Assembly (NCBI GenBank): GCA_041288095.1
Contig: JBGGMJ010000197.1
Location: 1-64,000 of the forward strand
From: Myxococcota bacterium
Lineage (GTDB): Bacteria; Myxococcota; XYA12-FULL-58-9; JALHOP01
Direction of reading: 5' to 3'
Length of the DNA stretch: 64,000 bases
The notes under the pieces were generated by a model. That model did not search any database and was not told where the DNA came from. It saw only the letters and a program-made list of their open reading frames with translations. Shown piece by piece: positions 1 through 64,000 of the stretch. The first letter of the stretch is position 1; every line of letters begins with the position of its first letter. A program made the translations under genes and the position numbers.

Positions 1-17
1 CCAATCCCCCGTCGCCC

Positions 18-461
18 TCACCCACCAACCTTAGGAACGCGATTGTCGCGGCCACCATGCTCCGCGAGACCGAGGACGAGCCTCGACATCACGCGCTGCA
101 ATTCGCCTATCGCGTCGATCTCGCCGATGGCTTCACTGACCGCGCGCTCGGCTTTCACCAGCTCTTCGTTCGGCTCGGCACCCGCGGCGCGTGTCCGCAG
201 AGCGTTGCGTGCGTCACGCGCCACGCGGTAGTCGGCGAAGCCTTCGAGCATCAGCTCCCGCGAAGCCGACAGGAGCTCTTCGGCAACGCCGAGCTCCTCG
301 GGCGTGACGCCATCGCCATCGTTCGCGAGCATGTCGATGATTCCCTGGAGCTCGGTGTCGTCGACACGTCGATCGCCCGCGTAACACTCGGCGAAGCGAT
401 CTTGAATGCGTTCGGCGATACGCTCGGCCGGGCTACGGCCTGCCATGATGCGCGCGCTCAT
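18..461 (-). CDS. Orphan alpha-helical protein (147 aa), probable paralog of the adjacent upstream gene
   Basis: Its ATG overlaps the TAA of the upstream ORF (TAATG at 459-463). It shares the pattern L-x2-[DG][GD]D-x-[VI]T-x-EE-x6-LL-x2-[ST]R[ED] with 461..898. Confidence 0.7.
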   Translation of the reverse strand: MSARIMAGRSPAERIAERIQDRFAECYAGDRRVDDTELQGIIDMLANDGDGVTPEELGVAEELLSASRELMLEGFADYRVARDARNALRTRAAGAEPNEELVKAERAVSEAIGEIDAIGELQRVMSRLVLGLAEHGGRDNRVPKVGG

Positions 462-898
462 TAGTTGATCCTGCCGCGGCGATCGTCTTCGATGGCACGG
501 TAAACCTGCGACAACGGACTGTGCTGTGCGTAGGCGTAGTTGAGCTGCGCCTCGACGGCGGCGGCCCGGACGCGCAGCGCCCCGATGCGATCGGCCATCC
601 CGGGGACATGCTCGTGAGCCTGAATTTGCGCGCGAAGCTCGCGGAACCGTGTCTCGAGCTCGGGGGTGCTGTCGCGGGTGTCTTGCAACAGACTGATGAC
701 CGCGAACGCCTCTTCGTCCGTGATGACGTCGTCGCCCTCACGGAGCTTCGCCAACATGGCGGCCGCCGCGGACAGCGGAATCGTGCCCTCGCTGGCGTTG
801 TAGGCGCCACGCAGGACGCCATCGATGTTTTCACGCGCGGCAACGACTGCCGGGTCGTTGCGTGAGGGAAGCGGGATCGCTCGAATATTCGCGGTCAT
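461..898 (-). CDS. Orphan alpha-helical protein (about 145 aa, MTANIRAIPLPS...)
   Basis: In-frame ATG at 898 with an AGGTG RBS-like site, downstream of the promoter motif at 942-968. The ORF-track start at 991 lies upstream of that promoter. Confidence 0.65.
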   Translation of the reverse strand: MTANIRAIPLPSRNDPAVVAARENIDGVLRGAYNASEGTIPLSAAAAMLAKLREGDDVITDEEAFAVISLLQDTRDSTPELETRFRELRAQIQAHEHVPGMADRIGALRVRAAAVEAQLNYAYAQHSPLSQVYRAIEDDRRGRIN

Positions 899-941
899 GA
901 CACCAATCACCTGAGCGGCTAGCTCGTTGAAGTGTTCGGAC

Positions 942-968
942 TTATCGGCGGTGACACCGTGTCGTTTC
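942..968 (-). promoter_or_regulatory. sigma28/FliA-like promoter motif GAAAC-N14-GCCGATAA
   Basis: The reverse strand reads GAAAC GACACGGTGTCACC GCCGATAA. The -10 box is identical to the sigma28 consensus. Confidence 0.7.
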
Positions 969-1027
969 GGAAATGAGTGACACGTTGGCACTTTTTGCTA
1001 CCCCGGCGGGCGCGAGTGCCACGACAG

Positions 1028-1057
1028 CAAACACCAGCCGGCGAGTGAGTCCGATAA
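1028..1057 (+). promoter_or_regulatory. sigma28-like promoter motif with a weak -35: CAAAC-N17-TCCGATAA
   Basis: TCCGATAAAG at 1050-1059; the -10 box ends 9 nt before ATG 1067. The -35 spacing is longer than in the other copies. Confidence 0.5.
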
Positions 1058-1066
1058 AGCGCCAAC

Positions 1067-2008
1067 ATGAGCGCATGGAATCCGCGAACGACCTCCCGAC
1101 CTTCGAACGACCACTCGCTGGCGGTGGCTGAGCGACCAGTTGCGCTACCGCTGCTGCAAGGGACCTCTTTGGGTGAGGTCGTGCCGGTGAGAGATGGACC
1201 GATCTCCGCGGCCGTCCACGAACGGGCGTGCGAGCTTGCGACCACCGCCGCGCGAGACGCCGACAAGCTCAAATGGACGGTTGGTCCCGCGGCGAAGGCT
1301 CGAGGCTTCGACGCTTGGCTGCTGGAGGACGAGCCGGGTCCAGCGGTGGTCAAGGTCGGCAGCGCAATCGTCGGCGCCATCGCCTGCCTCGCCGGTAGTT
1401 GCTTGTACGGCTTGGACGGCGTCGTCGCCGGCGCCCATCTTGCCACCGGCGGAGCGGCCGCCCTGGCGTTCGCCGCTTGGACGAGCTCCGTCAAATGGCG
1501 GGTCGAGCGTGCCCTGACCAAGGCACGCAGCCAACGCGTCGAGTCGGCTCAGATCGACAAGCTCCTCCGGCCCTTCCAAGGCGCCACACCCGAAACCCGC
1601 GCCATCGCCGCGAAGGCAATGCGGGAGGAGCTCGCGGCCATAAACACGACATTGTCCGCTAAAGCAGTCGAGCTGCGCGACAGCGTCCTTGTCGTGCAGG
1701 GAGCGCTCCCGGATATCCAGCGTGCCGCCCGACTGGCGGAAGCCCTGGCTACATTGTTACGCAAAGACGCGGGCTACCACCGGAGCAGTCACGCGATCAC
1801 CACGATCTCCGCCTGCCTCGCCGAGGCGACACCAGCCGAGCGGCGCGAGATGGCGACCGCGATCGAGCGTTGCGCATTCGACGGCGAACAGCCGCGCTTC
1901 GCGGTGAACGACGCCCTCGACCTCGAACGCCGCCTGTATAGCGCGATGCGCGCCGCCGAGAACGGCGAGGCCCCCGCGGTGGATGGATCGCGCGCTATCG
2001 CCGGCTAA
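1067..2008 (+). CDS. Orphan protein with a disordered N-terminus, a Gly/Ala-rich hydrophobic hairpin and a helical C-terminus
   Basis: 313-aa ORF. Hydrophobic segment [39 protein letters not shown]. The stop codon overlaps the convergent secA stop. Confidence 0.7.
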
Positions 2009-4785
2009 GCTCGCCGCCGGTCGCGCTTCTTCTTGTTGGCCGAGACGTCGCGCTTCACCTTCTCGACGACCGACGGACCATCGTCCTCGGGCTCTCCGTT
2101 GTTCGGCTTCGGAGGCTCACCGGGCTTCGCCGTGCTCTGACCCGCGATGGGCTGCGTCGAGGTCGTCCGTGACTGCATGAGCTGCCGCTGGCGGTCGCGC
2201 TGCCGCTCGAGCCGTGCCTGGTACTCATCCTCGGTCTCCTGCGTGATGACGACGCGGAAGGTCTTCTGCAGGACGTCGCCCGTGATGGCGGACATCATGT
2301 TGACGAAGAGGTTGTAGCCCTCTTTCTTGTACTCCTGCTTCGGATCCTTCTGAGCGTAGCCGCGCAGCGAGATGCCTTCGCGCAGGTGGTCCATGTCGCG
2401 CAGGTGCTCTTTCCAGAGCTGATCGATGGTCTGCAGATAGATGATGCGCGAGACGCCGTAATAGCTATCCGAGCCGTACGTCGTTTCCTTCTCGAGCAGC
2501 ACCTTCTCGATGCCGGCGAAGACCGTCTCTTCGATGACCTCGCGGGTCACGTCCTTGAGATCGAGGAGCTTCATCTCGACGTTGAACTGCTCTTTGAGCA
2601 TCAGCTCGAGCTCGTCGAGCTTCCACTGGTCGATGTTGGTCTTCTCGGGGCAGGTCCGCGCCACGATGTTGATGATCACGTCCTCGATGGCGTCGAGGAC
2701 CAGCTCCTTGGTCGCCGCCGCGTCAGCGGACAACACGCGCCGGCGCAGCTTGTAGACCGCGATGCGCTGATCGTTCATGACGTCGTCGTATTCGAGCAGA
2801 TGCTTGCGAATGTCGAAGTTGTGGCCTTCGACGCGACGCTGCGCATTCTCGATGCTGCGGTTCACCAGCGGGTGCTGGATGACCTCGCCCTCTTTCATGC
2901 CGAGGGTTTCCATGATGGCGGTGATGCGCTCGCCGCCAAAGATGCGCATGAGGTCGTCTTCGAGCGACAGATAGAAACGCGAGGTACCCGGGTCGCCTTG
3001 GCGGCCCGAGCGGCCACGGAGCTGGTTGTCGATACGCCGTGACTCGTGGCGCTCGCTACCGATGACGCACAAGCCGCCGGCGGTACGCACTTCGTTCTTC
3101 TCGGCGTCACATTGCGCTTGGTACTTGGCGATGAGGGCCGGGAGCTGCGCCTCGGTCTCCGGCGTCGCTTCTGCCTTCGCCAAGAACTCGGGGTTACCGC
3201 CGAGCAAGATGTCGGTACCGCGGCCCGCCATGTTGGTGGCGATGGTGACGGCGCCCTTGCGCCCGGCCTGCGCGATGATCTCCGCTTCTTGGCGGTGGTA
3301 CTTCGCGTTCAAGACGTTGTGCGGGATCTTGAGCTTCTTGAGCTCGCGCGACAGCACTTCGCTCTTCTCGACGCTGGTGGTGCCGACGAGAATGGGCTGC
3401 CCCTTGGCGGTGCGCTCCTGGATGTCCTTCGAGATGGCGCCGAACTTCTCGCGCTCGCTCTTGAAGATGAGATCGTCGGCGTCGTCGCGAACCATGGCGC
3501 GGTTGGTCGGGACCGCCACGACCTCGAGGTCGTAGATCTTCGCGAATTCTTCCGCCTCGGTCATGGCCGTACCGGTCATGCCGCCGAGCTTCATGAACAT
3601 GCGGAAGTAGTTCTGGTAGGTGATGGTCGCGAGCGTCTGGTTCTCGTTCTCGATCTTGACGCCCTCTTTGGCCTCGACCGCCTGGTGCAAGCCGTCCGAC
3701 CAGCGGCGCCCTTCGAGGACGCGACCGGTGAACTCGTCGATGATCTTCACCTTGCCCTCTTCGACCATGTAGTCGACGTCGCGGCGGTACAGGGTGTGCG
3801 CGCGCAAACCTTGGTTCACGTGGTGCAGGATCTCGATGTTGTCGGGCGCATAGAGGTTGTCGACGCCGAGCTTCTTCTCGGCCGTCTCGATGCCGCGCTC
3901 CGTTAAAACGACAGTGCGCGACTTCTCGTCGATGGTGTAGTCGACCTCGCGCTTGAGCGCCGGGATGGCGGCGTTGATGCGGCCGTATTTGTCCGTCGAC
4001 TCTTCCGAGGGGCCGCTGATGATGAGCGGCGTGCGCGCTTCGTCGATCAGGATGGAGTCGACTTCGTCGACGATCGAGAAGTGATGACCGCGTTGCACGT
4101 AGTCGCTCAAGAAGAGCTTCATGTTGTCGCGCAGGTAGTCGAAACCGAACTCGCTGTTGGTACCGTAGGTAATGGGCAGCGCGTACATCGCCTTGCGCTG
4201 GGAGTCGGAGAGCCCGTGCACGATGAGGCCGGTCTCGAGGCCGAGGAAGCGATAGAGCTGACCCATCCACTGCGAGTCACGGGTCGCGAGGTATTCGTTC
4301 ACCGTGACCACGTGCACACCGCGGCCCGCGATAGCGTTCAAGTACACCGGCAGCGTGGCGACCAGCGTCTTGCCTTCGCCGGTCTTCATCTCCGCGATCT
4401 TGCCTTCGTGCAGCACCATGCCGCCCATCAGCTGGACGTCGAAGTGCCGCATGTTGAGCACGCGCCTGCCCGCCTCGCGACAGACCGCGAAGGCTTCAGG
4501 CAAGATGGTCTCGAGCGCCGCGTCGACGAGCTTACGCTCGGCCTTCACCTCGGCCTTGGGCCCCTCGGTGATGATCTTCGTCGGGTCGCCGCCGAGCTGC
4601 TTGAAGGCCTGCTCGTATTTGGCGCGCAGCTCGCCGGTCTTGGCGCGGAGCTGGTCATCCGGCAGCGCCCGCATCTTGGCGTCGAGGGTGCTGATGCTCT
4701 GCACCTTGGCCGTAAGGCGCGTGACTTCACGCTCGTTTTTGGTCGGAATCAGCTTTCCGATGAATCCCTGGCGCCACCACGACAT
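2005..4785 (-). CDS. secA: Preprotein translocase ATPase SecA
   Basis: Motifs [45 protein letters not shown] and [21 protein letters not shown] 4785 has a GGAG RBS. Confidence 0.98.
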
Positions 4786-4817
4786 TGTCTGCTCCAAAAA
4801 CGCGCAAAAGGCGCGCG

Positions 4818-4847
4818 AAGCTACGCGCCTGGCTATCTAATGGTCAA
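4818..4847 (-). promoter_or_regulatory. Possible sigma70 promoter of secA (TTGACC-N18-TAGCTT), overlapping a small hairpin at 4809-4830
   Basis: Hexamers read directly on the reverse strand. Confidence 0.35.
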
Positions 4848-4881
4848 GGCGTCCCGGCTATGCCGGCGACGCGATCACCCG

Positions 4882-6807
4882 CTAGCGGGCCACCTTCTCG
4901 TGTAGCTCTTCGACGGTGTCGACCAGGGCCCCGTAGAGCTCGGCCTGGCGGATACGCTCGGCGACCGGGTCCTTGCTCTTCACTTTGTACTTGGCCTGGG
5001 TCGCGTGCATTTTCTTGTAGAGCACGAGCGCGCCTTCCATGCGCGACAAGAGCGACGGGTCGGCGGTGACCGCCTTCTCGATGGCGTCGATGTGCTCGTT
5101 GAGCTCGGCGAAGGTGGGCTTGCCGCCGCTGCTCTTCGGCGTGGCGCGCACGACCTCTTCGGCGCGACTGGGCGGCGGAGTGTCACTCGTGGTCACAGCC
5201 GGCCTGGCTGTCGGCCGATCGGCGCTCACGGTCGTGGGCGGACGATCGCTGGTCGTGGTTGTCGGCCGCGCGCCCTGCGGGTCGGCCTTTGGCTGCGCGT
5301 CCGCTTTAGCAGTCTCGCCGCCGCTATCGGCACCAGCGCTCTTGGCGCGCGCTTCGGCCTGCGCTTGGAGCTTTGCGGCTTCGGCCTGAGCGGCGGCCAC
5401 GGCCTCCTGGGCTTTCTGAGCCTGGGCGGCGGCGTTCACGGATGCGACGCTGGCGCGCACGAGGCCGATGGCGCTCCAAGCAGTGCTCGCGACGAGCAGC
5501 ACGCCTAAGACCATGATGATCTTGGGCACGAGGTCCATCACCCTGAAGTGCCCGTGCCAGGCATACATGATGTAGAGCGAGACCAGTCCGGCGCCCGTGG
5601 TCAGCACCAACGGCACGATTTGGATGAACGGCCCAACGACGGGCACACCCGCCAAGAGAGCGAACAGAACTCCAACGCCCGCGACGATCTGAGTGAGCGC
5701 GACGCCGGTATAGAGCGCCACGAACATGTTCGTGCGGCCACGCGGATTCGACTCTCCTTTGAGCAGGCGAATCCACCAATCGACCAGCGGGTGCCAGATC
5801 CAGCCGGCGACGACGCAACCGATGACCACGCCGATGGCGCCGGTGATGATCGGGCGGATGATCGCGCCGACCCCGAAGGTGTGCGTCACAAGCGACAAGA
5901 TGATGGTGGCGATCAGCGTGATAATGGCGCCGAGGATGAGCGGCGGGGCCGCCCAGACGACGAGGTCCATCTTGTCGAGCGGCGGGAATGGTTGCTCGGC
6001 GATGAGTTGCTGCGTGGCGCGCACCGGGCCAAAGACGAGCTTGGGCACCGCGCCCATGTAGTAGGCGAGGGCCTGCCCGAAGCCGCCTTGAACGTCCCTG
6101 CTGTTGAACCCCGCGCCGAGACTCGAGACCTCACGGTCGTCCTCGGAGAGCTCGTCGTTCATCGAAATTTCGCGGCGCCGAGGGCCGCTCTCGCGGAGCG
6201 AACCCGAGTCGCGGCGGCCCTCGAGCGAGCCCGAGTCGCGTCGCTCGTCCGAGTCCGAGTCACGCCCCTCAAGAGTGTTGGAGTCGCGGCGGCCCTTGGC
6301 GCGCCGGGGCGATTCGCCTTCGGCATCCTGGGCCACCGGCGGGTGGCGGTGAATCGAGCTGCCTTCGGCCAGCTGCTCCGCGTCGAGGGGGTCCTCTGGA
6401 TCCTCCTGCATCACGGTGCGCGCTTGCTGCATGGCGCGTGGGGCTTCGCCCTTGGGCGCGGCCTTGCCGGCATTCTTCTGCTCGTAGAGCGCGGTCGCCT
6501 CGCCCGCGCTGACGCCATTGGTCGCGACGGAAACGCGGAACTTGTACTTGTGCAGCGCGATGACGATGCCGTCTTTGAGCTCGAGCTCGCCGCGCAGGCG
6601 TGTGCCTTCGACGAAGGTGCCGTTCGAGGAGTTGGTGTCTTCGATGAAGTAGCGGCCGGAGCGCGCGAAAATGCGCGCGTGCGCACCGGAAACACCGGGG
6701 TCCGGAATGGTGATGCTGGAGCGGCGCGAATCGCGGCCGAGGGTTGCGCCGGCCGCGTCGATGGTGTGCGACTCTTCGGTTTGCAGGTCCTCTAGGCGGA
6801 GCTCCAT
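4882..6807 (-). CDS. FHA domain / Yip1-like multi-pass membrane protein
   Basis: N-terminal FHA (LGR...VSGAHARI...DTNSSNGTFV), a charged linker, about 5 TM helices after LVFGPVRATQQL, and an Ala/Pro/Thr-rich C-terminal region. Confidence 0.8.
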   Translation of the reverse strand: MELRLEDLQTEESHTIDAAGATLGRDSRRSSITIPDPGVSGAHARIFARSGRYFIEDTNSSNGTFVEGTRLRGELELKDGIVIALHKYKFRVSVATNGVSAGEATALYEQKNAGKAAPKGEAPRAMQQARTVMQEDPEDPLDAEQLAEGSSIHRHPPVAQDAEGESPRRAKGRRDSNTLEGRDSDSDERRDSGSLEGRRDSGSLRESGPRRREISMNDELSEDDREVSSLGAGFNSRDVQGGFGQALAYYMGAVPKLVFGPVRATQQLIAEQPFPPLDKMDLVVWAAPPLILGAIITLIATIILSLVTHTFGVGAIIRPIITGAIGVVIGCVVAGWIWHPLVDWWIRLLKGESNPRGRTNMFVALYTGVALTQIVAGVGVLFALLAGVPVVGPFIQIVPLVLTTGAGLVSLYIMYAWHGHFRVMDLVPKIIMVLGVLLVASTAWSAIGLVRASVASVNAAAQAQKAQEAVAAAQAEAAKLQAQAEARAKSAGADSGGETAKADAQPKADPQGARPTTTTSDRPPTTVSADRPTARPAVTTSDTPPPSRAEEVVRATPKSSGGKPTFAELNEHIDAIEKAVTADPSLLSRMEGALVLYKKMHATQAKYKVKSKDPVAERIRQAELYGALVDTVEELHEKVAR

Positions 6808-6905
6808 CGCCGGGAGGTTAGCCGACCTAAGCCGCTAATAACAAAGAAAACCAGTGCGACGCACTGCGTTAAAAAGAGCTCGGTTTGGCGTAGCGGATCG
6901 GCCGC

Positions 6906-7436
6906 CTAATTTTCCTCGCGCCGTGTACGTGCCGACCGCACGCTCGACCACTGGTCGCCCTCGAAAATATCGTCATCGGTGGCAACGGCTTCGACGGCGC
7001 TCTCGTGCGCGGCGAGGATCGCCTGGTAGGTGTCGCTGTCGAGCTGACCGCTCCGCGGCATGTCGTGCTCGTCTTGGAATTCCGCTATCGCGTTGCGCGT
7101 CGCCGGGCCCCAGACGCCGTCTATGCCGTCGCCCCCACCACCACGGCCACGACCGCTGACGTCGTAGCCCAAGGCGACGAGCGCCACTTGAATATCGTGC
7201 AGGCGCAGACGCGCTTGCTCGAGGTCATTGGGGTTCGCTTCGCTGGCTCGCAGATAGCCACTCGCCGCGGCGCCGATGCTCGTCGCCATCATGGCGACAT
7301 CGGTGAAGCCCGGCGGCTCGTCGTCGATGCGGTCGTCTGGGAGCTCACGTGAGCTAGGCAGCTGGGAGATCACTGGCCCCCCGGAGTCTGATCGGTCGTC
7401 GAGCTTCCCGTCGCGGTCGTTTCGGTGCCGTCCCAT
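6906..7436 (-). CDS. Peptidoglycan-binding (PG_binding_1) domain protein
   Basis: IQVALVALGY...IDGVWGPATRNAIAEFQ...GQLDSDT. GGAGG RBS. Confidence 0.8.
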   Translation of the reverse strand: MGRHRNDRDGKLDDRSDSGGPVISQLPSSRELPDDRIDDEPPGFTDVAMMATSIGAAASGYLRASEANPNDLEQARLRLHDIQVALVALGYDVSGRGRGGGGDGIDGVWGPATRNAIAEFQDEHDMPRSGQLDSDTYQAILAAHESAVEAVATDDDIFEGDQWSSVRSARTRREEN

Positions 7437-7532
7437 GTGCCCCTCCGTATATCAAGGTCGCCATCGAAGACCGGAAGCGCAACCGCCACACGTACTGTAC
7501 CGAGATGTAAAGCCGATGCTATGTCATGCGCT

Positions 7533-8546
7533 ATGCCAGGCTCCGCGAGCGACGATTCTGCCGCGATTCTAGCGCGCGTTACGCGCAGCGGCGAGCCAGA
7601 ATCGCTCCATCGCGGCAGCGTCGTCATCACCAAGGATGACGCGGTGTTGCATGCATGGGGTAACCCCGACACGCCGGTCTTCACACGGTCGGCGGTGAAG
7701 CCCTTCCAGATGTTGCCGTTTCTCGAGCGTGGTCTCGCTGACCGCTATGGCGTATCACCGGCCGAGCTCGCGGTGCTCGTCGCGAGCCATAGCGGCACTC
7801 CCGAGCACGTCGCCATCGTACGCGGCTTGATGAAGAAGCTCGGGGTCGAAGAAGGCGAGCTACGCTGCGGACCGCACGCGCCGTACGACGTGCAGGCGAG
7901 CATCGCCATCGCTCGCGCCGGTGAGAAGCCGAAGCCGGTGCACAACAACTGCTCGGGAAAACACGTCGGCTTCGTGCGCTTGGCGCGCGAGCTGGGCACC
8001 GACGTCGAGCGCTACCTCGACCCCGCGACGCCCGCGCAGCTCGAAGTGAAAGCGGCGGTCAGGACCATGACCGGCGCGGCCGAGGGTGATCTGTTCGTCG
8101 GCATCGACGGCTGCGGTGCGCCCACCTTTCGTATGCCGCTGGTGGCGCTGGCGCGTGGCTTCGGACGACTCGCGACGCCGACCGGCTGTCCGCCCCAGCG
8201 CGTCGCGGCCCTGCGCGCGATGCTCGGGGCGGTGACCGCCTTTCCTCGCGTGTTCTCGGGCGCCGGGCGCTTGGAGGAGGCATTGCTCACCGCCCTCCCC
8301 GGCAGGATTTTCCCCAAGAACGGCGCCGAAGGCATCTACGCTATCGGCCTTGCCGGCACCGGCTTAGGGGTAGCCATCAAGGTGGACGACGGTAACGAGC
8401 GTGGCTACTTCCCGGTGGTCGTGGCGCTTCTGCAGCGCTTGGGCGTCATCTCCGACGTCCCCGAAGTCCTCGAGCGCTTTCGTAGACTACCGATCGTGAA
8501 CACTCAGAAGTTGGTCGTCGGACACGTCGAGAGCGCGCTCTCTTGA
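7533..8546 (+). CDS. L-asparaginase II family protein (class 3, Rhizobium etli type)
   Basis: Motifs RSAVKPFQ, SHSG, NNCSGKH, DGCGAP and KNGAEG. Start placed at ATG 7533 (alternative 7521). Confidence 0.88.
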   Translation: MPGSASDDSAAILARVTRSGEPESLHRGSVVITKDDAVLHAWGNPDTPVFTRSAVKPFQMLPFLERGLADRYGVSPAELAVLVASHSGTPEHVAIVRGLMKKLGVEEGELRCGPHAPYDVQASIAIARAGEKPKPVHNNCSGKHVGFVRLARELGTDVERYLDPATPAQLEVKAAVRTMTGAAEGDLFVGIDGCGAPTFRMPLVALARGFGRLATPTGCPPQRVAALRAMLGAVTAFPRVFSGAGRLEEALLTALPGRIFPKNGAEGIYAIGLAGTGLGVAIKVDDGNERGYFPVVVALLQRLGVISDVPEVLERFRRLPIVNTQKLVVGHVESALS

Positions 8547-8553
8547 GAGACCC

Positions 8554-9378
<825 letters not shown>

Positions 9379-9387
9379 AGCTCTCGC

Positions 9388-10416
9388 TTGTCCCGCCTGG
9401 TGCTGCTTGCTGTCCGTTGCTTCGCGGTGGCGCTGGCCATGCGGGCGCACGCGGCCGAGGCCAGCCTCGCGCTCCCCGAGCCGCTCGTCACCTTGCTGGC
9501 GAGCGGCAAGTGGGACGCGACACCGCGCGGCTTTCGCATCATCACGCTGTCGTTCATCGCGGACGGCTGCGCCGCCGAAGCACGCGCCGGCGCCGCCAAG
9601 CGCGCCGCCGCGACGCGCTGCATCGACGACGCGCTCGAGCTCGCGAAAAAGGACAGGCCCAGCGGGCTCGACGTCGACCGCGCCGACGCCGGGCTCTGGC
9701 TCGCCCACTACGCGCTCATCCTCGGGAGCCGCGATACGGCTGCCGCAAGCTGCGCCGACGCCGGTGAGCATCGCCGCGTCACCGATGCCTTGGCCAAGCG
9801 CTCGCTAGCCGAACCGACGGCGCATGCTCCGTCGTTCGCCGGCAAGCCAGAGCGCTATCCAGCGGATCAAGCCGCGGTGCTCGCGGCCCTCGCCCGCCAC
9901 GACCGCGCCCACGGCACGAGCCTCGCGACCGAGCCTGCCGCCCGCTACGACGCCTATCTCGTCGAGCACACCGACGCCGAGACCGGCCTCCCTTGGTCGC
10001 AGGTCGCCGGCAAGTCGGCTGCTGGCAAGCTCCCGCGCGGCTGCGCCCTGTCGTGGCAGACCCGCTATCTCGCCGAGGTATTGCCCGCACGCGCCGCCCG
10101 CGATTGGCAACTCTACTTGAAGCACTACCTTTTCGACGCCGGTGTGCTCGTCGGCATGCGTGAGTGGCCTCCGGGGCGCGACCGGCCGGCTGACATCGAC
10201 TCGGGGCCAATCGTGCGCGGTGTCGGCACGGCCGCCAGCGCCCTCGCCATTGCCGCCGCCCGCCGCATGGGTGACGACACTCTAGCGTTGCGCCTGGAAG
10301 CCTCCGCTGCGAGTGTCATGGCCCTGGCCGCCGCCGATCCCGCGATCACCGCGAGCAGCCACACCAAGATCGCCGAAGCCATCCGCTATCTCGGACACGT
10401 GGAGAGAAAGGACTAA
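9388..10416 (+). CDS. Exported (alpha/alpha)-barrel protein, linalool dehydratase/isomerase-like domain
   Basis: Signal peptide ending AHA-A. Motifs YPADQ, PRGCALSW and REWPPG...DIDSGP recall LDI-domain proteins (from memory, not searched). Confidence 0.5.
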   Translation: MSRLVLLAVRCFAVALAMRAHAAEASLALPEPLVTLLASGKWDATPRGFRIITLSFIADGCAAEARAGAAKRAAATRCIDDALELAKKDRPSGLDVDRADAGLWLAHYALILGSRDTAAASCADAGEHRRVTDALAKRSLAEPTAHAPSFAGKPERYPADQAAVLAALARHDRAHGTSLATEPAARYDAYLVEHTDAETGLPWSQVAGKSAAGKLPRGCALSWQTRYLAEVLPARAARDWQLYLKHYLFDAGVLVGMREWPPGRDRPADIDSGPIVRGVGTAASALAIAAARRMGDDTLALRLEASAASVMALAAADPAITASSHTKIAEAIRYLGHVERKD

Positions 10417-10421
10417 CCGTC

Positions 10422-11054
10422 ATGTCGAATCACGACGATCAGCTCAAAGGCAGCGAAGCGCGCTTGTGGCGGCTCATCTCCGAGCGCAGCCAACCTGGAT
10501 CGGACCCGCGCGAGATCGACGAGCGCATCTGGGACCTGTTCGGCGACGACTGGTCGATCATGTTCACCGACCTCTCCGGATTTTCGCGCCAGGTCGCGAA
10601 GTTCGGGATCATCCACTTCCTGCAGGTCATCCACGAGCAAAAGGCGCTGCTCTTGCCGATCGTCGCCGACCACGACGGCATCCTCATCAAGATCGAAGCC
10701 GACAGCTTCCTCATCATCTTCAAGCGAGCACGAACCGCCGTGCAGTGCGCCATCGCCATGCAGCACGCCTGTCAGAACTTGAACGCCCGCCGCGCGCCCG
10801 AAGAGCAGGTGCTCCTGTGCGTCGGTATCGGCTCCGGACGCGTCCTGCGCATCGGCGACGTCGACGTCTACGGCGCCGAGGTGAATGCCGCGAGTAAGCT
10901 CGGCGAGGACACCGCCAAAGCGAACGAGATCCTCGTCACACAGAAGGCGCGCGATCAGGTCCAGGATCTACTGGGCGTGACCTTCGAGCCCATCGACGCC
11001 GTGGTGCCCGGCAGCGAGAAGAACTTCAAGGTGCTCTACGAGCACGCTCGCTAG
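10422..11054 (+). CDS. Stand-alone class III adenylate/guanylate cyclase domain protein
   Basis: MFTDLSGFS, KIEADS, GIGSG, DVYGAEVNAASKL. Confidence 0.88.
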   Translation: MSNHDDQLKGSEARLWRLISERSQPGSDPREIDERIWDLFGDDWSIMFTDLSGFSRQVAKFGIIHFLQVIHEQKALLLPIVADHDGILIKIEADSFLIIFKRARTAVQCAIAMQHACQNLNARRAPEEQVLLCVGIGSGRVLRIGDVDVYGAEVNAASKLGEDTAKANEILVTQKARDQVQDLLGVTFEPIDAVVPGSEKNFKVLYEHAR

Positions 11055-11702
11055 TCACTTTTTTTCTGGTTTGCTGTCGACGTTGGCGTGCAACACGCTC
11101 ACGCCCGCCGGAATCGTGAAGGCGAACTTGGCGTCGGCGACCTTGGCGCCGAGATCGAGGTCCTTGAAGACGTATTCGGTGCGGTTGCCGAGGGGGTCGA
11201 CGACGATCGAGCGACGCACCTTGCCGCTGCCGCCGTCGGTGTCGAGCTGGATCCGATCCACCGCGGCGATCGGCTCCTTCGGCGTGAGGACGATCGACAC
11301 CGCGTCGCCGGCCGCGATGCATTTACCGTCGCACGCCTTGGGCTCGAAGCTCTTCACCAGGTCGCCCTGCCCCCACAAGAAGCGCATCGCGCTCGCGACG
11401 GGGCTGTCCTGGAACTTGTCGAAGACGGTGACCTGCGAGTTCTCTGGCTCGTAAAAGTACGCCTGCTTGCCGTCGAAGACGAAGTCCTTGCGGCTAGGAG
11501 TGCGATAGCTCCAGCGCACCTTGCCGTCCTTCTTGGCCCAAAGCTCGCCGCTCTCGATCTTCTTCGCGCCGCGCATCTTGTCGACGTAGGTCTGCTCGAA
11601 CTTCGCGGTGACGTCGCCGCCGTTCTTGTAGGTGGCCTGCACCTTCGCGAGCGTATCGCTGGGCGCCACGGCGGCGAGGACAAGAGAAACGACGAGCATC
11701 AT
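11055..11702 (-). CDS. lolA: Outer-membrane lipoprotein carrier LolA
   Basis: Signal peptide, then AKFEQTY, SGELWAKKDGKVRWSY, FVFDGK and DPLGNRT. Lies directly downstream of ftsK, a conserved gene pair. Confidence 0.85.
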   Translation of the reverse strand: MMLVVSLVLAAVAPSDTLAKVQATYKNGGDVTAKFEQTYVDKMRGAKKIESGELWAKKDGKVRWSYRTPSRKDFVFDGKQAYFYEPENSQVTVFDKFQDSPVASAMRFLWGQGDLVKSFEPKACDGKCIAAGDAVSIVLTPKEPIAAVDRIQLDTDGGSGKVRRSIVVDPLGNRTEYVFKDLDLGAKVADAKFAFTIPAGVSVLHANVDSKPEKK

Positions 11703-11778
11703 GCTGTTAGACCGATCCGAGGCGCGGGTTATTCGCTGCAGCCCGATAGTCCCGAAGACAGCGCCCGGCAAGGCTCCA

Positions 11779-14565
<2,787 letters not shown>

Positions 14566-14630
14566 GGTCGAACTGCCCCTCTGTCACTAGCCGACTCACC
14601 CGCGCAGGCGCGTCGTCCAGGTTCGATTCG

Positions 14631-14659
14631 ACCTTAGGGCCGGGATCTTGCGCCGTCAA
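14631..14659 (-). promoter_or_regulatory. Putative sigma70 promoter of ftsK (TTGACG-N17-TAAGGT)
   Basis: Hexamers with a 17-nt spacer, 66 nt upstream of the start. Confidence 0.55.
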
Positions 14660-14753
14660 AAAACTAGCTGCGGGGCGGTCCTGGCAGACAAGTGGATGTT
14701 GACAGCATCGCCGATCGGTCACTAAGAAGCCGAACCGAACTCACGAATGCGTG

Positions 14754-14768
14754 TGGCACGCCTTTTGT
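14754..14768 (+). promoter_or_regulatory. Possible sigma54 -24/-12 promoter (TGGCACG-N4-TTGT) of the DUF507 gene
   Basis: Matches TGGCACG-N4-TTGC except for the last base; 23 nt before ATG 14792. Confidence 0.4.
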
Positions 14769-14791
14769 ACGCGTGCCTGGTTGGGACGATC

Positions 14792-15307
14792 ATGAAACTG
14801 TACCGCAAGGTCATTCCGAAGATTGCCAAAGACATCGTCCGCTCGTTGCTCGCCAACCGCGCCATCGAAGTCGAAGACGGCCACCGCGACGAAGCAGAGC
14901 TCGACCTCGCGGCCGTCCTCGTCGAGTACATGAACGCCGTCGACCAGGTGAGCACCGATGCCAGCGAGGCCATGCAGCGCCACGGCTTCTCACACACCAT
15001 GCTCGGCAAGGTGAAGAAGAGCATCGCGGACCAGCGCAAGGTCGTCATCGGTGAAGACGCCGAAGAGCACCTCGTCAACCGTGTCATCCACTCGCTCTTC
15101 AACTCGAAGCACATCGAGGAAGTGTTCATGGAAGATCACGAGCTGCGTAAGCTCGTGACCACCGCCATGCGCAAGTACGTCGGCGTCGACGAGGAGCTCG
15201 ATCGCGAGGTCCGCGGCCGCCTGAAGAATCTGCGCGAGGGCACGGCCGAGTGGGAAGTCGAATACGGCCGCCTCATCGATCAGATGCGCAGCGCCAAGCA
15301 GGCCTGA
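14792..15307 (+). CDS. DUF507 family protein
   Basis: MKLYRKVIPKIA...EELDREVRGRLKNLREGTAEWEVEY resembles deltaproteobacterial DUF507 proteins. Confidence 0.75.
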   Translation: MKLYRKVIPKIAKDIVRSLLANRAIEVEDGHRDEAELDLAAVLVEYMNAVDQVSTDASEAMQRHGFSHTMLGKVKKSIADQRKVVIGEDAEEHLVNRVIHSLFNSKHIEEVFMEDHELRKLVTTAMRKYVGVDEELDREVRGRLKNLREGTAEWEVEYGRLIDQMRSAKQA

Positions 15308-15308
15308 T

Positions 15309-15863
15309 CTAGGTCAGCTCGAGTGCGTTAGCCTTGCTGCCGTAGTACTCGAACCGCGCCGTCACGTGGAGTCGTCCGTCCACGTTCGTGATGCGGAGCT
15401 CGCCCGGTCCGTCACCGCGGTCTTCGCCAAAGCGGACAACGAGACCGTTGCCTTCGCGGAACAGCTCGTTCGCCAAGCTATAGAGGCGATTGCTCTTGCG
15501 GTCGTAGACCAGCTCTTCCGGGAGGACCGTGCCGCGGACGAGCAGTCGCGCAAGCTTTTCGCCCTCACCTGGCGCGAGGGCACCGGCGAAGGAGCGGGCC
15601 GCCTCGGGCAGCACGCCCATGGCGAGGCGCGCCCGTAGGACCACCCGGTCGGTCGGCACGCCGTCGTGGAAGGCAAAGGACACGTCGGGCTGGCCGGCGC
15701 GCGTGAGTCGGTGCACCGGGCCGTCGCTACGATCGGTCGTCCCCGTCTTGGTGATGAGGATGCCGTCGCGCGCAAGCTCTGCCACGATGAGGCCGTGGCG
15801 GTCCTTGGGGGCGGCTTGGTCGACGACTTGGCCCGCGGACGGACCTTGCACGGATAGACTCAT
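15309..15863 (-). CDS. Orphan protein (MSLSVQGPSAG...)
   Basis: 184-aa ORF filling the gap between neighbours. ATG lies 6 nt downstream of the promoter -10 box. Confidence 0.65.
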   Translation of the reverse strand: MSLSVQGPSAGQVVDQAAPKDRHGLIVAELARDGILITKTGTTDRSDGPVHRLTRAGQPDVSFAFHDGVPTDRVVLRARLAMGVLPEAARSFAGALAPGEGEKLARLLVRGTVLPEELVYDRKSNRLYSLANELFREGNGLVVRFGEDRGDGPGELRITNVDGRLHVTARFEYYGSKANALELT

Positions 15864-15869
15864 GCCCAC

Positions 15870-15896
15870 TTATCGGGGCGACTCCTTCGCGGTTCC
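15870..15896 (-). promoter_or_regulatory. sigma28-like promoter motif GGAAC-N14-CCCGATAA
   Basis: The reverse strand reads GGAAC CGCGAAGGAGTCGC CCCGATAA. Confidence 0.65.
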
Positions 15897-15973
15897 TCGA
15901 ACCGCCCTGCCGCCATGTCGGCCCATCAGCGTGGGTGTGCGGCAAATCATTCTCGGGAGCACAGGAGTGGCGC

Positions 15974-16000
15974 GGAACGGCCGGGTGGCTCTGGCGATAA
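15974..16000 (+). promoter_or_regulatory. sigma28-like promoter motif GGAAC-N14-GGCGATAA
   Basis: GGAAC GGCCGGGTGGCTCT GGCGATAA, ending 28 nt before ATG 16029. Confidence 0.65.
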
Positions 16001-16028
16001 CGCAGCACCCCTATCCCGTGAGAGATTC

Positions 16029-17486
16029 ATGAACGTCGGCTCAATCCGTCCGCCGCGGCAGACTATTCCCACATCTTCCGTGGCACCGACTATCGCCGCC
16101 GCTCCCCGCGACACCGTTGAACCGCGCTACAACTGGAACAATCGCATCGCCATCAAGCCGCGCGCCTTCTACGAGCCCTCGAGCGAGGACGAGGTTTGCG
16201 CCATCGTGAAGCACGAGCGCTCTGTCCGCTGCGGCGGAGGGCTGCATTCGTTCAACGGTGCCATGGCGCCCGACCCCACCGGTGCCTTCATCGACATGCG
16301 GCGCATGAACCGCATCGACAAACCGGTCAAACACGCGGACGGCAGCGTGACCGTGACCGCTCAAGCGGGCTGCACTCTCAAGCAGATCGGCACCTACCTG
16401 CGGGGCTTGGGCCTCGCGCTCGAGAACCTACCGACCAGCGCGGACATCACCTTGGGCGGGGCGATCGCCAACGGCGTGCACGGCTCGGGTCTCACCTCTC
16501 CCGCCGTGCTCGCCGAGCAGGTCGTCGGCATGACGACCGTCAACAGCGCGGGCGAAAAGGTCACGGTCGCTGAAGCGGACTTGCCGCTGTACCGCATCAA
16601 CATGGGCCTCTTGGGCGTCACCACCAGCTTCACCCTGCGCGTCGTGCCCGACTTCGATCTGGTGATCGCCGATGACGCCGTCACCGGCGAAGACGAGGTC
16701 ATCGCACGCCTCGAGCCTTCGCGCTTGCGGCGCGAGGTGAGCCAGTTCCAGAGCGCAACCTATCTCATCGACTTCAACCTCGAGGATCCCGCCGCCACCA
16801 GGCTCAGGCGCAACCTGCTCGTCAAAGTCACCGACGAGAATCGCTCCGAGATCGAAGCGCGCAAGCTGCCGCGCAAAGAGGACTACGATCTTCCCCCCGA
16901 AACGGTGCGCCGAGCCTATCAGCAGGCCTTCGAGGCCGCGGCCGCGGGCGGCACGAGCGCGCGCGGCAAGGAGCTGTCCCGCAAGATCCGTGGCGGTTTC
17001 GCGCAACCCAAGGAGCCGCGCATCGGCCGCTCGTCGCTCATGTACCAGATCTGGCTCGACCTGCCGGCGCACGATGTCAGCTATGGCGTACCGTTCGAGA
17101 AGGCCCAAGAAGCCTTCAAGCGCGTCATGACGGAGCTGCGCTCGCTCGGCTACGAGGCGATGGTGCCGTTGTCGATGCGCTTCCTATCCGGCACCGACAA
17201 GACGCTGATGGGCATGAACAGCGGCCGCGACGTGGTCAGCTTCGAGCTACTCACCTCGACGGCGACCGACGGCAAGGGAGGCGTGCTGCGACCTGACGTG
17301 CTGGCCGCGCAAGTGGCCTTCGAGCGCGTCATGGCCGAGATGGGCGCGCGGCCGCACTGGGGTAAAGAGTACGATGTGAGCCCGCGCGACCGCTTCGCCC
17401 CCGAGGTCTGGCAGCGCTTCGCCGACGAGGCGAAGAGAGTCGGCGCCAAGTTCAAGAACGCCTGGTCGGCGGCCTTTACGCCGTAG
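16029..17486 (+). CDS. FAD-linked oxidase of the arabinono-/gulono-lactone oxidase (ALO/GULO) family, with an N-terminal extension
   Basis: YNW...P...EPSSEDEV, GGGLHSF (flavinylation His), TLGGAIANGVHGS, GLLGV and C-terminal RPHWGK. Confidence 0.85.
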   Translation: MNVGSIRPPRQTIPTSSVAPTIAAAPRDTVEPRYNWNNRIAIKPRAFYEPSSEDEVCAIVKHERSVRCGGGLHSFNGAMAPDPTGAFIDMRRMNRIDKPVKHADGSVTVTAQAGCTLKQIGTYLRGLGLALENLPTSADITLGGAIANGVHGSGLTSPAVLAEQVVGMTTVNSAGEKVTVAEADLPLYRINMGLLGVTTSFTLRVVPDFDLVIADDAVTGEDEVIARLEPSRLRREVSQFQSATYLIDFNLEDPAATRLRRNLLVKVTDENRSEIEARKLPRKEDYDLPPETVRRAYQQAFEAAAAGGTSARGKELSRKIRGGFAQPKEPRIGRSSLMYQIWLDLPAHDVSYGVPFEKAQEAFKRVMTELRSLGYEAMVPLSMRFLSGTDKTLMGMNSGRDVVSFELLTSTATDGKGGVLRPDVLAAQVAFERVMAEMGARPHWGKEYDVSPRDRFAPEVWQRFADEAKRVGAKFKNAWSAAFTP

Positions 17487-18302
17487 CTACTTCGCGGGCG
17501 GAACCTCGTACATGTGGACGCGCGCCTCGAGCGGCTGCTTGCCCTCGACGCGCATCTTGTACGGCAGCCGGGTCGCATCCGTCGCCATCCAGATGGTCGC
17601 GGTGATGGCCGTGCGCTGTTTCTCCGAGGCGTAGCGCAGCTCGTATTTGTCCGCCGGCTTGCTGCCGACCGGGGTCCTCACCGACTCCTGGCCAATGTGT
17701 TTCACCCAGACCGTGTAAGCGCGCTGGTTGGCATAGAGGAGCGCGCAGCCGTTGGTCTCGGCTGGGAAGCTGCGCATCACGTAGTACGCGGACACGAAGT
17801 CGATGGCCGGCGAGGGGAAGCTACGCTCGTCGACCTTCTTTTCGTTGTTGCGCAGGCGCTTCGACGAGAGCCCCTTGCCGCCGCTCGCGTAGGTCACGTC
17901 CTCTTCGAAGTTGTTCTTGTCGGACTTGTAGCGGTTGGTCGAGGTCAGCGGCAGATGCGAGCCCAGGTCGACCAGCGACGCGGCACGGCCCTCGGCGGGC
18001 ACGAAGCTCGCCACCAGGCTATCGAGCTTGAAGAGGCTGCGATACTCGGTGACCAGCTGACCAGCGTAGGTACCGACACGCTCGATCTTGAAATCGATGG
18101 TGCCCACCGATAGGCCGTTGACGTCGACGAGGTAACGGATGGTTTCGCCGGCTGTCTGCGGCAGCGGCCCCTTGGCGTCTAGCGCTTTGGTACATTGCGG
18201 CAGGTCGGCCGGCGTCTTGGGAAGAGCGGCGCTGGCCGTCAGCGCCTGGGCAGGCGGAGCGGCGACGAGCAACGTAACCAACAACGACAACACGATGGTC
18301 AA
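17487..18302 (-). CDS. Exported DUF3108-like beta-rich protein
   Basis: Signal peptide LSLLVTLLVAAPPAQA; motifs GETIRYLV, DFVSAYYVMR, ESVRTPVG and IWMATDATRLP. Start is TTG 18302 or GTG 18293. Confidence 0.7.
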   Translation of the reverse strand: MTIVLSLLVTLLVAAPPAQALTASAALPKTPADLPQCTKALDAKGPLPQTAGETIRYLVDVNGLSVGTIDFKIERVGTYAGQLVTEYRSLFKLDSLVASFVPAEGRAASLVDLGSHLPLTSTNRYKSDKNNFEEDVTYASGGKGLSSKRLRNNEKKVDERSFPSPAIDFVSAYYVMRSFPAETNGCALLYANQRAYTVWVKHIGQESVRTPVGSKPADKYELRYASEKQRTAITATIWMATDATRLPYKMRVEGKQPLEARVHMYEVPPAK

Positions 18303-18338
18303 TTTATTACCCCGACTTACCCCCACGAGCCACGCGCC

Positions 18339-19709
18339 CTGAGCCGCGTCGTCATCATTGGTCTGGACGGCCTCGAGCCGAGCCTCGCGCTCACACGCTT
18401 CGCCGGCGAGCTGCCGGTGCTCCAAAGCCTCGTGACCAAGGCGCGGCTTGCGAGCTGCGAGCCCCCCATCACGGTCCCGGCGTGGGCTTGCATGGTCACG
18501 GGCGTCGACCCGGGGATGCTCGGGCTCTATGGCTTTCATGATCGCTCCGCTTGGGACTACCGGTCGCGCCGGCTCGCATCGTCGCACGCGCTCACCGAGC
18601 CACCGCTCTGGGCCCTGGCCAACCGGGCGGGTTTGCGGGCTCGCATCATCGGCGTGCCACCCACGTATCCCGCGCCGGCGCTCGATGGGGCTCTCATCTC
18701 GTGTTTTCTGACGCCCGACGAGGAGGCGATATTCACCCACCCGGAGAGCCTCGGACCCGAGGTCCGGCGGCATGGCTACGTGTTCGACACGCCCGAGTTC
18801 CGCGTCGCCGAGGACGCTAAAGCGGACTTAAAGGTCGATATCGAGCGCATGATCGAGCGGCGCTTCGCGCTAGCGCGCGAGTGGCTGCGTAAAGACGATT
18901 GGGACCTCTTCATGATGGTCGAGATGGGAAGCGACCGAGCTCACCACGCCTTCTGGCGCTACCTCGATCCGGCCCATCCGGAGCACATCCCTGGCCACGC
19001 GTTGGCGTCCGCAATCCGCGACATCTACAGGCGCATCGACCAGGAGCTTGGGCGCGCGCTCGAGCTCTTGCGCCCGGACGATCGGCTCCTCGTGGTCTCC
19101 GATCACGGCGCCTGCGGCATGTACGGCGGCTTTGCCATCAACGACTGGCTGGCCGCGAACGGCTTTCTCACTCTTGTCCCCGAAGCCCGGGGCCGCTTCT
19201 CGCCCGAGCTCGTCGATTGGTCGCGCACCACCGCCTGGGCGGACGGCGGCTACGTGGGACGCATCCACATCAATCAGCGCGGCCGCGAGCCGCAGGGCAT
19301 CGTCGGCGCGGAGGCGGTGCCCGGAGTGCTGGAGGCCATTCGCTCGACGCCCGCCCCGACGGCGCTCCGTTTCGCCGCACCGAGCGCCATCTATCGCGCG
19401 ACTCATGGGCACGCCCCCGCGCTTCAAGTCGAGGCGAGTGACCTGCATGTGCGCTGTCTCGCATCGGTCGGACATGACTCGCTCTTGGTAGCGAGCAACG
19501 ACACGGGTCCCGATGATGCCAATCACGGCCGCAACGGCGTCGTGCTCTCCAACATGGCGCTGGCGCTGGACACGCCGGCGAGCCTCTACGACATCGCGCC
19601 GACGGCGCTCGCTTGGCTAGGCATCGCAAGGCCCCCGACGTTCATCGGTAGAAACCTCGCCAGCCCTCAGAGACACTCGATGGTGTTGCCGACGAGCAGG
19701 GCGCAGTAG
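18339..19709 (+). CDS. Alkaline phosphatase superfamily protein (type I phosphodiesterase / nucleotide pyrophosphatase)
   Basis: VVIIGLDG, PPITVPAW...TGVDPG, DRAHHAFW, VVSDHG, DDANH and DIAPT. Start codon uncertain. Confidence 0.88.
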   Translation: MSRVVIIGLDGLEPSLALTRFAGELPVLQSLVTKARLASCEPPITVPAWACMVTGVDPGMLGLYGFHDRSAWDYRSRRLASSHALTEPPLWALANRAGLRARIIGVPPTYPAPALDGALISCFLTPDEEAIFTHPESLGPEVRRHGYVFDTPEFRVAEDAKADLKVDIERMIERRFALAREWLRKDDWDLFMMVEMGSDRAHHAFWRYLDPAHPEHIPGHALASAIRDIYRRIDQELGRALELLRPDDRLLVVSDHGACGMYGGFAINDWLAANGFLTLVPEARGRFSPELVDWSRTTAWADGGYVGRIHINQRGREPQGIVGAEAVPGVLEAIRSTPAPTALRFAAPSAIYRATHGHAPALQVEASDLHVRCLASVGHDSLLVASNDTGPDDANHGRNGVVLSNMALALDTPASLYDIAPTALAWLGIARPPTFIGRNLASPQRHSMVLPTSRAQ

Positions 19710-21070
19710 TGGCTCAAGTAGCAGCCAACCGTGCGTACCGGCGGGTGTGAGAAACGCTGGGGTTCCTCGGAGCTCAAGGTCGCGGTCGAGAAGCCCGAGA
19801 CGTTGCCCGCCCCGTTGATCCAGCGCACGTCGCCATTGGCCCAACGCACGAACGTCCGCGAAAACGACAGCTTCACCTCGACGACGTTGGTAGCGTCGGG
19901 GACGAACGCGGTGCGCGTCACCGTGTGATTGGGGAAAGGCCCCGGGGCATCGTCGGGGTTGACGAGGCTCTCGATGGCGATGAGGTCGCCGTTGCCGCGA
20001 ACAGCCAAGACGACCGCGTGCAGTCCGTCGAAAGCGCGCAGGTCCGGCCAGGTGGCATACGGCTGCGGGATGCTGTTCGAATCGTAAGGGAAGAACGGGC
20101 TCGGCGTCAGCGTGACCACGCCCGCGGCATCCGCGGTGAGCGCGAACGCTTCGAGCATCGGAAGCCCGACGTGCCGGGGCGAGGTGGCAACGAGGGTGGC
20201 GACGCCGCCTGGGGTCATGCGCTTGAGCGTACCGTCGGCGTAAGACAGGTAGGCCTCGTAATAAGACTCCCGCATCCCGACGATCTGCGCGGCGTCGGGG
20301 TCGGTGACGGCATCGACGTCGACCACGTGACCGTCGTCGGTGATCTGCAGGGTCTCGGTGACCATAGCGAGGAGTACGTCGTCGGTGGATTGCGCAAACA
20401 GCAAGCCAAGCCCGCCGGTGGCGATGCGCGCGAGCGGTGGTAAATCCTCGTGCGTCAGCGCCGTCCCCGCCGCGCTCGGACAGCCCTGCGCGGTCAGCAC
20501 AACACCGTCATGGCGGAGCACGCGACCGTGATAAGCCGTCGCCGCGATGTCCTTGATGTCGGTCGCGCGCGGGGTGATCGCGAGTGATCGGACCGTCGTG
20601 CCGCCGTCCGCCGAAAAGGACAGAGACAAGGCGAGGGCTTCGGCGAGACCCGCGGTGCCGGTGGCGAGCGTCGAGCTTGCGACGAGCTCGCCCGTGGGGA
20701 TGACCAGGGTCGCGTCGCCAACTGGCAACTCGCCGCCGAAGCTCGAGCTGCTCACGGCTGCGTACTCGAGCTGCTCCCCGCGGCCGATGCTCCATACGAC
20801 CGTCGTATCCGCCGACCGAGCGTTGGTGAGACGCGCCGTGACGACCAGAGCCTCGCCGATCGCCAGGGTGGTCGGCGTCTCGATGGTCAAATCCGAGAGA
20901 ATCGTGCTCTCGTCGGTTGACCCGCCGTCACCATCGCCGGGGCCGACGTCGGTCGAGTCGTCGTCGCTAACCTCGGCGCCGTCACCTGGGTCCTCCTCGC
21001 CGCCCGGGCTGCCGTTGACGTTGCTCGAGCAGCCAGCAAGGAGGACGAGGCAAAAAATGAGGCGTCGCAT
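19667..21070 (-). CDS. Lipoprotein with an Ig-like region and a beta-rich (RCC1/propeller-like) C-terminus
   Basis: Lipobox LLAGC, an acidic Gly-rich linker, and repeated short beta motifs (VLRHDGVV, SYADGTLK, VRGNGDL, RWANGDVR). Confidence 0.6.
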   Translation of the reverse strand: MRRLIFCLVLLAGCSSNVNGSPGGEEDPGDGAEVSDDDSTDVGPGDGDGGSTDESTILSDLTIETPTTLAIGEALVVTARLTNARSADTTVVWSIGRGEQLEYAAVSSSSFGGELPVGDATLVIPTGELVASSTLATGTAGLAEALALSLSFSADGGTTVRSLAITPRATDIKDIAATAYHGRVLRHDGVVLTAQGCPSAAGTALTHEDLPPLARIATGGLGLLFAQSTDDVLLAMVTETLQITDDGHVVDVDAVTDPDAAQIVGMRESYYEAYLSYADGTLKRMTPGGVATLVATSPRHVGLPMLEAFALTADAAGVVTLTPSPFFPYDSNSIPQPYATWPDLRAFDGLHAVVLAVRGNGDLIAIESLVNPDDAPGPFPNHTVTRTAFVPDATNVVEVKLSFSRTFVRWANGDVRWINGAGNVSGFSTATLSSEEPQRFSHPPVRTVGCYLSHYCALLVGNTIECL

Positions 21071-21196
21071 CGCCGGGAAATGGCACGCGAGCTCTGCCCT
21101 GTGAACCCCGCGCCGCCTGACAGCGTAGCGGGGCGCGACGGACGCGGCAAACTAGCGGCGCAGCCGCGAAACAGGTGCCGTACGGCGAAAACGGCG

Positions 21197-21799
21197 TCAG
21201 CCGTTTTCACCGTTGCTCGCCGCTGGCGGACGCACCACGATGTCAGGGGTCACGGGCGGGGGACTCGGGATGTCACCGGTGTCACCGCCCACCATCTCGA
21301 CGATCGTGTCGCCCGAATAGACCGAGAGCTCGCCGACACAACCTTCGCTTTCCGTGAGCAGCTGGTCGACCTTGCCGCGAGCGATCGAGATCTTGTCGTA
21401 CTCGTCGCGGCCGGTTTCCTCGTCGCGCCGCGCCAGAGCTTCTTGCATCGAGACGTCCGCTTGCTCGGACATCTTGAGCAAACCCTTCACGGCGGTGAGC
21501 TTTTCGTTGACGCAGTTGAGCTTGATGACGTCGCGCTTCTCGCGCGCTTCTTCGAGGTATTTGAGCACCGTCTTCAAGACCGAACGCATGCGCTCGAGAT
21601 GCGAGGCGCCGCGGGCCACGCGCTCGGGCGCGGAGAGATTCTGCTCTTCTTCGGAGCGCGGCAAACCGAAGCGCGGCGCCGGAGTCGGTTGTGGCGGGGG
21701 CGTTTGCGCGGCGGCGATGGACGCGGCGACCAGAGTCGCGCCGAGCACGGCGACGACCTTTCTGGACACACGTGCACCCACACCAAAGAACCCCAGCAT
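21197..21799 (-). CDS. Exported alpha-helical protein with two Cys residues (myxobacterial-type conserved hypothetical)
   Basis: Signal peptide; helical core KRDVIKLNCVNEKL...EGCVGEL. Start is ATG 21799 or GTG 21769. Confidence 0.65.
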   Translation of the reverse strand: MLGFFGVGARVSRKVVAVLGATLVAASIAAAQTPPPQPTPAPRFGLPRSEEEQNLSAPERVARGASHLERMRSVLKTVLKYLEEAREKRDVIKLNCVNEKLTAVKGLLKMSEQADVSMQEALARRDEETGRDEYDKISIARGKVDQLLTESEGCVGELSVYSGDTIVEMVGGDTGDIPSPPPVTPDIVVRPPAASNGENG

Positions 21800-21948
21800 G
21801 TCTTCAAGGCTAACGGTCCCGACTGCGATCGTCAATTGCAACGGTCGCTATAGGCGACGGTCTTCCCTTGCCTTTTCGAGATCGAATCTGATTACGTCCG
21901 GCCCGCCGCCGCGAATACTCGCGCTGCACACGTGTTGGAGGGTCGAAA

Positions 21949-22647
21949 GTGCGTTTCGAGCAGCCGCTTATCGAAGCTACGTTGGTCCGCCGCCAGAAGC
22001 GTTTCGTCGCCGATGTCCGTCTGCAAAGTGGCGAAGAAGTATCCGTCCACTGCGCACATCCCGGGAGCATGATGGGATGCTCGGAGCCCGGCAGCAAAGT
22101 GCTCATCTCCTCCCACAACGATCCGCGCCGGCGCTTCAAGCACCAGCTCGAGATCATCTACTCGGGTCGTACGCCGGTCGGCATTCACACCGGCCGTCCC
22201 GCCTCCGTCGTTTACGAGGCGATCATGGCGGGCAAGATCGGCGAGCTCGCCGGCTACGCCCAGATCCGTCGCGACGCGCGTTACGGCCGCGACAATCGCA
22301 TCGACCTGCTGCTCGAGGGCAATGGGCTGCGCTCCTGCTACATCGAGGTCATCAACGTGACGCTCGGGCAGGACGGCACTGCCTTCTACCCAGACACGGT
22401 GATGCCCGAAGGCGCCATGCACATGGATGAGCTCACGGATCTGGTGCGCGAAGGTTGCCGCGCCATGATCTTCTTCGTCGCCCAGCGCGGCGACGTCGAG
22501 CGCTTCCGCCCGGCCGATCACATCGACGCGGAGCTCGCGCAAGCCATGCGCGACGCCTTCGCGCGCGGCGTCGAGCCGGTCTGCTATCGCGCCAAGGTGG
22601 CCCGCAAGGGCATCGAGCTCGACGACAGACTGCCGATCGAGCTGTAG
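21949..22647 (+). CDS. sfsA: SfsA family protein with a degenerate nuclease motif
   Basis: RRQKRFVADV, HCAHPGSM, RIDLLL, YPD, FFVAQRGD...FRPADHID. Confidence 0.85.
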   Translation: MRFEQPLIEATLVRRQKRFVADVRLQSGEEVSVHCAHPGSMMGCSEPGSKVLISSHNDPRRRFKHQLEIIYSGRTPVGIHTGRPASVVYEAIMAGKIGELAGYAQIRRDARYGRDNRIDLLLEGNGLRSCYIEVINVTLGQDGTAFYPDTVMPEGAMHMDELTDLVREGCRAMIFFVAQRGDVERFRPADHIDAELAQAMRDAFARGVEPVCYRAKVARKGIELDDRLPIEL

Positions 22648-22671
22648 CCGACAAGCTACGCTAAAACGAAC

Positions 22672-22695
22672 AGAGGCCGCCTTCGAGCGGCCTCT
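22672..22695. terminator. Probable bidirectional intrinsic terminator
   Basis: Perfect 9-bp stem AGAGGCCGC-CTTCGA-GCGGCCTCT between convergent genes, with T-rich flanks on both strands. Confidence 0.75.
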
Positions 22696-22696
22696 T

Positions 22697-23242
22697 TCAT
22701 TTCAAGCCGCTGACTTTGACGTTGGTGAACTTGCCGTTCGTGATCTTGAGCGGCTCGGTGTAGGCGTTGCCTTCCTTCTTGGCGTGCAGGTAGGCCATCT
22801 CACCCTGGAAGGTGCCGGAGATCGTGCCTTCGCGCAGCGGCGAGTTCGCGACGTCGTGAATTTCGAAGTCGGTGATCTCGACCGTCAGCTCCTCTGCCTT
22901 GGCCTGGTAGCCGAACTCGTGGCCGGCGTCGTCCTTGCGGGCGTACGCGGCGGCGACCACCGGATACTTGCGAGTGCCGCCACGGAACCCGTTGATCTGG
23001 ATCGAGAACTGGTGCCGCGTCGTGTCCGGCGCCACCGCTCCATGCATCACGATGGTGAGACTGCCCGTCGGCTCGACGTAGCTCGCGGCAGCGGGGAAGT
23101 TGTCTTCGCCCGAGGGAGCGGTCGATGCCGCCTTGCCGTTGGCCTCGAAAGTGACCGTGGCTTTCGTCGGGTCGACGGGTGCCGACCCACCTCCGCTGCA
23201 AGCCGCCAAGGCCAACAAGGCCGTCATCAGGATCTTCTTCAT
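22697..23242 (-). CDS. Lipoprotein of unknown function
   Basis: MKKILMTALLALAAC lipobox, GGAG RBS, beta-rich mature part. Confidence 0.8.
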   Translation of the reverse strand: MKKILMTALLALAACSGGGSAPVDPTKATVTFEANGKAASTAPSGEDNFPAAASYVEPTGSLTIVMHGAVAPDTTRHQFSIQINGFRGGTRKYPVVAAAYARKDDAGHEFGYQAKAEELTVEITDFEIHDVANSPLREGTISGTFQGEMAYLHAKKEGNAYTEPLKITNGKFTNVKVSGLK

Positions 23243-23254
23243 GGTCTCTCCGTT

Positions 23255-23878
23255 TTAGCGGATATGTTTCTCGATGGTTTTCAACACGTCGATGCGGTGC
23301 ACCAAATCACTCAAGTAGTCGAGCTGATCGGTCTCGAGCATGATCACCGGGGAGCGCTTGTAGCTCGCAAACCACCCTTCATAGAGCTCGTTCAAGGCCT
23401 TCAAGTAGCTCGCGGGTATGCTTTGCTCTTCCGGGCGGCCACGCAGCTTGATGCGCTTGTTGATCGTCCGCAGCGAGGCCTTCAAATAGATCATCAAGTC
23501 GGGCGGCTTGAGCGACGTGAGGATGGTCTCGTAGAGCTCGCGGTACATCCGCCAGTCACGCTTGTTGATGAGCCGGCGGCGGTAGAGATTCGCCGCGAAG
23601 ATCTCGGCGTCTTCGTAGATGGTGCGGTCCTGGACCACGGTGCGCTGGCCACGCTCGAGCTCGAGCTGCTGGTGGATGCGGAACTTGTGGGTGAGAAAGT
23701 AGATCTGCGAGTGGAAGCCCCACTTCTTCATGTCCTCGTAGAAGTCGACGATGTACGGATTCTCGGCGTTGGGCTCGAAGAAGGGTTGCACGCCGTACTG
23801 GCGGCAGATGAAGTCGACGAGCGTGCTCTTGCCGCAGCCGATGTTGCCGGCGACCGCGATGTAGCGTGGCGTGCTCAA
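23255..23878 (-). CDS. Deoxynucleoside kinase
   Basis: IAVAGNIGCGKST, FFEP...NPY, QDRTIYED, PDLMIYL, RIKLRGR. Coupled to the glpK stop. Confidence 0.92.
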   Translation of the reverse strand: MSTPRYIAVAGNIGCGKSTLVDFICRQYGVQPFFEPNAENPYIVDFYEDMKKWGFHSQIYFLTHKFRIHQQLELERGQRTVVQDRTIYEDAEIFAANLYRRRLINKRDWRMYRELYETILTSLKPPDLMIYLKASLRTINKRIKLRGRPEEQSIPASYLKALNELYEGWFASYKRSPVIMLETDQLDYLSDLVHRIDVLKTIEKHIR

Positions 23879-25362
23879 GCTTTGGCTACCGCGGTTTGCC
23901 AGCGTGCGATTGTCTGTTTTAGCGAATCGTCATGCGCGCGCGGCTCGTACGTCTTGTCGATGGCCCATACGCGCGCCACCTCTTCGGGTCCGTTCAAGAT
24001 GCCGGCACCAATCGCCGCGAGATAGGCGGCCCCGAGCGCCGTGGTATCGAGCACCGTCGGCCGGTGCAGCTGGACACCCAAGAGGTCGGCCTGGAACTGC
24101 ATCAGCAGGTCGTTGGCGGCGGCGCCGCCGTCGACGCGCAGCACGGAGATTGGTCGGTTCGCATCACCGCGCATGGCGCCGAGCAGGTCGTACACCTGCA
24201 ATGCAATACCCTCGAGCGTGGCACGGGCGATGTGCGCCTTGGTGGTGCCGCGAGTAATGCCGGTGATGATGCCGCGGGCGTCCGGGTTCCAGTGCGGCGC
24301 CCCAAGGCCCGAGAGCGCCGGCACGACGGTGACGCCGCCGTTGTCCGGCACCTGCGCCGCGAGCCCTTCGATCTCCGAGCTGTCGTTGATGAGGCGAAGG
24401 CCGTCGCGCAACCACTGCACGGCGGCGCCGGCGATGAAGACGCTGCCCTCGAGCGCGTAGGTGACCTTGTCGCCGATCTGCCAGGCAATCGTCGTGAGCA
24501 AGCCCCGGCTCGAGACCATGGGCTTGTCGCCAATGTTGACCAGGGCGAAGGCGCCGGTGCCGTAGGTGCACTTGGCCATCCCGACCTCGAAGCAGGCCTG
24601 GCCAAAGAGCGCGGCGTGCTGGTCGCCGGCGATGCCGGTGATGGGAATGCCGTCGGGCAAGAAGTCGAGGCCGCGGGTCATGCCGACGCGACCCGCGGAT
24701 GGGACGACGCGCGGCAAGAGCGAGCGTGGGATGCCGCCCAGGAGGGTGAGCAGCTCGTCCGAGAAGGCCCGGCTGTGGATGTCGAAGAGTAGGGTGCGCG
24801 AGGCGTTGGTGACGTCGGTGGCGTGCTCCGTCCCGTTCGTGAGTTTCCAGATTAACCAGCTATCCATGGTGCCGAAGCGAAGCTCGCCTTTTGCGGCGCG
24901 CTTGGCGAGCGTGGCGTCGTGCTCGAGCATCCAGGCGAGCTTGGTCCCGGAGAAGTACGGATCGAGGACGAGGCCGGTGCGGGCGCGGACGTGCTCCTCG
25001 TGGCCCAAGCGCTTGAGCTCGGCGCAGCGCTCGGCGGTGCGGCGATCCTGCCAAACGATGGCCCGGCCCGCGGGCTTACCCACCGTGTCCCACAGGCCGG
25101 TGGTCTCGCGCTGGTTGGTGATGCCGATGCAGGCGATCTCCCGGCCCTGCACGCGCGCCTTGGTGAGCGCCTGGGTGATGGCGGTGGCGGTGGCGGTCCA
25201 GATTTCGTCGAGGTCGTGCTCGACCCAGCCGGCTTTAGGGAAGTGCTGGGGGATCTCGGCGTAGCCGCGCGCCACGACGCGTGTCGCGGCTCCGTCGATC
25301 GCCACCGCCAGGACGGTGGAACCGGTGGTTCCCTGATCGATCGCGAGGACCATCTTGGCCAT
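23875..25362 (-). CDS. glpK: Glycerol kinase
   Basis: AIDQGTTGS, GITNQRETT, DPYFSGTK, TDVTNASRT, KCTYGTG, VDGGA. Confidence 0.97.
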   Translation of the reverse strand: MAKMVLAIDQGTTGSTVLAVAIDGAATRVVARGYAEIPQHFPKAGWVEHDLDEIWTATATAITQALTKARVQGREIACIGITNQRETTGLWDTVGKPAGRAIVWQDRRTAERCAELKRLGHEEHVRARTGLVLDPYFSGTKLAWMLEHDATLAKRAAKGELRFGTMDSWLIWKLTNGTEHATDVTNASRTLLFDIHSRAFSDELLTLLGGIPRSLLPRVVPSAGRVGMTRGLDFLPDGIPITGIAGDQHAALFGQACFEVGMAKCTYGTGAFALVNIGDKPMVSSRGLLTTIAWQIGDKVTYALEGSVFIAGAAVQWLRDGLRLINDSSEIEGLAAQVPDNGGVTVVPALSGLGAPHWNPDARGIITGITRGTTKAHIARATLEGIALQVYDLLGAMRGDANRPISVLRVDGGAAANDLLMQFQADLLGVQLHRPTVLDTTALGAAYLAAIGAGILNGPEEVARVWAIDKTYEPRAHDDSLKQTIARWQTAVAKA

Positions 25363-25412
25363 GCCGACGGGTCTACTACCCTTGCTCTTTCGCGAGCAAT
25401 CCCCGTAGCATC

Positions 25413-27284
25413 ATGGATATGTCGCGCAGTGCAGTATCGGCGCCGACGCGGCCGACTTCGCTGGTGTTCTTGCTGGCAAGCAGCCGCGACGTGATCGAAG
25501 AGGTGGCGAGCTCGCTCGCTATTGCGGACAACCCCGTCGAGATCCACGTCCTCCACGATCGCGGACGACTGGACGCGCACCTGGCGCGGGTCACTCCCGA
25601 CATCGTCATCCTCGACCGCCAAAGCTTCAGCGGCGCCGAGAATCTGCTCACCACGGGTCCATTGGCGGGCACACCGACCTTGGTGCTCGACGACCAGGTC
25701 GACACCTCGGCGCAGCAAGCCGTCATCACCGCCGGCGCACGCGCGTACCTGCCGCGCTCGCCGCAACGTGGTCACGCCCTTCGCGACGCCATCAACGCGG
25801 CGAACCGCCGACCCGCCCTCGACCGCAAGCTCGAGGAAACGCAGCGGCACTTCCATTCCATTCTCGAGGCATCGAGCGACGGCATCATGGTGCTCGTCGA
25901 CGGGCGCTTCCAGTACGTCAACAGCGCCTTCGCCTCCGCCTTGGGCTACGACGCCGCCGAGCTGGGCGAATTCGGTACCTTGGTCGCCGAGGGCAGCCGT
26001 GATGCCGCGCACGACGCCCTCGGGCGCGTCGCCATGAGCGCGGGCTCGCGCGACATCTTCGAGACCGTGCTCCTCGCGAGGGATGGCCGTCAGGTGCGCT
26101 TCGAGATCGCTTGCCGCACCTCGACCCTCGACGGACACCGGGCCGTGGTCGGTGTCGCCCGCGACGTCACCGCGGTCCGCGAGCTACAAGGCGAGATCGA
26201 GCGTTCGCGCCAGCGCGCCGCCCATGTCGAGCGCTTACGTGCCCTGGGCGAGCTCGCCGCCGGCGTCGCCCACGACTTCAACAATGCGCTCGAGGCCATC
26301 CTCGGCCGTATCACCATGGCACGCACCCACATGGAACGCGGCGAGTCCGCTGAAACGGACATTGCGGTCATCGAAGCCGCCGCCAAAGACGCGGTCGAGA
26401 CCGTCAAGCGCATCCGCGAATTCACGCGACCCTCGCACGATACGACGTGGAGCGATTGCGATCTCGGTATGCTCGCGCGCACCGCCTTCGAGCTGGTGCG
26501 CAGCCGGGCGCATGGCGCGGTGAAGGTGGACCTCGAGGTGGAGCCCACCCTGCCGGTGCGGGGCAACGCCGCCGAGTTGCGTGAAGTGATCATGAACCTG
26601 GTTTCGAACGCCTTCGACGCGGTCGGCGAGCGCGGCAACATTTGCATCCGCACCTGTCAGGAGCATGGCGCGGCCACCGTGATCGTCGAAGACGACGGCC
26701 CGGGCATGCCCGACGAGCTGCAGAAACGCATCTTCGAGCCGTTCTTCAGCACCAAAGGTGAGCACGGCACCGGCCTCGGCTTGTCGGTCAGCCAAGGCAT
26801 CCTGCGGCGGCACGACGCGCACCTCGAGGTCGAGAGCAGCGTGGGGGCGGGCTCGCGCTTCCGCATGGTCTTCGCCCCTCCCCCGCAGCTCGCGCCGGCA
26901 CCACCGCTGCAAGCACGACCTGCGCACCTGCGCGTCCTCGTGGTCGACGATGATCCCAACGTCGCCGACCTGCTGCGCGACGTCCTCGGCGAGCAGGGCC
27001 ACGACGTCGGTCTGGCGAGCAGCATCGAAGACGCGCTCGCCTGGCTCGACGACAACCGTTGCGACGTCCTTGTAACCGACCTCGACTTACGCGGCACGAG
27101 CGGCTGGAAGCTGGCGCGCAAGGTTCGCGAAACGCACCCGAGCATCGTCATTGGGCTCATCACCGGTTGGCCGCTAGGAGCCCCCGATGGCGAGCTGAGG
27201 GCCCGTGGTGTCGACTTCGTGCTCACCAAGCCGTTCACCGCGGAAGCCTTGCTCGAGGCCATTGCGCGCAGGACTCACGGCTAG
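25413..27284 (+). CDS. Hybrid sensor histidine kinase (degenerate REC - PAS - HisKA - HATPase - REC)
   Basis: H-box VAHDFNN, N-box NLVSNAFDA, DDGPGM, FEPFFSTK and GTGLGL. C-terminal receiver VLVVDDD...VTD...KPF. Confidence 0.92.
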   Translation: MDMSRSAVSAPTRPTSLVFLLASSRDVIEEVASSLAIADNPVEIHVLHDRGRLDAHLARVTPDIVILDRQSFSGAENLLTTGPLAGTPTLVLDDQVDTSAQQAVITAGARAYLPRSPQRGHALRDAINAANRRPALDRKLEETQRHFHSILEASSDGIMVLVDGRFQYVNSAFASALGYDAAELGEFGTLVAEGSRDAAHDALGRVAMSAGSRDIFETVLLARDGRQVRFEIACRTSTLDGHRAVVGVARDVTAVRELQGEIERSRQRAAHVERLRALGELAAGVAHDFNNALEAILGRITMARTHMERGESAETDIAVIEAAAKDAVETVKRIREFTRPSHDTTWSDCDLGMLARTAFELVRSRAHGAVKVDLEVEPTLPVRGNAAELREVIMNLVSNAFDAVGERGNICIRTCQEHGAATVIVEDDGPGMPDELQKRIFEPFFSTKGEHGTGLGLSVSQGILRRHDAHLEVESSVGAGSRFRMVFAPPPQLAPAPPLQARPAHLRVLVVDDDPNVADLLRDVLGEQGHDVGLASSIEDALAWLDDNRCDVLVTDLDLRGTSGWKLARKVRETHPSIVIGLITGWPLGAPDGELRARGVDFVLTKPFTAEALLEAIARRTHG

Positions 27285-27323
27285 GACCGTCCAAGCCTGC
27301 CCTCGGGACATCCCCGGAACCAG

Positions 27324-27349
27324 GGAACACTCGGCGGATTTGCCGATAC
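27324..27349 (+). promoter_or_regulatory. sigma28-like promoter motif GGAAC-N13-GCCGATAC
   Basis: GGAAC ACTCGGCGGATTT GCCGATAC, ending 8 nt before ATG 27358. Confidence 0.6.
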
Positions 27350-27357
27350 TGGAGCCG

Positions 27358-27813
27358 ATGTTCGACATCGGCCCACCGCCCCCTCCGTCACAGCCCAAGC
27401 CGGCTGCTCCCCGCGAGCTGGCGGTGTCGACGCTCTTGCCCCGGCAGGCCGTCGTGAAGGTCGCCGAGCCGCCCAAGGACGTCGTTCAAGTCCTGCTCCA
27501 ACCGCCGCCCGAGCCGCCGGTCCCCGGCACCTTCTTGGGGCCGCTCACCGTGCGCGTCGACAACGCCCTGAAGCCGGTGCTGCGCCTCGGACCGCCTCTG
27601 ATCTTTCTGGCCGGCACCGCCGCCGGCGCGCTGGCCTGCGTGGCCGCGGGGAGCATCGCGGCCCTCGCCGGCTACGATCCACAGCCTTTCTTCGCCGCCA
27701 CGGAATACGCAATGCCGGCCGGCACCATTGGCTTGCCCGCTGCCCTGATCTTCATCGGCTTTCGCGCCGAGGCGGTTCGTAGGCGCTATCGCGACGCTGG
27801 ACGCATCATTTAG
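27358..27813 (+). CDS. Orphan protein with a Pro-rich N-terminus and a bilobed hydrophobic domain
   Basis: 151 aa, starting MFDIGPPPPPSQ. Two hydrophobic lobes followed by a basic tail. Confidence 0.7.
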   Translation: MFDIGPPPPPSQPKPAAPRELAVSTLLPRQAVVKVAEPPKDVVQVLLQPPPEPPVPGTFLGPLTVRVDNALKPVLRLGPPLIFLAGTAAGALACVAAGSIAALAGYDPQPFFAATEYAMPAGTIGLPAALIFIGFRAEAVRRRYRDAGRII

Positions 27814-27854
27814 CCCTGTCCGGGCCCGCTTCGAAGCAGCCGAGCCCGCGTAGC

Positions 27855-30317
27855 TTAGCTCAGCAGCTTCTGCGCGACCTCGAGAGCCTTGCGCGTGCGC
27901 ACGAGGATCTCCGCCGTGCGTTGACGCTCTTGGCCAGCGGTGTCGTGGGCATCGAGCGCCTTTTGGTGCTCCTCTTCGAGCTGCGCTTCCAGCTCGGTGA
28001 TGCGCCCCTTGTTCTGCTCGGCGGTGGCGCGCAGCTTGCTGATCGCCTCGTCGCGCAGCTTCACGCTGTTGGTGAGCTCGCCGGTGCTCTCGTGCATGCT
28101 CTGCTCGAGCTCCTTGGCTTGCTCGCGTGCCGCCTCGAGCTCGCCGTTGAGCTCCTTGACGCGCGCGCGTTGACCAGCGACGTCGTCTTGCAACGTCGAG
28201 ATCGACGACTCGCGGTCGGAGATGGTTGCCTCGAGCTCCTCTGCCTTGCGCTGAAGCTCGCTGATGCGCGCGTCCCGACCCTCGATGGTTTGGGTCATCT
28301 CGCCGACCTTGGTGTCGGTCTCGGCGCGCAGATCGCTGATGTCGGTGCGCAAGGCTTCGAGGTCGCCCGTTAGCCGGTCGATCTGCGTATCGCGATCCGC
28401 GATAGCGGCCTTTTGCTGTTCCACCGCGTTCTTGAGCTTCCCGATCGCTTGATCCCGGAGCTCGATGTCGGCGTGTGCCTGATCGCGCTCGCCCTGCAAC
28501 GCCGTGTACTCGTCGTTGCGGGTGCCAATCTCCTTGGTGAGCGCCTCGATCTGCTCTTGCTTCGCGGCGATCTCGCTGTCGCTCTCCCTCTTGAGCTCGG
28601 CGAGCTGATTCTCGAGACCGGCGATGGTGTCATCGCGCTCGGCGATGGCGGCCCGCTGGGTCTCGATGGCGTTCTTGAGCTTGTCGATGGCGGCGTCGCG
28701 GGCTCCGACTTCGTCGTCGAGCTTTGTCTGGAGCTCGACGCGCTGGCGGTCCGCCTCTTCGCGCATCGCGGCTTTTTCGCCCTCGTAGCGCTCCGTAAGC
28801 TGTTGCCGCTCGGCGGCGGCTTCGTTGCGCGCATCGGAGAGATCGGTCTCGGCCGCCTCTTTGAGGTTGCCGAGCTCGGTCTCGTACCGCTGCTTGAGCG
28901 ACGTGAGCTCGCTCGAGTGTTTGCTCTCGAGCGACGCCACCGTTTGCTCGAGCTTGGTTTCGAGCGCGTTGACCTGGTTTTCGTTCTTGCTCTCGAGGAC
29001 CGCGAGCTCGCCTTCGTGCTTCTGGCGCAGCGCCGTGAGGGCGCTCTCGTGGTTCTCTTTGACCTGCGCCATCTCGCCTTCGTAGGCTTCCCTGGTCGAA
29101 GACAGCTCCGACGAGGTCTGATCGCGTAGGGCCTCGAGCTCGCCTTGGCTCCTCTCGCGCAGCGCGGTGAGCTCACCCTCGTACTTGTCGGTGAGCGTGC
29201 GCACCTGCAGCGCAGCATCGTCCTTGGTCTGCGAGATCTCGGCCGAGCTCGACGCGCGAAGGTTTTCGAGCTCGCTGTTGAGCGCCGCGACCTGACCCTC
29301 GAGGTCCATCTGATTGCGGGTGGCCTCGTCGGTCGCCTGCGATAGCTGGGTCGAGATGCCGTCGATCTGCTCGTCGCGCTCGATGATCGCGGTCTTCTGG
29401 GTCTCGATGGTCGACTTGAGCTTGTCGATGGCCTCGTTGCGCACCGCGATGTCACGCTCGAGCGTGTCGCGGGTGTCGAGCAGCTCCTGACGAACGTGCT
29501 CGAGCTCGATGCTCAGATCGCCTTGCTTGGTCTCGAGGTCCTGGATGCGCTCGTCGCGCGTCTGGATTTCGCGGCCGGCAGTCGACTGATCGCGCTGGGC
29601 GGTGTCACGGGTCTGCTCGAGCTCCCCAGTGAGGGCATCGATCTGACCAGCGAGACCGCGGATCTCGTTGTCTTTCTCGTTGATCTCGGCGTCGAGCTTC
29701 TCTTGGAAGCCGGCGATCTGCGCCTTGAGGTCCCGCTCGGCCTGATCTTTCTGGGCGAAGGCGGCTTGCACCTTCTGGCCGTAAGCTTCGAACTCGCGCT
29801 TCTTCTGGTCGAGGAATTGCTCGAGGGCGGCGAGCTTCTGGGTGAGCTCGGTGGTCTTGCCGGACTCGCCCTCGGCCTTGTTGCGCTCTTGCTCCATGAG
29901 CGCTTCGAGGACGTCCATTTCCTTGTCGCGGACCTGCCAGGCCTCGCGGAAACGGGCCGTACTGGCCTCGGAGCGCTTGAGCTTCTCGCGGAAGTATTCG
30001 ACTTTTTCCTCGAGGCCGCCCCGGCCCGCGGGTACCGCGGCGGTGTCGGTCACGAAGAGGTCGTCAAAATTGGTGCGGCCGTTCCACTGGGTCGGCAGCG
30101 TGCCGGTGTCCTTGGTGGTCGAACGGCGTGCCGGCCTGCGCGGTGGCGGCGGCGGCCCCGGTGGACCGGCGGATGGACCAGCCTCCCCACCGTCAGCGGA
30201 CATCGTGGGCGTAGCTGCGCCGTCGGATTCACCGTTCGTCGCGGCTTGCTTCTGCTTGTGAGACAGACCATCGAGAGCTGCGTCCAGCTCGTCGAGATCG
30301 AGGCCTGCGCCTCCCAT
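27855..30317 (-). CDS. Long coiled-coil protein (820 aa) with internal repeats
   Basis: Continuous E/K/Q/L-rich heptad pattern. ATG 30317 has a GGGAG RBS and a promoter just upstream. Confidence 0.85.
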   Translation of the reverse strand: MGGAGLDLDELDAALDGLSHKQKQAATNGESDGAATPTMSADGGEAGPSAGPPGPPPPPRRPARRSTTKDTGTLPTQWNGRTNFDDLFVTDTAAVPAGRGGLEEKVEYFREKLKRSEASTARFREAWQVRDKEMDVLEALMEQERNKAEGESGKTTELTQKLAALEQFLDQKKREFEAYGQKVQAAFAQKDQAERDLKAQIAGFQEKLDAEINEKDNEIRGLAGQIDALTGELEQTRDTAQRDQSTAGREIQTRDERIQDLETKQGDLSIELEHVRQELLDTRDTLERDIAVRNEAIDKLKSTIETQKTAIIERDEQIDGISTQLSQATDEATRNQMDLEGQVAALNSELENLRASSSAEISQTKDDAALQVRTLTDKYEGELTALRERSQGELEALRDQTSSELSSTREAYEGEMAQVKENHESALTALRQKHEGELAVLESKNENQVNALETKLEQTVASLESKHSSELTSLKQRYETELGNLKEAAETDLSDARNEAAAERQQLTERYEGEKAAMREEADRQRVELQTKLDDEVGARDAAIDKLKNAIETQRAAIAERDDTIAGLENQLAELKRESDSEIAAKQEQIEALTKEIGTRNDEYTALQGERDQAHADIELRDQAIGKLKNAVEQQKAAIADRDTQIDRLTGDLEALRTDISDLRAETDTKVGEMTQTIEGRDARISELQRKAEELEATISDRESSISTLQDDVAGQRARVKELNGELEAAREQAKELEQSMHESTGELTNSVKLRDEAISKLRATAEQNKGRITELEAQLEEEHQKALDAHDTAGQERQRTAEILVRTRKALEVAQKLLS

Positions 30318-30348
30318 GCCAACTCCCGTAGCAATGAGACTTCGGCCG

Positions 30349-30376
30349 AGTCTATCAGCCCCCGGGGGGCTGTCAA
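30349..30376 (-). promoter_or_regulatory. sigma70 promoter TTGACA-N16-TAGACT with a palindromic spacer
   Basis: Hexamers read directly; inverted repeat CAGCCCCC-G-GGGGGCTG at 30356-30372. Confidence 0.6.
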
Positions 30377-30438
30377 ACCGAACAACCCACATTGCGCGCA
30401 CTACACGCTGATTTCTCCGCGTGCTAAGGGGCCGCGCT

Positions 30439-31824
30439 ATGGTGAACGTTCGGCCCGAATTGCCCCGCGTCGTCCTCGTTGGGGTGCAGATCGACGGCGT
30501 CAGCGACGTCGAGCATGCGGCGCATCTCGCCGAGCTAGGCCGCCTATGCAGCACGCTGGGGTGGCGCGTCGTCGCCACGGTGACGCAAAAGCGGCAAGCG
30601 CTGTCGCGCGGCAACGTCTTGGGCGAAGGCAAGCTGCAAGAGCTCGCGAAGATCACCGGGGGCACCGGCGTCGTCGGCTCACGCGCACCCAAGCGAACGT
30701 CGAAGGCCAAGGAGAAGTGGCAAGCCGACGGAGAAGACGACAGCGCTGAGACCGCTGAAGCGGACAACGCCGAAGCGGACGAATCCGATGGCGGCGTGGA
30801 GACCAACGGCGAGCAGGCCACGATGGTCGTCGTCGACCACGAGCTGTCGCCCAACCAACTCTCGAACCTCGAGCGCGCGACCGGCGTCTCCGCCATGGAC
30901 CGCAGCGGCGTCATCGTCGAGATCTTCCACCGCCACGCCCGCAGCCGCGAAGCTCGCTTGCAGGTCGAGATAGCCCGCCTCAATTACTTGGCGCCGCGCT
31001 TGCGCGAGTCAGCCGGATCCTCCGAGCGCCAGCAAGGACGCGGAGCTGGTGACACCGCGGTCGAGCTCGATCGCCGGCGCATCCGTGATCGGCTGGCGGA
31101 GCTACGTCGGGAGCTCGACTCCATCTCCGGCGACCAAGCAAATCGGCGCTTCGCGCGCCGCGATCAGCTGCGCGTCGCGTTGGTCGGCTACACCAATGCC
31201 GGCAAGTCGTCGTTGCTGCGCGCGTTGACCGGCAGCGAGGTGCTCGTCGCCGATCAGCTCTTCGCGACCCTCGACACCACGGTGCGCGCGCTCCATCCCG
31301 AGACCAAGCCACGCATTCTCGTGTCGGACACGGTCGGGTTCATCCAGAAGCTACCGCACGATCTGGTGGCGTCGTTTCGCTCGACGCTCGACGAGGCGAT
31401 GGAGGCTTCACTCTTGCTGTACGTCGTCGATGCGTCGGACCCGACCTTCGAGAATCAGCTCGCGGTGACGCACGACGTGCTCGGTGAGATCGGTGCCTCC
31501 GAGGTGCCGAGCAGGCTGTTGTTGAACAAGGTCGATCGCCTGAGCGCCGAGCAGAAGGATGATCTGCGCCGCCGTTACCCTGATGCGATCCAGCTATCGG
31601 CGCATGCCAAGGAAGACGTCGCGCGCTTGCGCGAGCACATCATCGCTTACTTCGAGGAAGCGATGCTCGAAGAGGATTTGCTCATTCCTTATTCGCGCCA
31701 GCAGAACATCTCCGAGATCTACGCCAACGCGCGGGTCATCTCGGAGAGCTTCGATGAAGAGGGGCGAACGCTGCGGGTGCGGGCGTTGCCGGCGGCTTTG
31801 GCGAAGTTGCGGTTGCTGGCTTGA
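30439..31824 (+). CDS. hflX: Ribosome-splitting GTPase HflX
   Basis: IFHRHARSREARLQVE, VGYTNAGKSS, LFATLDTT, DTVGFI, NKVD. Confidence 0.95.
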   Translation: MVNVRPELPRVVLVGVQIDGVSDVEHAAHLAELGRLCSTLGWRVVATVTQKRQALSRGNVLGEGKLQELAKITGGTGVVGSRAPKRTSKAKEKWQADGEDDSAETAEADNAEADESDGGVETNGEQATMVVVDHELSPNQLSNLERATGVSAMDRSGVIVEIFHRHARSREARLQVEIARLNYLAPRLRESAGSSERQQGRGAGDTAVELDRRRIRDRLAELRRELDSISGDQANRRFARRDQLRVALVGYTNAGKSSLLRALTGSEVLVADQLFATLDTTVRALHPETKPRILVSDTVGFIQKLPHDLVASFRSTLDEAMEASLLLYVVDASDPTFENQLAVTHDVLGEIGASEVPSRLLLNKVDRLSAEQKDDLRRRYPDAIQLSAHAKEDVARLREHIIAYFEEAMLEEDLLIPYSRQQNISEIYANARVISESFDEEGRTLRVRALPAALAKLRLLA

Positions 31825-31852
31825 AGTGAGGGGGCTCGAGAAGCTCGTGTCC

Positions 31853-32596
31853 CTACCCTTCAATCCGCTCCGGCACCAACGCCGCTGGCGCCTCCAACAC
31901 GAACACCGACGCATCCAACTCCGGATCGATCGTCAGATCCTTGAGCCTGATCTCAATATCCACTTTAGCGGACGGCACCCGCATATGCAGCCGCGTCGGA
32001 ATCCCCGAGCCATCATGATCCCCAACCTCGACATCCGACAGCACCACCTCGCCGCGTAGGGCCTGCAGCCGCTTCACATGGCCGGTCGCCGGATCCACGA
32101 ATACCTGCCGCGTGACCTCGTCTTCAGTCCAGCGCGCCGCCCAAAGCGTCCCGCGCGCGCCGAGCTCGGCACCAGCCGGCACCGGGATGTCGCCGAAGAG
32201 CATGCCGACCCAAGCTGCCGCCGATTGATGTAGCGGCGCGAACTGCATGAGCTTGTCCAAGGTGTCCGGAGTCGCCGGGCCGTAAACGAAGCGGTTGTTT
32301 TGGAAGTCGAGCAGCTGCAGCTCGAAGCCGTTGGTCGCGAAGGCCTGGATGACCCCTTCGTGCGGCCCATGGAGCTCGTAGCGCATCGATGCCGGGCGGA
32401 CGACGGCCAAGGTGGCGCCGGCCTTGGCGCGGCCTTCCTTGCCGAAATAGGTGATGCGCACGTCGGCGCTGAATGCCTTGTGCGGTGAGCGTCCCCGTTG
32501 CATCGCGTCCGCCATGACGGCCACCGAGGGCGGCGGCTTGACGTTTGGGGCACAGGCGGCGGCGAGTACGGCGGCGACGAAGACGATACGTTTCAT
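31853..32596 (-). CDS. Lipoprotein with a LolB/DUF4292-like fold
   Basis: Lipobox LAAAC, beta-rich RPASMRYELHGP region, and a LolA/LolB-type C-terminus (DASVFVLEAP). Coupled to a TPR gene. Confidence 0.55.
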   Translation of the reverse strand: MKRIVFVAAVLAAACAPNVKPPPSVAVMADAMQRGRSPHKAFSADVRITYFGKEGRAKAGATLAVVRPASMRYELHGPHEGVIQAFATNGFELQLLDFQNNRFVYGPATPDTLDKLMQFAPLHQSAAAWVGMLFGDIPVPAGAELGARGTLWAARWTEDEVTRQVFVDPATGHVKRLQALRGEVVLSDVEVGDHDGSGIPTRLHMRVPSAKVDIEIRLKDLTIDPELDASVFVLEAPAALVPERIEG

Positions 32597-34422
32597 GAGC
32601 TCACGCGCGTGCCCTGCACGAGTTGTTCGAGCCGCGCCTTAAGGGGCCGCGAAGGATGCGCGGCCAAAGCTTTGACGAAGCACGCGTGCGCTTCTTCACG
32701 CTTTCCCCTGGCGCGGTAGGTTTCACCAAGGTGCAGCAGAATCTCAGGATCATTCGTCGAGCCCCGCATGGCGCGCACCAGCAAGCGCTCGGCGAGCTCG
32801 TAGCTCTGCTTGCGGAAGGCCAGCCAGCCGAGGCTGTCGACGATGAAGCTCTCTTCGGAGCCCAGACGATAGGCGTGGCGCAGATGCACTTCGGCTTCCT
32901 CGAGATCGCGCCCCGCGTCCGCCAAGGTGAAGCCGAGCGCGTTCAAGCGCGTCGCGTCCTCGGGCTGCTCCTCGACCATGGCGCGCAAGATGGTTACCGC
33001 CTCGTCGAGACGCCCGTTGCGTGCCAATGCGTCCGAGTAGCGCATGCGCAGGTCGGCGCTGCTCTTGTCGACGGCGTGCAACGCCCCGATGAGCGCCATT
33101 GCCTCGGCCTCGTGCCCGAAATGCTGGGCGAGGGTTGCCGTCGCGAGGCCTTGCTCGTGGTTGCCGAGGCCCGGCGCCTTGAGGAAGAGCGCGAGCTTGC
33201 GACGCGCGACCATTTCGTCGGGCTCGAGCGCCAGCACGCGCGAGGCATCGAGCGCCATCTCGCGACGCGAAGCCCCGGCGCTCAGGGCGCGCTGCAAGAG
33301 CGCTAGAGCTTCGTCGATGCGGCCGCTCTCGCCAAGACAGCCGGCGCGCGTGCGCACGACGTCGAGCGTGTCGCCCACGTGCTCGAGCTCCGCCAGACAT
33401 TGCTTGGGATCGCCACTCTCGCGGTACGCCTCGGCGATGAAGGCGGAGAGCTGCGCCGGCGACGGTCCCAGGCCGTCCGCCGTGGCGGTCTTGCGCATCT
33501 CGCTGACGAGGGTGAGCCCGGCCGCGAGATTTCCTTCCGCGATGTCGCCGCTCGCGACGACGCCGCGGGCAATCAGGTCGGTACCGGCGATACGCAACGC
33601 CTCGACCCTGTACGCTTTAGCAGACGATGACCCGGCGCGTTCGTAGAGGCGAGCGACCTGAACGTACAACCCGACGTCATCCGGCTCGTAGGCGAACAGC
33701 TTGGCAAGGCTCGCGGCCGCGTCGGCGGGCCGCCCCATCAGGTCGAGGACCCGCATCTCGCCGAAAGCTGCGTCCCGCGACCCAGGCTTCTGCTCGCGCG
33801 CCCGTTGGTAAGTAGCGAGCGCCGTGCCGAGGCGCCCGTGATCCTCGAGGACGCCGCCGAGCTGGGCCGCGAGATCGTCACGACCGGGATAGGCGTTCAT
33901 CAAGTCGATGACTCGCCCCTCCGCTTCAGCGGTCTTGCGCTGCCAGGCCAAGGCGTCGGCGAGCCCACTCCCCGCCACCAGAACCGTGTGCTCGTCGGCG
34001 AGGCCGTGCATGAGCAATGCGACCGCCTCACCGTAGCGTTTGTTGCGGCGGGCCAGCTCGCCCGCCATCGTCGTCAGGTAGGGATCGGTCGGCGCCCGCG
34101 CCAATCCGTGCTCGAGCACGTCGCGGGCACGATCGAGGCGCCCTTCCGAGACCCAAGCCTCGGCGAGCTTCTGATGCAGGTAGCCGGAATCGGCGTCGTA
34201 CAGCAGCGCCAGTCGGAAGTGCGCGATGGCCGCTCCCGAGTAGCCATTCTCGAGAAAATACAGCCCCTGCATGACATGGGTAACGCCGGCCGGCGCGAGC
34301 TGCGCCGCGTCAACCGGAACCGCGATGAGGTGGTCACCGCTCGGCGCCGGCCGCGGGGCGGGTGGCGTCGCGGCGCAGGCCACGAGCAAGGACACGACGA
34401 GCGCCGGCGCCGCTCGGCACAT
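32593..34422 (-). CDS. TPR-repeat lipoprotein
   Basis: Lipobox LLVAC. C-terminal TPRs LNALGFTLA...IVDSLGWLAF...EILLHLGE, typical of the TPR protein encoded next to lolB. Confidence 0.85.
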   Translation of the reverse strand: MCRAAPALVVSLLVACAATPPAPRPAPSGDHLIAVPVDAAQLAPAGVTHVMQGLYFLENGYSGAAIAHFRLALLYDADSGYLHQKLAEAWVSEGRLDRARDVLEHGLARAPTDPYLTTMAGELARRNKRYGEAVALLMHGLADEHTVLVAGSGLADALAWQRKTAEAEGRVIDLMNAYPGRDDLAAQLGGVLEDHGRLGTALATYQRAREQKPGSRDAAFGEMRVLDLMGRPADAAASLAKLFAYEPDDVGLYVQVARLYERAGSSSAKAYRVEALRIAGTDLIARGVVASGDIAEGNLAAGLTLVSEMRKTATADGLGPSPAQLSAFIAEAYRESGDPKQCLAELEHVGDTLDVVRTRAGCLGESGRIDEALALLQRALSAGASRREMALDASRVLALEPDEMVARRKLALFLKAPGLGNHEQGLATATLAQHFGHEAEAMALIGALHAVDKSSADLRMRYSDALARNGRLDEAVTILRAMVEEQPEDATRLNALGFTLADAGRDLEEAEVHLRHAYRLGSEESFIVDSLGWLAFRKQSYELAERLLVRAMRGSTNDPEILLHLGETYRARGKREEAHACFVKALAAHPSRPLKARLEQLVQGTRVSS

Positions 34423-36731
34423 CAGTTCTGAGTTTCCGGAGCCTTCGTGGCGTCGTCTTCCGGCGTCGGATCGACGGGCGGCTGGAACGGTGGCGGCGCT
34501 CCACGAATGATCGTCGGTGAGTCTGGCGGGGTTTGGATCTCGGGAGGCGTGCCGTCGCGCGGCTCAGGCGGAGGCGTCGGACGCGGCGCTGGGTCGCGTC
34601 GTGGCTGCTGCTCGGGCTTCGGCGTCGGGGGCGCGGCCGGCTTCGGCGGTTGGGGCGCGGGCTCCGTCTTCGCTTCGGGTGCCTTCGCGGTCTCGGGGGC
34701 CTTCGCCGTCTGCGGGCTCTTGCCGCTGGTCGGGGTCGCCGGCGCTTCGGGCATCACGGTGAGGAGGTCCTTGGCTTTCCGATGGTCCGCGTTCGCGGCC
34801 AGTACCTCGGTCGCGAGGTCGCGGGCGCGGCCGACCTCACCGCGTGCCGCCTCCAGCCGGGCGAGCTCGAAACGAGGCCGCTGCCAACGTGGCTCGAGCG
34901 TCATGGCGCGTTCGAGTGCGGCGCGCGCGCCGGCCGCATCACCTTCGAGGTTACGCAGCGTCGCTTGCAGGTACGCCGCATACGCCGTCGGCGGCGGCGC
35001 GTCCTCGGTGGCGTGAGCGAGACGCATGCCGCGCAGGTATGCGTCGCGCGCATGTGCCCGCTGATCCTCGTCGAGGGCGTAGTAGATGCCGGCGGTGAAG
35101 GCGAGCTCGGCGCTCTCGTCGTTCTTGCGCGACAAGACGCGGCGCGCGTGCGCGAGCTCCGCCGACGCCGTGGCGAGCATCTGCGATGACTGCACGACCT
35201 CGCCTTCGGCGACCATGTTCTGGGCGGCGGCGCGCACATCGACGCCACGGAACACCGATGCGATGCCATAGATGACGCGGGCATCCGCGTTCGAAGGATC
35301 GATGTCCAAGATGTCGTTCGCGGCCTTGGCGGCGTCGCGATAGCCGACGTCGGTGTCTGCGAGCAGCGCGGTGCGGGCGTTGGTCGTGAGCTCCTGCACA
35401 CGCGGGTCACTCGGGCCCCGGATATGCATGATCTGCAACACCGACTTGCCGGTGAGGAGGGGCATCATTCCCAAGACGAGGGCGACGATCAGCACGAGCC
35501 CGGACACACCGAGGATGGTGTTGCGGTGCTTACCGCGCAGCCCGATCTTCGAGAAGACGCTGTCCTCGTCATCGAACTCGCGTGGGTCGATGCGCGGGTT
35601 GCTGTCGCGACGCATGCGCGCGACGTCTTCGTCGTCGAACGGCGGCCGGCGCGTCTTGGGCCGTCCCTTGCCGTCACTGCCGGTGCGAACACGCGAACGC
35701 ATGACCGCCTGAGGATCTGGAGCGCCCCAGTTGGTGGCACCGGCACGCGAGCGCTCGTTGACCGCCATCGGCACGATGGCGCGCGGAGCGGTCTCGTCGC
35801 GCGACTGAACGACGGTCGGCGCGTCGTCGAGGACTTCGGCGTCTTCGGGGCCGGGGCGCACACCCGCCGCGTGAGCGAATGGCTTGGTGATCTCCTCGGG
35901 AATGGGCGTGTCGATGGGGCCCGAGGCGGTCGGACCTTCGGCGATCGATTCCCCGAAGCTCGGCCTCGCGTCCGTCGCGGCGGAGCCGGGCGCGTCCACC
36001 GTCGTCTCTTCGTCCGGATCCATCATCGACGCGCGCCCTGTTTCGGTGGCGAGCACCCGCCCCACTTCAGGCTCCGAGCTCTCTTCGTCGAGCACTTCCG
36101 CGTCGAGCGGACGCAGCAAGTCGACCGCCGCGGGAATCGTGTCGTCGTCGTGCTCGATCGAATCAGGCGGCAGCTCCGCCACAACGTCCGGATCACCGAC
36201 GCGCGTCAGCCGGAACGGGTTGGCGCACTGCGTACAAGGCGCTTCGACCCCACCGCGGGGAATGTCATTGGCCGCGAAAGCGTACACCGTTTCGCACGCG
36301 GGGCAGGCGATGCTGAACTGGAGCTCGGTAGCCTCGGCGAGGCCGGCGTTCGTCGAGAGGCCGCCTCGGCCACCCACCGGCAGCACCGTAACCGTGGCGG
36401 GGCCGTCACGGCCGGCGCGTGGTTTTTGCCGCGGAGTGACGTCGGTGACCATCGGCGCCGTGCCCACGCCGGTCGCGGCACGACTCGCGGTGGCCTGGGA
36501 TGCCACCGTGCGTGCCGACTTGGGCGCCAGGGCGGGAGGCGCGAGCCAGGTGTCGATCATCGACATGCTCGGCAGCGCGATCGGCGCCTCGTTGCCCGAG
36601 GCGTCGGGTGCGACCACGAAAATGCCGCTGCAGTTGGCGCATTGCGCGTCGTAGCCCGCCTGGGGAATGAGCGAGCGCTCGAACTGATAGCGCGCGCCGC
36701 AGTGCGGGCATGTGACCTGCATCAACATCAT
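34422..36731 (-). CDS. Double MJ0042-type zinc-ribbon, single-TM, TPR protein
   Basis: CPHC...CANC and CPAC...CTQC ribbons, an acidic linker, one TM helix, TPR-like helices and a Pro-rich tail. Confidence 0.8.
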   Translation of the reverse strand: MMLMQVTCPHCGARYQFERSLIPQAGYDAQCANCSGIFVVAPDASGNEAPIALPSMSMIDTWLAPPALAPKSARTVASQATASRAATGVGTAPMVTDVTPRQKPRAGRDGPATVTVLPVGGRGGLSTNAGLAEATELQFSIACPACETVYAFAANDIPRGGVEAPCTQCANPFRLTRVGDPDVVAELPPDSIEHDDDTIPAAVDLLRPLDAEVLDEESSEPEVGRVLATETGRASMMDPDEETTVDAPGSAATDARPSFGESIAEGPTASGPIDTPIPEEITKPFAHAAGVRPGPEDAEVLDDAPTVVQSRDETAPRAIVPMAVNERSRAGATNWGAPDPQAVMRSRVRTGSDGKGRPKTRRPPFDDEDVARMRRDSNPRIDPREFDDEDSVFSKIGLRGKHRNTILGVSGLVLIVALVLGMMPLLTGKSVLQIMHIRGPSDPRVQELTTNARTALLADTDVGYRDAAKAANDILDIDPSNADARVIYGIASVFRGVDVRAAAQNMVAEGEVVQSSQMLATASAELAHARRVLSRKNDESAELAFTAGIYYALDEDQRAHARDAYLRGMRLAHATEDAPPPTAYAAYLQATLRNLEGDAAGARAALERAMTLEPRWQRPRFELARLEAARGEVGRARDLATEVLAANADHRKAKDLLTVMPEAPATPTSGKSPQTAKAPETAKAPEAKTEPAPQPPKPAAPPTPKPEQQPRRDPAPRPTPPPEPRDGTPPEIQTPPDSPTIIRGAPPPFQPPVDPTPEDDATKAPETQN

Positions 36732-36746
36732 CGGTTCACTACAATC

Positions 36747-37499
36747 TCAGCGTATTCGCGCATGAAGCAAGAATTCGTGGTTCCCTTTGGCTCCCAAAAT
36801 GGGCGAATCCATGCTGGAAACCTGGGTATAGCCGTTCTCGGCCGCGATGGCTGCCGTGCTGTCTAGGGCCCGCTTTCGCGCCACTGGGTCGCGAACGATT
36901 CCGCCCTTGCCGACGTCGGCGCGACCGACCTCGAACTGCGGCTTCACCAAGGCAACGAGCTCGCTCGGCCTCGCCGACAAGCGGACCACGTGCGGCAACA
37001 CCAGGGCGAGCGAGATGAAGGAGACATCGATCACCGTGAGGCTCACCGGGTCGGGCACGAGCGCGGCATCCAAGGCGCGAATGTTCGTCTGCTCGATCAC
37101 CACGACCCTCGGGTCCTCACGCAGCTTCCACGCCAGCTGATTGGTGCCGACGTCCACCGCGTAGACCTTGGCGGCTGACCGCTGTAGCAGACAGTCGGTG
37201 AAGCCGCCGGTCGAAGCACCGACGTCCATGCAGATCTTTCCCGCGGGATCGACGTGAAACCGGTCGAGCGCCGCCTCGAGCTTCAAACCGCCACGGGACA
37301 CGTAACGCAGGGGCTCGCCCTTCAAACGCAACATGGTGCCGTCGGTCAGCAGCTCGCCCGGCTTGTCCACGCGCCGTTCGCCGCCACTCTTGGCGTCGAC
37401 GGCGACGATGGAGCCGGCCAAGAGCAGCGCCTGGGCCCGCGAGCGCGTCTCGGCGAGCCCTTGCTCGACAACCAAGAGGTCGGCGCGCTGCTTCGCCAC
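36747..37499 (-). CDS. tlyA: TlyA family rRNA 2'-O-methyltransferase
   Basis: S4-like N-terminus, YVSRGGLKL, DVGASTGGFTD, DVSFISL, LVKPQFE, GNHEF. Confidence 0.96.
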   Translation of the reverse strand: MAKQRADLLVVEQGLAETRSRAQALLLAGSIVAVDAKSGGERRVDKPGELLTDGTMLRLKGEPLRYVSRGGLKLEAALDRFHVDPAGKICMDVGASTGGFTDCLLQRSAAKVYAVDVGTNQLAWKLREDPRVVVIEQTNIRALDAALVPDPVSLTVIDVSFISLALVLPHVVRLSARPSELVALVKPQFEVGRADVGKGGIVRDPVARKRALDSTAAIAAENGYTQVSSMDSPILGAKGNHEFLLHARIR

Positions 37500-37507
37500 G
37501 GACGGCC

Positions 37508-37747
37508 TTAACCCTCGTCGACTGCGAACGGCTGGACGCGGTCACCTTCGAGCAGGATTTCGAGCTTCTTCTCGGCCTCGTCGAGGCGCTTGGTGCCGAC
37601 CTTCGAGAGCCGGACGCCCTCCTCGAAGAGCGCGAGCGACTGCTCGAGGCTCGCGTCGCCCGATTCGAGACGCTCGGCGATGTCCTCGAGGCGCTGCAAA
37701 ATGGCCTCGAGTGAGGTCGGCTCGGATGTCTTGTCGGCGTCGCTCAT
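37508..37747 (-). CDS. xseB: Exodeoxyribonuclease VII small subunit
   Basis: LEDIAERLESGDASLEQSLALFEEGVRL...LDEAE; coupled to xseA. Confidence 0.95.
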   Translation of the reverse strand: MSDADKTSEPTSLEAILQRLEDIAERLESGDASLEQSLALFEEGVRLSKVGTKRLDEAEKKLEILLEGDRVQPFAVDEG

Positions 37748-39147
37748 GTGTCCTCGTCATCGGCCGGGGTCTGTCGCGGCCCCAAGCGCTCGACCCGCGC
37801 CTGAATCTGCCCGCGCGCCAGGCGGATGTCCACGTGGTCACCCACCGTGAGCTCACGAACGTCGCGCACCACGGCGCCCGAGGCGGTCTTCACCAAGGCG
37901 AAGCCACGGTCCAGCACGGCCAGCGGCGAGAGCGCGTGCAACCGCGCCGCCACTTCGGCGAGCCGCGCTCGGTGCGATTCGACTCGGGCACGCGTGCTCG
38001 GACCAAGCCGCGCCGTGAGAGTCGCGAGCTCGGCGCGCTCCGAGGCGAGGCGCGAGCGCGCCGGCGCGGTCAGCCGAGCCTTCAAGCTCTCGAGCTGGGC
38101 GCGCACGCCGGTGAGCCGGGCGCGCGGGTGCAAGCGCGCGAGACGCCCTTCGAGCCGTTGCAGGGCAAGGCGCTCGTCACGGCAGCGACCGAGGCTCGCT
38201 TGGCGCAAGTGCGTGTGCGCGCTCGCCAAGCGCTTGCGCTCACGGGTGACGTCCCGCCGCAGGGCGCGGCTCATGCGCAGCAGCGGCCGCTCGAGCCGCT
38301 GCTCGAGATCGGCGGCGAGAGGAAAGACGAGCTCCGCCGCCGCGGACGGTGTCGGCGCCCTCAAATCGGCGGCGAAGTCCGCGATGGTGGTGTCGGTCTC
38401 GTGACCCACGCCGGAGACCACCGGTACCGAACACGCCGCGATGGCGCGGGCGACGCGCTCGTCGTTGAAGCCCCAGAGATCCTCGAGGGAACCGCCGCCA
38501 CGAGCGACGACGACCACGGAGATGCCGAGCGACGGCGCGAGTCGCGACGCTCGTTTCACCGCCGCGGCGATCCAGGCCGCCGAGTCCGCGCCTTGCACCT
38601 TGCTCGGCACCACGAGGATCCGCGCCTTGGGAAAGCGCCGAGTAGCGACGTTCACGATGTCCCGGATCACCGCGCCGGTGGGGCTCGTGACCACGGCGAC
38701 GGTGGCGGGAACCAGCGCGAGCTTGCGCTTGCGGCCGGCATCGAAGAGGCCTTCGGCGAGCAATCGCGCCTTGGTCTGCTCGAACGCGGCCTGCAAGGCG
38801 CCGGCGCCGACGGGCTCGATGCTCTCGACGGTTAGTTGGTAGCGGCCCTGCGGCTCGTAGACCGTGAGGCGGCCGCGCGCCACGACTTGCATGCCGTCCT
38901 CGAGGCGGACCTTCAAGGCGCGGTACTCGCGGCCCCACATCATCGCCTGGACCTGCGAGCGTTGATCCTTCAAGCACATGTAGCAGTGGCCGTTGTGCAC
39001 GCGGACGCTCGACAGCTCGCCGACCACGGCCACCTGCGGATAACGCTGCTCGAGGAGCTGCCGCAGCTGCGTGGTGAGCTGCGACACCGTGAGCGGCGCG
39101 GCTTGACGACCCAAGGCCAGCAAGGCCGGATTGACGTGCTTGCTCAC
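37744..39147 (-). CDS. xseA: Exodeoxyribonuclease VII large subunit
   Basis: TVSQL...GELS, VVTSPTGAVIRD, ARGGGSLEDLWGFN, SGVGHETD, RAPTPSAAAE. Confidence 0.96.
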   Translation of the reverse strand: MSKHVNPALLALGRQAAPLTVSQLTTQLRQLLEQRYPQVAVVGELSSVRVHNGHCYMCLKDQRSQVQAMMWGREYRALKVRLEDGMQVVARGRLTVYEPQGRYQLTVESIEPVGAGALQAAFEQTKARLLAEGLFDAGRKRKLALVPATVAVVTSPTGAVIRDIVNVATRRFPKARILVVPSKVQGADSAAWIAAAVKRASRLAPSLGISVVVVARGGGSLEDLWGFNDERVARAIAACSVPVVSGVGHETDTTIADFAADLRAPTPSAAAELVFPLAADLEQRLERPLLRMSRALRRDVTRERKRLASAHTHLRQASLGRCRDERLALQRLEGRLARLHPRARLTGVRAQLESLKARLTAPARSRLASERAELATLTARLGPSTRARVESHRARLAEVAARLHALSPLAVLDRGFALVKTASGAVVRDVRELTVGDHVDIRLARGQIQARVERLGPRQTPADDEDT

Positions 39148-39163
39148 ACCACGCGCTCGCCCG

Positions 39164-41488
39164 TCAGGGCGACTGCCCCTCGTAGGCCTTGAGCAGCTCT
39201 TCCACCTGCCGAGCGTCTTTGGCGTCGGGCATCACGCGCAAGTACATGCGGTAGTACTTCGCCGCCTTCGGACCGTTCTTCTGACGGGCGTAGGCGATGC
39301 CCAGGGCGCGATAGCACATGCCTGCCTTGGTGTCCGCTTTGACGCACTTGTCGAGCAGATCGATCGCCTTGTCGGTCTCTTGCGACTGCAAGGCTTGCAG
39401 CCCCGCGGTGTAGTAGCCCTTCGCGTCCATTGGTGGCTCGGCCGCCGGCTTCGGCTGCGGCGGAGGAGTCGGACGCGGCGCTGCTTGTTGCGGTGCCGGT
39501 TGCGGCGGCGTGGGCGCGGGTTGCGGCGGCGGCGTAGGAGTCGGCACCGGGGTCGGTTGCGGCGCGGGCACCGGCGGCGGCTGCTGCACGACGAGGGGCG
39601 CGGAGGCCTTCTGCGGTTGCTGCTTGGGGTCGTTCTTCGCCCGATCCTTGGCGCGGCCATCGCGGTCACGTCCGTCACGCGGCGGCGGAGTTGCCTCGCG
39701 ATTGTCGGCTACGAGCTCATGACCGCCACCACGCTCGAGCTCCGCGACCTGGCGCTGGAGGCCAGGCAGCTCGGGCGAGAGCGGATCCATCTCGTTGATC
39801 TCGTTCAACGAGCGGCGAGCTTCCGCGACCTGGGCCGCGGCGATGTAGCGCTTGGTCTCCTCGATCTTGGCGATGACCCGGCCGGCGCGAACCTGGCCAC
39901 GCAAGCTCACGGACTGAGTGTGCGCCGAGGTCGACTCCGGCACCTCCGACAGCGAGCGCCAAGCGTCGTCCCAGTTGCGAGCTTCGATGGCGCGCACGGC
40001 GCGGTCGAGCGCGTTCTGGCCGATGATCTCGTCGGTGGCGCGCTGCTTGATTTCTTGCGCCTCGCCGTCGGCGGGGTTCAAGACGAGGAGCGCGTCCGCG
40101 AGCTTGCGGGCCTCGTTCCACTCGCGTTGCAGCATCGCGGTCTTGGCGCGTTGCCGCATGTCCTGCGCGTCGGCGTTCGGTGTGTTGTCGACCTGGCGAA
40201 TCGGACGATCACCGGTGCCCGCGGTCACGGACCCGCTATTGCGGCCGCTGATCGAGAAGATCGCGATGCCGCCGATGATCACCACCGCGAGGGCCGAGAC
40301 CCCCGCGACGATGAGCGGCTTCATGCGCTTCTTGGTGTGGATGATCGAGAGCTCGTCGCTCCACTGATTGATGGCGGTCGGCGCCGTCGAGATGATGCCG
40401 CTGAGGTCGCGGTCCGACGATTGGACGGTCTCACGCGCCTGTGGTGGCGCCTGGATGCGGCTCTGCGCGGCCGGCGGCAGCGCACCGCCTCCAGCCTGCC
40501 GGAGCGCCGCGACCTCTTCGGCGTTGAAGTCGTAGGTCGCGCCGGGCGGCAAGAAGCGGAACTTCACGTGGCCCAGCTCGATGAGATCACCGCGCTTGAG
40601 CTCGGTCTGGGCGTACTCTTCGCCGTTGACCAAGGTGCCGTTCGCGCTCTTCAAATCCATGATGCGGTAGGAGCGCTGATTGACGACGATCTTGGCGTGG
40701 TGGCGCGACACCGATCGATGGTCGATGGGGATGTCGTTCTCGTCGGTGCGGCCGATCACGACCTCGGTCTTCTCGATCTCGTATTCGGCACCCGCGAACT
40801 GAGTGCTCACGCAGATGAGCTTGGCCTTCTGGCCCGCGAGTCCCGAAGCCTCCGCCCTGCCACGGCGCTCGCTGTCGCCGTGATCCATGCGAATGAGCGC
40901 CGTCGGCTCGGGGCGGTTGGCGTCGTCGTCCACGACCGGCGCGCGGCCTTGCGGCATGTCGACACGCGACAGCCCATGAGCCTCGGCGTGCGCCGCTCCG
41001 TTCGAGACGCTCCCCGCGTGGCTGGGCGCTCCCAGCGGCGGCAGACCCTGCGTTGACGGCGATAGCGGACCGCCGTTCATGGCGTGCTCGAGGCGAATGT
41101 CAGGTCGCGTCGGCTCGGAGCCCTCGCCTACCATGGTACGTTGAGTGGTCTCTTCGACGCGGCGTTGCAGACCTTCGCCACGGAGCTCGAGCTGGAAGTC
41201 GCCGACCCGGATGGTGTCGCCGTCGTGCAGCTCCTGGCGCCCCTTGATGCGGTCGCCGTTGATCCACACACCGTTGTAGGAATCCAGATCCTCCGCGAAA
41301 ATCCCCATCGGATCGCGGACGAAGCGCGCGTGACGTCGGGAAACATTCCGCTCGTTGAGGCGGATGGTGTTGCCCTCTTGGCGCCCGATGCTGATGCCGT
41401 CGCTCACACTGGACACATCGAGCGGCACGACACTGCGGCGGCCTTCATCGTCTTCGATGATGAGCTTGAAGCTCGAGTTCTCGCTCAC
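39164..41488 (-). CDS. Dual-FHA, single-TM, TPR protein
   Basis: Two FHA domains (IGRQEGN...VSRRHA...SYNGVWING and IGRTDEND...VSRHHA...SANGTLVNG), a TM helix, a Pro-rich linker and a C-terminal TPR. Confidence 0.88.
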   Translation of the reverse strand: MSENSSFKLIIEDDEGRRSVVPLDVSSVSDGISIGRQEGNTIRLNERNVSRRHARFVRDPMGIFAEDLDSYNGVWINGDRIKGRQELHDGDTIRVGDFQLELRGEGLQRRVEETTQRTMVGEGSEPTRPDIRLEHAMNGGPLSPSTQGLPPLGAPSHAGSVSNGAAHAEAHGLSRVDMPQGRAPVVDDDANRPEPTALIRMDHGDSERRGRAEASGLAGQKAKLICVSTQFAGAEYEIEKTEVVIGRTDENDIPIDHRSVSRHHAKIVVNQRSYRIMDLKSANGTLVNGEEYAQTELKRGDLIELGHVKFRFLPPGATYDFNAEEVAALRQAGGGALPPAAQSRIQAPPQARETVQSSDRDLSGIISTAPTAINQWSDELSIIHTKKRMKPLIVAGVSALAVVIIGGIAIFSISGRNSGSVTAGTGDRPIRQVDNTPNADAQDMRQRAKTAMLQREWNEARKLADALLVLNPADGEAQEIKQRATDEIIGQNALDRAVRAIEARNWDDAWRSLSEVPESTSAHTQSVSLRGQVRAGRVIAKIEETKRYIAAAQVAEARRSLNEINEMDPLSPELPGLQRQVAELERGGGHELVADNREATPPPRDGRDRDGRAKDRAKNDPKQQPQKASAPLVVQQPPPVPAPQPTPVPTPTPPPQPAPTPPQPAPQQAAPRPTPPPQPKPAAEPPMDAKGYYTAGLQALQSQETDKAIDLLDKCVKADTKAGMCYRALGIAYARQKNGPKAAKYYRMYLRVMPDAKDARQVEELLKAYEGQSP

Positions 41489-41637
41489 TTAGCGGTCCTT
41501 CGGAATCGTCGACGCGGAGACTTAGTTCCTACCATGTCCTTGCCACATGTTCGAGTCGCCATACACCCCCCCACCAGCCTCCCTTTGCGTCCTTGCCCGG
41601 AGTCGGTATGACGTTCACCTTCACCGTCAGGAACCTC

Positions 41638-42753
41638 ATGGATAACAACGACATCATCCTCGGGGGTGACGAACAGCGCACTCTCGAAACCTTTGGCTTC
41701 GACCGCACGTCGTTCCAAGAGCTTGCCGCAGATTTGGCCGCAGGCAAGTTCCCCGCGGAGCGCAACCGCATCCAGGGACGCGTCGAAAAACCGCAGGCAG
41801 GAGACATAGTTAAGTGGCCCGGCGAAGGTACGGCCGAGGCCCGGGAAGCCGAGCGTATCGGCCGCGCCGCCATCGCCGGCGGTGAGGTCGCGGTCGCCAT
41901 CTTGAACGGCGGCATGGCGACACGGTTCGGCGGCATGGTGAAATGCCTGGTCAAGGTGGTCGAGGAGCACACCTTCCTCGATCTCAAGCTCAAGAACATC
42001 GTCGACCTCGACGCGCCGGTCCCCGTCTTCCTCATGAACTCGTTTGCGACCGACGGCGACACCCGTGCCCACTTGAACGCGCGCGACTACTGCGGTGTCG
42101 CGTCGGAGCGCCTGCACGTCGTGGCGCAGCACGTCTCCTTGCGCCTGACGCCGGACGGCAAGCTCTATCGCGACGCAAACGGCCGGCTCTCGCTCTTCGC
42201 TCCGGGCCACGGCGACATCTTCGACGTGCTGGCGAACGCTTCAGCCTTCCGGCGCTTCATCGCGGGTGGCGGCAAGTACGTATTGGTGAGCAATGTCGAC
42301 AACCTCGCGGCGACGCTCACACCCAAGGTCGTCGGCTTGCACATCCTGGGGAAGAAGCCCCTCACCGTCGAGGTCGCGCCCAAGGAGCCGGGCGACCAAG
42401 GCGGTGCGCCGGCGCGCGTCGACGGCAAGCTGCAGATCGTCGAAGGGTTCCGCTTCCCGGCGAGCTTCAACCAGGACGACATTCCGGTTTTCAACTGCAA
42501 CACCTTCATCATCAACGCCACGCACGTTCGCGCCGACTATCCGCTGACCTGGTTCCGCGCCGACAAGAAGGTCGATGGCGCCTCGGTGGTGCAGTTCGAG
42601 CGACTCATGGGCGAGGCGACGGCGTTCGCGGACGCGCAATATGTCGAGGTGCCGCGCGCCGGCCACGAAGGACGCTTCTTGCCGGTGAAAACGCCCGATG
42701 ACCTGACGAGCGTACGCGACCTCGTTCGCGATAGACTGTTTCGCAAGGAGTAA
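41638..42753 (+). CDS. UTP-sugar-1-phosphate uridylyltransferase of the eukaryote-like UDPGP family
   Basis: LNGGMATRFG, FLMNSF, PGHGD, SNVDNL, FNCN, QFE and RFLPVK. Alternative start at 41608. Confidence 0.85.
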   Translation: MDNNDIILGGDEQRTLETFGFDRTSFQELAADLAAGKFPAERNRIQGRVEKPQAGDIVKWPGEGTAEAREAERIGRAAIAGGEVAVAILNGGMATRFGGMVKCLVKVVEEHTFLDLKLKNIVDLDAPVPVFLMNSFATDGDTRAHLNARDYCGVASERLHVVAQHVSLRLTPDGKLYRDANGRLSLFAPGHGDIFDVLANASAFRRFIAGGGKYVLVSNVDNLAATLTPKVVGLHILGKKPLTVEVAPKEPGDQGGAPARVDGKLQIVEGFRFPASFNQDDIPVFNCNTFIINATHVRADYPLTWFRADKKVDGASVVQFERLMGEATAFADAQYVEVPRAGHEGRFLPVKTPDDLTSVRDLVRDRLFRKE

Positions 42754-42758
42754 GAGGT

Positions 42759-43463
42759 ATGCGGTATGTCGGCACAGTGGTCGTATGCTCCGCTATCGCG
42801 GTTGCGTGTGACCGGCCGAGAGACGCGGGCCCGGTGGTTCAACCAGAGACCCCGGCAATCGGCGACGTCGACACCGGCACCACCAGCGCGCGACCAATCG
42901 CGACCGCCGAAGCGGACACAGACATCGTCGTGCGACCGGCGACGCCTTTGCCACCGCCGGCTCCGGCGCCCCCCACCGACGTTGCCGCGGGCGCCGATGC
43001 CGCCGCGCAACCGGCGACCCCGGTCGCACCCACCGTGCCGGGAAACGTGCTCGTGCCGCCGGGCTACGCCGTCGGTCCCAAGCCCACCGAGCTCTCGCAT
43101 CCCGAGGATGCCCCACCGTCCGCCGAGCCGCGCGCCGATCTCAGCGCCCGCGTCGTCCTCGACGCCGGCCAGATGCGCTACGAGCTCTACGCGACCGCGC
43201 CCAAACCATGGGTCGTCAAGAGCGAGACCCCGTTCAACCTGACGCTGCGCCCGAGCAACGGCGTCCGCCTGCGCAAGCAGGTCTACGACCGCCGTGACTT
43301 CGCCGACCCGCGCGCCGAGGTGAAGCAAATCAACGCCGAGCTCGAAGCAGGGCCCGGCGAGCACACCATCGAAGCCGCGGCCGAGCTCTACGTTTGCTCG
43401 GCGGAGCTCTGCAAACGCATCAACCAGAAGTTGCGAACGGCGTTCACCATCCCGAAAAGTTGA
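42759..43463 (+). CDS. Probable lipoprotein with a Pro-rich linker and a DsbD-N-like C-terminal domain
   Basis: Lipobox-like IAVAC; C-terminal YVCSAELC (C-x4-C). Confidence 0.55.
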   Translation: MRYVGTVVVCSAIAVACDRPRDAGPVVQPETPAIGDVDTGTTSARPIATAEADTDIVVRPATPLPPPAPAPPTDVAAGADAAAQPATPVAPTVPGNVLVPPGYAVGPKPTELSHPEDAPPSAEPRADLSARVVLDAGQMRYELYATAPKPWVVKSETPFNLTLRPSNGVRLRKQVYDRRDFADPRAEVKQINAELEAGPGEHTIEAAAELYVCSAELCKRINQKLRTAFTIPKS

Positions 43464-44337
43464 TGCCGCCGAGCAAGTAAGGAATCGCGCGGCTCACGTC
43501 TTCGCCAGTGCGGTATTTGCTCGCGATGTACCACTGCGTCGTCAGGAACAGGGTCGGCTCGCGGAACTTGCCGGTCTTCTCGAGGCTGAGCTTGTAGGCG
43601 ATGATCGGGCCCATGCGATCGGTCGGAAGATTGTCGGGGTCGCGATCCTCTCCGGGGAGGAAAACCCAGTCGGGGTAGATGGCGGTGATCAGCGTGTTGC
43701 GGACCCCCACGGTGAGCCGGTCGGTCACCAACCACAAGAAGTCGCTGTCGTTCTGAATGACCCAGCCGCGCTTGGGTGTGGCGATGTCCCAGACGAAGTC
43801 GTAGTACACGGTGTCGCTGCCCTGGAGATTGGCGTGCAGGTACGAGCCGACCGTCTCCGAGCGCACGACGAAGCGCTTCACCTTCATCTGCAATAGCAGA
43901 GCGATGTTCCACTGGTGGATCCAGGCGGAGTACGAGGGGCGATTCTCGGCTTGGCTCGGCCGGTAGTCGGCGTTGGGCGACTGAAAGGACTGCAAGCTGT
44001 CGAAGGTGCCCCAGTAGTAAATGGGCGTGTACGAGGCGGAGAGGCGCAGGATGTTGATGGGCTGAGCGGTGATGCCGACGCCGGGGCCGATGGTCGCGGG
44101 TGAGGCGAAGAGAGTGGCTTCGGCGCGGACGTAGGTGCCGGCCCAAAGAGGATCGGTCTCGTCGGCCGAGGCCAGCGGCTTGGTGAGACGGAGCTGGAAT
44201 TGCTCGAAAAGGCCGAGCGGATTGATACGGGCGCCCGTGGTGCTGGAGTAGGTGGGGACGAGCTCGGCTCGCGCGGGACTCGCCAGGAGAAGCAGGAAGG
44301 CGACGACCGAGAGGCGAGTGCTACCGATTGCCGACAT
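43444..44337 (-). CDS. Exported, probable outer-membrane beta-barrel protein
   Basis: Signal peptide ending ARA, alternating aromatic beta strands and a terminal aromatic residue (GINFSGW). Confidence 0.6.
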
Positions 44338-44348
44338 CCGATCTCCGA

Positions 44349-45950
44349 TCATGACTTGTCCGCTTTAGCGAGCTCGTCTTCGATATCGATGCCGTATTCC
44401 TCGAGCTTGCGGTGGATGGTCGAGCGCGAGATGCCGAGCGCCGATGCCGCATCCGTCTTGTTGCCCCGGTGTTTCACCAGCTCTGCGACGATGGTGCCGC
44501 GCTCGACGTCAGCCAGCGTACGGCCGTCGCCGCTGCCGCCGCCGGTTCGGGCCTTCGACGTGCTCGGCGGGAAGACGACGTCGGTGGTCGTGAGAACATC
44601 AGCGGTGCGCATGAGAACGGCGCGCTGCACGACGTTGCGTAGCTCGCGGACGTTCCCCGGCCAGCGGTGGCCGTTGAGCAGGCGCATCGCGGCGTCGTCG
44701 AAGCGCACACGCTCGCCCTCCGGCACGAGCTGCTCGAGGAAGAAGGCTACGAGCTCGGGAATGTCCGCGGCGCGGTCGCGTAAGGGCGGCAGCGGCAAGG
44801 CGAGCACATGCAAACGGTGGAAGAGGTCTTCGCGAAAGCGATTGGCCGCGACCTCTTCCTCGAGACGTCGATTGGTGGCGGCGATGACGCGAACGTCGAC
44901 CTTGACGTCTTCGTTGCCGCCGACGCGGTGGACCTCGCCAGTCTCGAGGACGCGCAAGAGCTGTGGCTGCAGGTCGGTGGGCAGCTCACCGATCTCGTCG
45001 AGGAACAACGTGCCGCCATGGGCTTGTTCGAAGGCACCGGCCTTGCGCGACACCGCGCCGGTGAACGCGCCTTTCTCGTGACCGAAGAGCTCGGACTCGA
45101 TGAGCGTTCGCGAAAGCGCTCCGCAGTTGATGGCGACGAACGGTTTGCCGGAGCGTTTGCCGTGCGACGCGATGAGGCGGGCCACGACCTCTTTCCCGGT
45201 CCCGGTTTCGCCGTGCAGCAGCACCGGCGCATCGTTCGCCGCCATGCGCTCCGCCAGGGTCCGCACGCGCAGCGCCTTGTCAGAACCGCCGACATATCCG
45301 GATGCTGGAAGCTCGGTGTCCGCTTCAGCGGTCGCTGGCAGCACCTCGATGTCGATACGGCCAATGCGCACGGTCGCTGGCGGAACGACCTCGGCGGCTT
45401 GCACCTTTTGCTCGCCGATGAACACACCGTTGCGGCTGCCGACGTCGTGGACCATGCAGCGACCGTTTTCCAGCACGACGCGCGCATGGAAGCTCGACAC
45501 ATAGGGGTCGGCGAGGACCACGTCGTTGCTCACGTCGGAGCCGACGGTGACACCGCGCTTGCCGATGTCGTGCGTGCGCTCACCGACCTTGAGCACGAAG
45601 GCAGCGCCCGCCTTGGTCTCCCGGTGCAGGGTACGCGTGCCTTCTCCAGATGGGTTCCCGCCGCGATAGCGGACGGTCGCGGTGACCGGACCGAGCTGGA
45701 TCACGTCACCGTCGGCTAGGCGGGCCTCGCTGCTGACGATCTCGCCGGCGACCCGCGTGCCGTCTTTCGACTCGTCCACCAGGACGAGCAGCGGGCCCGA
45801 ACGGCGCAAGGTGCACTGGAACGGCGCAACCGCCGCGTCCGGCACCGAGAGATCACAGTCGGGGTTACGGCCGATGCTGAACAGAGGCGTATCGATGCTG
45901 CGCCACAATGTGTCGCGGCCGCCTACCGTGAGCATCAAGCCGACCTGCAT
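44349..45950 (-). CDS. sigma54-dependent enhancer-binding protein with two FHA domains
   Basis: [38 protein letters not shown], a Fis-type HTH, and two N-terminal FHA domains. Confidence 0.93.
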
Positions 45951-45977
45951 CGGCGTGTCTTAGCGCGAAACCCGGCG

Positions 45978-46316
45978 TCAGCGAAATGCGCTTGCGCGCT
46001 TGCGCCGCGCCCGAAAGGCACGGAGGCGCCGCCATTGGTGGATGCCCCAGAGGATGGCGCTGCCGACCGGCCGCCGCAGGACCGGCACGTCTTGAGCGAT
46101 GAGCATGAGCCCGAGCGGCAGCATGTAGAGACCAAGCACCGGCAGGAACCAGAGGAAACCCGCGACGATGAAGAGCAGAGCCAGCGGGATCCGGAGCTTG
46201 CGGCTCTTGGGGTCGCGCAGCCAGCGCAGCATGCGGGCCAGGCGCTCCGGCACCTCTTCTTCGAGCCGGTCGAAGGCCTGGTCCAAGGTCTGTTTTCCGT
46301 CGTCGCCTTCAGCCAT
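45978..46316 (-). CDS. Small membrane protein
   Basis: Hydrophobic hairpin LLFIVAGFLWFLPVLGLYMLPLGLMLIAQDVP; AGGT RBS-like site. Confidence 0.75.
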   Translation of the reverse strand: MAEGDDGKQTLDQAFDRLEEEVPERLARMLRWLRDPKSRKLRIPLALLFIVAGFLWFLPVLGLYMLPLGLMLIAQDVPVLRRPVGSAILWGIHQWRRLRAFRARRKRASAFR

Positions 46317-46380
46317 CGACCTACGATGCGCACCCCAGACAGCGCCGCCACGCCACCATGACGTTTTGTCATGTTTTCAC

Positions 46381-46408
46381 GAAACGAAAGGCGGGGGTCG
46401 GCCGATAA
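46381..46408 (+). promoter_or_regulatory. sigma28-like promoter motif GAAAC-N15-GCCGATAA
   Basis: Perfect GCCGATAA at 46401-46408, 50 nt before TTG 46459. Confidence 0.7.
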
Positions 46409-46458
46409 AGACATAGATCCCCAGAAACTGGGGATTTTTCGGCTTCCGGGAGTCGCGC

Positions 46459-49400
46459 TTGAGTGATTTGGCGCCAGATCGAGTGGGAGCAGCGCGTCAC
46501 GTCCGCGCAGTCAGCACCACCGAGGCCGAGCAGCCGGCGGCCCGTCCCCGCCTGGTCGAGCCGAACGCCCGTACCGTCCGCATCCCGGCTTCCTACCAGG
46601 CGCGCCTTCAGGTCCCTGGATCGCAGCGCCTGACTCGCCTCCCAGGCAGCGCCCCGAACGATCAAATCGCGCGCCGCGTCGCGCAAGCCGCGAGCGCCGA
46701 CGAGCTCATCGAGATCTTCGCCGGCATGCCGGCCCGACAACGGGCCGAAGTCGCGCAAGCATGGCTCGCGCAAGCACAGCGCCGCCGCGTGCCCGGCGAC
46801 CAGGCACTGGCGGCGCTCACGGAGCACGTCGGCCGCTTCGGCAACCGCGCCGAGCGCGTGCTCCTCGAAGACATCGTCCGCCCGGAGAACCAGAGCGGCA
46901 TCATCTCCGACGCCGCGACCGTCCACCTCGACCTGCAAGGCTTGATGTTCTTCGAGCACCTCGGAATCGGCGCGCCCAACCACGAAGCAGCCGCGATGTT
47001 GCTCGAGCGCCGTAGCCAGCGCGAGATCGATGCCCTCGACGGCGATCTCCGCAACCGCTTCGGCTCGACGCTCGCACAGCGCGTCGACGCGGTACCCGAC
47101 GCACGCGGCCGGGCACGCCTGCAGTTCCTCACCAACCGCGCCAACCGAGACCGCAACGGCGAGCTATCGCCGGGCGCCGTCGACGCCTGGTCGGTGCGTG
47201 AGGGTCTCGGCGGCTTCAGCTTCATGGAGCGCTTCGAGCGCTCGCTCCCCTGGAACGACGACAACTCCCGCGCCGCCACCATCCAGCAGATGTTGACGAT
47301 GACGCCGGAGCGCGCCACGGCGATGCGGCGGCAATACGCCAATGTCCGCGGTGACGGACCACGCATCCCGGAGCCCACCGAAGAAGTGCGCGGCCTCGGC
47401 GACTACCGCTTGCGCCAAGCGGCACGCGGTCTCGCGCTCGATCCCGATCGCACGCACAGCAACACCGTCATCGAGGATCAGACGCGCCAAGTCGCGCGCT
47501 ACATCGCGGCGACCATCTTGCACCGGGAGCAGCGCGGCGCGACCCGCGCCGAGGTCGAGCAAGCGGTTGCCATGGTGCGCCCGAACCTCGCATCGGGCCA
47601 GCAACGCGACGGCCGCGCTAGCTTCGATGACGTGGCACGCGCCTACTACGAGATGTCACACGAGGTACGTGGCGAGCGCCCGCAGCCGTGGCGCGGCCAG
47701 GGTGGCTTGAGCGACGCCGAGCGCGCCCGCTGGAAGCAGAATGTCGGTGCGCGGATCCAGGGGGACGTCCCGCGCGCGGACGTCGACGGTCTGCTCGCTG
47801 GTCGTGGAGCCGATTCACCGCAAGCGCGCGCCGGCCGCATCGCTCGCGCCGCTGCCGGCAACTTCGTCGGCCCCTACCTCGACGAGCTCAACCGCGCGCT
47901 CGACCTGTCACGCATTCCAGCCGAGCAGCGACCGCGCTACCTCGCCGAGATGCGCGCGACGTTCCGCCAAGGCGGACGCGATCTCGACACCATCGTTCGT
48001 GAGCGCGCCGGCCGCCCCCTCACCCTCCCCACCGGCCGCCAAGTCCCTTCGCAAGCCATGGCGACGCTCGCGGCCAACGGCACGCTCAGCGACGAGCAAC
48101 GCATCATGTACGCGCTCCACGACAAGGGCCCGATGGGCGCCGGCCGCCCGCGCCTCGGTGACATCGGCGCCATCGGGACAGAGCTCACCCCGCTCGACCG
48201 TCACCTCGCGCGCCAGCGCTACCAGGCGCTCACCGGCGGCAACTTGCTCGAGGACCTGGGCAACGTCCAGGGCTACGAGGCCCGCCTCGCCGAGTCGGCC
48301 TTCCACATCTCACCGTCCGACAACAACGCCATCGCGACGCAGCTCATCACCATGACGGTGCCGCTCAGCGCCGAGAACCTGCCGCCGGGCGTGAGCCTCC
48401 GCCAGGCCCAAGCCGCGCGCGACCGCTACTGGGCAACCGTTTTCCCGGACCGCGCGCAACGCGAAGCATTCCTGCGCCCCTTCCAAGGGCCGGGTGCTCC
48501 GCAGGCGGTCATGGATTTCGCGGCGCGCGCCATCGACCGGCCCGAGGTGATCACCGGCAGCCTGCAGCGCTTGATCGGCGAGGCGGAGGGCACACGCTTC
48601 GCCGCCGCGGTCACGAGCATCTTCGGCCACCGCAACGCCCGCGAGCTCGCCAACGGCAAGTATCAGACGGTCCGCAATCTGCTCGCCGGTGCCGCCGCCA
48701 ACGGTTGGCGCGAGCAGGACCTGGCGACCATCCCGCCACAACAGCTCGCCGGCCTCATCGCCGAGGTTCGTGCCCGCGCCCGCCAGCAAGGCGTCGCCGT
48801 CGACCGCTTGAGCGACCAAGCCGTGACCATCATGACGCTCGCGGCGCTTGGGCTCGGTGGCGGCTTGAATCCGCTGGCGGCCGCCGGTCTCACTGCTCTC
48901 GCCCGGGTCGGTGCCCGCGCCGCGACTGGCCGCTTGAACGGACAGCTCATGCGCGAGGCGATGCTCGGTGCCTTGCCCGGCCTCACGTTCGGCGTGGCCC
49001 GCTATTTCCCGACCGGTCTCGTCGGCACCTCGCTCGCCGGCGGCTTCGCCTACTCCGGCTTCAATCTCCCCAATCACATCAGCAACGCGCCACTGCACGA
49101 CCCAGCCGTGGCCTTCGAATACATCAGCCGTAACTCGGGCCGCGACTTCGTCTTCGGCACCGCGACCACCGCCGCGTTCTACGCGGCGATGCGGGCCATG
49201 GTGCCCAAGCGTGAACGTCCACCGACGTCGCAACAACCGGGAGGCAACCAGCCGACCCCGGGCCGCGGCGAGCCGCCGCTCGATCGCCCAGTCACTCCGG
49301 ATCGCCCGACCAACCCCGGCGGTCGGCCCGGCGTCGGCCCGACGCAGACCTCCACGCCCGGCGGTCCCCCGCAGCGGCCCAGCGTACGCCCCGATGTGCA

Positions 49401-49596
49401 AACCGGCACGACGCGCCTTCCCGCCGAACGCGTCAGCAGCGGTGTCCGCCCGAGCGGATCAACTCCGGCACGCGACATTCCCGCGCGCACCCAGCCCGTA
49501 CCGCCGCGGACCGGCCAGCACGGAACCGTCGGGAGTCCGGTCGGCGAGCGCGTCGGTAGCGGCGTCGTGCCCGCGGCCCGTCCGGGTGCCCGCTAA
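46459..49596 (+). CDS. Large protein with annexin-like repeats, a Gly/Ala-rich hydrophobic region and a Pro-rich tail
   Basis: 1045-aa ORF with a GGGAG RBS before TTG. One repeat reads GIGAPNHEAAAMLLERRSQREIDALDGDLRNRFGSTLAQRV. Confidence 0.7.
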   Translation: MSDLAPDRVGAARHVRAVSTTEAEQPAARPRLVEPNARTVRIPASYQARLQVPGSQRLTRLPGSAPNDQIARRVAQAASADELIEIFAGMPARQRAEVAQAWLAQAQRRRVPGDQALAALTEHVGRFGNRAERVLLEDIVRPENQSGIISDAATVHLDLQGLMFFEHLGIGAPNHEAAAMLLERRSQREIDALDGDLRNRFGSTLAQRVDAVPDARGRARLQFLTNRANRDRNGELSPGAVDAWSVREGLGGFSFMERFERSLPWNDDNSRAATIQQMLTMTPERATAMRRQYANVRGDGPRIPEPTEEVRGLGDYRLRQAARGLALDPDRTHSNTVIEDQTRQVARYIAATILHREQRGATRAEVEQAVAMVRPNLASGQQRDGRASFDDVARAYYEMSHEVRGERPQPWRGQGGLSDAERARWKQNVGARIQGDVPRADVDGLLAGRGADSPQARAGRIARAAAGNFVGPYLDELNRALDLSRIPAEQRPRYLAEMRATFRQGGRDLDTIVRERAGRPLTLPTGRQVPSQAMATLAANGTLSDEQRIMYALHDKGPMGAGRPRLGDIGAIGTELTPLDRHLARQRYQALTGGNLLEDLGNVQGYEARLAESAFHISPSDNNAIATQLITMTVPLSAENLPPGVSLRQAQAARDRYWATVFPDRAQREAFLRPFQGPGAPQAVMDFAARAIDRPEVITGSLQRLIGEAEGTRFAAAVTSIFGHRNARELANGKYQTVRNLLAGAAANGWREQDLATIPPQQLAGLIAEVRARARQQGVAVDRLSDQAVTIMTLAALGLGGGLNPLAAAGLTALARVGARAATGRLNGQLMREAMLGALPGLTFGVARYFPTGLVGTSLAGGFAYSGFNLPNHISNAPLHDPAVAFEYISRNSGRDFVFGTATTAAFYAAMRAMVPKRERPPTSQQPGGNQPTPGRGEPPLDRPVTPDRPTNPGGRPGVGPTQTSTPGGPPQRPSVRPDVQTGTTRLPAERVSSGVRPSGSTPARDIPARTQPVPPRTGQHGTVGSPVGERVGSGVVPAARPGAR

Positions 49597-49607
49597 AGCG
49601 GCCTACA

Positions 49608-50522
49608 TCACTTGCGACAAGCGCCCTTGCTGGGTTGCGGTTTCTGCACCGTGCCGCGCAACGGGATGTTGATGGTACCCGAGGGATCCTTCTGGAACTG
49701 GATCTCCGCGAGCTGCATCGCCGAGCGCACCTTTTCGTTCTTGGCGAGCCACTCGGGATCGGCCTTGAGCTGGGCGCATAGATCGAGCGTCGACGTGTCG
49801 AACTTGGGCCGCAGGGCCATCTCGCCACCGAAGCCGAGCGTCAGGTTGCCGCCGCTGTTCTCGAACTTGGTCACTTTGGCTTTGCCGTCCTTGAGATCGA
49901 GGACGGCCTTGAGGTTTCCGAGCGTCACTTGCGGCACCGTAAAGCCCAACACGGCACCGGGCCCGACGCTGCCGCCCTTGAGCTCGAGCTCGAGATTGCC
50001 GGTGGACGCGTTGGGTTGCTCGGCGAGATAGATGCTGCCGCTGGCGTTGAGCTTTCCGGCGAGCGGAATGCCCGCGAGCTTGGGGAGCAGCGGCGGCTGC
50101 GTGAAGTCGACATCGTCGATGTCGAAGTCCGCGTCGATGATCTCACCGCGCTTCGAGAAGTCCGCGTGAATGACCCCGTCGCCGAGCTCGAGCTTCGCGT
50201 GCACCGCGGTGCGCAGGAGCAAGAGCGGCAAGATCTTAACGCGCGCGGCCACCTGATCGAAGTCGAGGATCAGTGGGTCCTTGCCGTCTTGCAGGATGGT
50301 GACCTTGACGCTCGACAGCGATACTCCGCTGAAGCGGTAGAGCGAGGCGTCACCGAACGAGAAGCTGACCTTGCCCTTCGACTGCTTCTGCACCTCGTGC
50401 GCGAGGCGCTGGCCCACCGCTTCCGCTGGGAAGGTGAGGTAGAAGGAGATCAAGAGCGCGCCAAGGCCGAACGCCACGTAGGCGAGGGTCGTGAGCAGCT
50501 TCTTGTTCTGGAGGATCTCCAT
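49608..50522 (-). CDS. gspN: Type II secretion protein N
   Basis: N-terminal TM followed by FYLTFP, a beta-rich body, last gene of the gsp operon, and TGATG coupling to gspM. Confidence 0.8.
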   Translation of the reverse strand: MEILQNKKLLTTLAYVAFGLGALLISFYLTFPAEAVGQRLAHEVQKQSKGKVSFSFGDASLYRFSGVSLSSVKVTILQDGKDPLILDFDQVAARVKILPLLLLRTAVHAKLELGDGVIHADFSKRGEIIDADFDIDDVDFTQPPLLPKLAGIPLAGKLNASGSIYLAEQPNASTGNLELELKGGSVGPGAVLGFTVPQVTLGNLKAVLDLKDGKAKVTKFENSGGNLTLGFGGEMALRPKFDTSTLDLCAQLKADPEWLAKNEKVRSAMQLAEIQFQKDPSGTINIPLRGTVQKPQPSKGACRK

Positions 50523-51082
50523 CAACCTTGCTTCGTCTTGTAGGTGGTGAGCGTCAGCTCGACGTCGACGGTGTCGCGCTTGTAGGGCCGCTGTACCTTC
50601 AAGCGCCGCGCTATCACCAGATCCTTGGAGTTTTCGATCAACTCGAGGAACTTCTGCAAGCGATCGGCGGAGAGCCCCGCGACGCGCAGATCGACGCGCG
50701 ACTCGACGATGCCCTCGGCGTTGGGCTCACCGTCCTCGGGTTTGAGTTGACCGATCTCGACGCCGGCTTGCCGCGCGAAATCCTCGACGATCGACACGAG
50801 CCGAACGTTCGAGCGTCCGAGCTCTCGCATCTTCGCTTCGCGCTCTTGCTGGCGTGCTTTGTATTCGCCCTGAAGCTGCAGCACCTGCGTGAGCTGGTCG
50901 GTCTTCACCTTGACGCGATTTTCGGCGCGGCTGATGGCGCCCGACACGAACATGCCGACCATCGCGAAGACGGTGAGCACCACGGCGGCTGCGCAGCCCA
51001 GCACCATGAGCTGTTCACGCTGCGTGAGGCGGCCGAAGGCTTCGCGCGCCAGAGCGATCTGTTCCTTGAGACGATCCATCAT
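50522..51082 (-). CDS. gspM: Type II secretion protein M
   Basis: RLTQREQLMV plus TM and coiled coil; ATGA overlap with gspL. Confidence 0.8.
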   Translation of the reverse strand: MMDRLKEQIALAREAFGRLTQREQLMVLGCAAAVVLTVFAMVGMFVSGAISRAENRVKVKTDQLTQVLQLQGEYKARQQEREAKMRELGRSNVRLVSIVEDFARQAGVEIGQLKPEDGEPNAEGIVESRVDLRVAGLSADRLQKFLELIENSKDLVIARRLKVQRPYKRDTVDVELTLTTYKTKQG

Positions 51083-52554
51083 TGCTCCGCCTGCGCCGTC
51101 GGAGCCGCGCCGGTCTGGCCGGGCAGCACGCCGATGGGACATTGCACTTGTACGGTGAGCGCGAACTCGACGCGGCCGGCGTCGATCTTCTTCTGGCGCG
51201 AGACGTCGACGTCCTTGACGCAACGGTCGAGGCGCAGCTTGCTCGCGACCTCTTCGACCACTTCGAAGCTGCCGGCGTCACCCTTGCCGGTAACGCGGTC
51301 ATTCTGATCGGCGCGGCCATCCACGCGCATCTCGAGATCGGCGAACTGCACGTCGATGCCCTCGAGCGACTGCGACATCATGGCGAGCAGCGACGAGGCG
51401 GAGTAAGCCGGCACGACGACACCATCCGCCGCTCCTGGCGTCTGCTTGATGATCGCCATCACCGCATTGGGGTCGCAAACCTCGCGGCCGATGATCTTCC
51501 GCGAGGCGTCGCAGAAGCCCTGATTGATCTTCCGCTCCTCGGCGGAAATCATGCTATAGCGGACAATCGAGCCGAGGATCGCGAAGAGTAGCACCGCTCC
51601 GAGCCCGACGGCCATGCGGGTGAACTCGCCGCGATAGACCTGCAAGTCACCGTGGTAGGAGAGATCGCCGCGACGGAAGTTCAAGGGAATGCCGCGCCCT
51701 CGGCGTAACAAGGACGCCGCGAGCCCGACCGCGACGGCGTACTCGGGCCCGATGGCGTTCGCTCCGACGTCGACGGGCGCGACCCCGGCCACGATGTCGA
51801 GGAGCTCGACGGGCAACGACAAGCGCATCGAGAGATCTTGCGCGACGCCCGCGAATCGCGAGCCGCCGCCGGTGAGCAGAATGCGCGTCGGCTGCATGGC
51901 GGGTGGCAAGGCGCGCAACGTGGTGGTGAGCTCGCGCGCCAAGACCGTGAGGTGCGCCTCGTTGTGGCTATCGAGCCCGATGCGCAAGGTGCGCGCGAAC
52001 TGCAGGCCGCGGCGCACCAGCGCGAAGTGCGTGGTGGTGGTGTCGATACAGACCACGGCGGTGAATTCGTCGGACGCGGGCGTGAGCTCCGCCAAAGCGG
52101 CCGAGGGCAACACGACCGCGCGCGGCTCGAGGCCGACCGTCGCCATCGCATCGATGAGCCCGCGTACCGTGTCCTTGGCGGCGAGCGCCGCGACCGCCTC
52201 GGTGCGTCCATCGGCCGCGTGGCCGACGTGCCAGGTGACGGCGGTCTTCTCGAGCTCGTAAGGGATGACGCTCTCGAGCTCGAACGAGACCGCGGCGTCC
52301 ACCTTGCGCGGGTCCACGAACGGAAAGCTCAGCGAACGGGTCGAGGCGGCGCGGCCGTCACTCGACACCACGACATTGTCGACCTCTTTCGGGACATAAT
52401 CGCGGACGAGCTGCCAGAGACCCGCGGCATCGGTCTCGGCCGGGATCGGAACCGTGGTCACCATGGTGACCTGGGCTTTGCGGAAGGTCGCCTCGAGCGC
52501 CACCACGCGCACGGCGTTGGTCGAGACATCCAATGCTACGAGTCGCTGGCCCAC
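51079..52554 (-). CDS. gspL: Type II secretion protein L (PilM-like plus PilN-like domains)
   Basis: VALDV, RSLSFPF, LLTGGGS, LNFRRG, a TM helix and a periplasmic domain. Confidence 0.85.
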   Translation of the reverse strand: MGQRLVALDVSTNAVRVVALEATFRKAQVTMVTTVPIPAETDAAGLWQLVRDYVPKEVDNVVVSSDGRAASTRSLSFPFVDPRKVDAAVSFELESVIPYELEKTAVTWHVGHAADGRTEAVAALAAKDTVRGLIDAMATVGLEPRAVVLPSAALAELTPASDEFTAVVCIDTTTTHFALVRRGLQFARTLRIGLDSHNEAHLTVLARELTTTLRALPPAMQPTRILLTGGGSRFAGVAQDLSMRLSLPVELLDIVAGVAPVDVGANAIGPEYAVAVGLAASLLRRGRGIPLNFRRGDLSYHGDLQVYRGEFTRMAVGLGAVLLFAILGSIVRYSMISAEERKINQGFCDASRKIIGREVCDPNAVMAIIKQTPGAADGVVVPAYSASSLLAMMSQSLEGIDVQFADLEMRVDGRADQNDRVTGKGDAGSFEVVEEVASKLRLDRCVKDVDVSRQKKIDAGRVEFALTVQVQCPIGVLPGQTGAAPTAQAEQ

Positions 52555-52560
52555 GGCGCG

Positions 52561-53724
52561 TCACTCCATCCTGAAATAGTAAAACTGGCCTTCGGTCGAT
52601 TGCAGCACGGCCCGCAGCGTGCGTGAAGCGTTTCCCACCTTGCCCGTGGCGGTCAGGCTGTACCACGTCGTGCCCGGGCGGTCGGTGAATACCTCGCGGA
52701 TGCGCTGCACGTCGATGAGGCTGTCGAGGCCGGCGGCCGAGACCAATGAAATCAATGTCTGGACGTTGAGCTGGGCCATTCCGGGGACCGGCGAGGCGGC
52801 GCGCATGTCGGCAATCGAGCGCATGAGGTTGCCAACGCCGGTGACCAGCTGCTCGGGCGGTACCGCGACACGGCGAGCCGCGAGCAGGCCGAAGAGGATG
52901 CGCTCGGGCGTCGCGGTCGACAGCTCGATGGCGGTGCCGTCCGTATAGATGGTGACGTGGTCGCGGAGCACGGCGTAGATGTGGTCGCTCACGCCGTGCA
53001 CGAGCTGCAGCTCGGAGATCGAGTCGAAGGGCGCGTTCTTCGCGCGGTAGGAGTCCTTCAAATACGAGTAGCGTCGGTCTTCGTCACCGCTGGTGCCGGT
53101 CTCGCTCTTGTCGCGGTCGACCCAGTCCGCGATAGCAGCGACGAGCTGTTGCGGGTTCTCGGCATGCGACCCGCTCTTGTCGTCGCTCTGGAAGTTGTCC
53201 TCGAGGCGTGGGTCGGAGAGGAACGACAATAGCATCGTCTGCACTTGCGCCGACGTGTTGTTGGTGACGTTCGCCAGCATGTTGAGCGAGATCTTCGAGT
53301 GCTCGCTTTTGCTACTGGCGCTGCACTCGCCGGGAAAGAAATCGTCCTTGGCCTTGCTGTCGAGGCGGGCGTCCTCGGCGTCATCGTTCTTCTTCAAGAC
53401 GGTCGACAACAAGCCGCAGGTGATCGGCACCTGCTCGAGGATCTGGCCGAGCGGCAGCTTGGTGTTCGCGTCACCGGTGAGCGCCTGCAACATCGACGAC
53501 ATGCCGGCCTCTAGGGCCCGGCCTTGGCGCAAGAGCAAGGAGCGCAGACGCAAGGCCGCCATGGCGTTGTACTCGGCCTGCAGCTCGTCGCGGGCGTTGT
53601 AAGCGAGCGTGAGATCCACAGTCGCCGAGTACTGGAACTCGACGATGACCGCGGCGAGCAGCGCGATGGTGATGAGCACCATCATGATCGCCACGCCGCG
53701 TTCCTTGCCCTTCAATCGGCGCAT
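52561..53724 (-). CDS. gspK: Minor pseudopilin K
   Basis: RG|VAIMMVL prepilin site without E5; AIADWVDRD; KNAPFDSISELQLVHGV. Confidence 0.9.
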   Translation of the reverse strand: MRRLKGKERGVAIMMVLITIALLAAVIVEFQYSATVDLTLAYNARDELQAEYNAMAALRLRSLLLRQGRALEAGMSSMLQALTGDANTKLPLGQILEQVPITCGLLSTVLKKNDDAEDARLDSKAKDDFFPGECSASSKSEHSKISLNMLANVTNNTSAQVQTMLLSFLSDPRLEDNFQSDDKSGSHAENPQQLVAAIADWVDRDKSETGTSGDEDRRYSYLKDSYRAKNAPFDSISELQLVHGVSDHIYAVLRDHVTIYTDGTAIELSTATPERILFGLLAARRVAVPPEQLVTGVGNLMRSIADMRAASPVPGMAQLNVQTLISLVSAAGLDSLIDVQRIREVFTDRPGTTWYSLTATGKVGNASRTLRAVLQSTEGQFYYFRME

Positions 53725-54398
53725 CTGGTGAACCCCGTGCCGGCGATGAGGATGGCGTTGCGCAACATGACGCGCGTCTTGGTGACGAAGACCTCGTCTT
53801 TGCCTTGCGGGTCGACGACCGTGAGCTTGATCGACACGAACATGGGCATGCGGTCGCGGTAATCCATGTTGGTGGTGTTCCACTCGTCGACCCAGCGATC
53901 TTCCTTGGAGTCGTAGAACTCGAACTCGAGCTTCTTGACGTTGGGCGCGAGCACTTGCTCGACGCCGCCTTCACGCGGCTCGTTGTCGACGCGAGGTTGC
54001 GAGCGGCGGATGAGCGCCATGTTCTTCTTATCGTCGGGATTGTCGTCGACGTAGTAGGAGAGCTCCTCTTCGTCGGACTCGTTGGCGTCGGCGCGCACCT
54101 TGTAGTGCGAGAAGGCGGTGAAATCGAGGCGCATGCCCCCGGACGCGTTGGCGGAGGCGAAGATCGACCGCGTTCGCGGATCTTCGCAATCGCGGTGCGC
54201 GGTCACGTAGGCCATCTCGATCTCGCGCGACATGCGCAACATCGCCTGACGGACGCCGTGATAGTGCGTTGTGATCTGCTCGGCGCGCTCGCGACCGTCC
54301 ATCGAGCGGCCGACGACTCCGAAGGTCAGCATGCCGATGAAGCCGAGAATGCCGACGGCGATCATGATCTCGAAGAGAGTGAAGCCGCGCTGCCTCAT
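53712..54398 (-). CDS. gspJ: Minor pseudopilin J
   Basis: RG|FTLFEIMIA; C-terminal FEFYD...WVDEW...P. Confidence 0.88.
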   Translation of the reverse strand: MRQRGFTLFEIMIAVGILGFIGMLTFGVVGRSMDGRERAEQITTHYHGVRQAMLRMSREIEMAYVTAHRDCEDPRTRSIFASANASGGMRLDFTAFSHYKVRADANESDEEELSYYVDDNPDDKKNMALIRRSQPRVDNEPREGGVEQVLAPNVKKLEFEFYDSKEDRWVDEWNTTNMDYRDRMPMFVSIKLTVVDPQGKDEVFVTKTRVMLRNAILIAGTGFTRCAD

Positions 54399-55048
54399 TT
54401 GACCGTGCCCGTGCCGGTCTGCGGCGTCGTCCCGCCGCTGCCGGTACCAGTGCCGGTGCCGGTACCAGGAAGCCCCGGCACGGCTTGGCCGGGGAGCTGG
54501 CCGGGTATCACGTTCATGTCCTCGCGCGTGACCAAGGTGCGCAGCTCGACCTTTTCGCCCGCGCCCTTCGGCCCGTTACCCGGCATGGTCACGGTGAGGT
54601 CGACCAAGCGCAGCGACTGACCGATGCCGCTAGCGAGCTGCTCGAGCGGACCACCGAGGGCGCTCGTCATGCGCTCACAGGCGCTGCCGTCGCCGCCGCC
54701 GGTCCCCTCTTCCTTGTCGGCGCCGTAACCCTCGCATAGGCCCTTGATGAGCGAGAGGTCGAGCTCGACTTCGCTCACCTTGTATTTCCATTTGACGTTC
54801 TCGTGGCCCTCCTCGCCAAAGTCGCCGTCTTCGTCGAGGTCGCCGGCGGTGAAGCCCTCGTCGACGAGACGCTTCTCGATGTCGATCATCTTGGCGCGCG
54901 CGAGCAGCGTCGCCGTGGTGATATCACGCGAGCGCGAGGCGGCGGCCATGGATGCGGACTGAGAGGTCAGGAGCACCGTGAGGCTCATCGCGAGGATGAG
55001 GACGGCGATGAGAACTTCGAGCAGCGTAAAGCCACGTTGAGCCTTCAT
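54395..55048 (-). CDS. gspI: Minor pseudopilin I
   Basis: RG|FTLLEVLIA; operon position. Confidence 0.85.
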   Translation of the reverse strand: MKAQRGFTLLEVLIAVLILAMSLTVLLTSQSASMAAASRSRDITTATLLARAKMIDIEKRLVDEGFTAGDLDEDGDFGEEGHENVKWKYKVSEVELDLSLIKGLCEGYGADKEEGTGGGDGSACERMTSALGGPLEQLASGIGQSLRLVDLTVTMPGNGPKGAGEKVELRTLVTREDMNVIPGQLPGQAVPGLPGTGTGTGTGSGGTTPQTGTGTVK

Positions 55049-55845
55049 GGGGCCTCCACGTAGCCGTCGGTGATGGTCGGCTTGCCGGTGAGAGGCGCGA
55101 GGCGAATGCTGATGACGCGCTTGTCGTCGTCGTTCGTCTGCAGATGGACGATGGCGTCCTGCGTGTAGCCGTTGGGGAAGAAGTAGATGTAGGCCTCGCC
55201 GGCGTCGACCGGCTTGTCCATGCCTTCCGTCCAGATGCTGAGGAGGCGCACGTCGAGATCCACATCGACCGTTTTAGCGGCCTCCTTGAAACCGGTGTCC
55301 TCGCCCTCCTCTTCCTCATCGTCGTCGTCACGGCTGTTGGCGCGCGCGCCGTCGCGACCACCGGTGCCGAGCACCTTGTCGATGGCGCTCGCGGCGGGCC
55401 CGTCCAGGGCCGCGAAGCCTGCCTTCGCGTCCACGCCGCCGGTCGGCGCGTTCATCGTGGCGAACTCGTCCCACGAGAGTGAACCGCCACCAGAGCCGGC
55501 GAGCGCGCGCGACAACGTCGAGGTCTCGGGATCGAAGACCAGCATCTCGGGCGATGCTTCGACGCGAATCGCCTGTTTGTCGTTCTTCTTGGGATCCCCG
55601 ATGGCGAACACGAGCCGATAGGTCTGCCCGGACAAGGCGGCGCTGTCGTAGGCGGCGCGCATGGTCGAGGCGACGACGCCGGATTGCTTGCGCAGCTCGG
55701 CGCGTGTCGTGTTGTCGGCGGCGACCGCCACGACTCCCACCACCATGCCCACGATGGCCACGGTGATGACCATTTCCACCAGGGTGAAGCCGCGCCCGGC
55801 GTTGCGTCCACTTTCGCGGACATTATGCGCCGGGCAGTGCTTCAT
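55045..55845 (-). CDS. gspH: Minor pseudopilin H
   Basis: RG|FTLVEMVIT; YFFPNG...PLTG. Confidence 0.85.
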   Translation of the reverse strand: MKHCPAHNVRESGRNAGRGFTLVEMVITVAIVGMVVGVVAVAADNTTRAELRKQSGVVASTMRAAYDSAALSGQTYRLVFAIGDPKKNDKQAIRVEASPEMLVFDPETSTLSRALAGSGGGSLSWDEFATMNAPTGGVDAKAGFAALDGPAASAIDKVLGTGGRDGARANSRDDDDEEEEGEDTGFKEAAKTVDVDLDVRLLSIWTEGMDKPVDAGEAYIYFFPNGYTQDAIVHLQTNDDDKRVISIRLAPLTGKPTITDGYVEAP

Positions 55846-56285
55846 TGCGCTTTATCGGTCTGGCCGTGGACGATGTCGTCGTTGCCCTGCGCGCCGTCGG
55901 GTCCGTAGCTGTAAAGGTCGAAGCCGCGCGAGTTGTTCTGACCGGGGTAGATGTAGACGTAGTCCTTGCCCCAAGGATCTTGCGGCACGGTCGCCATTAC
56001 CGCCGAGCCGCCGTCCTTTGGCGCCGCGAGCGCCTGCAGACCCTCGGCGGTCGACGGGTACTGGCGGTAGCTCAGCTTGTACATGTCGAGCGCGTTGGCG
56101 ATCTGCGCCATCTGCGTGGCAGCGGTCTTCTGCTGCGCCTTGGTCAGCTGACCGAAGACGGCGACGCCGACAACGCTGGTGACGAGACCGATGATCACGA
56201 CGACGACCATGATCTCGACGAGGGTCATACCGCGCTCGGATTCGCGGATGACTCGGGTAAGCTTCAATTCGGTATTCTCACGCAT
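55842..56285 (-). CDS. gspG: Major pseudopilin G
   Basis: RG|MTLVEIMVV, YPSTAEGLQAL, DPWG, SYGPDG...DDI. Confidence 0.95.
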   Translation of the reverse strand: MRENTELKLTRVIRESERGMTLVEIMVVVVIIGLVTSVVGVAVFGQLTKAQQKTAATQMAQIANALDMYKLSYRQYPSTAEGLQALAAPKDGGSAVMATVPQDPWGKDYVYIYPGQNNSRGFDLYSYGPDGAQGNDDIVHGQTDKAQ

Positions 56286-56314
56286 GACGAAGACTCCGTC
56301 CGGGCTAAGCCGGA

Positions 56315-57553
56315 TCACTTGGCAAAGGACGCTAGCTGCAACATCGGTAGCAAAATCGAGAAGACGATGAACGCCACCACACCGCCCATGAGGACGATGA
56401 TCATCGGCTCCATGATGCTCACCATCGCGCGCAAACGAGAGTCGACCTGCACCTCGTAAGCTTTGGCGATATTGCCGAGCATCTCCTCGAGCGTGCCCGA
56501 CTTCTCGCCGATGGCGATCATGTGGGTGACGATTGGCGGGAATTCCCCGGACCGCTTGAGCGGAGCGGCGATGCTGTCGCCCTCTTTCACCGCGTCGCGC
56601 GCGACTTCGATGACGTCCAGGAGCACCTTGTTCTGCAAGACGTTCTTGACGATGTCGAACGCGGTGAGCAACGGGACGCCGGAGCCGAGCAACGTCGACA
56701 AGGTCTTGCTGAAACGCACGATGGCAACCATGCGCACGAGCGGACCGAAGAGCGGTGCTTTGAGAATGAAGCGATCCCACTTGGGTCTCCCCTTGCCGCG
56801 AAAATAACGCGTGAGCCCCATGCAGGTGACGATGAATAGAGGAACGATGATGAAGGCGTAGTCGCGCGCGATGGTGGCGGAGCCAATGAGGATCTGGGTC
56901 GGCAGCGGCAGCGACACCTTCTGCGATTCGAAGATCTTCGAGACACGCGGAATGACCACGGTGAACAGCATGGCGATCACGCCAACCGCCATCAGCAACA
57001 TGATCAGCGGATAGACCATGCTGCCGATGAGCTTCGAGCGCAGCTCCGCCTGCGACTCCGTGAAGTCCGCGAGGCGCGACAATACGATGTCGAGCGCACC
57101 CGAGGTTTCACCGGCGCGTACGAGGTTGACGTAGAGGCCCGAGAAGATCCGCGGATGCGCGGCCAACGCGTCACCGATGCCGATACCTTCGTTGACCTTT
57201 TGTTTGACGTCCGCCCAAACGGATCGGAAGTGCTCGCTGTCGAGCTGATCGATCAATGCGTTCAAGGCCTCGACGAGCGGGATGCCCGCGCCGATGAGCG
57301 TCGAAAGCTGGCGTGTCGCGACCGCGAGCTCCTGCGAGCTGACGCGCTCCTGCAGCCGTCGCAGCAAGGCCGAGCTGCTGCTACTCGGTTTTGCGCCCTT
57401 GGCTCCGGCCTTGTTTCCGGTCTCGCGCAGCTCGGTGACGAAGATGCCTTCGCGACGCAACAGCGCCTTCACGGCGCGCTCGTTCTCCGCCTCGCGCGTG
57501 TTCGCGACCGACTTACCGACGGTCGTGTAACCCTTGTAGGCAAAGACGGGCAT
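56315..57553 (-). CDS. gspF: T2SS inner-membrane platform protein F
   Basis: TRQLSTLIGAGIPL, AGETSGAL, YP, GEKSGTL, EP. Confidence 0.95.
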   Translation of the reverse strand: MPVFAYKGYTTVGKSVANTREAENERAVKALLRREGIFVTELRETGNKAGAKGAKPSSSSSALLRRLQERVSSQELAVATRQLSTLIGAGIPLVEALNALIDQLDSEHFRSVWADVKQKVNEGIGIGDALAAHPRIFSGLYVNLVRAGETSGALDIVLSRLADFTESQAELRSKLIGSMVYPLIMLLMAVGVIAMLFTVVIPRVSKIFESQKVSLPLPTQILIGSATIARDYAFIIVPLFIVTCMGLTRYFRGKGRPKWDRFILKAPLFGPLVRMVAIVRFSKTLSTLLGSGVPLLTAFDIVKNVLQNKVLLDVIEVARDAVKEGDSIAAPLKRSGEFPPIVTHMIAIGEKSGTLEEMLGNIAKAYEVQVDSRLRAMVSIMEPMIIVLMGGVVAFIVFSILLPMLQLASFAK

Positions 57554-59313
57554 TAGGCGCTGTCCTCACCCGTGACGCGTAGAACCTCCGCCGACGAGGT
57601 CATGCCGACGAGCACCTTGCGCGCTCCGTCTTCGCGGAGGGTACGCATGCCTTGGGTCATCGCCTTCTTCTTGATGCTGTTGGCGTCGACGTTTTGCAGA
57701 ATCAGCTGACGAACTTCATCGGTGGGCAGCATGAGCTCGTAGATGCCGATGCGGCTGCGATAGCCGGTGTTCAAGCAGTTCGGACAACCTTTGCCGCGCC
57801 AGAACTTCGGATGCGCGCCGACGACGTCGACGGCGAGGCCGAGCTCTTTGACCTCTTCAGCGGACGCCTCGTAAGGCTCCTTGCATTGTGGGCAAAGCGT
57901 GCGGACGAGACGTTGCGCCAGGATGCCGATGACCGACGATGCAACGAGGAAGGGCTCGACGCCCATGTCGACGAGACGCGTGATGGCGCCCGGGGCGTCG
58001 TTGGTGTGGATGGTCGAGAGCACCAAGTGGCCGGTTAGAGCGGCCTGGATGGCGATCTCGGCGGTTTCGAGGTCACGAATTTCGCCGACCATGATGACGT
58101 CGGGATCGTGACGCAAGAACGAGCGCAGCCCGGAGGCGAAGGTGAGATTGATCTTCGGATTCACCTGCGTCTGCGACACGCCGTTGAGCTGATACTCGAC
58201 CGGGTCCTCGACGGTGAGGATGTTCAGATCGGGTGAGTTGATGGACGAGAGGGCCGCGTACAGCGTCGTCGTTTTGCCCGAGCCCGTCGGGCCGGTGACC
58301 AGGATGATGCCGTGCGACTTGTTGATGAGCCCGTTCATCGTCGCGTAGTTGTCGGGCGAGAAGCCGAGGTCCTGCAGATTCAGCAAGATGTTCGAGCGGT
58401 CGAGCAAACGCATGGTGATGCGCTCGCCATACGACGTCGGCACGGTGGCGACGCGAATGTCGATGTCCTTGCCGGCGATCTTGATGCGAATGCGGCCGTC
58501 TTGCGGCAGACGCTTCTCGGCGATGTTCAAGCCCGCCTGCACCTTGATGCGGCTGACGATGGGCGCGTGCAGCTTCTTCGGCGGCCGGATCTTCTCGTAG
58601 AGGATGCCGTCGATGCGAAAGCGCACGACGATGTCTTTCTCGGTAGGCTCGATGTGAATATCGGAAGCGTGCTCTTTGACGGACTGGGAGATCAGCGAGT
58701 TGACGAGCTTGATGATCGGCGCTTCGTCCTCGGAGTCGAGGAGGTCGACCGCTTCTTCGATGTCGTGCGCGAACCCCTGGAGCTCGTCGTCTTCCTCGAT
58801 CTGCTCCATGGCGGCGGTCGCGTGCGCCGTGCCGCGGTCGTAGGCGAAGTTGATGGCCTCGAGAATGGAGTTGCTCGGCGCCAGCACCACGTCGAGCGGC
58901 GCGTGCACGAGAACGGCGAGATCATCGAGCGCGGCGATGGCGAGAGGATCCGCCGTGGCGACACGCACCAAGCCCGCCTCGCCGGCGCCGAGCGGCACCA
59001 CCTTGAACTGCTTGGCGAAGTTGATCGGCACCGCGTTGATCAGCTCGTCTGGAATGGCCTTGTGATCGATCTTGTCGATGAGGTTGAAGCCAAGTTGCTC
59101 GCCCAAGGCCTCGAGGAGCTGCTGCTCGGTGATGGTGCGCTGGCCCAGGAGGATCTCGCCGAAACGGCCGCCCTTGTCGCGTTGCGTTTCCAAGGTCTCC
59201 GCTAAAACGGCTGCGTCGATGACCCCGCGGCGCATCAGGATCTCGCCGATCCGCGGCGCCGAGAGTTGATACCCCGGCGTCGTGGCTTCCATCGCTTCAA
59301 TCCCGGCTGCCAT
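57553..59313 (-). CDS. gspE: T2SS ATPase E
   Basis: ASDIHIEP, EKRLPQDGR, GPTGSGKTT, EDPVEY, LRHDPDVIMVGEIRD and a Cys4 motif. Confidence 0.96.
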   Translation of the reverse strand: MAAGIEAMEATTPGYQLSAPRIGEILMRRGVIDAAVLAETLETQRDKGGRFGEILLGQRTITEQQLLEALGEQLGFNLIDKIDHKAIPDELINAVPINFAKQFKVVPLGAGEAGLVRVATADPLAIAALDDLAVLVHAPLDVVLAPSNSILEAINFAYDRGTAHATAAMEQIEEDDELQGFAHDIEEAVDLLDSEDEAPIIKLVNSLISQSVKEHASDIHIEPTEKDIVVRFRIDGILYEKIRPPKKLHAPIVSRIKVQAGLNIAEKRLPQDGRIRIKIAGKDIDIRVATVPTSYGERITMRLLDRSNILLNLQDLGFSPDNYATMNGLINKSHGIILVTGPTGSGKTTTLYAALSSINSPDLNILTVEDPVEYQLNGVSQTQVNPKINLTFASGLRSFLRHDPDVIMVGEIRDLETAEIAIQAALTGHLVLSTIHTNDAPGAITRLVDMGVEPFLVASSVIGILAQRLVRTLCPQCKEPYEASAEEVKELGLAVDVVGAHPKFWRGKGCPNCLNTGYRSRIGIYELMLPTDEVRQLILQNVDANSIKKKAMTQGMRTLREDGARKVLVGMTSSAEVLRVTGEDSA

Positions 59314-59316
59314 GCG

Positions 59317-62013
59317 CTACTCCTGAATCGGCGGTGCGTCGTCCACGGGCGAGTCGTCCTGCATCCGCACCGGCGCCGTCTTGCGGCCGCCATCCGGGTC
59401 GAGGAGGTTCTCACCGCGCGGCAACGGGTCTTCGCCCGGCGATACCGTGCCCGGCGCGCCCTTGGGCTTGATCACCATGTCGCCATCTTCGGTCTGACCG
59501 TTCTGCGCGCGCTCTTTTGCCTTGGCGATCGACTTGGCGAGCCGCGCCAGCGGACCGGTCTTCTTGCGGTAGTCGATGTATGCCCGGTACTTGGGGGTCG
59601 CTCCGTAGTACTCCGCCGCGAACTCCTCGTACTCGCGCACCTTGCGCTCGAGGATGCTCTGGAAGTCGTCGGCGCTGCGCACGATGTAAGGCGTCAGCAC
59701 GAGGATGAGGTTGATCTTCTGCGTCGACGTCGTCTTCGACTTGAAGAGCCAGCCGAGCACGGGGATGTCGCCGAGAATCGGAATCTTGTTCTCGCCCTGC
59801 GTGGTGTTGTCACGCATCAAGCCGCCGATGACGATGGTCTGCTGATCGTCGACGACGACGACGGTCTTGGCCTGGCGCTTCGACGTGATTGGCGTCGAGG
59901 TCGCCGGGTCGGTACCCGCGACGTCTTCGATATCTTGATCGATCTCCAAGCGGATGCGGTCGCTCTCGTTGATCTGTGGCGTCACCGTGAGCTTCAAGGT
60001 GACGTCGATACGATCGACGCTGGAGAACAGCGAGCTCGCGCCACCGAGAGCGCCCAAGGCACCCGCGGCGCCCGCCGCCCCCCCCGCACCCGCGCCGCCC
60101 AGTCCCGCAACCCCGAGAGCCGGCAACGAGGTACCACGCCGGAACGGAATTTTGCGGCCGACCTCGATGGACGCTTCTTCGTTGTCCATCGTGAGAATGT
60201 GGGGCGTCGAGAGGATCTGCACGTTCGACTGCGTCTGCAGCGCTTTGAGGACGATGCCGAAGCTCGGCAAGGTCACCGAGTTGTCGCCTACCGGGATGGT
60301 GACCGCCTTGCCGACGAGGCCGACGATCGAGCCGTTGGCGATGGAGAGCAGCGAGGCGGGATTCGAGAGGTCGGTGAGGGTCGGCGAGATCTGGCCGGCG
60401 CCGGGGTTTTGAAAGAAGCCGAGTGAGCCCGGGCCGCCGACACCGCCGGGGAGGTCATCGGCGCCGAAACGCGTCGGCACGTGCCACTGGGTGCCGTAGT
60501 TTCCGGTGTTGTCGACGCTGACCTCCATGATGGCGGCCTCGACGTAGACTTGGCGCCGCGGGATATCGAGCTGCTCGATGATCTTGCGCAGCGAGCGGAA
60601 GTCGCGCCCTGACGCCAAGACGAGCAGCGAGTTGGTCGCCTTGTCGGCCGTGATCTTGATGTCACCCTCGAAGAGCGAGGCGGTCTCGGCGCCCTGGCGC
60701 TGGCCGGGTGCGTTACCGCCCGCGGGCGCGGCGGGATTGTTCGGCTGGCCACGGCGATTGGTTTGGCTGCCGGCGGCGCCACCAGCGTTGGGCTGACCCT
60801 GCGCTAAAGCGGACAACGTCGACGAGAGCTCCTCGGAGGAAGCGTTCTCGAGGTAGTAGACGTGAACGCGGCCTTGTTCGACGTCCGAGACCGGGATGTC
60901 GAGCTTCGCGATCAGGCGGCGGATGGCGTCGAAGCTGCGCTTGTTGGCCTTGATGATGATCTGGTTGGTGCGGTCGTCGGGCACGATCTTCGAGATCTGC
61001 ACGTCGGAGTCGTTGTCGCCGCCGGTGGCTTGTTGATTGCCGCCCTCGGGATTGTTCGGCCGTGGCGGCACGACGCCGCCGGTGGGACGGGGCTGATTAC
61101 CGCCGCCGCCTCGACCCTGAACTTCGAAGATCTGGGTGATCTTGTCCGCTACTTCGGACGCGGTGGCGTATTCGATGTCGACGATCTGCAGCTCGTCCTG
61201 GAAGCCGGGAACGTCGAGCGAGTCGATGATGCGGCGAACGCGCTGCAGATTGCGGGCGTAGTCGCTGATGATCACCGCGTTCGACGGCTGGAAGAGCTGG
61301 ATGTCGCCATCCTTGCCGATGAGCGATTTGAGCACGTTGTTGAGCTGCGTGCCGTCGACGTAGTTGAGCCGGATCATCACGGTGATCATCTGGTCGCTGT
61401 TCTGCGGACAATTGTCGTCCTCGCCGATGCACGTCGGGATGGGCGACTTGATGGCCTCCTTCGACTCGACCAACTTGTAGAACTTGCCGGCGCGCACGAC
61501 CGTGATGCCGTTCGACTCGAGCGCCGCGAGGAACACCGAGTAGGCCTCCCCCGCCGTAATCTGGCCGGGCGACAGGATGGTGATCTTCTGGCTCTTCACC
61601 TTCTCCGGAATGATGAAGTTGCGCTGGGTGAGGTTCGAGATGGCCTTCACCACGTCCATGAGATCGGCCTTCGAGAACTCGAAGTTGAACTTGCCGGTCT
61701 TCAGGCGCTCGGCGACGTCGACCTCGGACTCCTTCTTGGCCTGCTGGCGCGTGCTGCTCGGGGTGGCGGCTCCGGACGGCGCCACGGTGGGAGCAGGAGG
61801 CGTGACGGGCGGCGGTGGCGCGGCCGGCTCGGCGATGGCGTCCTCGGCGTTGCCGGCACTCGGGTCGGGGGTGGGCGCCGGCTCGTTCCGCGAGGTGCCA
61901 CGCGGCAAACCTCGAGGTCCACCCAGCGGCAGGTTGCGAGGTAAATTGCGCGGGCGCACGACTTCGTCGGGTTGCTGCGCGAGGATGAGGACTGGAAGCA
62001 AGAGGGCGAGCAC
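59317..62013 (-). CDS. gspD: T2SS secretin D
   Basis: N0-N3 domains, QVYVEAAIMEV, ILSTPHILTMDNEEA, VIGGLM, KIPILGDIPVLGWLF. Confidence 0.95.
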   Translation of the reverse strand: MLALLLPVLILAQQPDEVVRPRNLPRNLPLGGPRGLPRGTSRNEPAPTPDPSAGNAEDAIAEPAAPPPPVTPPAPTVAPSGAATPSSTRQQAKKESEVDVAERLKTGKFNFEFSKADLMDVVKAISNLTQRNFIIPEKVKSQKITILSPGQITAGEAYSVFLAALESNGITVVRAGKFYKLVESKEAIKSPIPTCIGEDDNCPQNSDQMITVMIRLNYVDGTQLNNVLKSLIGKDGDIQLFQPSNAVIISDYARNLQRVRRIIDSLDVPGFQDELQIVDIEYATASEVADKITQIFEVQGRGGGGNQPRPTGGVVPPRPNNPEGGNQQATGGDNDSDVQISKIVPDDRTNQIIIKANKRSFDAIRRLIAKLDIPVSDVEQGRVHVYYLENASSEELSSTLSALAQGQPNAGGAAGSQTNRRGQPNNPAAPAGGNAPGQRQGAETASLFEGDIKITADKATNSLLVLASGRDFRSLRKIIEQLDIPRRQVYVEAAIMEVSVDNTGNYGTQWHVPTRFGADDLPGGVGGPGSLGFFQNPGAGQISPTLTDLSNPASLLSIANGSIVGLVGKAVTIPVGDNSVTLPSFGIVLKALQTQSNVQILSTPHILTMDNEEASIEVGRKIPFRRGTSLPALGVAGLGGAGAGGAAGAAGALGALGGASSLFSSVDRIDVTLKLTVTPQINESDRIRLEIDQDIEDVAGTDPATSTPITSKRQAKTVVVVDDQQTIVIGGLMRDNTTQGENKIPILGDIPVLGWLFKSKTTSTQKINLILVLTPYIVRSADDFQSILERKVREYEEFAAEYYGATPKYRAYIDYRKKTGPLARLAKSIAKAKERAQNGQTEDGDMVIKPKGAPGTVSPGEDPLPRGENLLDPDGGRKTAPVRMQDDSPVDDAPPIQE

Positions 62014-62017
62014 GCTT

Positions 62018-62509
62018 TTACCTCACCGAGAGTTTGCACTGCAGAGTAGTGTCCGCTTTCGCGAACGTGATCGATTGTTTGGAGATGCGGCGGACCAAGA
62101 CGTCGCCGGCGGGGGCGCTGATGGTTTGAGCGGGCGTGACCATCTGCGAAGCATCGTCCCAGGCGATGATGGCGAACGGCGAGTCACCGCTGACGATGGC
62201 GCGAATATCCGGACAAACCAAAGTCACCGGATCGGCCGCTCGGCTATCGGTGATCGGCAATCGATCATCGGCCATCGGTGATCCGCCATCGGCGACCGGC
62301 AGTCGGCCATCGCCGTTCGGCGGCTCCGGCATCGCAACGACCGCCAACCCATACCGTCGCGGCAACGCCTCAGCCTCCGCCACGGCGGACAGCTCCCTCG
62401 GCCCCTTCTGCACCGCCGCCGCCGCCTCCGGCGCGAATGCCGAACGCATCACCGTCAAGGCAAACGGCATGGCCACGAACACCGCCGCGATGGCGAGCCC
62501 ACGGTTCAT
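62018..62509 (-). CDS. Small membrane-anchored protein between gspC and gspD
   Basis: ATGA overlap with gspC, an N-terminal TM, and a C-terminal beta domain (IRAIVSGDSPFAII...VRRISKQSITF) resembling PilP/GspC-HR. Confidence 0.65.
   Translation of the reverse strand: MNRGLAIAAVFVAMPFALTVMRSAFAPEAAAAVQKGPRELSAVAEAEALPRRYGLAVVAMPEPPNGDGRLPVADGGSPMADDRLPITDSRAADPVTLVCPDIRAIVSGDSPFAIIAWDDASQMVTPAQTISAPAGDVLVRRISKQSITFAKADTTLQCKLSVR
62237..62320. repeat. Degenerate heptanucleotide tandem repeat, 12 x nnATCGG-like units
   Basis: cgctcgg ctatcgg tgatcgg caatcga tcatcgg ccatcgg tgatccg ccatcgg cgaccgg cagtcgg ccatcgc cgttcgg. Confidence 0.85.
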
Positions 62510-63447
62510 CGCTGCACCGTGTAGTTCATGTTCATGTCCTTGCCGCGACGCTTGAGATCGATCTGAATCGACTGCGAGTCCTTGAGCTTGGCGTAAATCT
62601 CCAGCGCCTTGTCGGGGCTGTTCATCTCGTAGCCGTTGATCTTCGAGATGACGTCGCCGTTCTGCAGGCCAATCTTCTGGTAGATGCTGTTCGGCTTGAT
62701 CGAGAAGAGCTTGAAGCCGTTGGCCTTGCCGTTCTGGAAGCTCGGCACGATGCGCGCCTGGGTCGCGACCTCGTTCATGTCGCCGAGCGCCTTGTCGATC
62801 TCGCTACCGGCGATTGTGTACGACGTCTCCGACGTCTTGGTGACGCCTTCGCCACCACCCGACTCGTCGGTGGGCGCCGGCGCCGCGGTGATGACCGGCG
62901 GCGCGTTGCCCTCGGTGGAGCACAGCTCGAAGTGGTCGCGGCGGCGGATCACCACTTCGCGATAGCGGATGTCAACCAGGGTAGCGTCGTCGGCGATCTG
63001 ATTGCTGCCGGCGTTGATGGAGTAGACTTCCGGCTCGTGGGTCGTGTTCGACACCAGAACCGCGAGCGACCACTCCGGATACTCGCCCGACACCAGTGTC
63101 GCCGAGACGACCGCCGGAACGGTGCACGGCTTGAGATCCTTGCCGTCGAAGCTCACGGCGTCGGTGAGGGTGCCGTCCTCGGCGGGTTTCGGATTGAGCT
63201 CTTCCCGCTTCACGTTGAAGAGGTTGCGGCTCGCGATGGTGGTGAGCGGTACCTTCGGGCGCTGCGAGATCTGCGGACGCGCGCTCTGACTGGCGGCGAC
63301 GTCCTCGACCGTCGGCACCACGCGGATCGAGCGCGCGACGATGGCATTCACGGCGCCCGCGACGAAGTAGGCGGCAAGGCCGATGAACACCAGGTTCAAT
63401 CCCCAGCCGTAATCCTTGAGCAACGCTGCGATGCGGGCGCTAGACAT
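62506..63447 (-). CDS. gspC: T2SS protein C
   Basis: TM, RNLF, HR domain, and PDZ domain (GFKLFSIKPNS...GLQNGDVISKING). Confidence 0.92.
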   Translation of the reverse strand: MSSARIAALLKDYGWGLNLVFIGLAAYFVAGAVNAIVARSIRVVPTVEDVAASQSARPQISQRPKVPLTTIASRNLFNVKREELNPKPAEDGTLTDAVSFDGKDLKPCTVPAVVSATLVSGEYPEWSLAVLVSNTTHEPEVYSINAGSNQIADDATLVDIRYREVVIRRRDHFELCSTEGNAPPVITAAPAPTDESGGGEGVTKTSETSYTIAGSEIDKALGDMNEVATQARIVPSFQNGKANGFKLFSIKPNSIYQKIGLQNGDVISKINGYEMNSPDKALEIYAKLKDSQSIQIDLKRRGKDMNMNYTVQR

Positions 63448-63464
63448 CGGTAACTCGGTCTCAG

Positions 63465-63480
63465 AGCAAGAGGCGCGCCA
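63465..63480 (-). promoter_or_regulatory. sigma54 -24/-12 promoter of the gsp operon
   Basis: The reverse strand reads TGGCGCG-CCTC-TTGCT, ending 17 nt before the gspC ATG. Confidence 0.75.
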
Positions 63481-63605
63481 TAGCGTGAGTCATGCGTAAA
63501 CCGCCAGCTTTCGCCGCCTTCCACGTCCTTTTGACAATTTGGCAATTCACCGCGCGACGCGTCGTCGATTGCTGCCAAGTTGGCGAGCGATCTAAAAGGC
63601 CGCGC

Positions 63606-64000
63606 ATGCCATCCGCATTGCTTCTGGCGCTCGTTCTCGCGGCGCCGCAGACCGACAAAGCCCGCTTCGATACGCTCATCCACGCCGAATGGGAGTGGCT
63701 GCTCGAGCAGTATCCCGAGCTCGCGACCGACGTCGGCGACGCGCGCTACGACGACCGCCTCGTCGACCTGTCGCCCGAGGCAGTGGCGCGCCGCAAAGCC
63801 CACCCGGCCGAGTCGCTGAAGACCTTGCGGACCATCGACCGCGGCAAGCTCGATGCACATACCCAGCTCGACTACGACGTCCTGGCTTTCGACCTCGAGA
63901 CCAACGTGGGGTTGACGCGTTTCCCGACCGAGTACCTGCAGATCGACCACATCTACGGCACGCATACCGCCTTAGCGTCCTTGGCACAGACCGCCCCGCA
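63606..64000 (+). CDS. DUF885 family exported protein (partial, runs off the window)
   Basis: Translated by hand: MPSALLLALVLAAPQ...EWEWLLEQYPELATDVGDARYDDRLVDLSPEA. Confidence 0.75.
   Translation, partial: MPSALLLALVLAAPQTDKARFDTLIHAEWEWLLEQYPELATDVGDARYDDRLVDLSPEAVARRKAHPAESLKTLRTIDRGKLDAHTQLDYDVLAFDLETNVGLTRFPTEYLQIDHIYGTHTALASLAQTAP

Follow-up and report, generated by a model that had tools for sequence, protein, structure and literature searches.

The short motif that recurs in the window (the whole 64,000-nucleotide stretch of Myxococcota DNA analysed here) is best explained as a sigma28-type promoter that would be read by a sigma factor encoded within a cluster of the myxobacterial 'needleless' type III secretion system (T3SS*), co-expressing the export machine and its putative cargo; we place the probability of this reading near 0.8. 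In the mechanism we propose, regions 2.4 and 3.0 of the sigma factor would still read the sigma28 -10 box CGATAA, and the rebuilt region 4.2 helix would read [G/A]CAAC rather than TAAAG, with the 16–17-nt spacing unchanged. Under the control of this sigma factor would come the operon it belongs to, the T3SS* basal-body operon and, at the same time, hundreds of lineage-specific genes at scattered sites, many of them encoding hydrolases or orphans whose Sec signal may have been swapped for an unstructured S/T/P/Q-rich leader. Making the machine and its cargo, perhaps a prey-lysis or digestion kit, simultaneously would be the most likely purpose. The promoters are predicted from sequence.

All six copies of the motif listed in a preliminary description of the window are present on the strands and at the positions reported; each is intergenic and directed into a downstream ORF. 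The sites and the genes behind them are:

942..968, minus strand: promoter GAAAC-N16-CGATAA, position weight matrix (PWM) score 22.8
461..898, minus strand: 145-aa orphan without a Pfam match, first gene behind the 942–968 promoter
18..461, minus strand: 147-aa orphan (ORF call), translationally coupled downstream of 461..898
1031..1057, plus strand: promoter ACACC-N16-CGATAA, score 17.1
1067..2008, plus strand: 313-aa orphan with an S/T/P-rich N-terminus, ATG 9 nt past the -10 box in leaderless position
15870..15896, minus strand: promoter GGAAC-N16-CGATAA, score 17.9
15309..15863, minus strand: 184-aa orphan, ATG 6 nt past the -10 box
15974..16000, plus strand: promoter GGAAC-N16-CGATAA, score 18.6
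16029..17486, plus strand: FAD-linked oxidase by domain match (FAD_binding_4 + ALO), with an extra S/T/P-rich N-terminal leader
27324..27349, plus strand: weak candidate promoter GGAAC-N15-CGATAC, score 12.4, atypical spacer
27358..27813, plus strand: 151-aa orphan with a proline-rich N-terminus, ATG 8 nt past the -10 box
46381..46408, plus strand: promoter GAAAC-N17-CGATAA, score 25.2
46483..49596, plus strand: 1037-aa protein without a Pfam match

Five of the six sites are strong. The sixth, at 27324, falls under the cut-off of 16.5, and its N15 spacer occurs in just 1 of the 309 sites on which the PWM was built, but an ATG still stands in leaderless position at 27358. The second promoter is also real as a match, but is better fitted as ACACC-N16-CGATAA from 1031 than by the CAAAC at 1028 originally proposed. 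The two back-to-back divergent pairs, 968(-)/1031(+) and 15896(-)/15974(+), are borne out, and the composite pattern first drawn from these sites matches the window five times, compared with a mean of 0.11 and a maximum of 2 in 100 dinucleotide shuffles. The PWM scan adds one match, scoring 17.1, at 41762 within a UDPGP-like CDS. The sigma70 boxes said to precede housekeeping genes did not reappear, a sigma70 scan of window positions 1–20000 finding none. The 18..461 gene probably shares a transcript with 461..898, judging from their overlap at 461.

Comparison with related genomes bears on both the promoters and the genes they precede. At the place in G001 that corresponds to 942..968 both boxes are retained and the spacer has diverged; the G002 and G003 copies of 15974..16000 likewise have identical boxes and a different spacer, and the G002 promoter orthologous to 1031..1057 reads GCACC-N16-CGATAA. 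The 15309..15863 orphan has no counterpart at this locus in G001–G003, and G001 has the genes on either side but lacks the whole 15309–17486 segment between them, as expected of accessory genes inserted between core genes.

The motif extends well beyond the window. A PWM scan of the source genome (G000) finds 301 intergenic matches, compared with 0–8 in 20 shuffles, and confirms a genome-wide set. Its consensus is [G/A]CAAC-N16/17-CGATA[A/C]. The -35 element is thus altered, as first suggested, but the proposed form G[GA]AAC was dropped as a consensus, being a minority at 32 of 309 sites. The form GCAAC-N-CGATA[AC] occurs 111 times at N16, 49 times at N17 and 1–5 times at each other spacing from 10 to 23. 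Orientation is strict: 140 matches in tandem intergenic regions are sense and 8 antisense, and the count for convergent regions is 1 among 149. In-frame ATGs peak 7–9 nt past the -10 box (43 of 325 sites), over a background per position of 0–2 at 0–6 nt and 1–4 at 12–22 nt. In Pseudomonas the sigma28 -10 box ends at -8 (PMC12784957), and the ATG peak agrees with the start site which that implies. The geometry originally claimed is therefore supported by spacing, -10 box and leaderless ATG positions: the sigma28 class is matched in its -10 (GC)CGATAA, its 16-nt gap and a start about 7 nt downstream, the last deduced solely from leaderless ATGs. The canonical -35 TAAA(G) is not matched, [G/A]CAAC standing in its place, and a search for TAAA-type promoters in the genome found no excess. 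The regulon amounts to about 300 transcription units, whose first genes are about 6% of 4,967 predicted genes, with gene starts predicted in this analysis and an assembly that is just 90% complete.

The candidate reader and two genes close to it are:

G000 contig C92, 35188–36072, minus strand: FliA-like sigma factor, candidate reader, within the myxobacterial T3SS* cluster
C92, 37386–37943: gene Y, in the position of yscF, ahead of one TPR and one SctI-like gene
Directly upstream of the C92 sigma gene: gene W, 159 aa

A FliA-family sigma factor with an altered -35 helix, located in a type III export cluster, was what the preliminary description had anticipated. The C92 sigma is surrounded by SctJ, FliG-like, SctL, SctN, SctO, SctP, SctQ, FliO and SctR/S/T genes, with synteny around it kept in related loci. 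The T3SS* core genes SctJ, L, N, O, P, Q, R, S, T and V are present in G000 without flagellin, a search of this 90% complete genome having found no flagellin gene. The C92 sigma scores 164.4 bits on TIGR02479, below the curated cut-off of 189.6. Its best PDB matches are FliA and WhiG (E 1e-33 to 1e-39), with SigA and RpoS at 1e-13 or weaker, and in a quick, unfinished tree that does not include rows L164 and L165 it forms its own clade with FliA-like rows, apart from RpoD and RpoH. It is a group 3 sigma factor whose nearest characterised relatives are FliA and WhiG.

Two sets of residues are informative, with positions mapped from Pseudomonas through a numbering offset inferred in this analysis. 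The arginine that reads the extended -10 element, Pseudomonas R97, corresponds to R149 of the C92 sigma and is invariant in 31 sequences. The -35-specificity residue Q228 corresponds to R275, which is invariant, as are K270 and W272; the region 4.2 helix reads LSKSW[T/A]SRLH where the canonical helix reads V[ST]ESRVSQLH. The direct link first drawn between sigma and motif is an inference: the C92 sigma very probably binds the motif.

Co-occurrence is evident at the locus and genome levels. Upstream of the operon that contains the sigma gene, the motif is present at 17 of the 23 loci where this could be tested, compared with 1 of 23 for a wrong-spacing control; at the T3SS loci that lack the sigma gene it is present in 0 of 6 testable cases, and those sigma-less genomes have no genome-wide excess. 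Of 39 genomes carrying the sigma, 32 have an excess over the wrong-spacing control, as do 3 of 22 first scored as lacking it, counts that include kin and hence are non-independent. Those three are G005, whose contig ends just before the expected sigma position, G016, whose contig ends within the operon, and G023, with a diverged copy. The other seven of the 39 have no significant excess; one of them, G058, has a CGAAA variant of the -10 box at both conserved places. G033, G042 and G024, first scored sigma-negative, carry eroded copies, which makes the scoring of sigma presence and absence imperfect, and presence of the sigma is no guarantee of a large regulon; family f12 was withdrawn as a clean sigma-absent contrast for the same reason. 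No sigma was found in G031 (motif count 9 vs 1), and a back-translated region 4.2 pattern run over 151 genomes was too degenerate for scoring sigma presence. The motif is phylum-wide. Regulon size differs more than 10-fold among lineages, and what is conserved phylum-wide among its targets is the T3SS* operons; the f17 genome G087 has the motif before the same operon and before a gene for a peptidoglycan amidase that lacks a signal peptide.

Could another protein read these sites? A second FliA-like sigma (C127:21744–22571) scores 166.4 bits on TIGR02479, keeps the -10 residues and adjoins a FlgM-like gene (PF04316, E 2.4e-7), of which there is none beside the C92 sigma; the flagellar FliA of sister genomes might also be present and unassembled, given that G000 is only 90% complete, that G001 and G002 carry flagellin and that a third FliA is encoded at a flagellar locus of G001. 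We consider either reader very unlikely and rejected both on distribution and region 4.2 mismatch. C127 orthologues (identity at least 40%, tree clade) occur in 7 of 61 genomes, compared with a motif excess in 35 of 61, and no motif precedes the C127 sigma. Both proteins have a canonical region 4.2, predicting the TAAAG element that is not in excess in G000. Promoters of the flagellin genes in G001 and G002 contain GCCGATAC but no GCAAC, and the motif is absent upstream of the flagellin genes of G001, G002, G005 and G024. An RpoH-like sigma near sctV (C31:7743–8564) had no link to the motif; it is of the RpoH type, which would be expected to read a different -10 box. That the motif is instead a transcription-factor site or a mobile repeat would accord with new genes arriving together with it, but seems highly improbable in view of two non-palindromic boxes with a fixed 16–17-nt spacer of free sequence, the strict orientation, spacers that diverge while boxes stay conserved, the leaderless ATG peak, the sigma28 geometry and an Rfam search of the window that returned no match.

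The nature of the targets is a separate question. The regulon is, as proposed, non-flagellar and genome-wide, and its targets are enriched in hydrolases and in orphans (102 of 134 without Pfam, compared with 58 of 130 controls). The set is not confined to uncharacterised genes: it includes T3SS* structural operons, many hydrolases and a few core-like genes (an ilvE-type aminotransferase, a DEAD helicase and a ClpX-like protein). Peptidases account for 21 of 66 annotated targets and 2 of 72 controls. Type III substrates typically have an unstructured, S/T/P-rich N-terminus without a Sec signal. By a crude hydropathy proxy, a Sec-like signal is found on 1 of 40 regulon hydrolases, compared with 17 of 36 paralogues that do not belong to it, and a hydrophobic N-terminus on 6% of 324 targets, compared with 21% of 2,343 other operon-leading genes. 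The remaining regulon hydrolases have S/T/P/Q-rich leaders. The targets thus resemble type III substrates statistically, not protein by protein, and the chances that many are T3SS* cargo, judged from these leaders, appear about even.

It is also conceivable, though we lean against it, that the sigma is correctly identified and drives a general life-stage programme such as attack phase or starvation, with most products cytoplasmic, the T3SS* one member among many and the disordered leaders merely a trait of young genes. Bdellovibrio FliA offers a precedent: of 140 attack-phase promoters it precedes 92, many of them non-flagellar (PMC3627812). Metabolic and lipid-modifying enzymes are in the regulon, some targets have Sec or lipoprotein signals, and variation in regulon size also fits. 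Proteins without Pfam exceed their matched controls only slightly in N-terminal bias (4.38 vs 3.26, p 0.047), so that part of it is a general orphan property. Against this, the bias is strong among Pfam-annotated proteins (4.61 vs 1.36, p 7e-5); within each of the GH3, S41, M1 and M20 families a leader on the regulon copy takes the place of the signal peptide found on paralogues; and the conserved targets are the T3SS* operons. The life-stage account agrees with the T3SS*-linked regulon on the first two steps of the mechanism and differs on cargo only.

Two genes beside the sigma suggest a more tentative extension. Gene Y has no PDB sequence or fold match (predicted model pLDDT 51, low confidence). 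HrpA_pilin matches 1 of 24 members (E 0.003), and an Atlas neighbour cluster at 0.90 has T3SS_needle_F on 11% of its members; gene Y is conserved and weakly resembles the needle family. For gene W, complex prediction with the sigma gives 0.35, compared with 0.00 for the best control, with runs sharing at least 46% of contacts and partner pLDDT at least 55. This is weak support: on the benchmark, 116 of 157 solved pairs attained the mark, as did 2 of 215 mismatched ones, but only 18 solved pairs and both mismatches did so at 0.60 or below. The nearest named Atlas cluster to W is YopR at 0.77, a lead only. We tentatively suggest, as a possibility we would not yet favour, that the sigma28-derived sigma is the T3SS* master switch and its promoter catalogues substrates, that gene Y, the most conserved target, is a divergent needle or filament subunit of a system not truly needleless, and that W is a secreted anti-sigma coupling expression to export like FlgM. 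Hundreds of scattered hydrolase and orphan genes could then have been recruited as cargo by gaining the promoter and acquiring a type III leader in place of the Sec signal.

The closest known system is the Bdellovibrio bacteriovorus FliA attack-phase regulon (TTAAG-N16-CCGATA; Karunker et al. 2013, PMC3627812). Both are sigma28-type regulons of a large, mostly non-flagellar set that includes proteases and uncharacterised genes, the former in a predator; Bdellovibrio has a canonical -35 and flagellar FliA, whereas in our genome the -35 element reads [G/A]CAAC, the candidate sigma is of a separate clade and encoded within a non-flagellar T3SS cluster, and flagellin is not a target. Pseudomonas FliA-FlgM (PMC12784957) shares the -10 GCCGATAA, the 16-nt gap, the extended -10 arginine and a link to type III export; the C92 sigma differs in Q228 to Arg with the adjoining E to K and R to W, in having no FlgM beside it and in its far larger regulon. 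Streptomyces WhiG (PDB 6pfv/6pfj, top match of the C92 sigma alignment) is, from its available description, likewise a sigma28-family protein with non-flagellar control, but keeps a canonical region 4.2 (VTESRVSQIH) and governs sporulation rather than secretion.

The core export genes are those of the published T3SS* (Abby and Rocha 2012, PMC3459982; Herrou et al. 2025, PMC12075869), for which no outer-membrane channel is known. In these and in reviews (PMC10849154, PMC12428579), as far as their available text extends, the M. xanthus T3SS* is required for prey lysis, its effectors are hypothetical, and no sigma factor, promoter or regulon is mentioned. The published system is described there as lacking a needle, whereas gene Y occupies the yscF position here; that our uncultured organism is a predator is a supposition. 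A literature search found no description of this sigma or motif, although subscription papers and supplements outside the search may mention one. The T3SS*-linked sigma assignment, the cargo reading and the needle-like gene are predictions made from sequence in this analysis.

The motif, which tracks the T3SS*-embedded sigma, would provide a list of candidate effectors from sequence, about 12 exact-match genes in one f17 genome and about 300 here, for a system whose regulator goes unnamed and whose effectors are only hypothesised in the accessible T3SS* literature. A few region 4.2 substitutions can, it seems, keep a second sigma28 regulon separate from the flagellar regulon of that lineage, and the finding is relevant to the divergence of injectisome-like systems from flagella.

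All six copies of the sigma28-like promoter listed in the preliminary description, near 942 (−), 1028 (+), 15870 (−), 15974 (+), 27324 (+) and 46381 (+), are present in the window at those places, and the composite pattern proposed there occurs five times versus 0.11 in shuffles. The second site stands as a promoter, but its −35 box is better placed as ACACC-N16-CGATAA starting at 1031. The sequence described at 27324 is present but is a weak match, with an atypical 15-nt spacer and a score under the cut-off. At sites 968, 1031 and 15974, the boxes are conserved and the spacers have diverged at matching places in three related genomes (G001–G003). We also note that the genes at 15309–17486 are absent in G001 between the same flanking genes, and that window gene 1067–2008 has a tandemly duplicated orthologue in G002 (C9; L172, L175), with an identical promoter before each copy.

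Starting from five of the window sites, a matrix was extended over the genome under study, G000 (5.85 Mb, 66% GC; 4,967 genes predicted by a dicodon model, with approximate starts), and converged on GCAAC-N16/17-CGATA[A/C]. In plain string counts the GCAAC form occurs 111 times at spacer 16, 49 times at spacer 17 and 1–5 times at each of the other spacers; a second −35 form, ACAAC, occurs 20 and 10 times at the same two spacers. The large genome-wide set expected from the window sites was indeed recovered, the refined matrix giving 301 intergenic matches (324 genes downstream) versus 0–8 in 20 shuffles. The consensus originally suggested for the −35 box, G[GA]AAC, proved to be a minority form (32 of 309 training sites). 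Orientation is promoter-like: tandem gaps contain 140 sense versus 8 antisense matches and convergent gaps contain 1 match in 149. In-frame ATG codons are most frequent 7–9 nt past the −10 element (43 of 325 sites), where a leaderless transcript would begin given that the sigma28 −10 element ends at −8 (PMC12784957). Back-to-back pairs are uncommon (17 among 346 non-genic sites). The motif is almost certainly a promoter, and the promoter regulon is a real feature of this genome. One high-scoring copy, at window 41762–41789 (+), lies within a UDPGP-like coding sequence with the next gene 969 nt further on, and may be an internal promoter or a chance match. Window 49608–63447 (−) holds what looks like a complete type II secretion operon (secretin, E, F, G, pseudopilins, K, L-like, M); no motif was found upstream of this operon.

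Two FliA-like sigma genes, both below the family cut-off, are candidates to read the motif. One belongs to a cluster for the 'needleless' myxobacterial type III secretion system (T3SS*) on contig C92:

C92:35188–36072, the C92 sigma, embedded in a T3SS* cluster that also contains SctJ, a FliG-like gene, SctL, N, O, P, Q, FliO, R, S and T
C92:6713–33560, insertions: RND efflux cassette, K+ transporter, GNAT, several large orphans including DUF4781 and HD-domain proteins
C92:37386–37943 (L009:17387–17944), (−), gene Y, with a highly conserved C-terminal helix

Related loci conserve the arrangement Y, TPR, W, sigma, X (SctI-like), sctJ; the G000 locus has an efflux cassette between the sigma and X. 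Most relatives are without the insertions that break the cluster, whose large orphans have cargo-like N-termini. The sctV gene is on C31, with a strong motif site ~380 nt upstream, ahead of a short ORF. Ysc systems have the order yscE-F-G-H-I-J, which Z, Y, TPR, W, (sigma), SctI-like, SctJ resembles. Leads from gene Y to needle families are weak, and Y-like genes are present also in sigma-less T3SS loci. Its C-terminal motif recurs in a regulon gene at C210:35166–35663 (+) (E 4e-4 to Y of genome G087), and G005 has several Y paralogues.

The other candidate, the C127 sigma, lies outside any flagellar cluster. It has a canonical region 4.2, is followed by a FlgM-like gene (the two together at C127:21744–22853; L001, L013) and has orthologues in only 7 of 61 genomes; no excess of TAAA-type promoters was found in G000. 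The C92 sigma, compared with Pseudomonas sigma28, keeps the extended −10 arginine (R97, here R149) and S224, and has Arg at the position of Q228, which sets −35 specificity, with K and W next to this Arg, all invariant in 31 sequences; the chain-to-paper numbering offset behind this mapping was deduced by us and fits eight named residues. Flagellin is encoded in the sister genomes G001 and G002, and G001:C2:505000–524900 (L260) is a flagellar locus that includes a third FliA; neither flagellin nor such a locus was found in G000 (90% complete), reflecting either loss or an assembly gap. The sister flagellin promoter contains GCCGATAC and has no recognisable TAAA −35, and GCAAC was not found in the flagellin promoters of these genomes.

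The motif also tracks the C92-type sigma across genomes. It precedes gene Y, and hence the operon of the sigma itself, in 17 of 23 testable loci (wrong-spacing control, 1 of 23). The first matrix picked up a second conserved site, just past the sigma and ahead of X-sctJ, in 16 of 34 loci. In G000 both places carry ACAAC-N16-CGATAA. An excess over the wrong-spacing control is seen in 32 of 39 sigma-bearing genomes versus 3 of 22 without the sigma, tallies that are not a statistical test because kin are not independent. G058 is among the seven sigma-bearing genomes lacking an excess because its −10 is CGAAA. Seven genomes without excess have T3SS loci with Y, X and sctJ adjacent and the sigma absent, and none of six testable sigma-less loci has a motif site (the motif count for G072 in this set is from a separate, phylum-wide count). 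G031, with 9 motif matches versus 1 in the control and no sigma found, is a counter-case to the coupling; in G005 and G016 the contig ends inside the sigma operon, and G023 has a diverged sigma copy. Three genomes first scored sigma-negative carry eroded sigmas, shortened or diverged, in eroding T3SS* loci (G033:C8:26000–44000, L258; G042:C3, L270; G024:C2, L271), near which no sctJ match was found; the site still precedes Y in two, and these loci are the regulon caught decaying. Phylum-wide, 80 of 85 genomes of family f17 (including the unpublished G138, on which alone nothing here depends) have motif matches, mostly 10–20 sites each, versus 3 of 23 in f21. Judged from these sequence comparisons, the motif is probably read by the C92 sigma (probability roughly 0.85).

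The regulon works in like manner to the Bdellovibrio FliA attack-phase regulon (PMC3627812). That regulon uses flagellar FliA, whereas the one in G000 has another −35, a sigma in a separate clade (from a quick tree) and no flagellin among its targets. No paper on the C92 sigma or the motif was found in a literature search outside supplements and key subscription papers, and the accessible part of PMC12288465 mentions neither.

A Pfam scan covered 230 of 324 target genes, taking in 134 of the 135 found in 40 windows rich in sites (the first set) and, from the other 190, a second set of 96 selected for length (at least 200 aa). The expected enrichment of orphans was borne out, 102 of 134 first-set targets being without a Pfam family compared with 58 of 130 neighbouring operon-leading genes picked at random (p 2e-7). 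By hand count, the 66 annotated targets include 21 peptidases and 40 hydrolases versus 2 and 6 of 72 controls, a comparison in which the length filter may favour enzymes of these types within the second set. A few targets are core-like or Sec-exported.

Target N-termini are rich in S/T/P/Q, resembling the leaders that generally mark type III substrates, and are hydrophobic in 6% versus 21% of other operon-leading genes. The hydropathy mark is passed by 1 of 40 regulon hydrolases versus 17 of 36 non-regulon paralogues; one further regulon protein, lipoprotein-like, falls just under it. In four families, GH3, S41, M1 and M20, paralogues have signal peptides where the regulon copy has a leader. 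Against matched controls the N-terminal bias is weak in orphans (p 0.047) and strong in annotated proteins (p 7e-5). In the f17 genome G087 a plausible ORF follows 12 of 14 exact sites; Y is among these targets, as are a gene whose N-terminus looks, by eye, like a second Y and a peptidoglycan amidase bearing an S/T/P/Q-rich-type leader. The regulon also takes in a pair of ClpX-like AAA+ paralogues, each with a long N-terminal extension (C149:28751 and C22:68985), and a lone Flp/Tad-pilin-like gene (by eye) at C23:7871–8122 (−) bears a motif promoter, possibly a link to a Kil/Tad pilus.

The gene immediately before the sigma encodes protein W, whose N-terminus is type III-like. Its predicted complex with the sigma is weakly supported (0.35 versus 0.00 for the best control; contact agreement at least 46%, pLDDT at least 55), a low range of passing scores into which 18 of the 157 solved complexes fell, together with the two mismatched pairs, of 215, that passed falsely. 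The position of W and a 0.77 Atlas lead are also compatible with YscH/YopR.

In our proposed mechanism the C92 sigma would activate the operon that contains it and that for the basal body, forming a positive loop, and would switch on scattered accessory genes alongside them. Protein W is a candidate for keeping this loop in check. According to PMC12075869, PMC12428579 and PMC10849154, prey lysis by M. xanthus needs T3SS* and its effectors are hypothetical, so that a set rich in hydrolases and lacking Sec signals is consistent with cargo; we give even odds that many regulon targets are T3SS* cargo. New genes would enter the regulon by acquiring the two boxes.
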